Assembly (NCBI GenBank): GCA_013115125.1
Contig: JABANN010000085.1
Coordinates: 57,398 to 77,397 of the forward strand
Direction of reading: 5' to 3'
DNA length: 20,000 bases
Source of the DNA: Perkinsus olseni
Taxonomy: Eukaryota
Position 1 is the first letter of the stretch. Every line of letters starts with the position of its first letter. Positions 1 to 20,000 of this stretch are shown here, one piece after another. The translations under genes and the position numbers were made by a program. A model generated the notes under the pieces. It was not told the DNA's origin and did no database searches. It saw only the letters and a program-made list of their open reading frames with translations.

Positions 1-324
1 ACCCTTTGCCGTAAATATATTAGGGCATATCATACTCAAGTTTCAGCTTCAAACACGCTAGCAAGCTAGTATCCTGACTACCGGCTTGGGTTATCTGGTG
101 CTTGCTCACGGCTCGGAAGTCGAGCGTCGTTCCCCTGACGCTCTCTCTCTTTTTTTTAACCGAGGTCTTCGAGAGGCAACTTGTGCCTGCCGGACCGCGA
201 TCGCCACTTGCAGCATCGCCTTCGGCCTCGGCACAGTTTGCCTTCGCGTTTCCCTCGCTGCCGTCGTGAGGTCCTATCGACCTTTCCGACGCTACCTTGG
301 TACCGCGCCTTGCCCCATCTCGGA

Positions 325-346
325 GACCAGACTCTGGTCACCAGAG
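325..346. other. 22-bp zig-zag footprint, exact; target GACCAGAG
   Basis: GACCAGA CTCTGGTC ACCAGAG. Confidence 0.85.
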
Positions 347-407
347 GTTTTACCGCCGCTAGCTCCAACTGGGACGAGTTCATTTCGTTTCGTAACTCGT
401 CCGTAGA

Positions 408-429
408 GCGATGATTCATCGCTGATGAA
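408..429. other. 22-bp zig-zag footprint, 1 mismatch; target GCGATGAA
   Basis: GCGATGA TTCATCGC tGATGAA. Confidence 0.7.
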
Positions 430-651
430 ACTACGTGATATGAACACGGCATTCGGATTCCTTCTCATGACACGCTACGTCAACTTCGAACGATATTTTT
501 TCGCGGAAGCAGACTTTGTTGCCTTCTTCAACCTATTCTACTTTCTCGTGATTAACGATTTATTCTCGTGAGTCATGAATAAGTCTACATGAACTCAGGC
601 TCTGCTCATGACAACGAGCAGATTCGACATCCTAGCCTACAGAATACACTC

Positions 652-699
652 GTACACACTCGTCACCACGGCTAATTGGCCGTGGTGACGAGTGTTTAC
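652..699. repeat. 48-bp near-perfect palindrome
   Basis: Perfect 17-bp arms (656-672 and 679-695) around TAATTG. Confidence 0.85.
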
Positions 700-850
700 A
701 TCCCGAACCACGGCTGTAACTGGCCGCTCTCAAGCCTCTCCTTGCGGGAAGGATGCTCTTCGAGGAGAATGATGCGAAGGCCAAGGTTCGTACCATCGAT
801 AAGAGGCCCCCCACTACGGGCAACTCGACTAACGCAAGAGACACGGTTCA

Positions 851-872
851 CTGCGTATTACGCAGTGCGTAA
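851..872. other. 22-bp zig-zag footprint, exact; target CTGCGTAA
   Basis: CTGCGTA TTACGCAG TGCGTAA. Confidence 0.85.
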
Positions 873-1759
873 CCTCGTTGGAGGGTTAGCGTAAACGGGC
901 TAAGAGACGCCAGGCTAGGCTTAATGGTAGAAGTCTTAAATTGTTATTTTGTGGTACCATCATAACAATAATTGTCTATTGACCCGTCTACCATAGCAGC
1001 ATCCACAATACAAGATGTTATCGCTAAGTTATGAGGTAATCATAGGCAGCGATAGGCTATATAGACGAGGAGGCGAAGGTGAATGAAGGAACGACTTCGT
1101 TTAAGAATCGGCTCGTCTTCAGGAGACAGATTTGATTTCCACTTTGATGGTAGATCAGGCATCCTGGCGAACGGCCAGGATGTTCGAAAGTGGTGTTAGG
1201 AAAAAGCCAGTCGAGGATATCGACACTCAGACTCTGGTGAGAGTAAGAAGATCTCCTCCGAGTTGTACATTAATCGTATTATCACTGGCAACGAACACGT
1301 GTTTAAGATCACCCGGCTTCAAAGATTTTTCCGGGCAGATACGCTTCACATACTTCAATACCGTCATTTTCAGACCGTGCATTTTCGATAAGCAAAACAG
1401 AAATTTTATCAGTTCTTCGCTATTAATTTAAGTATGAATCAAAATCGAACACCCGTAGACTCAGTACACTCACACTAATCATATATCTGTGCCACACGCG
1501 AAACGGCTGATCGATTGTAAATATCTGGGCGCGCGACGAAATTTCACTCATTTTTACCGTGCAGTTTTGTTAAGCAGTTACTCGTTTCTTCACGTTTATG
1601 GCTCGCAAAAACCTTTGACAACCGGAGAGAAAGCGCAGATAGTGAAGCTACTCTCCCAGGCTCTGTCTCAGTTACTGAGACATTACCGATAGAGACGCCA
1701 CGAAACGATCATTCGGACAGTACCAACTCGGACACTCAAACTGCCCGGCCATATGAGCT

Positions 1760-1788
1760 TGATTTTCGCGATCCGTTCGCGAAAATCA
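1760..1788. repeat. Inverted repeat with 12-bp arms and a 5-nt spacer
   Basis: TGATTTTCGCGA TCCGT TCGCGAAAATCA. Confidence 0.8.
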
Positions 1789-2462
1789 CGCAAGTTTTTG
1801 GGCCCTTAGCTCCCGAGTTCCCTTGCCGTCACGCGCCACAATAATCTTTTTTCAACGAACTTATGTTGGGTCGGTCTCGAAACTACCTCTATTTGCCCCT
1901 CACGTGTGGTGTCGCGCCAACTCCCATGAACGGACCAGTAACCTGTGTGAGGTTTGTCATCATTCGTTGAATGCATCAGCTTGTATGAGGCGCCCCTTCT
2001 ATCAAATAATGACCATAATCGTCGATGGCCTTACTGAGTTTGGCCAGCGCTTCGCTGAGCCTGGGACGCGCGTCGTCAGCCAGCCCAGACACGCAACTTG
2101 CAGGCCGCAAGCTACATCGGAGAGGGCTAGTGCGGCTACGTTTCCGCAGTATGGTGGGACATCCTGGGCTCAAGCGCCAGTCCGTCTGAAGGAAGTCGAG
2201 TGTATTCAATACTTAAGGGCTTGCAGTGCCACGCTCGCGCGTTTTGGGCCATCCAAAAAGTACGGTGATGAGCAGTAATTCTGATTGCCTAGTAATCAAT
2301 TTGTCACCTATGCCCTTACATGTGAGGCTGCATGTGCCCGGAGCTTTTTTAACCTATTCCTTACAATTCGAATATTGCTTCTCTTACGGTGTGTGTCTTC
2401 TTCTGGTTCGGTTGAGTTTCTCTCTCCTCAAGGAATATGCATTGAGTTACTGGGTGCAAAGC

Positions 2463-2672
2463 AACTGTCTCAGTTGGCACTGTACGAGTTGTAGTGGCGA
2501 GCGAAGTGTCGCTGTCCCAAGTGGTCCTGTCTGAATTGGTCCAGGTCGCCCAGCCGTTTTTGTCCGACCTGCCACTGACTCAGTTGGCAGTGTCCGAATC
2601 TGTGGTGTACGGGTTGATACCTTGTACGAGTTGACCACTGTCCGAATTGGCACTGCCTCAGTTGGGATACAC
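2463..2672. repeat. Degenerate ~15-bp tandem array (consensus ~GAGTTGGCACTGTMC)
   Basis: Units include CAGTTGGCACTGTAC, CAGTTGGCAGTGTCC and GAATTGGCACTGCCT; inverted units occur at ~1712-1742. Confidence 0.65.
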
Positions 2673-3150
2673 CCTTGCCCTTGTTGCATGTGGGGCTGGT
2701 TGTGGTTTCTGGTGACCAGAAATTCTGGAAGATACCTGCGAGTACTCACCACAGTACGAGCGTAGTCTGCAGAGACACTTCACTCTTCCGAACTCTGATC
2801 AGCTGACGACAATGAAGTTCGAAGGGAAAGATAAGATCGACGGGAATTGGCGATGATACAGCAGCCAGATGCCTCGGCGTGTGTTACGGGCTAACTGGCA
2901 AGGATATTATTTCTGAACGCTCAAGGGGCCGGCTTGATTCCTTTTATCGATTGCCACTAGCTGCTAATTGGAATACTGTCAGTACAGCGGGACGGGAATC
3001 CCATCGTTTGATGACAGATGACTCGAACCGGCAAGATGCGATTTCCGTCAATCCACTGCAGTTTGTGTTGAGTCATGATCCATCGGTACTAGACAGTTCA
3101 TTGATGCGGGTTTGGCGGCCTTCGTAGCGTGCATTCACTGGAATAGTAGT

Positions 3151-6100
3151 ATGGCTGCTGCAGAGAAGGACGACACTCGCCAGGCGGCATCCATTTATGA
3201 ACTTTGCATGAAGCTTGGCCATGAACTTGATGATGTGCGAGATCGCGCAGTGAGGGCGTTGATGACCAAGACCTCCACTGGTCTGACCAGCCCCATTACT
3301 GTTGCTCGTAAGGTCGAAGGATTCTTCTACCAGACCTGACGCTCATCTCTCAGGAGTCGTAGAGTTCCCACAGCTGGCTCTACACTGGTTGAACGATCGC
3401 CACAGGACAGCCCACACAGACCTTGTTAAGTCCTTCATCAAATTCTACACGTCAGTCGTGGCCACTTGTGTGGCTGAGAATGCCCATCTAAGAGAGAGGT
3501 AAGGACTTCACGCGTCGTTTGGCTGGGAACTGTGGCCCCGGCGTGCGACCCCACGTATCCATTACCCGGGAGGAGCGCCTCAATAGGTTCATCTCTAGCG
3601 GAGCGATAGATTTTTTCGAGGATTTCCGCGGCTTTGAAGCCCGGTGAGTATCGTCCTTCCGTGGTTGCCTCTGATCATTCATGGGAAGCAGATACGCTGA
3701 GGAGATTGACGCTGCCTTGTCGTGTCTTCTGAGCCAAACGGGTCCATCGTCCTCGGTCGTCCAGCGGCCACCAAAGACTCCCCGACCGCCTCCCGGCCAC
3801 GCTGCTGTGGAGGCCGAGGCCGCCAAGACTCGACCGAGTTGGATCGAACTGGTTGCCGTCTCTAGTGCCGGTCAGTTCTTCAAGGACTCCTAGACTCCCG
3901 GCCTAGTGAGCATCGCTGATGATCAGATGAGAGGCGTCTTTTTGAAGCGTCGTGTAGAATAAAGTATTCGAGTGTTGGGCGGAGCAAGCGTGTAGCTGCT
4001 CTCAACGAGGTGAACTCACTGGTCCCCGCGTACAGAAGAACTCGGGCTAGGTCCGATACCTGATGGTTTATGATTATCCTGCGGAGGTGTTCTTCAGCAA
4101 GCATGGTGTGCTCATTTGCGAGGCCCTGGTGGCAGCACTGGCGGACAACATCGAACAGCCAGAGGTGAGGTCTGCGGGAAATGGGTCGTCGAATCGGTAT
4201 TGAGGGTCAGGACGCGAGGACCGAGGACCCAACGTGCAAGCTAGTGTCTGAAGCGCTCCACGCGGTTCTCCTGGGGCTCGAGAAAAAACTGAAACTAAAC
4301 GAAAAGTACGGCGGGCCTCGAGCGATTCGAGAAATCTCCCATCCTTCAGGCTGTCCGTGGAGCCTTGTATCCCGACGATTCATCTCATACTAGTAGCAGT
4401 CGTCAGCGCCATAGTGCACAGCTCCTCGGCGGCCGTCATGAGCGCCCTGCAACGGTCAGCTAACACGGCTATCGAGATCCTGCAGCGTGGCGAGAAGGGA
4501 GCCAGAATGTAGGCCGATACTCTAGGGAAGCCTCTGCGGCTCGGAGTCGCCGGGCCCTATGGCGGCCAGGAGGAAGAGAGCTTTGTGTAGGCGATGCTTC
4601 TTCGACCTCGGCCTTGCTCGGGAGGAGATAATCAAGTACTTGGATCTCGTTGCCGACGCTCTGGCCCGATACTTCTGCCCGTCGGAGTACTATGAGGTAT
4701 GCCAGAGGCAGTCGGGGTGGTCGGAGTCATCATCGCTCAGGCATCAGCAGTGCTGAGCTTGGTGAGGGCATGGACGCCGACGAGGCTGGCTGTCTTCGAC
4801 TTGTGCTCGGAGTTGCTGGTCATGTCGAGAGATGTCTTTGTGCAGAGGAAGAGAAACGAGAAGCTTGTGGGGCATCTCAGAAGCTGGTCTCTGGTGAGTT
4901 TTCGAGGGGGGGCTCCTTCAGCTGCGTAGCCGTAGAGTCATCGCGGTCTCCCCCATCCAGTCTTCACTTTTCCAATAATTGCAGCAGCGGTCAGAATGTG
5001 AAGAGGGGCCTAGAGATTCCTGCCACCACATCGCGCCGCTCACTATCGATTATAAGTGTCTTCATCCTGCACTCGAAGCGGATAAAGAAATTATCAAGTT
5101 GCTATCATGCGCGGAACATCGGGTGGTGTGTGACAATACTTCATGTCAATCCTTGGGCTATGCTCGTATCCTTGCACGCTCGAAGTGTCTCTCGTTTCCA
5201 GGACCCTCAACTCTACCATCATCGGCCGGAATTGGTGGAAGAGTTGGTCGCCTCAGTGCTGCAGTCCGTCTCAATAGAAGCCTATCGGGACTTCCGCGCT
5301 CTCCACGCCTCCGAGGGGCAAGAACAACCTGAGGAGCTATCAGAGGCCGCCAAGGCTGCTCGCCAATTAAGCGCGATGGGCTTCGAAGACGAGGAGTACC
5401 ACTGGAGCGGCGACTCTTATGCAGCAGTAGAGTTGCGCTATGCAACGACCGACATCCCCGAGGCCCACCGCGTGGCTTATGAGAGGAAATTGGACGTCCT
5501 TCTGTCGTCCAGACCGCCACTTGAGGTCGCCGCCGCTTCTTCGAGGACAGCGGAGATGATCTTCGGCCAGTATCGCACGACGCTTCGTCATGCCTTCACC
5601 GTGGGTAGACCTAGGCTGCGTGACAAAGTGACTGAAGCCATGCAGTGTATCATCACCGCCATGGACTCGCGGAGGCAGCTGTCTTTGGTGCCGGAAGAGT
5701 TCCTCCTAGACTTGGTTACTCTGGCCTGTAACGGAGTAAAGCAGAAGTCCTTCAGACCGTCCTTGTGGTTGCCGTTCATTCTCCTCCTCCTGCAATCCGA
5801 CGGTCTGCGTGAGATTACTCTGCACTCGGTCAGGCTGCTGTGCACTATGGTGATTCATCTGGGTCCGAATGTCGTCAGCACCGATGTCCTGCAGCTCGGA
5901 ATCGTCCCCTATGTTATTCGCCCGATGGCTAACTGTGGGACGGCCTGCCACTTCATGGTCACCGGCTCACTGTGGCTCCTGTATGCTACGTCAATCGACA
6001 CTAAGGAGCTCAGGAACACTCTGATGCCGCTGACTCATGCAGGGAACACGGTCCTCACCCGTCGACTGGCTTGGCGGGCCCTTGCCGAGCACTTCTCGGA

Positions 6101-9100
6101 GGACCTCGAGGAGAGAGCTGTGGACTGTGCGTTGAGTGAGGAGTGCGAAGTGGAAGTTAGACTCGAGTGCTTGCGCATCATGGAGACCAACATGAGTCGT
6201 TCCATCGCCGCCAAAGTCGTCCAAAAGCTCCCTTCCCTCATGGGTGTTGAGCAGCTGCCGCAGCTTCCCGATGACGCAATGCGGGAAGCGGTCGTGAGCG
6301 TGATGGGAGCGATAGAGGACGAGGAATCGTTGAAGGCTCTGGCCCGGGAGCTCACCAAGATGAATCTTTGGAGTGCGGTGATCGACTCGGGAAGGTAGGC
6401 TATCTTGGTTCCAGCAAGGCTGGCTCGTAATTCCTTCCTGTCAGTCCATCTGGTGTTTGGAGCCTAGTCTCGCGATGCATGGACCTCGACTCAGAGCTGT
6501 TGCCCTACCTCAGTATGCATACCACCCTTTTCGATGCCTCCCGAGCCATGCCACTGTGTGGCCCTATGCTCCAAGTAAGACGACCGGCACGACGGCGCTT
6601 CCGATTTATGGCCGTTGGAATCTCCGGCTGTTGTTGATTCCGTTGGCTTTTCTGAGCTCTAGTACTTTCAACACTTTGTCACCACTTTCGTGTTACATTT
6701 CCCATCTCAATTCGTGGCAAGTTAGGGACTGCGTGACTTTCCTGCGGATCTGAACCTGAACTAAGAATACAATTACCCGGGTACTCAGCACTATTTTTGC
6801 CGTCTCTCCCCGTGTGTGTGAGGCATATACTCCCTGCGCGTTTGGGCTCGCGAGCCATCAGTACTGTTACCCCTGCTGGGCATTGATGTAGGTACTACGC
6901 AGCCTGCGAGCCCAGCTTGGCGCACGCCGTAGCGCTCAAGCCCTGAGGCCGGCAGTACTGTGGATGAGTCACCAAGGAGAGCGCATGGCTGGATGGGTCA
7001 GAGAGTGGTGGGTCGGGAGAGCAGTCTTAATCGGAGACACAACCCTCCATTGCTAATAGCAATGGAGGGTTGTGTCTCCGATTAAGAAGCAATTAGCAAT
7101 TTGCTATAGTATCAGCAGACTTGGCGGGAGTTTCTCCCGCGATCTTTCATCAGCCGGACCCCAACATTTGAATCAGGCCGAGGTCCCCGTGCCCTGCTCC
7201 TTCGCGCGTGTTGTTCGAGGGTGTTCGGAGATGGAAGCGTGACACTGCTCGTGCAGGGCAAGACAGACGATGTGTTTTAGGGTCACACCCTGTTTGGTGG
7301 ACAGGAGCTGCGGTACACCATCACAGCTCCCGTGGAAGGCCTCATTGGCTTTGGCATCGATAAGCTGTATTGGAGACAGCATAAACTTGTAAGTTACTAG
7401 GATCGACCTTAGGTGCTCATCATGGCTGGGCTGACAGTAGAGTACTGGATGGATCCTCAGTTTCCTCGGAACGTGAGTTAAGCTCGGTCTCGATCACCTA
7501 CCGGCTTCTCAGGTTCCAAACGGCAACAGGGGAGAAGATACATCACGTGGAGAAGCTCAACGCTGGTGGCTTCGTCGAGCCAGTGACCGAGGTCTGGCCC
7601 TGCGCGGTTTTTGCCGTTCATCCATAAAGTCAGTTGCTGCCATGCTTCCGGCCCGAGCACATCTCCACTGCCACCTGTGACGTCGCCATTGCTCTGCAAT
7701 CCCTGCTATCCAGCCCCGCGATGATGGTACCCTGGGGGGCTCTCTCGACGCCGGTGGTACGTCCTGTGGCCGCTTCAGGACCCCGCTGCAGCCAACGCTG
7801 TTCTCGGTCGCATAGCGAAGGCCTTGTCCGAGTCAATAACTGGTTTACAGATGGGCACTCCTCGGAGTGCCTCAACCCCCAGGGAGAGGTCCTGTGAGGC
7901 GCATCGCTTCGTTGCAACTCTGACACAGCTGCTTGGACGGGTCGCCACGGTGAGACGATCGCTTCTCTGCTCTGCGAGCCGCCCTTTGTGACGGCGATGC
8001 GTTTCATCATGATCTGGACGGCGTTAGCGCAGCAGCCCGGTCTGTCAGTTACACCCTGTCCTGAGTCTCGAGGCGGAAGCATCACCGTTCGTGAGAGCTT
8101 TCAAGATAGTGTGGTCCGCGTCCACGTCTTCGCGGAGAAGTCCAGGGGAGCTGGCCAGCGATGAGCTCACGGCCGTCCTTCTCGACTCACTCAGTACGCA
8201 ATCACTATACCATGTCGCTTGTGCCCACGATGAGCGTCCCACGCTGCATGGCTTCAACCCTTTTTCAGGCATCGTAAATTTTTCGTCTTTTTCGTAATTT
8301 TTGCAATGTTTTTCTAAGCATCCCGTGATCGATATTTCTTGCTTTGGCCAGTTACTCTAATAGACGACAATAAAACTGTCGCGGCCATTCCGGACCACTT
8401 AGCGAGAACCGGAGTGCTGTCGCTGGTGCTCTCCCTGGCCACTCGCCCTGAGATACCGGTCGCCCTGCTGGCGCGTTGCTGTGATGTCATCACACTGGCG
8501 AAGAGGCGAGCTCATTTCATCTGTTGAACGAAGCTGATGATCGGTCTCAGCTCCCTGATTAACCGCAGCGTGCTGGGGAAGGTCGTGAGTGCGGTCGTCG
8601 ATGCTCACGTGAATTCAACAGTCATCCTACGATCGGCAGCGAGCGAAGCCGCAACCGCTGCTATCACTAGGGCTACGGTGGTGTTCGAACTTGTCACAGG
8701 TCAGCATAGCGGTGGGCACTGACGTCGCTGTGGCCTGGGGACTCAAGTCCCTTTCCTGGTCTGGGCCCTGCCCATGCCCACTTTTCCAGATCTGGCACAG
8801 TGCCAACAGACAGCAGCCAAGGTGGGTCCTCGGCTGGTCGAGGACGGCTGGATAGAAATGCTCAAGCCAATACCGAGTGGCCGGCAACCAATCACACCAA
8901 CCCTGCAGGCCGCCATAGGGCGGATGGTTCTCGCCCTCTGTGAGTAAATAGTCTCCTCGTCCATCGTCAGCTGTAAGCAGGTCTGAGCCCGTGCCCGGCA
9001 CCCCGCAGGAACCTCATTGTTTCGGAGTCCGCCGTTGAGACCCTGTGGCGGCGAGCCGTGGAGAATGAGGATGCTGACGCTTTCATGGCAATGGCGGTGA

Positions 9101-9454
9101 TCTCATGTCATACGTCGAAGATGGCAGGTGGGCTGTCGGCTGAGAATTGGCGGTTGATTTTGATGTTTCACCCAGGTCTGATGGGTAGCCTGGTGAAGAC
9201 TAAGAGTGACTGTGCTGATATGACTACAGCTTGTCACGGCAATCTCATGCATGTGATATGTTTGCACTTCCGAGAGGACTCCGATTTCCGACCATATCGG
9301 GTATAGCCTCTCAAGGGATCTTGCTTTTGAGTTCAATACTGGGTGGTCGTTGGAAGTCGGAACCAAAAACCCGCTGATGAAGAAGGCTTTCGTGCAAAAT
9401 GGAACCGAGCCAGTTGGAAGTACCGAAGAAATCAGAAGTGATCTTAAGCCCTGA
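3151..9454 (+). CDS. RTTN: Multi-exon rotatin-like (Ana3/RTTN) centriole/basal-body ARM-repeat protein; the 3' end and internal exon boundaries are approximate
   Basis: The spliced N-terminus reads MAAAEKDD...KLGHELDDVRDRAVRALMTK...LALHWLN...FISSGAIDFFEDFRGFEARYAEEIDAALSCL. From memory this parallels the rotatin N-terminus ([20 protein letters not shown]...LLEWFN...GAVEFLSKLR...QAEIDGILDGL). The first intron is 3308-3353 (GTAAGG...CTCAG). There are many further short GT-AG introns and a long helical exon at ~5200-6395. Continuity from 6400 to the TGA at 9452-9454 is inferred. Confidence 0.75.
7025..7107. repeat. 63-bp perfect palindrome (31-bp arms, 1-nt spacer) plus an adjacent small palindrome; extended footprint at target ATTGCTAT
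   Basis: 7025-7055 is the exact reverse complement of 7057-7087, followed by filler AGCAAT and then TAGCAA-T-TTGCTAT (7094-7107). Confidence 0.85.
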
Positions 9455-10021
9455 TAACAAATCCTGATCTTAATCCTGAAAACGATGAACCGGAAAAAAT
9501 CGCTCATGAGGCCTGTGGACAGTGGATACACAAGCGCGCGCCTGGAAGGTCCCTGACGGTCGCGGCGCGACCCGTGAAGTGGCACGATGATATGACTGAC
9601 CCACACTAGAGATGTGACGTAATGGTCAGGGCTTATGTTTCGTAGGCGGGAGGTCGCGAGATCAATCTAGCGGCAACCATTTTTTCGGTTTGTCGGATGA
9701 CTCATGCAGCTTGAGGAGTTCGAGTACTACCCGCGAGCCGATAATGTCCAGGCAGACACCAAGTGCACTGGGGCGAGCCGCAGTCTTCACTACGGGAGAA
9801 AAAAATTAACTACAGTACGGTTCAACAAACGAATTATACGTGAGTTGTCGACAACAAGTCCTGTGACTTTCCTATGAGAATTTGCTATGGCACCTGGAAT
9901 TTTGATACTTTTTGCCACCTCGTCACTTCCTCAGACATTTTTTCCTTTGCCGGAACACCATACTGCGGTCACTCCGTTACAAGAGGGGCGCCGTCCACAA
10001 ATAATCAGTAGAACTATTCAC

Positions 10022-10043
10022 TTGGGGAATCCCGAATGGGGAT
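10022..10043. other. 22-bp zig-zag footprint, 1 mismatch; target TTGGGGAT
   Basis: TTGGGGA ATCCCgAA TGGGGAT. Confidence 0.75.
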
Positions 10044-10427
10044 CGCGACTGACTCACTGTGCCAGACACAGTAATTGGTACTTATTCAGTACCCAAGTAC
10101 CTCAGTATTCAGTACCTCAGCGGAGTGTAGTTGAGTTTGAAAACCATAACTCGCTCAGTTCGGTCTCATGAGTGTGCGTGGAAGTCCTTATCCGGTACAG
10201 GGATCTCAATCGCAAAGGCACCTAGCAGTCCATATACTCTGTAACGAAATTTGATGTGGATTGACTGAAGCCATCAAACAAAAATTGTCCGACAGACAGT
10301 CTCCAGCGAAAGAGAATGAGCTCGAATCCCAGAACAGTGGCCCAAACCGCCGACAGCGCTCGGGCGAAAAATATCCAACTGTCAATAGGCTATCATACGA
10401 TATCTCACATGCCGCGATAGGGGCTGG

Positions 10428-11219
10428 TCAGACCTTAGTGAGTGGTAGGCGAACTCCTTCAAACGCCACGTAGATCGTCTTTTCAGTGGCGACGACCACT
10501 TCCTCGAAGTCTCCGGGCTTCTGATGTTTCCATGGGCAGACTTGCCTTACTTGGTTGAGAAATCCTTCCCAAGAGGGTCCCTCCCAAACGGGTTCTACGA
10601 CATGGCGGCGATATAGAAAGCCAGTCTCACGGCCAGCAAGCTTGTGGGGAAAGCGGGCAGTCCTAATCCTTTTACACTCGACTTGTAGACCAGCCGTTCC
10701 ATCACGATATATTTTGTAGATCATCCTCATGTGGGGGGACACAGGCTCCTCGTAAACGTATTCGCCCGGCGACAAATCGCCTCCCACTCGTAGAAAGCGG
10801 GCGTGCTCGCCACGTAGATCGACGGAGAACGCATCACCGGTCAGGTAGGTCAGAGTAGTCAGATCGGCAGGGTAGAAGCGGTCTGGAACGAAGAGTACGG
10901 TTTCAACAATAAAACCGTAGATGGACTGATGCCAGTCAGCACTCGTTATCCCGGAATTCTCGAAGTCGATGGTGTAGGTGAAGCCCTCATCTTTGCGTAG
11001 GGGGTAAGACCCAAAGCTGCGAACAGCAACCCCCGGTATGGCGTCTATAACATACAGGGGTTTAATGACTTCGACCGTCAACGTAACTTCTTTTTTCTCG
11101 TTCACATCGTAATACATCTTGAAGTAAGACCCCTTGTAAGCGAACCTGCCAACATCTTGGGCCGTGCTAATGACCAGGACTTGCGCCAACAGGAGCCAAG
11201 CAGAGACGGAGTTCATCAT
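10428..11219 (-). CDS. Intronless predicted secreted/surface protein (~263 aa) with two internal homologous halves; lineage-specific family, function unknown
   Basis: Open frame whose likely start is MMNSVSAWLLLAQVLVISTAQ (signal-peptide-like). The two halves resemble each other (GRFAY.../PGEYVY..., DLTTLTY/DFEEVVV). A clear paralog lies at 14077-14847. Confidence 0.75.
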   Translation of the reverse strand: MMNSVSAWLLLAQVLVISTAQDVGRFAYKGSYFKMYYDVNEKKEVTLTVEVIKPLYVIDAIPGVAVRSFGSYPLRKDEGFTYTIDFENSGITSADWHQSIYGFIVETVLFVPDRFYPADLTTLTYLTGDAFSVDLRGEHARFLRVGGDLSPGEYVYEEPVSPHMRMIYKIYRDGTAGLQVECKRIRTARFPHKLAGRETGFLYRRHVVEPVWEGPSWEGFLNQVRQVCPWKHQKPGDFEEVVVATEKTIYVAFEGVRLPLTKV

Positions 11220-12081
11220 TAGGGACGGGGATGTCGTGCCCCGGAGAAAACTGTAGGAGCAGAAATCTCTCATCGAGAAGGAGCCAAAGGTTTGGCCAGT
11301 ATTGAGATTTGACGATGCAGTGTCGATGACGAACAAAGATTCCCAAGACCATGAACGTCGAATGAACCCACTGAATGAAGCCACCCCAGTTGAATACATA
11401 GTGATCAAAGTGCACTGTAACTCAGTTCACTGGTTATTTGAGACGGGGCTCAAAGAAAGGCGAAGTCGGGCTCGAGGGGAGTTCGGAAAGAACTGATCCA
11501 TCTCCCTGTGGATTTAGAGTGAACGTAGGTTTAATACCATGACGGGGAACGCACGTGTTTGCTGGGACGAACGTACATAACATGAGCAAAGACGCACAAA
11601 GAGCAAGATGGTGTTGTGCCATTCGGGTGTATCGGGTGGCATAGGACGCGACACACAGGAAAGGGTGTGCTAAGCCATCATGGTCTAGCCTTGTTAAGCC
11701 ATGTATTTTATGGTGGAAGTTCCTAGTCTCGAGCACAGCGGAACGAAGCGCATCAGATAGGAACGCAGTAGCAGTGGAGGTAGTTGTCACTATAGTGCAG
11801 AAGCTATGAGGTTGACGTCACATCACCACGCGGCAGACCTGGAACTCGCGATGGCGACGGCTATGGCGAGGGATGATCCTTATGAAAGCTTCCACGACAA
11901 CTTCTATAGACAAGCAGCAGGTGCAATCAAGTCTCAAGGTCAATGGCCAACTACTAGGCCTTGCGTGGTACTCGTAGAGCTTTCTGCATTTCATACGCTA
12001 GGTGCACGAACGCGAGATTTCCACGGCTCGACCCGAGTTGAGCGTGTCAGCAATTTCAGGCGAGCGCATTAACCGTCAAGC

Positions 12082-12103
12082 TGTGGAACTTCCACAGTGG
12101 ATG
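12082..12103. other. 22-bp zig-zag footprint, 1 mismatch; target TGTGGAAG
   Basis: TGTGGAA CTTCCACA GTGGAtG. Confidence 0.75.
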
Positions 12104-13189
12104 CTAGGTGACGCTGTATGAGAGCATGCATGTGAGCTGCTCACATCCGCTGCTCACCTCACACCGTGGTAGTACCACAGGATGAAATCACACTCGATCA
12201 ATTGGGATGCATCCCCTGAGGCTCGGCTACGAAGCTGCGAGGCTACGGGTTGGTGAGCCCGATACGTGCCCGACGCTTCAAGTATCATACTTCCGCCACC
12301 GGATAGACGGGATAGGCTTGATCCGGCATGATAACGGACAGCGTCAGGAACGTCGTTTCGAGTCGTAACTTAAGATGCTTAGAATCGGGCGCCACGTGAC
12401 GCACTGTAATCCTCGCACATGCACAGGTGGTTGGTGGCGCTCTCGTTTCCATTTGATGGACCGCATAATATCGAGAAGTTCTGGACTAGAACAGGCGTCT
12501 CTGGTTTACCCATCAGTCCTCTTTGCTGTATGAGAAACAGGCTGGCGGTCTTTTTCCAGGCCCTTGAAATTACCATGATGCATTTGAGTGTCAATAGTGA
12601 CTGACCAAGTTTATATAATAATACCGCTGTGCCTAATAGACTCTCATCCTGAACAGGTAATGAGAACCTGCCAGCCGTTACTCAGTAAGATACCGCAGAA
12701 ATTGCCAGACTCCGTGTCCAATTAGGGCCGAGTCAACGAGTTGTCACTCCTGTGCGCGTGCTGGACCTCCGCGAGAGAAATTTGATGGATAAACTCAACA
12801 TGCCGCTTGGCACGAAATAACTGAATCAATAGAAACTGCTCTGCATGAGTCACCACAACTCAAGCAATTAACACTGCGCCGACAGAGACCGCGGGCCACA
12901 AAACTTCATGGGGAACATGAGTTATCCATGGCTCATCAATTTCACTCCCGTTGATCCTTCTCACGGCGGATCGCTACCAAGAATCTAAAGGGGAGAATCC
13001 TCGGAGACATCCAGACCTCGACGGGTCAGATTGCTAAGGAGGCATCCTAGTGCCTCCAGCCTGGCAGGTTTGTGTGAGAAGTTCAACGCGGATAACACTG
13101 CAGTGTTCAACACGGATGAGTCATGACACATAAGCCGCTCATGATGAGTCCACTGAGCAGTGCTGCCCGTCAGACGGACTGCGTCTTGA

Positions 13190-13211
13190 GGTATAGGCTA
13201 TACCGTATAGC
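13190..13211. other. 22-bp zig-zag footprint, exact; target GGTATAGC
   Basis: GGTATAG GCTATACC GTATAGC. Confidence 0.85.
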
Positions 13212-13449
13212 TTCAGCAGGCAATAGACCCGGTCCAATAGACCGCGCAACTTTCCTGAGGAGCAGCGATTCCTCCTTCTAACTTGGACATCCTAAGTAGC
13301 GACAGTCCTCGCGACCCGGTGATGCTGTCATCAGTTGTAGGAATGCGCGCAGCGCGCAGCGCCTTCTTCGGGTCAATGGCCTGGAAAGATAGCCTAGCTA
13401 TCACTTTTCGCTCACTGCTTGTTTATTACTGCTCGTAATGGTACGGTGA

Positions 13450-13471
13450 AGGTACACTGTACCTGGTACAG
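13450..13471. other. 22-bp zig-zag footprint, exact; target AGGTACAG
   Basis: AGGTACA CTGTACCT GGTACAG. Confidence 0.85.
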
Positions 13472-13526
13472 AGCACCTTTATTCTGGGTCTAGCTGAGCT
13501 AGTTAAGGCTGGTGCAATGTCAAGTG

Positions 13527-13548
13527 GTACAGCGGCTGTACTACAGCC
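13527..13548. other. 22-bp zig-zag footprint, exact; target GTACAGCC
   Basis: GTACAGC GGCTGTAC TACAGCC. Confidence 0.85.
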
Positions 13549-13966
13549 TATGCCGCTCGACACTGTACGAGTAGCGAACAGGACAGCATGTGCTGTACAG
13601 GTGTGTCGTCATCCAGCATAAATACTGGTACTCAACTTTCGGCTTTTGTCGAGTCGTGCACTTGTAATAAGTATGAGTCTATTCGATACAGTGAAGTTTC
13701 GTCTCGAGCCAATTGGAACAGTTTCACGTATTTCGTAGTTTTGAACGTATTGGATGACGTGTTACTTTCCGACTGTATTCGCACAGTGCCATTCAGTGCA
13801 GTTTCGAGGAGTATAACTCACAGTGTACGAAGCTTTACGCCAGTGTAGCCGTTACTCTGGTGTACACTGTACAGTATCATATCACCGCTCGTCTCTAGCA
13901 GAGACAGATCTGACCCATAAGATCGATCACCAAGCTGGCAGCGGACAGTTGGGGCGAGCGCTGGAA

Positions 13967-13988
13967 AGTTGTACTACAACTGTTGTAG
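13967..13988. other. 22-bp zig-zag footprint, exact; target AGTTGTAG
   Basis: AGTTGTA CTACAACT GTTGTAG. Confidence 0.85.
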
Positions 13989-14076
13989 TAACAACGTTGC
14001 AAGAACCCAGGGAAAATGGGCTGTTTGTGGTCATCGGCGGTGACAGGCAGCTTAACACGGTGAATTGGCATAATGC

Positions 14077-14847
14077 TCAAGCCCGGTCGTTGGTGAGTGC
14101 CCTGCGTGTCCCCTCTATCTTCGTGTAGATGGTCTTATTATTAGCGAAGACGAATTATTATTATCCAGCGAAGATTTCCTCTCGACTACCAGAAGTGAGC
14201 TTGCAACGGAAACGAGGAGTACTATGCCTTCCGCATTTGACTTTTATCCGGAAAATCTCATCAGCGCGGACCTTGAAGACCACTTTTAAGCTTGGGGAAG
14301 TTGGCCCGTTGTACACGAATGTACCAGGTATCAAACTGTCTACCTTCTTTTTGAAAATGATCATCTTGTTCTGGAAGTGGGTGGAGAGATGGTCGCCATC
14401 AAGGTAGGTGAGATACATAAGATCACCATATTGAATCCCAGCAGGGGGCAACGAACCATCGCGCTTGACCGCACCGGCATTTCCCAAGTAGTGACCAATA
14501 GCCTCGTATGAATTAGGGAAGCTCGAAGGGGGGCCTCTCTCTTAAAACGAATACCGATAGATGGAACCGTCTTGCTTTTTCAAGGGGAGTCCCTTTAGGG
14601 GACTGGCTGAATGCTGAAGGCTGTCGGGCGTTTTGGGAGGACACCAAGCCTAGGGGGCCGAGAATGAGAAAGCAGCTTTATGGTCCACGTCAACGTACGT
14701 TGCTGCTTTCTCATTCTCGTTGACAACGTTGAAGGCCATACGAGAGCCTTCTGTCTCGTGCACAAACTTCCCAACGTATTGGCCTGTGACGAGCACAGCT
14801 CGAATGGTTTGTACCCACGTCGAGAGGAAATTCACTGAGGTATTCAT
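14077..14847 (-). pseudogene. Disrupted paralog of the 10428-11219 secreted protein
   Basis: Matches to the intact gene: PLKKQDGSIYRYSF~PLRKDEGFTYTIDF, GDLMYLTYLDGDHLS~ADLTTLTYLTGDAFS, LIPGTFVYNGPTSP~LSPGEYVYEEPVSP, and KTIYTKIEGTRRALT~KTIYVAFEGVRLPLT. It carries in-frame stops, a 14-bp insertion, a 33-bp insertion and an apparent deletion near 14155. Confidence 0.8.
14582..14603. other. 22-bp zig-zag footprint, 1 mismatch; target AAGGGGAC; inside the secreted-protein pseudogene
   Basis: AAGGGGA GTCCCtTT AGGGGAC. Confidence 0.75.
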
Positions 14848-14931
14848 TGAGCAACAGAAGGTATTCCTGAAGGAGAGTTGACGATGACGAAGCAACCACA
14901 CAATGCCGCCGAGCATGTAGACGTCCACGTC

Positions 14932-15089
14932 TGTTGTGTGTCTGGTGGCCAGAGTCCCTGACCACTCAGCACACAAGACATCTGTCCCCATATCTTAGCT
15001 CAGCGTTGCCCATTGATTAATGACGATGTGCTCTTAATTACAGTCTCTTAAGAAGTCTTAAGTACTTGGGTTTGCCATGACTGGTAACA
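14932..15089 (+). repeat. 5' LTR of the TRIM (158 bp)
   Basis: TG...CA ends; differs from 15589-15746 at 5 positions. Confidence 0.93.
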
Positions 15090-15103
15090 TGGTGGAGAAC
15101 CCG
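15090..15103 (+). promoter_or_regulatory. Primer-binding site, probably tRNA-Ala
   Basis: TGGTGGAGAACCCG is complementary to ...GUUCUCCA-CCA, an acceptor end with U70 and A73 typical of tRNA-Ala. Confidence 0.75.
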
Positions 15104-15144
15104 TGCTGATCTTTGTCTCTCTTATGCCAAGTGGGATGTATACT

Positions 15145-15166
15145 GTCAAAGACTTTGACTAAAAGT
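15145..15166. other. 22-bp zig-zag footprint, 1 mismatch; target GTCAAAGT; inside the TRIM
   Basis: GTCAAAG ACTTTGAC TaAAAGT. Confidence 0.75.
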
Positions 15167-15576
15167 CATGGTGAATTCGTCAATCTATGTCCGTCGACTA
15201 TGTTGGACTATTTGAGAGCTCCAGTCCCATTCGTTTACTAGGCCAATTGATAGACGTGGAGCTTCCCAAAAGCCTCGCCTTTTGCCTGACACTGTGTACG
15301 AGAAGATTTGCTTTACTGCCTTGGTAACGGCTATGTGATGTCGGTTCAGCCCAGCGGCCGCCGGGGCTCTGTCTGGTACACCAACGTCTCACATGCTGAC
15401 AGTTAACAAGTGCTTCTTCTGGTTGTGGATATGCTTTCGTCTGGATTTTTGACGGTGGAGCCGTTGGACTATAGACAGCCCAAGACATCACTCTTGTGTA
15501 TAAGTATGCTGAAGTCCGTAGGTGGTTAATAATGAAATTTGAGAATGATAGTTGTTTTCATTTGAGTTTTTGGTCT

Positions 15577-15588
15577 GGGGAAGGGAGA
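15577..15588 (+). promoter_or_regulatory. Polypurine tract
   Basis: GGGGAAGGGAGA directly abutting the 3' LTR. Confidence 0.85.
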
Positions 15589-15746
15589 TGTTGTGTGTCT
15601 GGTGGCCAGTGTCCCTGACCACTCAGCACACAAGACATCTGTCCCCATATCTTAGCTTAGCGTTGCCCATTGGTTAATGACGATGTACTCTTAATTACAG
15701 TCTCTTGAGAAGTCTTAAGTACTTGGGTTTGCCATGACTGGTAACA
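15589..15746 (+). repeat. 3' LTR of the TRIM (158 bp)
   Basis: Direct repeat of 14932-15089, 153/158 identical. Confidence 0.93.
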
Positions 15747-15883
15747 ACGTCAAAAACGACGTGATGTGGACGAAATCGGCATGGACAAAAATAGGAGTAC
15801 ACCGAGGGCGAATGCGGCGTGTGTACAGCCTGAATTTGTGAGTTCATCGAAAACAATCGTTGAGTCGTTGACCTTCGAGTCTC

Positions 15884-16513
15884 TGTAGTTGTGCAAGTTC
15901 ACAACTATGGGCCATACTCAGCCTGAGTAGTCTATATAGTCTAACATAGTCTATGGCTCCTGAGCCTAGCCTGACGCTAGTTGATGACTTTATGAGTGTT
16001 ATCATTGGCAGAATCTCAGGATTCCACGAAACCATTGACTTGAGTTTCCCGATGGTTAACATGGTGGAGGACCCGTCCTCCGAATCCTCGGTGAACCCTG
16101 TCGGCTTGCAGATTGCTCATGCTTTTGGTGTAGAGAACGTTTACCTTTTACGATATGTTACTGATGAAGAATTTGCTGAGAAGTGCGAAGATATGCTCAC
16201 TGATAAGAAGACGACTGTTGCTGATATACTGGCTTGGTGCGATTATATGGAGAGTATTGAAGATAATCGTCCCCAATTGTATCGTTCTACCCACGTTTTC
16301 ATTAAGGATGTGCGCGATAAGATGGACGCCCAACAAAGACCTGCAGGTGACGGTACTACTTATACTACTACAGTTGCTGTTGCTTCTACTATTTTGGGTT
16401 CGACTTCGTTAACTGCGACAACTGCGACAACTGCGACTGCGAAGTTATGCTTCTGGCTACCTCGGCTTTTTCCACTGCCTGTGCTCAGCAGACCTAAGCA
16501 GCCTCCGTCGTAG
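15884..16513 (+). mobile_element. Truncated LTR retrotransposon 5' end: putative LTR ending at 16061, PBS 16062-16075 and a gag-like ORF 16061-16513
   Basis: ...ACTTGAGTTTCCCGATGGTTAACA|TGGTGGAGGACCCG parallels the TRIM junction ...ACTTGGGTTTGCCATGACTGGTAACA|TGGTGGAGAACCCG. A 150-aa ORF (MVEDPSSE...) starts at the junction. The left boundary (TG at 15884) is a guess and no second LTR was found. Confidence 0.6.
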
Positions 16514-16665
16514 GGAGAGAAAACTTGTCATTAGCTCTTTGGCTAGACCTGGGACCGAGACCGCTACGGTATATTCCACACAGGGGCATATTTCACATGA
16601 CTTTAACTAATGCTAAGTACTCACTAAATAGACCTTAAGCTAATGGAATCTTGACGAAAGTGGAC

Positions 16666-17490
16666 ACTTGATTGCGCATTAGGCACTGATGAACGTTCCA
16701 CAGTGATTCTATGCCTCGATCTTGGCATTCAACTTGAGTGACTCAAGGCCAAGAGCTCCGCGTGAGTGAACTAGGTGGCGGATAAAATATTAGGGATTGC
16801 ATACACTCGGTCGCCGCTCTTCCCGGCAATATCGAAAGCATTCTTCTCAGTTCCCGCACAATTGCTTTATTTGGCGCCATGGGACAGACCGGTAGCCACG
16901 CCTTGTGCATAGGCCAGCGTGGCCATGTCAATGATGAGCTCTGGATTGAGGCGTTTAGCTGCTAAATTAGCAGCATACGTGACCCCATCCGCGACGGTCA
17001 GCCGCCCTTCACAGTCCGTGTTGTTGATCCTCAGTGGAGATTCTCCACTGTAAGGCCGGAATACATCTCAATAACATCACCACGACGATACGAATCAGGC
17101 TCGATATCGCTCTCAGCAAGGCAACCGATGAAATACAGGCGGCACTCAAGAACGGTTGGTCCATGGCACGTTCAACGGTTGAGAACATAGCACTGTTACT
17201 TTAACAGTTTATGGACTGAAAACTTAGTACTGAAATCATCCTCTCCGAGTTTAACTGGACCAGTTTCCACCGACCTATCCGAGAAAGCCGGAACATCCGA
17301 CTTCTCCTCCGTGCCGAACCGGGGGTGGGTGCTCTCCCATCGCAACCTTCACGGGTCCTGAATTAGGACTATGCTGATGAGCTTTTGTCGTTAGACAGTT
17401 GAATGCCCCTAAGTTGCCGGCGCCCTGGACGGCAACATTAGACATGAAACTCACCATGAAGTCCAGAACGTCGCATACTTAGGCCAGAAT
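16666..17490 (-). pseudogene. M17 leucyl aminopeptidase (NPEPL1-type) pseudogene fragment
   Basis: Manual translation gives CLAESDIEPDSYRRGDVIEMYSGLTVE/INNTDCEGRLTVADGVTYA...IIDMATLAYAQGVATGLSHGA*SNCA...AGKSGDRV...NAQSS. This contains the M17 NTDAEGRL motif variant (16999-17022) and the DMATL motif, with stops and frameshifts. Both ends are approximate. Confidence 0.85.
16726..16747. other. 22-bp zig-zag footprint, 1 mismatch; target CACTCAAG
   Basis: CAtTCAA CTTGAGTG ACTCAAG. Confidence 0.75.
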
Positions 17491-17547
17491 CTTCGTTCCC
17501 GGGAAGAGACAAAAAGCCAGACTGCTCCTAGGAACAATTTTCCGGGA

Positions 17548-17569
17548 TTGCGGAGTCCGCAATGCGGAC
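17548..17569. other. 22-bp zig-zag footprint, exact; target TTGCGGAC
   Basis: TTGCGGA GTCCGCAA TGCGGAC. Confidence 0.85.
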
Positions 17570-18223
17570 CGCATGGAGCCGGAGGTTTCAAAGAACACTG
17601 CCCGTTAGCATGCCGCCGAGGTAATTGCGATGCTTTGTGCCGGCTTCGCCGTCAAGCAGAGACTTGGCGATCCAACAAGAGCATGAGATTCGACAGCGCT
17701 ATTGTTTGTCTTTGTCTTGTGCTCTTGAACAACCCCGAGACCAGCTTCGGCGCGGTAAATCACTTTCCTGCGACGGTACGATGCAACTGGGGGCCTAGCC
17801 ACTGGTGGATGAGGGGTTCGTCTACACTTTGCTGTCGAGCCTCTCAGAAGGAGGCTGGTCACCGTGTAGTACACGGAAGCCAAAGAGGTATTGGCCATTG
17901 GGAGTATTGAATTGGGTGATAATGTTTGTGCGCTCCGGCATAGGCTCTGCTATTTGTGCGTCCTCTCGTCCCTGCACTCGCGTGCACTGTTGGGAACTTT
18001 GATAGCACACCACCGTTCAAGCGCCGGATTGAAGCACGACTCTGTAGCACGACGGCTTTACGGGCTTAACACTGCGAAATATTTGCTGCAAACGTCTCTT
18101 GGCCGTGGCGACATCCTCTGGGTCAAATATTATTCAATAATATACTAAAAATTATAACCAATGATGACTATCGGCAAATCCCCTGCCCCTGCAGTGTTCA
18201 CACTTTACCACCATTCAACCCCA

Positions 18224-19304
18224 ATGGCCATGAACATTCCGGCTATCTTCGGCTTCATCGGACTTCTAGTCGGCTGCCGTGCTGATAAACTGGTGAGGTT
18301 GGCTATATCCCAGGATAGAGCTCTTCCGGGCCTTCTGACCTCTGAACGATTGTTCGCTCGCCTGAACGTCGACAACGAAGACGTCAAGGTGATAGTAGAT
18401 ATAATACCTACTACCTCCCGAAACCCAAACCCGAACCCGAACCCGAACGCGATAAGCTCATCTTCAAGTGCTATGAGTGCAACCCGGCCCCGTGTAAGGA
18501 GGGCCCGTATGGACGGTACGTGCTTTCTACGGGAAACTTATGTTTGTCTTCGAGCACAACGGAACGTTTGCCTTCGGCAACTTAACCGCGACCGGTATCG
18601 AGTTTGCTCTGACAGAGTCCTGTAATTGCCGTCCTTTAGCCAGCTTAGGCCTGTCCCCGCCTCTCACAAAGCTCGCGCCTTTCCCCCCTCTCGTCTATTA
18701 ACTACTTGCTCGGCCGAGGTCTGAGCGGCTCATTGAAAGTAGTGCCTTTTCTCTTCATCTCAAGGCTGCAGAGAACCCTACTGGTGAGCTCATACTCGGT
18801 GGTGAAGACAAGAGCAAGTACAAAGGCAGTCTGAAGTTTGTGAAAGTTGTTCACAAGGAGGATCAGTCGATTATGATTTCGGGCTATTACGTTGGGGACA
18901 TCAGCCATGACCCGATCACTTTGTCGGTGACGTCTCATTTCAACACGGTCGATAGTTTCCTTCAGTTGCCTATTGATCATAAGAAGGAAATTATCAGGCT
19001 ACTTACGACACAGGGAACGAAGCCTCTCGCCATCGCTGAGCAGTACGGCTTTCTGAGAATATCCTGTGACGACAGCAAGTACTTGCCGTCGTTGACGTTT
19101 CTTCTGAAAGGCTCGGAGCTCGAGACGGTGCCACTGAAGATACAGCCTGCCAGCTACACTATTCGGCTGTCAACAAAGATGTGCATCTTGCGCATGGAGT
19201 TCCGTGACAATGGGACATGGAGCTTGGGTCTGCCCGCACTCATCGGGTTCTACCATTTATACGATTGGGACAGGTCTCGCATTGGTATTGCCGAGGTGAA
19301 ATGA
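18224..19304 (+). pseudogene. Intronless secreted pepsin-like aspartic protease (A1) pseudogene
   Basis: Signal peptide MAMNIPAIFGFIGLLVGCRA and A1 landmarks VKVIVD, FSLHL...GELILGGEDKSKY, LPSLTF and WSLGLPALIGFYHLYDWDRSRIGIA. The first DTG is lost at an insertion and the second reads NTV. There are frameshifts at ~18400-18530 and a premature TAA at 18699-18701. Confidence 0.85.
18417..18447. repeat. Short (CCCGAA)n-type tract
   Basis: CCCGAAA CCCAAA CCCGAA CCCGAA CCCGAA. Confidence 0.8.
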
Positions 19305-19524
19305 TAACAACGCATACATTGTTTGTACACCCGCAATGGGTGACACGTCATCAGCTCAATCGTAGAGTCGCCAAATTTCTTGAACTGTCATATTACTGTC
19401 AATAACGTTAACAACGCTTGCATTTCGGTCGTTACGGCGGATCACATCATCTCTATCATTTCACTCTTCGTCGAAGCCTCACAGTTGTATTCTCTCTGAT
19501 ATGTCTTGTTTGGTAGTAGTGAAT

Positions 19525-19546
19525 ACCACAACTTGTGGTCCACAAG
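19525..19546. other. 22-bp zig-zag footprint, exact; target ACCACAAG
   Basis: ACCACAA CTTGTGGT CCACAAG. Confidence 0.85.
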
Positions 19547-19597
19547 TAAAGTTCTAGAGTGTCGATTTTTGATATCATGATTTTACTGTGCAGTTTC

Positions 19598-19903
19598 GAC
19601 CAAGTCACCGCTCTTCTTGGCAATATAGAAGGCCTTCTACTCAGTATCCGCACAATCCATGACAATTGCGCCATGGGGAAGGCCGGCAGCCACGCCTTGA
19701 GTAGAAGTTCGGCTCCTCGTGAGCCTCGCGTCCCGTTCTTGTACGACGAACGTCTTACAGCTGGTGCCATCGAGACCTGTGTCTTCTGTTGTAACATCCA
19801 ACAAATCAACAGTATCTGCACAAATTGTGCGGCACAATTGCTTTAAATGGCGCCATGAGACAGGCAGGTAGCCACGCCTTGAGCATAGGTCAGCGTGGCC
19901 TCA
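19598..19903 (-). pseudogene. Two further short NPEPL1-type M17 fragments (~19598-19705 and ~19810-19903)
   Basis: They read ATLTYAQGVATCLSHGAI*SNCA and QGVAAGLPHGAIVMDCADTE*KAFYIAKKSGDLV, and are similar at the nucleotide level to 16810-16925. Confidence 0.75.
19817..19838. other. 22-bp zig-zag footprint, 1 mismatch; target CGCACAAT; empty site visible in paralogs
   Basis: tGCACAA ATTGTGCG GCACAAT; the homologous positions at 16855-16862 and 19649-19656 carry a single CGCACAAT. Confidence 0.85.
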
Positions 19904-20000
19904 TCTGGGGCCTATTTCAAAATTCTCTGACGAACTACACGAAGCCCGCGCAGTGTAGAGTGGTGCAAATACGGAGACGAAGCAAGCGCTCGCCTGCGGC

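Follow-up and report, generated by a model that had tools for sequence, protein, structure and literature searches.

Overlapping inverted repeats of fixed geometry in a Perkinsus olseni sequence: probable healed excision sites of a hairpin-forming, hAT-like transposon

Introduction

What process writes into genomic DNA a motif whose letters differ from site to site and whose geometry is fixed? The question is raised by a 20-kb stretch (the window, 20,000 nucleotides in all) from the shellfish parasite Perkinsus olseni; one open reading frame in the stretch is 99% identical to a protein that carries this species name in its source. In the window a 22-base structure recurs that consists of X[1-7], the reverse complement of X[1-8] and X[2-8]; the 8-mer X is unlike from one site to the next and the 7+8+7 arrangement is constant. 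Excision footprints have mostly been examined in small numbers, at reporter genes, and vary in form. Perkinsozoa are the sister group of dinoflagellates, and to our knowledge their DNA repair is almost unstudied. Our literature search found no description of this signature, which we call the zig-zag. Here, we report that the zig-zag pattern is real and argue that it probably records the departures of a cut-and-paste transposon, so that one fully determined product would mark past events across ordinary genomic DNA.

Results

Each site was scored by the minimum number of changes needed to meet the 14 constraints of the motif. Sites with 0, 1, 2, 3 and 4 mismatches numbered 8, 7, 8, 12 and 31, against means of 0, 0.025, 0.125, 1.8 and 18.2 in 40 shuffles, and the 23 copies with at most two mismatches correspond to roughly 1 per kb. 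The chance expectation for exact copies is about 7e-5, in keeping with the value below 1e-4 estimated in the original prediction. All eight exact and all seven one-mismatch copies of that prediction were recovered in the same classes, and its four two-mismatch copies (2090, 13165, 13223 and 17027) were joined by four more (9551, 10050, 12471 and 13344).

The pattern is sharply tuned in size. Exact matches for k from 4 to 13 numbered 4, 2, 0, 2, 8, 0, 0, 0, 0 and 0, which is the peak at k = 8 that had been predicted. In a grid of TSD lengths 5-12 and offsets 0-3 with 20 shuffles, cell (8,1) alone was clearly enriched (8 matches versus 0.0); cell (7,1) had 2 versus 0.0, and the remaining cells had 0 or were close to shuffle means. 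There were 19 palindromes with a 1-nt spacer and arms of 7 or more, versus 0.93 in dinucleotide shuffles; spacers of 0 and of 2 to 12 gave only 0 to 2 each. Direct 6-mers at offset 14 were found 20 times, with 3.9 expected.

The sites are as follows.

325..346, exact scar, X = GACCAGAG; within a zero-difference contig piece (302-1400) of run X3
851..872, exact scar, X = CTGCGTAA; within zero-difference contig pieces of runs X1 and X3
13190..13211, exact scar, X = GGTATAGC; motif scan and contig comparison
13450..13471, exact scar, X = AGGTACAG; motif scan and contig comparison
13527..13548, exact scar, X = GTACAGCC; motif scan and contig comparison
13967..13988, exact scar, X = AGTTGTAG; motif scan and contig comparison
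17548..17569, exact scar, X = TTGCGGAC; fourth arm extends to 17574; contig comparison
19525..19546, exact scar, X = ACCACAAG; about 220 bp downstream of an aspartyl protease gene; contig comparison
408..429, one-mismatch scar, X = GCGATGAA; change in third segment
10022..10043, one-mismatch scar, X = TTGGGGAT; change in middle segment
12082..12103, one-mismatch scar, X = TGTGGAAG; change in third segment
14582..14603, one-mismatch scar, X = AAGGGGAC; change in middle segment
15145..15166, one-mismatch scar, X = GTCAAAGT; change in third segment
16726..16747, one-mismatch scar, X = CACTCAAG; change in first segment
19817..19838, one-mismatch scar, TGCACAA ATTGTGCG GCACAAT; scarred member (copy C) of a three-copy paralogous repeat
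16855..16862, empty site in paralogous copy A with one CGCACAAT; its right flank, TGCTTTA...GGCGCCATG, is shared with the scarred copy
19649..19656, empty site in paralogous copy B with one CGCACAAT; the CAGTATC before it matches the scarred copy exactly
2090..2111, two-mismatch scar; motif scan
9551..9572, GC-rich two-mismatch scar; over 9472-9595 a related contig has 14 gaps
10050..10071, two-mismatch scar; motif scan
12471..12492, two-mismatch scar; motif scan
13165..13186, two-mismatch scar; motif scan
13223..13244, two-mismatch scar; motif scan and inner-six-base search
13344..13365, doubtful two-mismatch candidate; within GCGCGC low complexity
17027..17048, two-mismatch scar; motif scan
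16954..16972, exact 7-mer zig-zag of the same geometry (TTTAGC TGCTAAA TTAGCA); k scan and grid
7025..7107, complex scar at target ATTGCTAT; palindrome, then AGCAAT, TAGCAAT and TTGCTAT

Complementarity between the flank CCGCAT and the scar at 17548 produces the fourth arm there, which accounts for the k = 7 match at 17556.

The bases at the two palindrome centres were read at sites found by the inner six bases alone with at most one mismatch, of which there were 17 versus 0.07 in shuffles. The left centre was the complement of base 8 of X in 16 of the 17 (p=3e-9) and the right centre that of base 1 in 14 (p=1e-6). Retention of the original bases at both centres, the alternative product, was seen in 0/17. 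P-type inserts of 2-7 nt yielded two candidates where 1.2 are expected by chance, compared with eight full zig-zags, which bears out the original prediction of one dominant footprint.

The target 8-mers carry a preference of their own. A occupies position 7 in 16/23 scars (p=3.5e-6), whereas T at position 2 (8/23, p=0.2) is not enriched alone; pooled, A7 and T2 reach 24/46 (p=4e-5), and A at -1 with T at +9 in the outer flanks reach 20/46 (p=0.003). The difference between A7 and T2, 16 versus 8 (Fisher p=0.038), possibly reflects sampling. Such an asymmetry is unexpected for a symmetric transposase.

In a single case, the three-copy paralogous repeat, a scar can be compared with its empty site. 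Copies A and B hold one CGCACAAT, which is not palindromic, where copy C holds the one-mismatch zig-zag, and flanks are shared: the 69 nt downstream of the copy C scar are 90% identical to copy A, and the CAGTATC upstream is identical to copy B in 7/7 positions, a short homology.

The scars are not an artefact of assembly or sequencing. Zero-difference contig pieces of two runs, from two independent studies, span them, those of run X3 covering 8/8 exact scars and those of run X1 covering seven fully; the comparison is with contigs rather than raw reads, and the assembly possibly derives from one DNA run.

The complex scar at 7025-7107 begins with a perfect palindrome (7025-7087; 31-nt arms, 1-nt centre), and its target ATTGCTAT has both T2 and A7. 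It is read as a standard zig-zag enlarged by 37 bases, the left hairpin having been opened 31 nt from its tip. The contigs of both runs stop at 7054 and resume at 7058, within the 31-nt palindrome. The duplicated AGCAAT/TAGCAAT at 7088-7100 resembles templated synthesis.

Scars are unevenly distributed. Nine with at most two mismatches cluster between 13165 and 14603, and the motif scan found none from 2112 to 9550. This 7.4-kb stretch is rich in open reading frames and in GC and is taken to be gene-dense; scars place overlapping inverted repeats close to promoters and, through their 14 extra bp, shift the reading frame, which may be why they are absent from it. Among the seven one-mismatch copies the deviant segment was the first in two, the middle in two and the third in three. 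After background subtraction the classes with 0, 1, 2 and 3 mismatches are flat (8/7/8/about 10), which suggests that scar-forming activity has been long and steady.

The hAT transposases combine a DDE core with a hAT dimerisation domain and often a BED finger. Among the 19 of 51 open reading frames of at least 90 aa in the window that were scanned, no transposase domain was found, the sole Pfam match being an aspartyl protease. A search for elements that end in terminal inverted repeats and are flanked by 8-bp direct repeats likewise gave none in the 20-kb window (0 found, 0.1 expected from shuffles), a small sample for such elements, and no hAT element or MITE was seen in it. The window thus has at least 23 scars yet no resident element.

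Discussion

Taken on sequence alone, the zig-zags are probably sites from which a cut-and-paste DNA transposon departed and which then healed, with hAT as the likeliest superfamily. On insertion such an element would duplicate 8 bp of its target, and on excision it would nick 1 nt inside each duplicated copy, the flanks being sealed as hairpins; with complementary bases in lower case, the left hairpin strand would read X1-7 x8 x7-1 and the right one x8-2 X1 X2-8. Host nucleases would then cut both hairpins 3' of the tip, and the 3' tails could anneal over 8 complementary bases, x8..x1 being the tail of the left flank and X1..X8, on the other strand, that of the right flank. Flap trimming or gap filling followed by nick sealing would leave X1-7, revcomp(X1-8), X2-8, a net gain of 14 bp, and the scar would pass to descendants and be eroded by point mutation. 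The 7+8+7 structure had been proposed as a product of hairpin repair, and our independent derivation agrees with it exactly. In-register annealing gives the same product from any opening point, so one footprint should dominate if annealing drives the joining; blunt end joining near the hairpin tip would be the contrasting case. The data show the geometry and how specific it is, the empty site, and the scars' presence in independent data; that a transposon was at work, which superfamily it belonged to, on which side the hairpins were opened and how the ends were repaired are what we infer. The mechanistic core of the earlier interpretation agrees with four tests, those of the 8-bp/1-nt geometry, the complementary centres, A7 and the empty site. 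The choice of hAT over other superfamilies that form flank hairpins is not supported: the window showed no hAT element, MITE or transposase, T2 is not enriched, and no occupied allele was seen.

The same hairpin repair might have served another superfamily with 8-bp duplications and flank hairpins, either a Mutator-like element or a relative with a C/DxxH motif such as Dada, and we regard this as unlikely. The MULE Muta1 is described as forming flank hairpins and duplications of 8 or 9 bp, but also as excising precisely in more than 90% of events (PMC5499845), and of the 8-10 bp range of Mutator-like duplications only length 8 fits, lengths 9 and 10 giving no zig-zag match. Eight Dada entries are listed for P. 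marinus, and Dada is placed near hAT, MuDR, P and Kolobok (PMC3706591); the two exact 7-mer zig-zags would also suit its duplications of 6-7 bp. Five of the P. marinus Dada families, however, target tRNA genes according to the same source, and no tRNA gene lies in the 20-kb window. For hAT, by contrast, both the A7 preference (PMC10368747) and palindromes centred on the border base's complement (PMC5873905) are documented. An origin with no transposon at all seems to us equally improbable: a host nuclease, possibly a domesticated transposase, might make hairpin-capped breaks staggered by 8 bp, or a polymerase might switch template or snap back. Kat1, a domesticated hAT transposase, is reported to make hairpin-capped breaks for its host (PMC4763223), and a process without a transposon would agree with at least 23 scars beside no visible element or transposase, with the hint of an asymmetric process in A7/T2 and with the templated look of 7088-7100. 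Template switching, however, requires pre-existing complementarity and yields variable lengths, whereas arbitrary 8-mers here always give 7+8+7, and turn-around synthesis would keep the original centre base, not its complement. Replication template-switch mutation was rejected on the fixed form on unrelated 8-mers and the non-palindromic empty-site 8-mer. A duplicated 8-mer at both break ends is, moreover, just what a prior insertion supplies.

Two further explanations dispense with excision altogether. Selection for structured motifs, such as cruciform or hairpin signals, would fit the clustering in non-coding DNA near genes between 13165 and 14603; it is very unlikely given a different 8-mer at each site, mismatches spread evenly over the three segments with zero compensating changes, and no matching Rfam family. 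Palindromes can also be generated by library or assembly errors, and the contigs do break at the 31-nt palindrome, but an artefact has virtually no chance of explaining zero-difference contigs from two studies, a graded series of decayed copies with 1-3 mismatches and a paralog in the unscarred state.

If the zig-zags are excision scars, their single determined form means that a pattern scan can tally insertions and excisions, use decay to date them and map target preferences. They would also give a readout of how the host opens and joins hairpins, and in annotation they form a type of indel that can be recognised when haplotypes or paralogs are compared. A broader proposal, possible but doubtful, is that the zig-zag is the default repair of hairpin-capped breaks in Perkinsus, at steady state, the agent being either a highly mobile hAT-type family that nearly always leaves or a hAT-like nuclease kept by the host. 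Opening would then take place 3' of the hairpin tip, annealing would join the ends, and classical end joining would be weak or lacking altogether; +14 bp per event would accrue in non-coding DNA at about 1% of the per-base substitution rate, and scars would make up a noticeable part of intergenic sequence. The genome would be an archive of very many transposition and repair events, legible without reference to the element.

Hairpin-sealed flanks have been described for hAT, Transib and RAG as well as for the MULE Muta1 (PMC5499845; PMC4763223). Footprints of Ac/Ds, studied in plants, S. cerevisiae and Candida albicans, share with the zig-zags palindromic P-nucleotide insertions, a centre that is the complement of the border base and an 8-bp duplication, and they are described with arms of up to 20 nt in yeast and with microhomology at most joints (PMC5873905). 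They differ in being heterogeneous, with 28 types in 128 Candida events and P runs of at most 3 nt in that account (PMC5873905). In Perkinsus, one full-length product dominates, with both hairpins apparently unfolded and annealed over 8 bases, and it is part of the genome itself, occurring about once per kb, rather than the product of a reporter assay.

For Hermes, also a hAT element and native to Musca domestica, the nick is said, with reference to Zhou et al. in 2004, to lie 1 nt into the flank. Hermes resembles the putative Perkinsus agent in its 8-bp duplication, for which the target pattern nTnnnnAn is given (PMC10368747), and in its hairpin-capped flanks (PMC4763223). The differences are that A7 alone is clearly enriched in the Perkinsus scars and that the window shows no Hermes-like element or transposase. 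The coding joints of RAG-mediated V(D)J recombination, and Transib, offer a likeness in sealed hairpin flanks that are opened off-centre to give palindromic additions. In RAG and Transib the nick falls on the border itself instead of 1 nt away, and the Transib duplication is 5 bp; a footprint of that type was rejected, cell (5,0) having 0 matches and cell (5,1) having 2 versus 0.5.

Polymerase-theta or microhomology end joining, for which microhomologies of 6-20 bp and templated insertions have been described (PMC6635534), is similar in its annealed 3' tails and in the templated extra copies at 7025-7107. It differs in that the microhomology in Perkinsus would not be found by chance but made by two unfolded hairpins of a duplicated target. 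The hairpins themselves would thus create the microhomology, and the outcome would be an insertion of fixed form instead of a deletion.

Motif counts and specificity of the shape

The zig-zag scar is a 22-mer in which the first seven bases of an 8-bp target (X) are followed by the reverse complement of the entire target and then by its last seven bases. A direct motif scan of the window recovered all eight exact scars of the original prediction, each at its predicted start, and the computed chance expectation of ~7e-5 agrees with the earlier figure of <1e-4. When each site was scored by how few changes would satisfy all 14 constraints, there were 8, 7, 8, 12 and 31 sites with 0, 1, 2, 3 and 4 mismatches, compared to means of 0, 0.025, 0.125, 1.8 and 18.2 in 40 shuffles. 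Every predicted one- and two-mismatch copy was found again by this scoring, which added two-mismatch sites at 9551, 10050, 12471 and 13344, the last a doubtful site in low-complexity DNA. Two independent views agree with the motif scan: palindromes with a 1-nt spacer and arms of at least 7 numbered 19 versus 0.93 in shuffles (0–2 for each other spacer), and direct 6-mers at offset 14 numbered 20 versus 3.9.

The structure X[1..k-o]+rc(X)+X[1+o..k] was scanned for in a grid of duplication lengths 5–12 and offsets 0–3 (the offset being the nick distance into the flank) and compared to shuffles. The anticipated peak at a target length of eight was borne out within the window, where length 8 with offset 1 was the sole clearly enriched cell (8 matches versus 0.0). 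Length 7 with offset 1 gave 2 matches versus 0.0, and all other cells were at zero or about the shuffle mean. The two shorter zig-zags from the grid scan are:

16954, 7-mer zig-zag
17556, 7-mer zig-zag, arising because the flank of the scar at 17548 is complementary to that scar

In a relaxed search constraining the inner six bases alone and leaving the four outer positions free, 17 sites were found versus 0.07 in shuffles. At 16 of these 17 sites the centre of the left palindrome complemented X8, and at 14 that of the right palindrome complemented X1; none of them showed the sister product, in which both centres keep the original bases. Short P-nucleotide footprints with inserts of 2–7 nt were at chance level in the window.

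Variant scars and an empty site

One scar is of a more complex form:

7025-7107, perfect palindrome (31-nt arms, 1-nt centre), then AGCAAT TAGCAAT TTGCTAT

With X = ATTGCTAT, this would read as a canonical zig-zag enlarged by 37 bases, made up of 24 nt of left-flank sequence in reverse complement and two incomplete copies of x7-1 (x denoting complement bases). Such an arrangement is compatible with opening of the left hairpin at 31 nt from the tip and some templated synthesis. The contigs of both DNA runs, X1 and X3, end at the palindrome centre, as expected for a palindrome of such size, so that the exact form depends on the window's own assembly. About ten further palindromes with 1-nt spacers are not zig-zags and may be half-scars. 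Two more inverted repeats, at 652-699 and 14659-14719, are not zig-zags either; one has 24-nt arms that are 92% complementary with no spacer, and the other has perfect 18-nt arms and a 25-nt spacer containing the palindrome CAACGTACGTTG.

A short repeat occurs in three copies, aligned by paralog comparison:

16855-16862, copy A, single CGCACAAT
19649-19656, copy B, single CGCACAAT
19817-19838, copy C, scarred, TGCACAA ATTGTGCG GCACAAT

Downstream, copies A and C share 90% identity across 69 nt, and the CAGTATC directly upstream is the same in copies B and C. In copy C the centres are A and G, complementary to the terminal T and C of the single 8-mer. An unscarred counterpart with a single-copy target was seen in paralogs A and B, in the one scar-spanning paralog comparison of the whole window.

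Presence in other contigs, decay and rate

Logan contigs, as opposed to raw reads, were compared from runs X1 and X3, which belong to two studies and one of which may be the assembly's own source. Their pieces cover 302/327-1400, 2645-7054, 7058-11172, 11547-14983, 16240-17028 and 17000-19955 with at most one difference from the window. All eight exact scars lie inside X3 pieces and seven of the eight fully inside X1 pieces. The listed X3 pieces contain 14 of the 15 copies that have no more than one mismatch, the exception being 15145. Indel differences between runs and window were considered for the best-supported 12, with 110 more beyond these, and the parts left without cover in the diverged run X14 (12007-12673) were left out of the evidence. 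A related contig aligned to 9472-9595 with 14 gaps.

Of the seven one-mismatch copies, two deviate in the first segment, two in the middle one and three in the third, an even spread as predicted by later point mutation of an inherited scar. The mismatch series of 8, 7, 8 and, after background, about 10 for 0 to 3 mismatches is flat, which would be the prediction of constant formation and decay. Under such a constant-rate model, the per-base formation would be about 22 x 8 / 12,561 = 0.014 of the substitution rate, a figure that applies outside the scar-free stretch.

Distribution and genomic context

None of the 23 copies with at most two mismatches fell within 2112-9550, with a probability of 2e-5 under uniformity. 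This scar-free stretch has 55-57% G+C and long ORFs on both strands, one of 588 aa, and is probably mostly coding, although the sole confirmed gene of the window is an aspartyl protease located elsewhere. The absence of scars may be explained by the loss of 14-bp insertions from coding DNA. Nine copies are found in 13165-14603. The words GTACAG/CTGTAC are locally in excess in 13440-13880, with window-wide counts about expectation, and part of this excess stems from the triplication at two scars with overlapping target sequences (AGGTACAG, GTACAGCC).

The window is nuclear DNA from Perkinsus olseni or a strain very near to it, with one gene mapped:

18224-18388 and 18759-19295, + strand, two exons of an aspartyl protease gene (two-exon protein mapping; span to 19304)

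The ORF at 18702-19304 has a eukaryotic aspartyl protease domain (Pfam) and 99% identity to a protein named Perkinsus olseni by its source; for its Perkinsus olseni paralogs the identity is 81% and about 47%. Alignment of this protein against metagenome contigs gave 159 pattern matches, of which 0 were confirmed. A contig from run X7, RNA by guess, is colinear across the predicted protease intron, which also harbours tandem CCCGAA x5.8 (18417-18452). This guessed RNA run also has a contig over 10297-11172 at a depth of 353, overlapping a 332-aa ORF (10428-11426, − strand) that had no Pfam match and may be a highly expressed lineage-specific gene.

Depth was raised in the bins 1-667, 1335-2668, 11340-12006, 15342-16675 and 19344-20000 to about 8-30x that of single-copy contigs (about 47 in X1, about 91 in X3), so these bins belong to multi-copy families. 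They show many joints and loose ends, reflecting differing arrangements in other copies, and AACTGCGAC is repeated x3 in tandem at 16411-16437 within an ORF of a multi-copy family. The 37 bp at 11763-11799 are flanked on both sides by loose ends in most of four runs (behind 11799 in 4/4, before 11763 in X3 and X14), indicating a short high-copy unit in differing contexts; it matched nothing in Rfam, and searching metagenome contigs with an exact 26-mer of the unit gave nothing.

A possible excision and repair route

We infer a route that would start from an element between two copies of X. Each flank would be nicked 1 nt inside its X copy, on the strand bearing the element's 5' end, and the free 3'-OH would attack the opposite strand at the element border, leaving flank hairpins with the strands X1-7 x8 x7-1 (left) and x8-2 X1 X2-8 (right). 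If both hairpins were opened 3' of the tip, a top-strand 3' tail ending x8..x1 and, from the other flank, a bottom-strand 3' tail ending X1..X8 would result. These tails could anneal across 8 bases, and trimming of flaps or filling of gaps would yield the top strand X1-7 x8..x1 X2-8, matching the 22-mer observed. Had the hairpins been opened on the 5' side, the product would be X1-8 x7-2 X1-8, a form absent from the window. The 22-mer product is independent of the distance between tip and hairpin cut, which would account for one dominant footprint wherever annealing drives joining.

Relation to known systems

That hAT excision footprints are explained by a hairpin model is already known; what appears to be new is that one full-length annealed product occurs in a perkinsozoan at >1 copy per kb of non-coding DNA. 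No published account of the motif was found, either for Perkinsus or as a signature across a genome, subscription journals being mostly outside the search. The introners of Amoebophrya (PMC7789003) were considered and set aside as a different phenomenon. Many parasitic protists are described as having lost classical end joining, in an article whose main text leaves Perkinsus unmentioned (PMC6635534).

The 8-bp geometry and the hairpin-type centres of the predicted hAT excision origin stand. Rfam and tRNA scans of the window gave no matches. No hAT domain was detected in the 19 scanned of 51 window ORFs of at least 90 aa (Pfam), the 20-kb window contained no element combining terminal inverted repeats with 8-bp duplications, and no element-occupied allele was seen; the superfamily is thus assigned from the footprint itself, as putatively hAT. 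Flank hairpins are reportedly left by hAT, Transib, RAG and the MULE Muta1 alike (PMC4763223, PMC5499845). Possible agents therefore include a Mutator-like element or another hairpin-former that duplicates 8 bp, as well as a hAT-like nuclease kept by the host.

The target sequence bears on this choice. In 23 reconstructed targets with at most two mismatches, position 7 was A in 16 (p=3.5e-6) and position 2 was T in 8 (p=0.2). Pooling both positions gave 24/46 (p=4e-5); directly outside the target, A before and T after pooled to 20/46 (p=0.003). The hAT pattern would thereby be matched at one half-site, and only weakly at the other. An imbalance between A7 and its mirror T2 (16 versus 8, Fisher p=0.038) runs against expectation for a symmetric transposase and may stem from sampling. 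A putative hAT agent remains our preferred reading. The nick offset of Hermes is said to be 1 nt (Zhou et al. in 2004). Excision of Ac/Ds in plants, budding yeast and Candida leaves deletions and palindromic insertions, the latter centred on the complement of the base adjoining the transposon, with palindromic arms of up to 20 nt in S. cerevisiae and microhomology at most joints (PMC5873905). Hermes is described as making an 8-bp duplication with the target pattern nTnnnnAn (PMC10368747).
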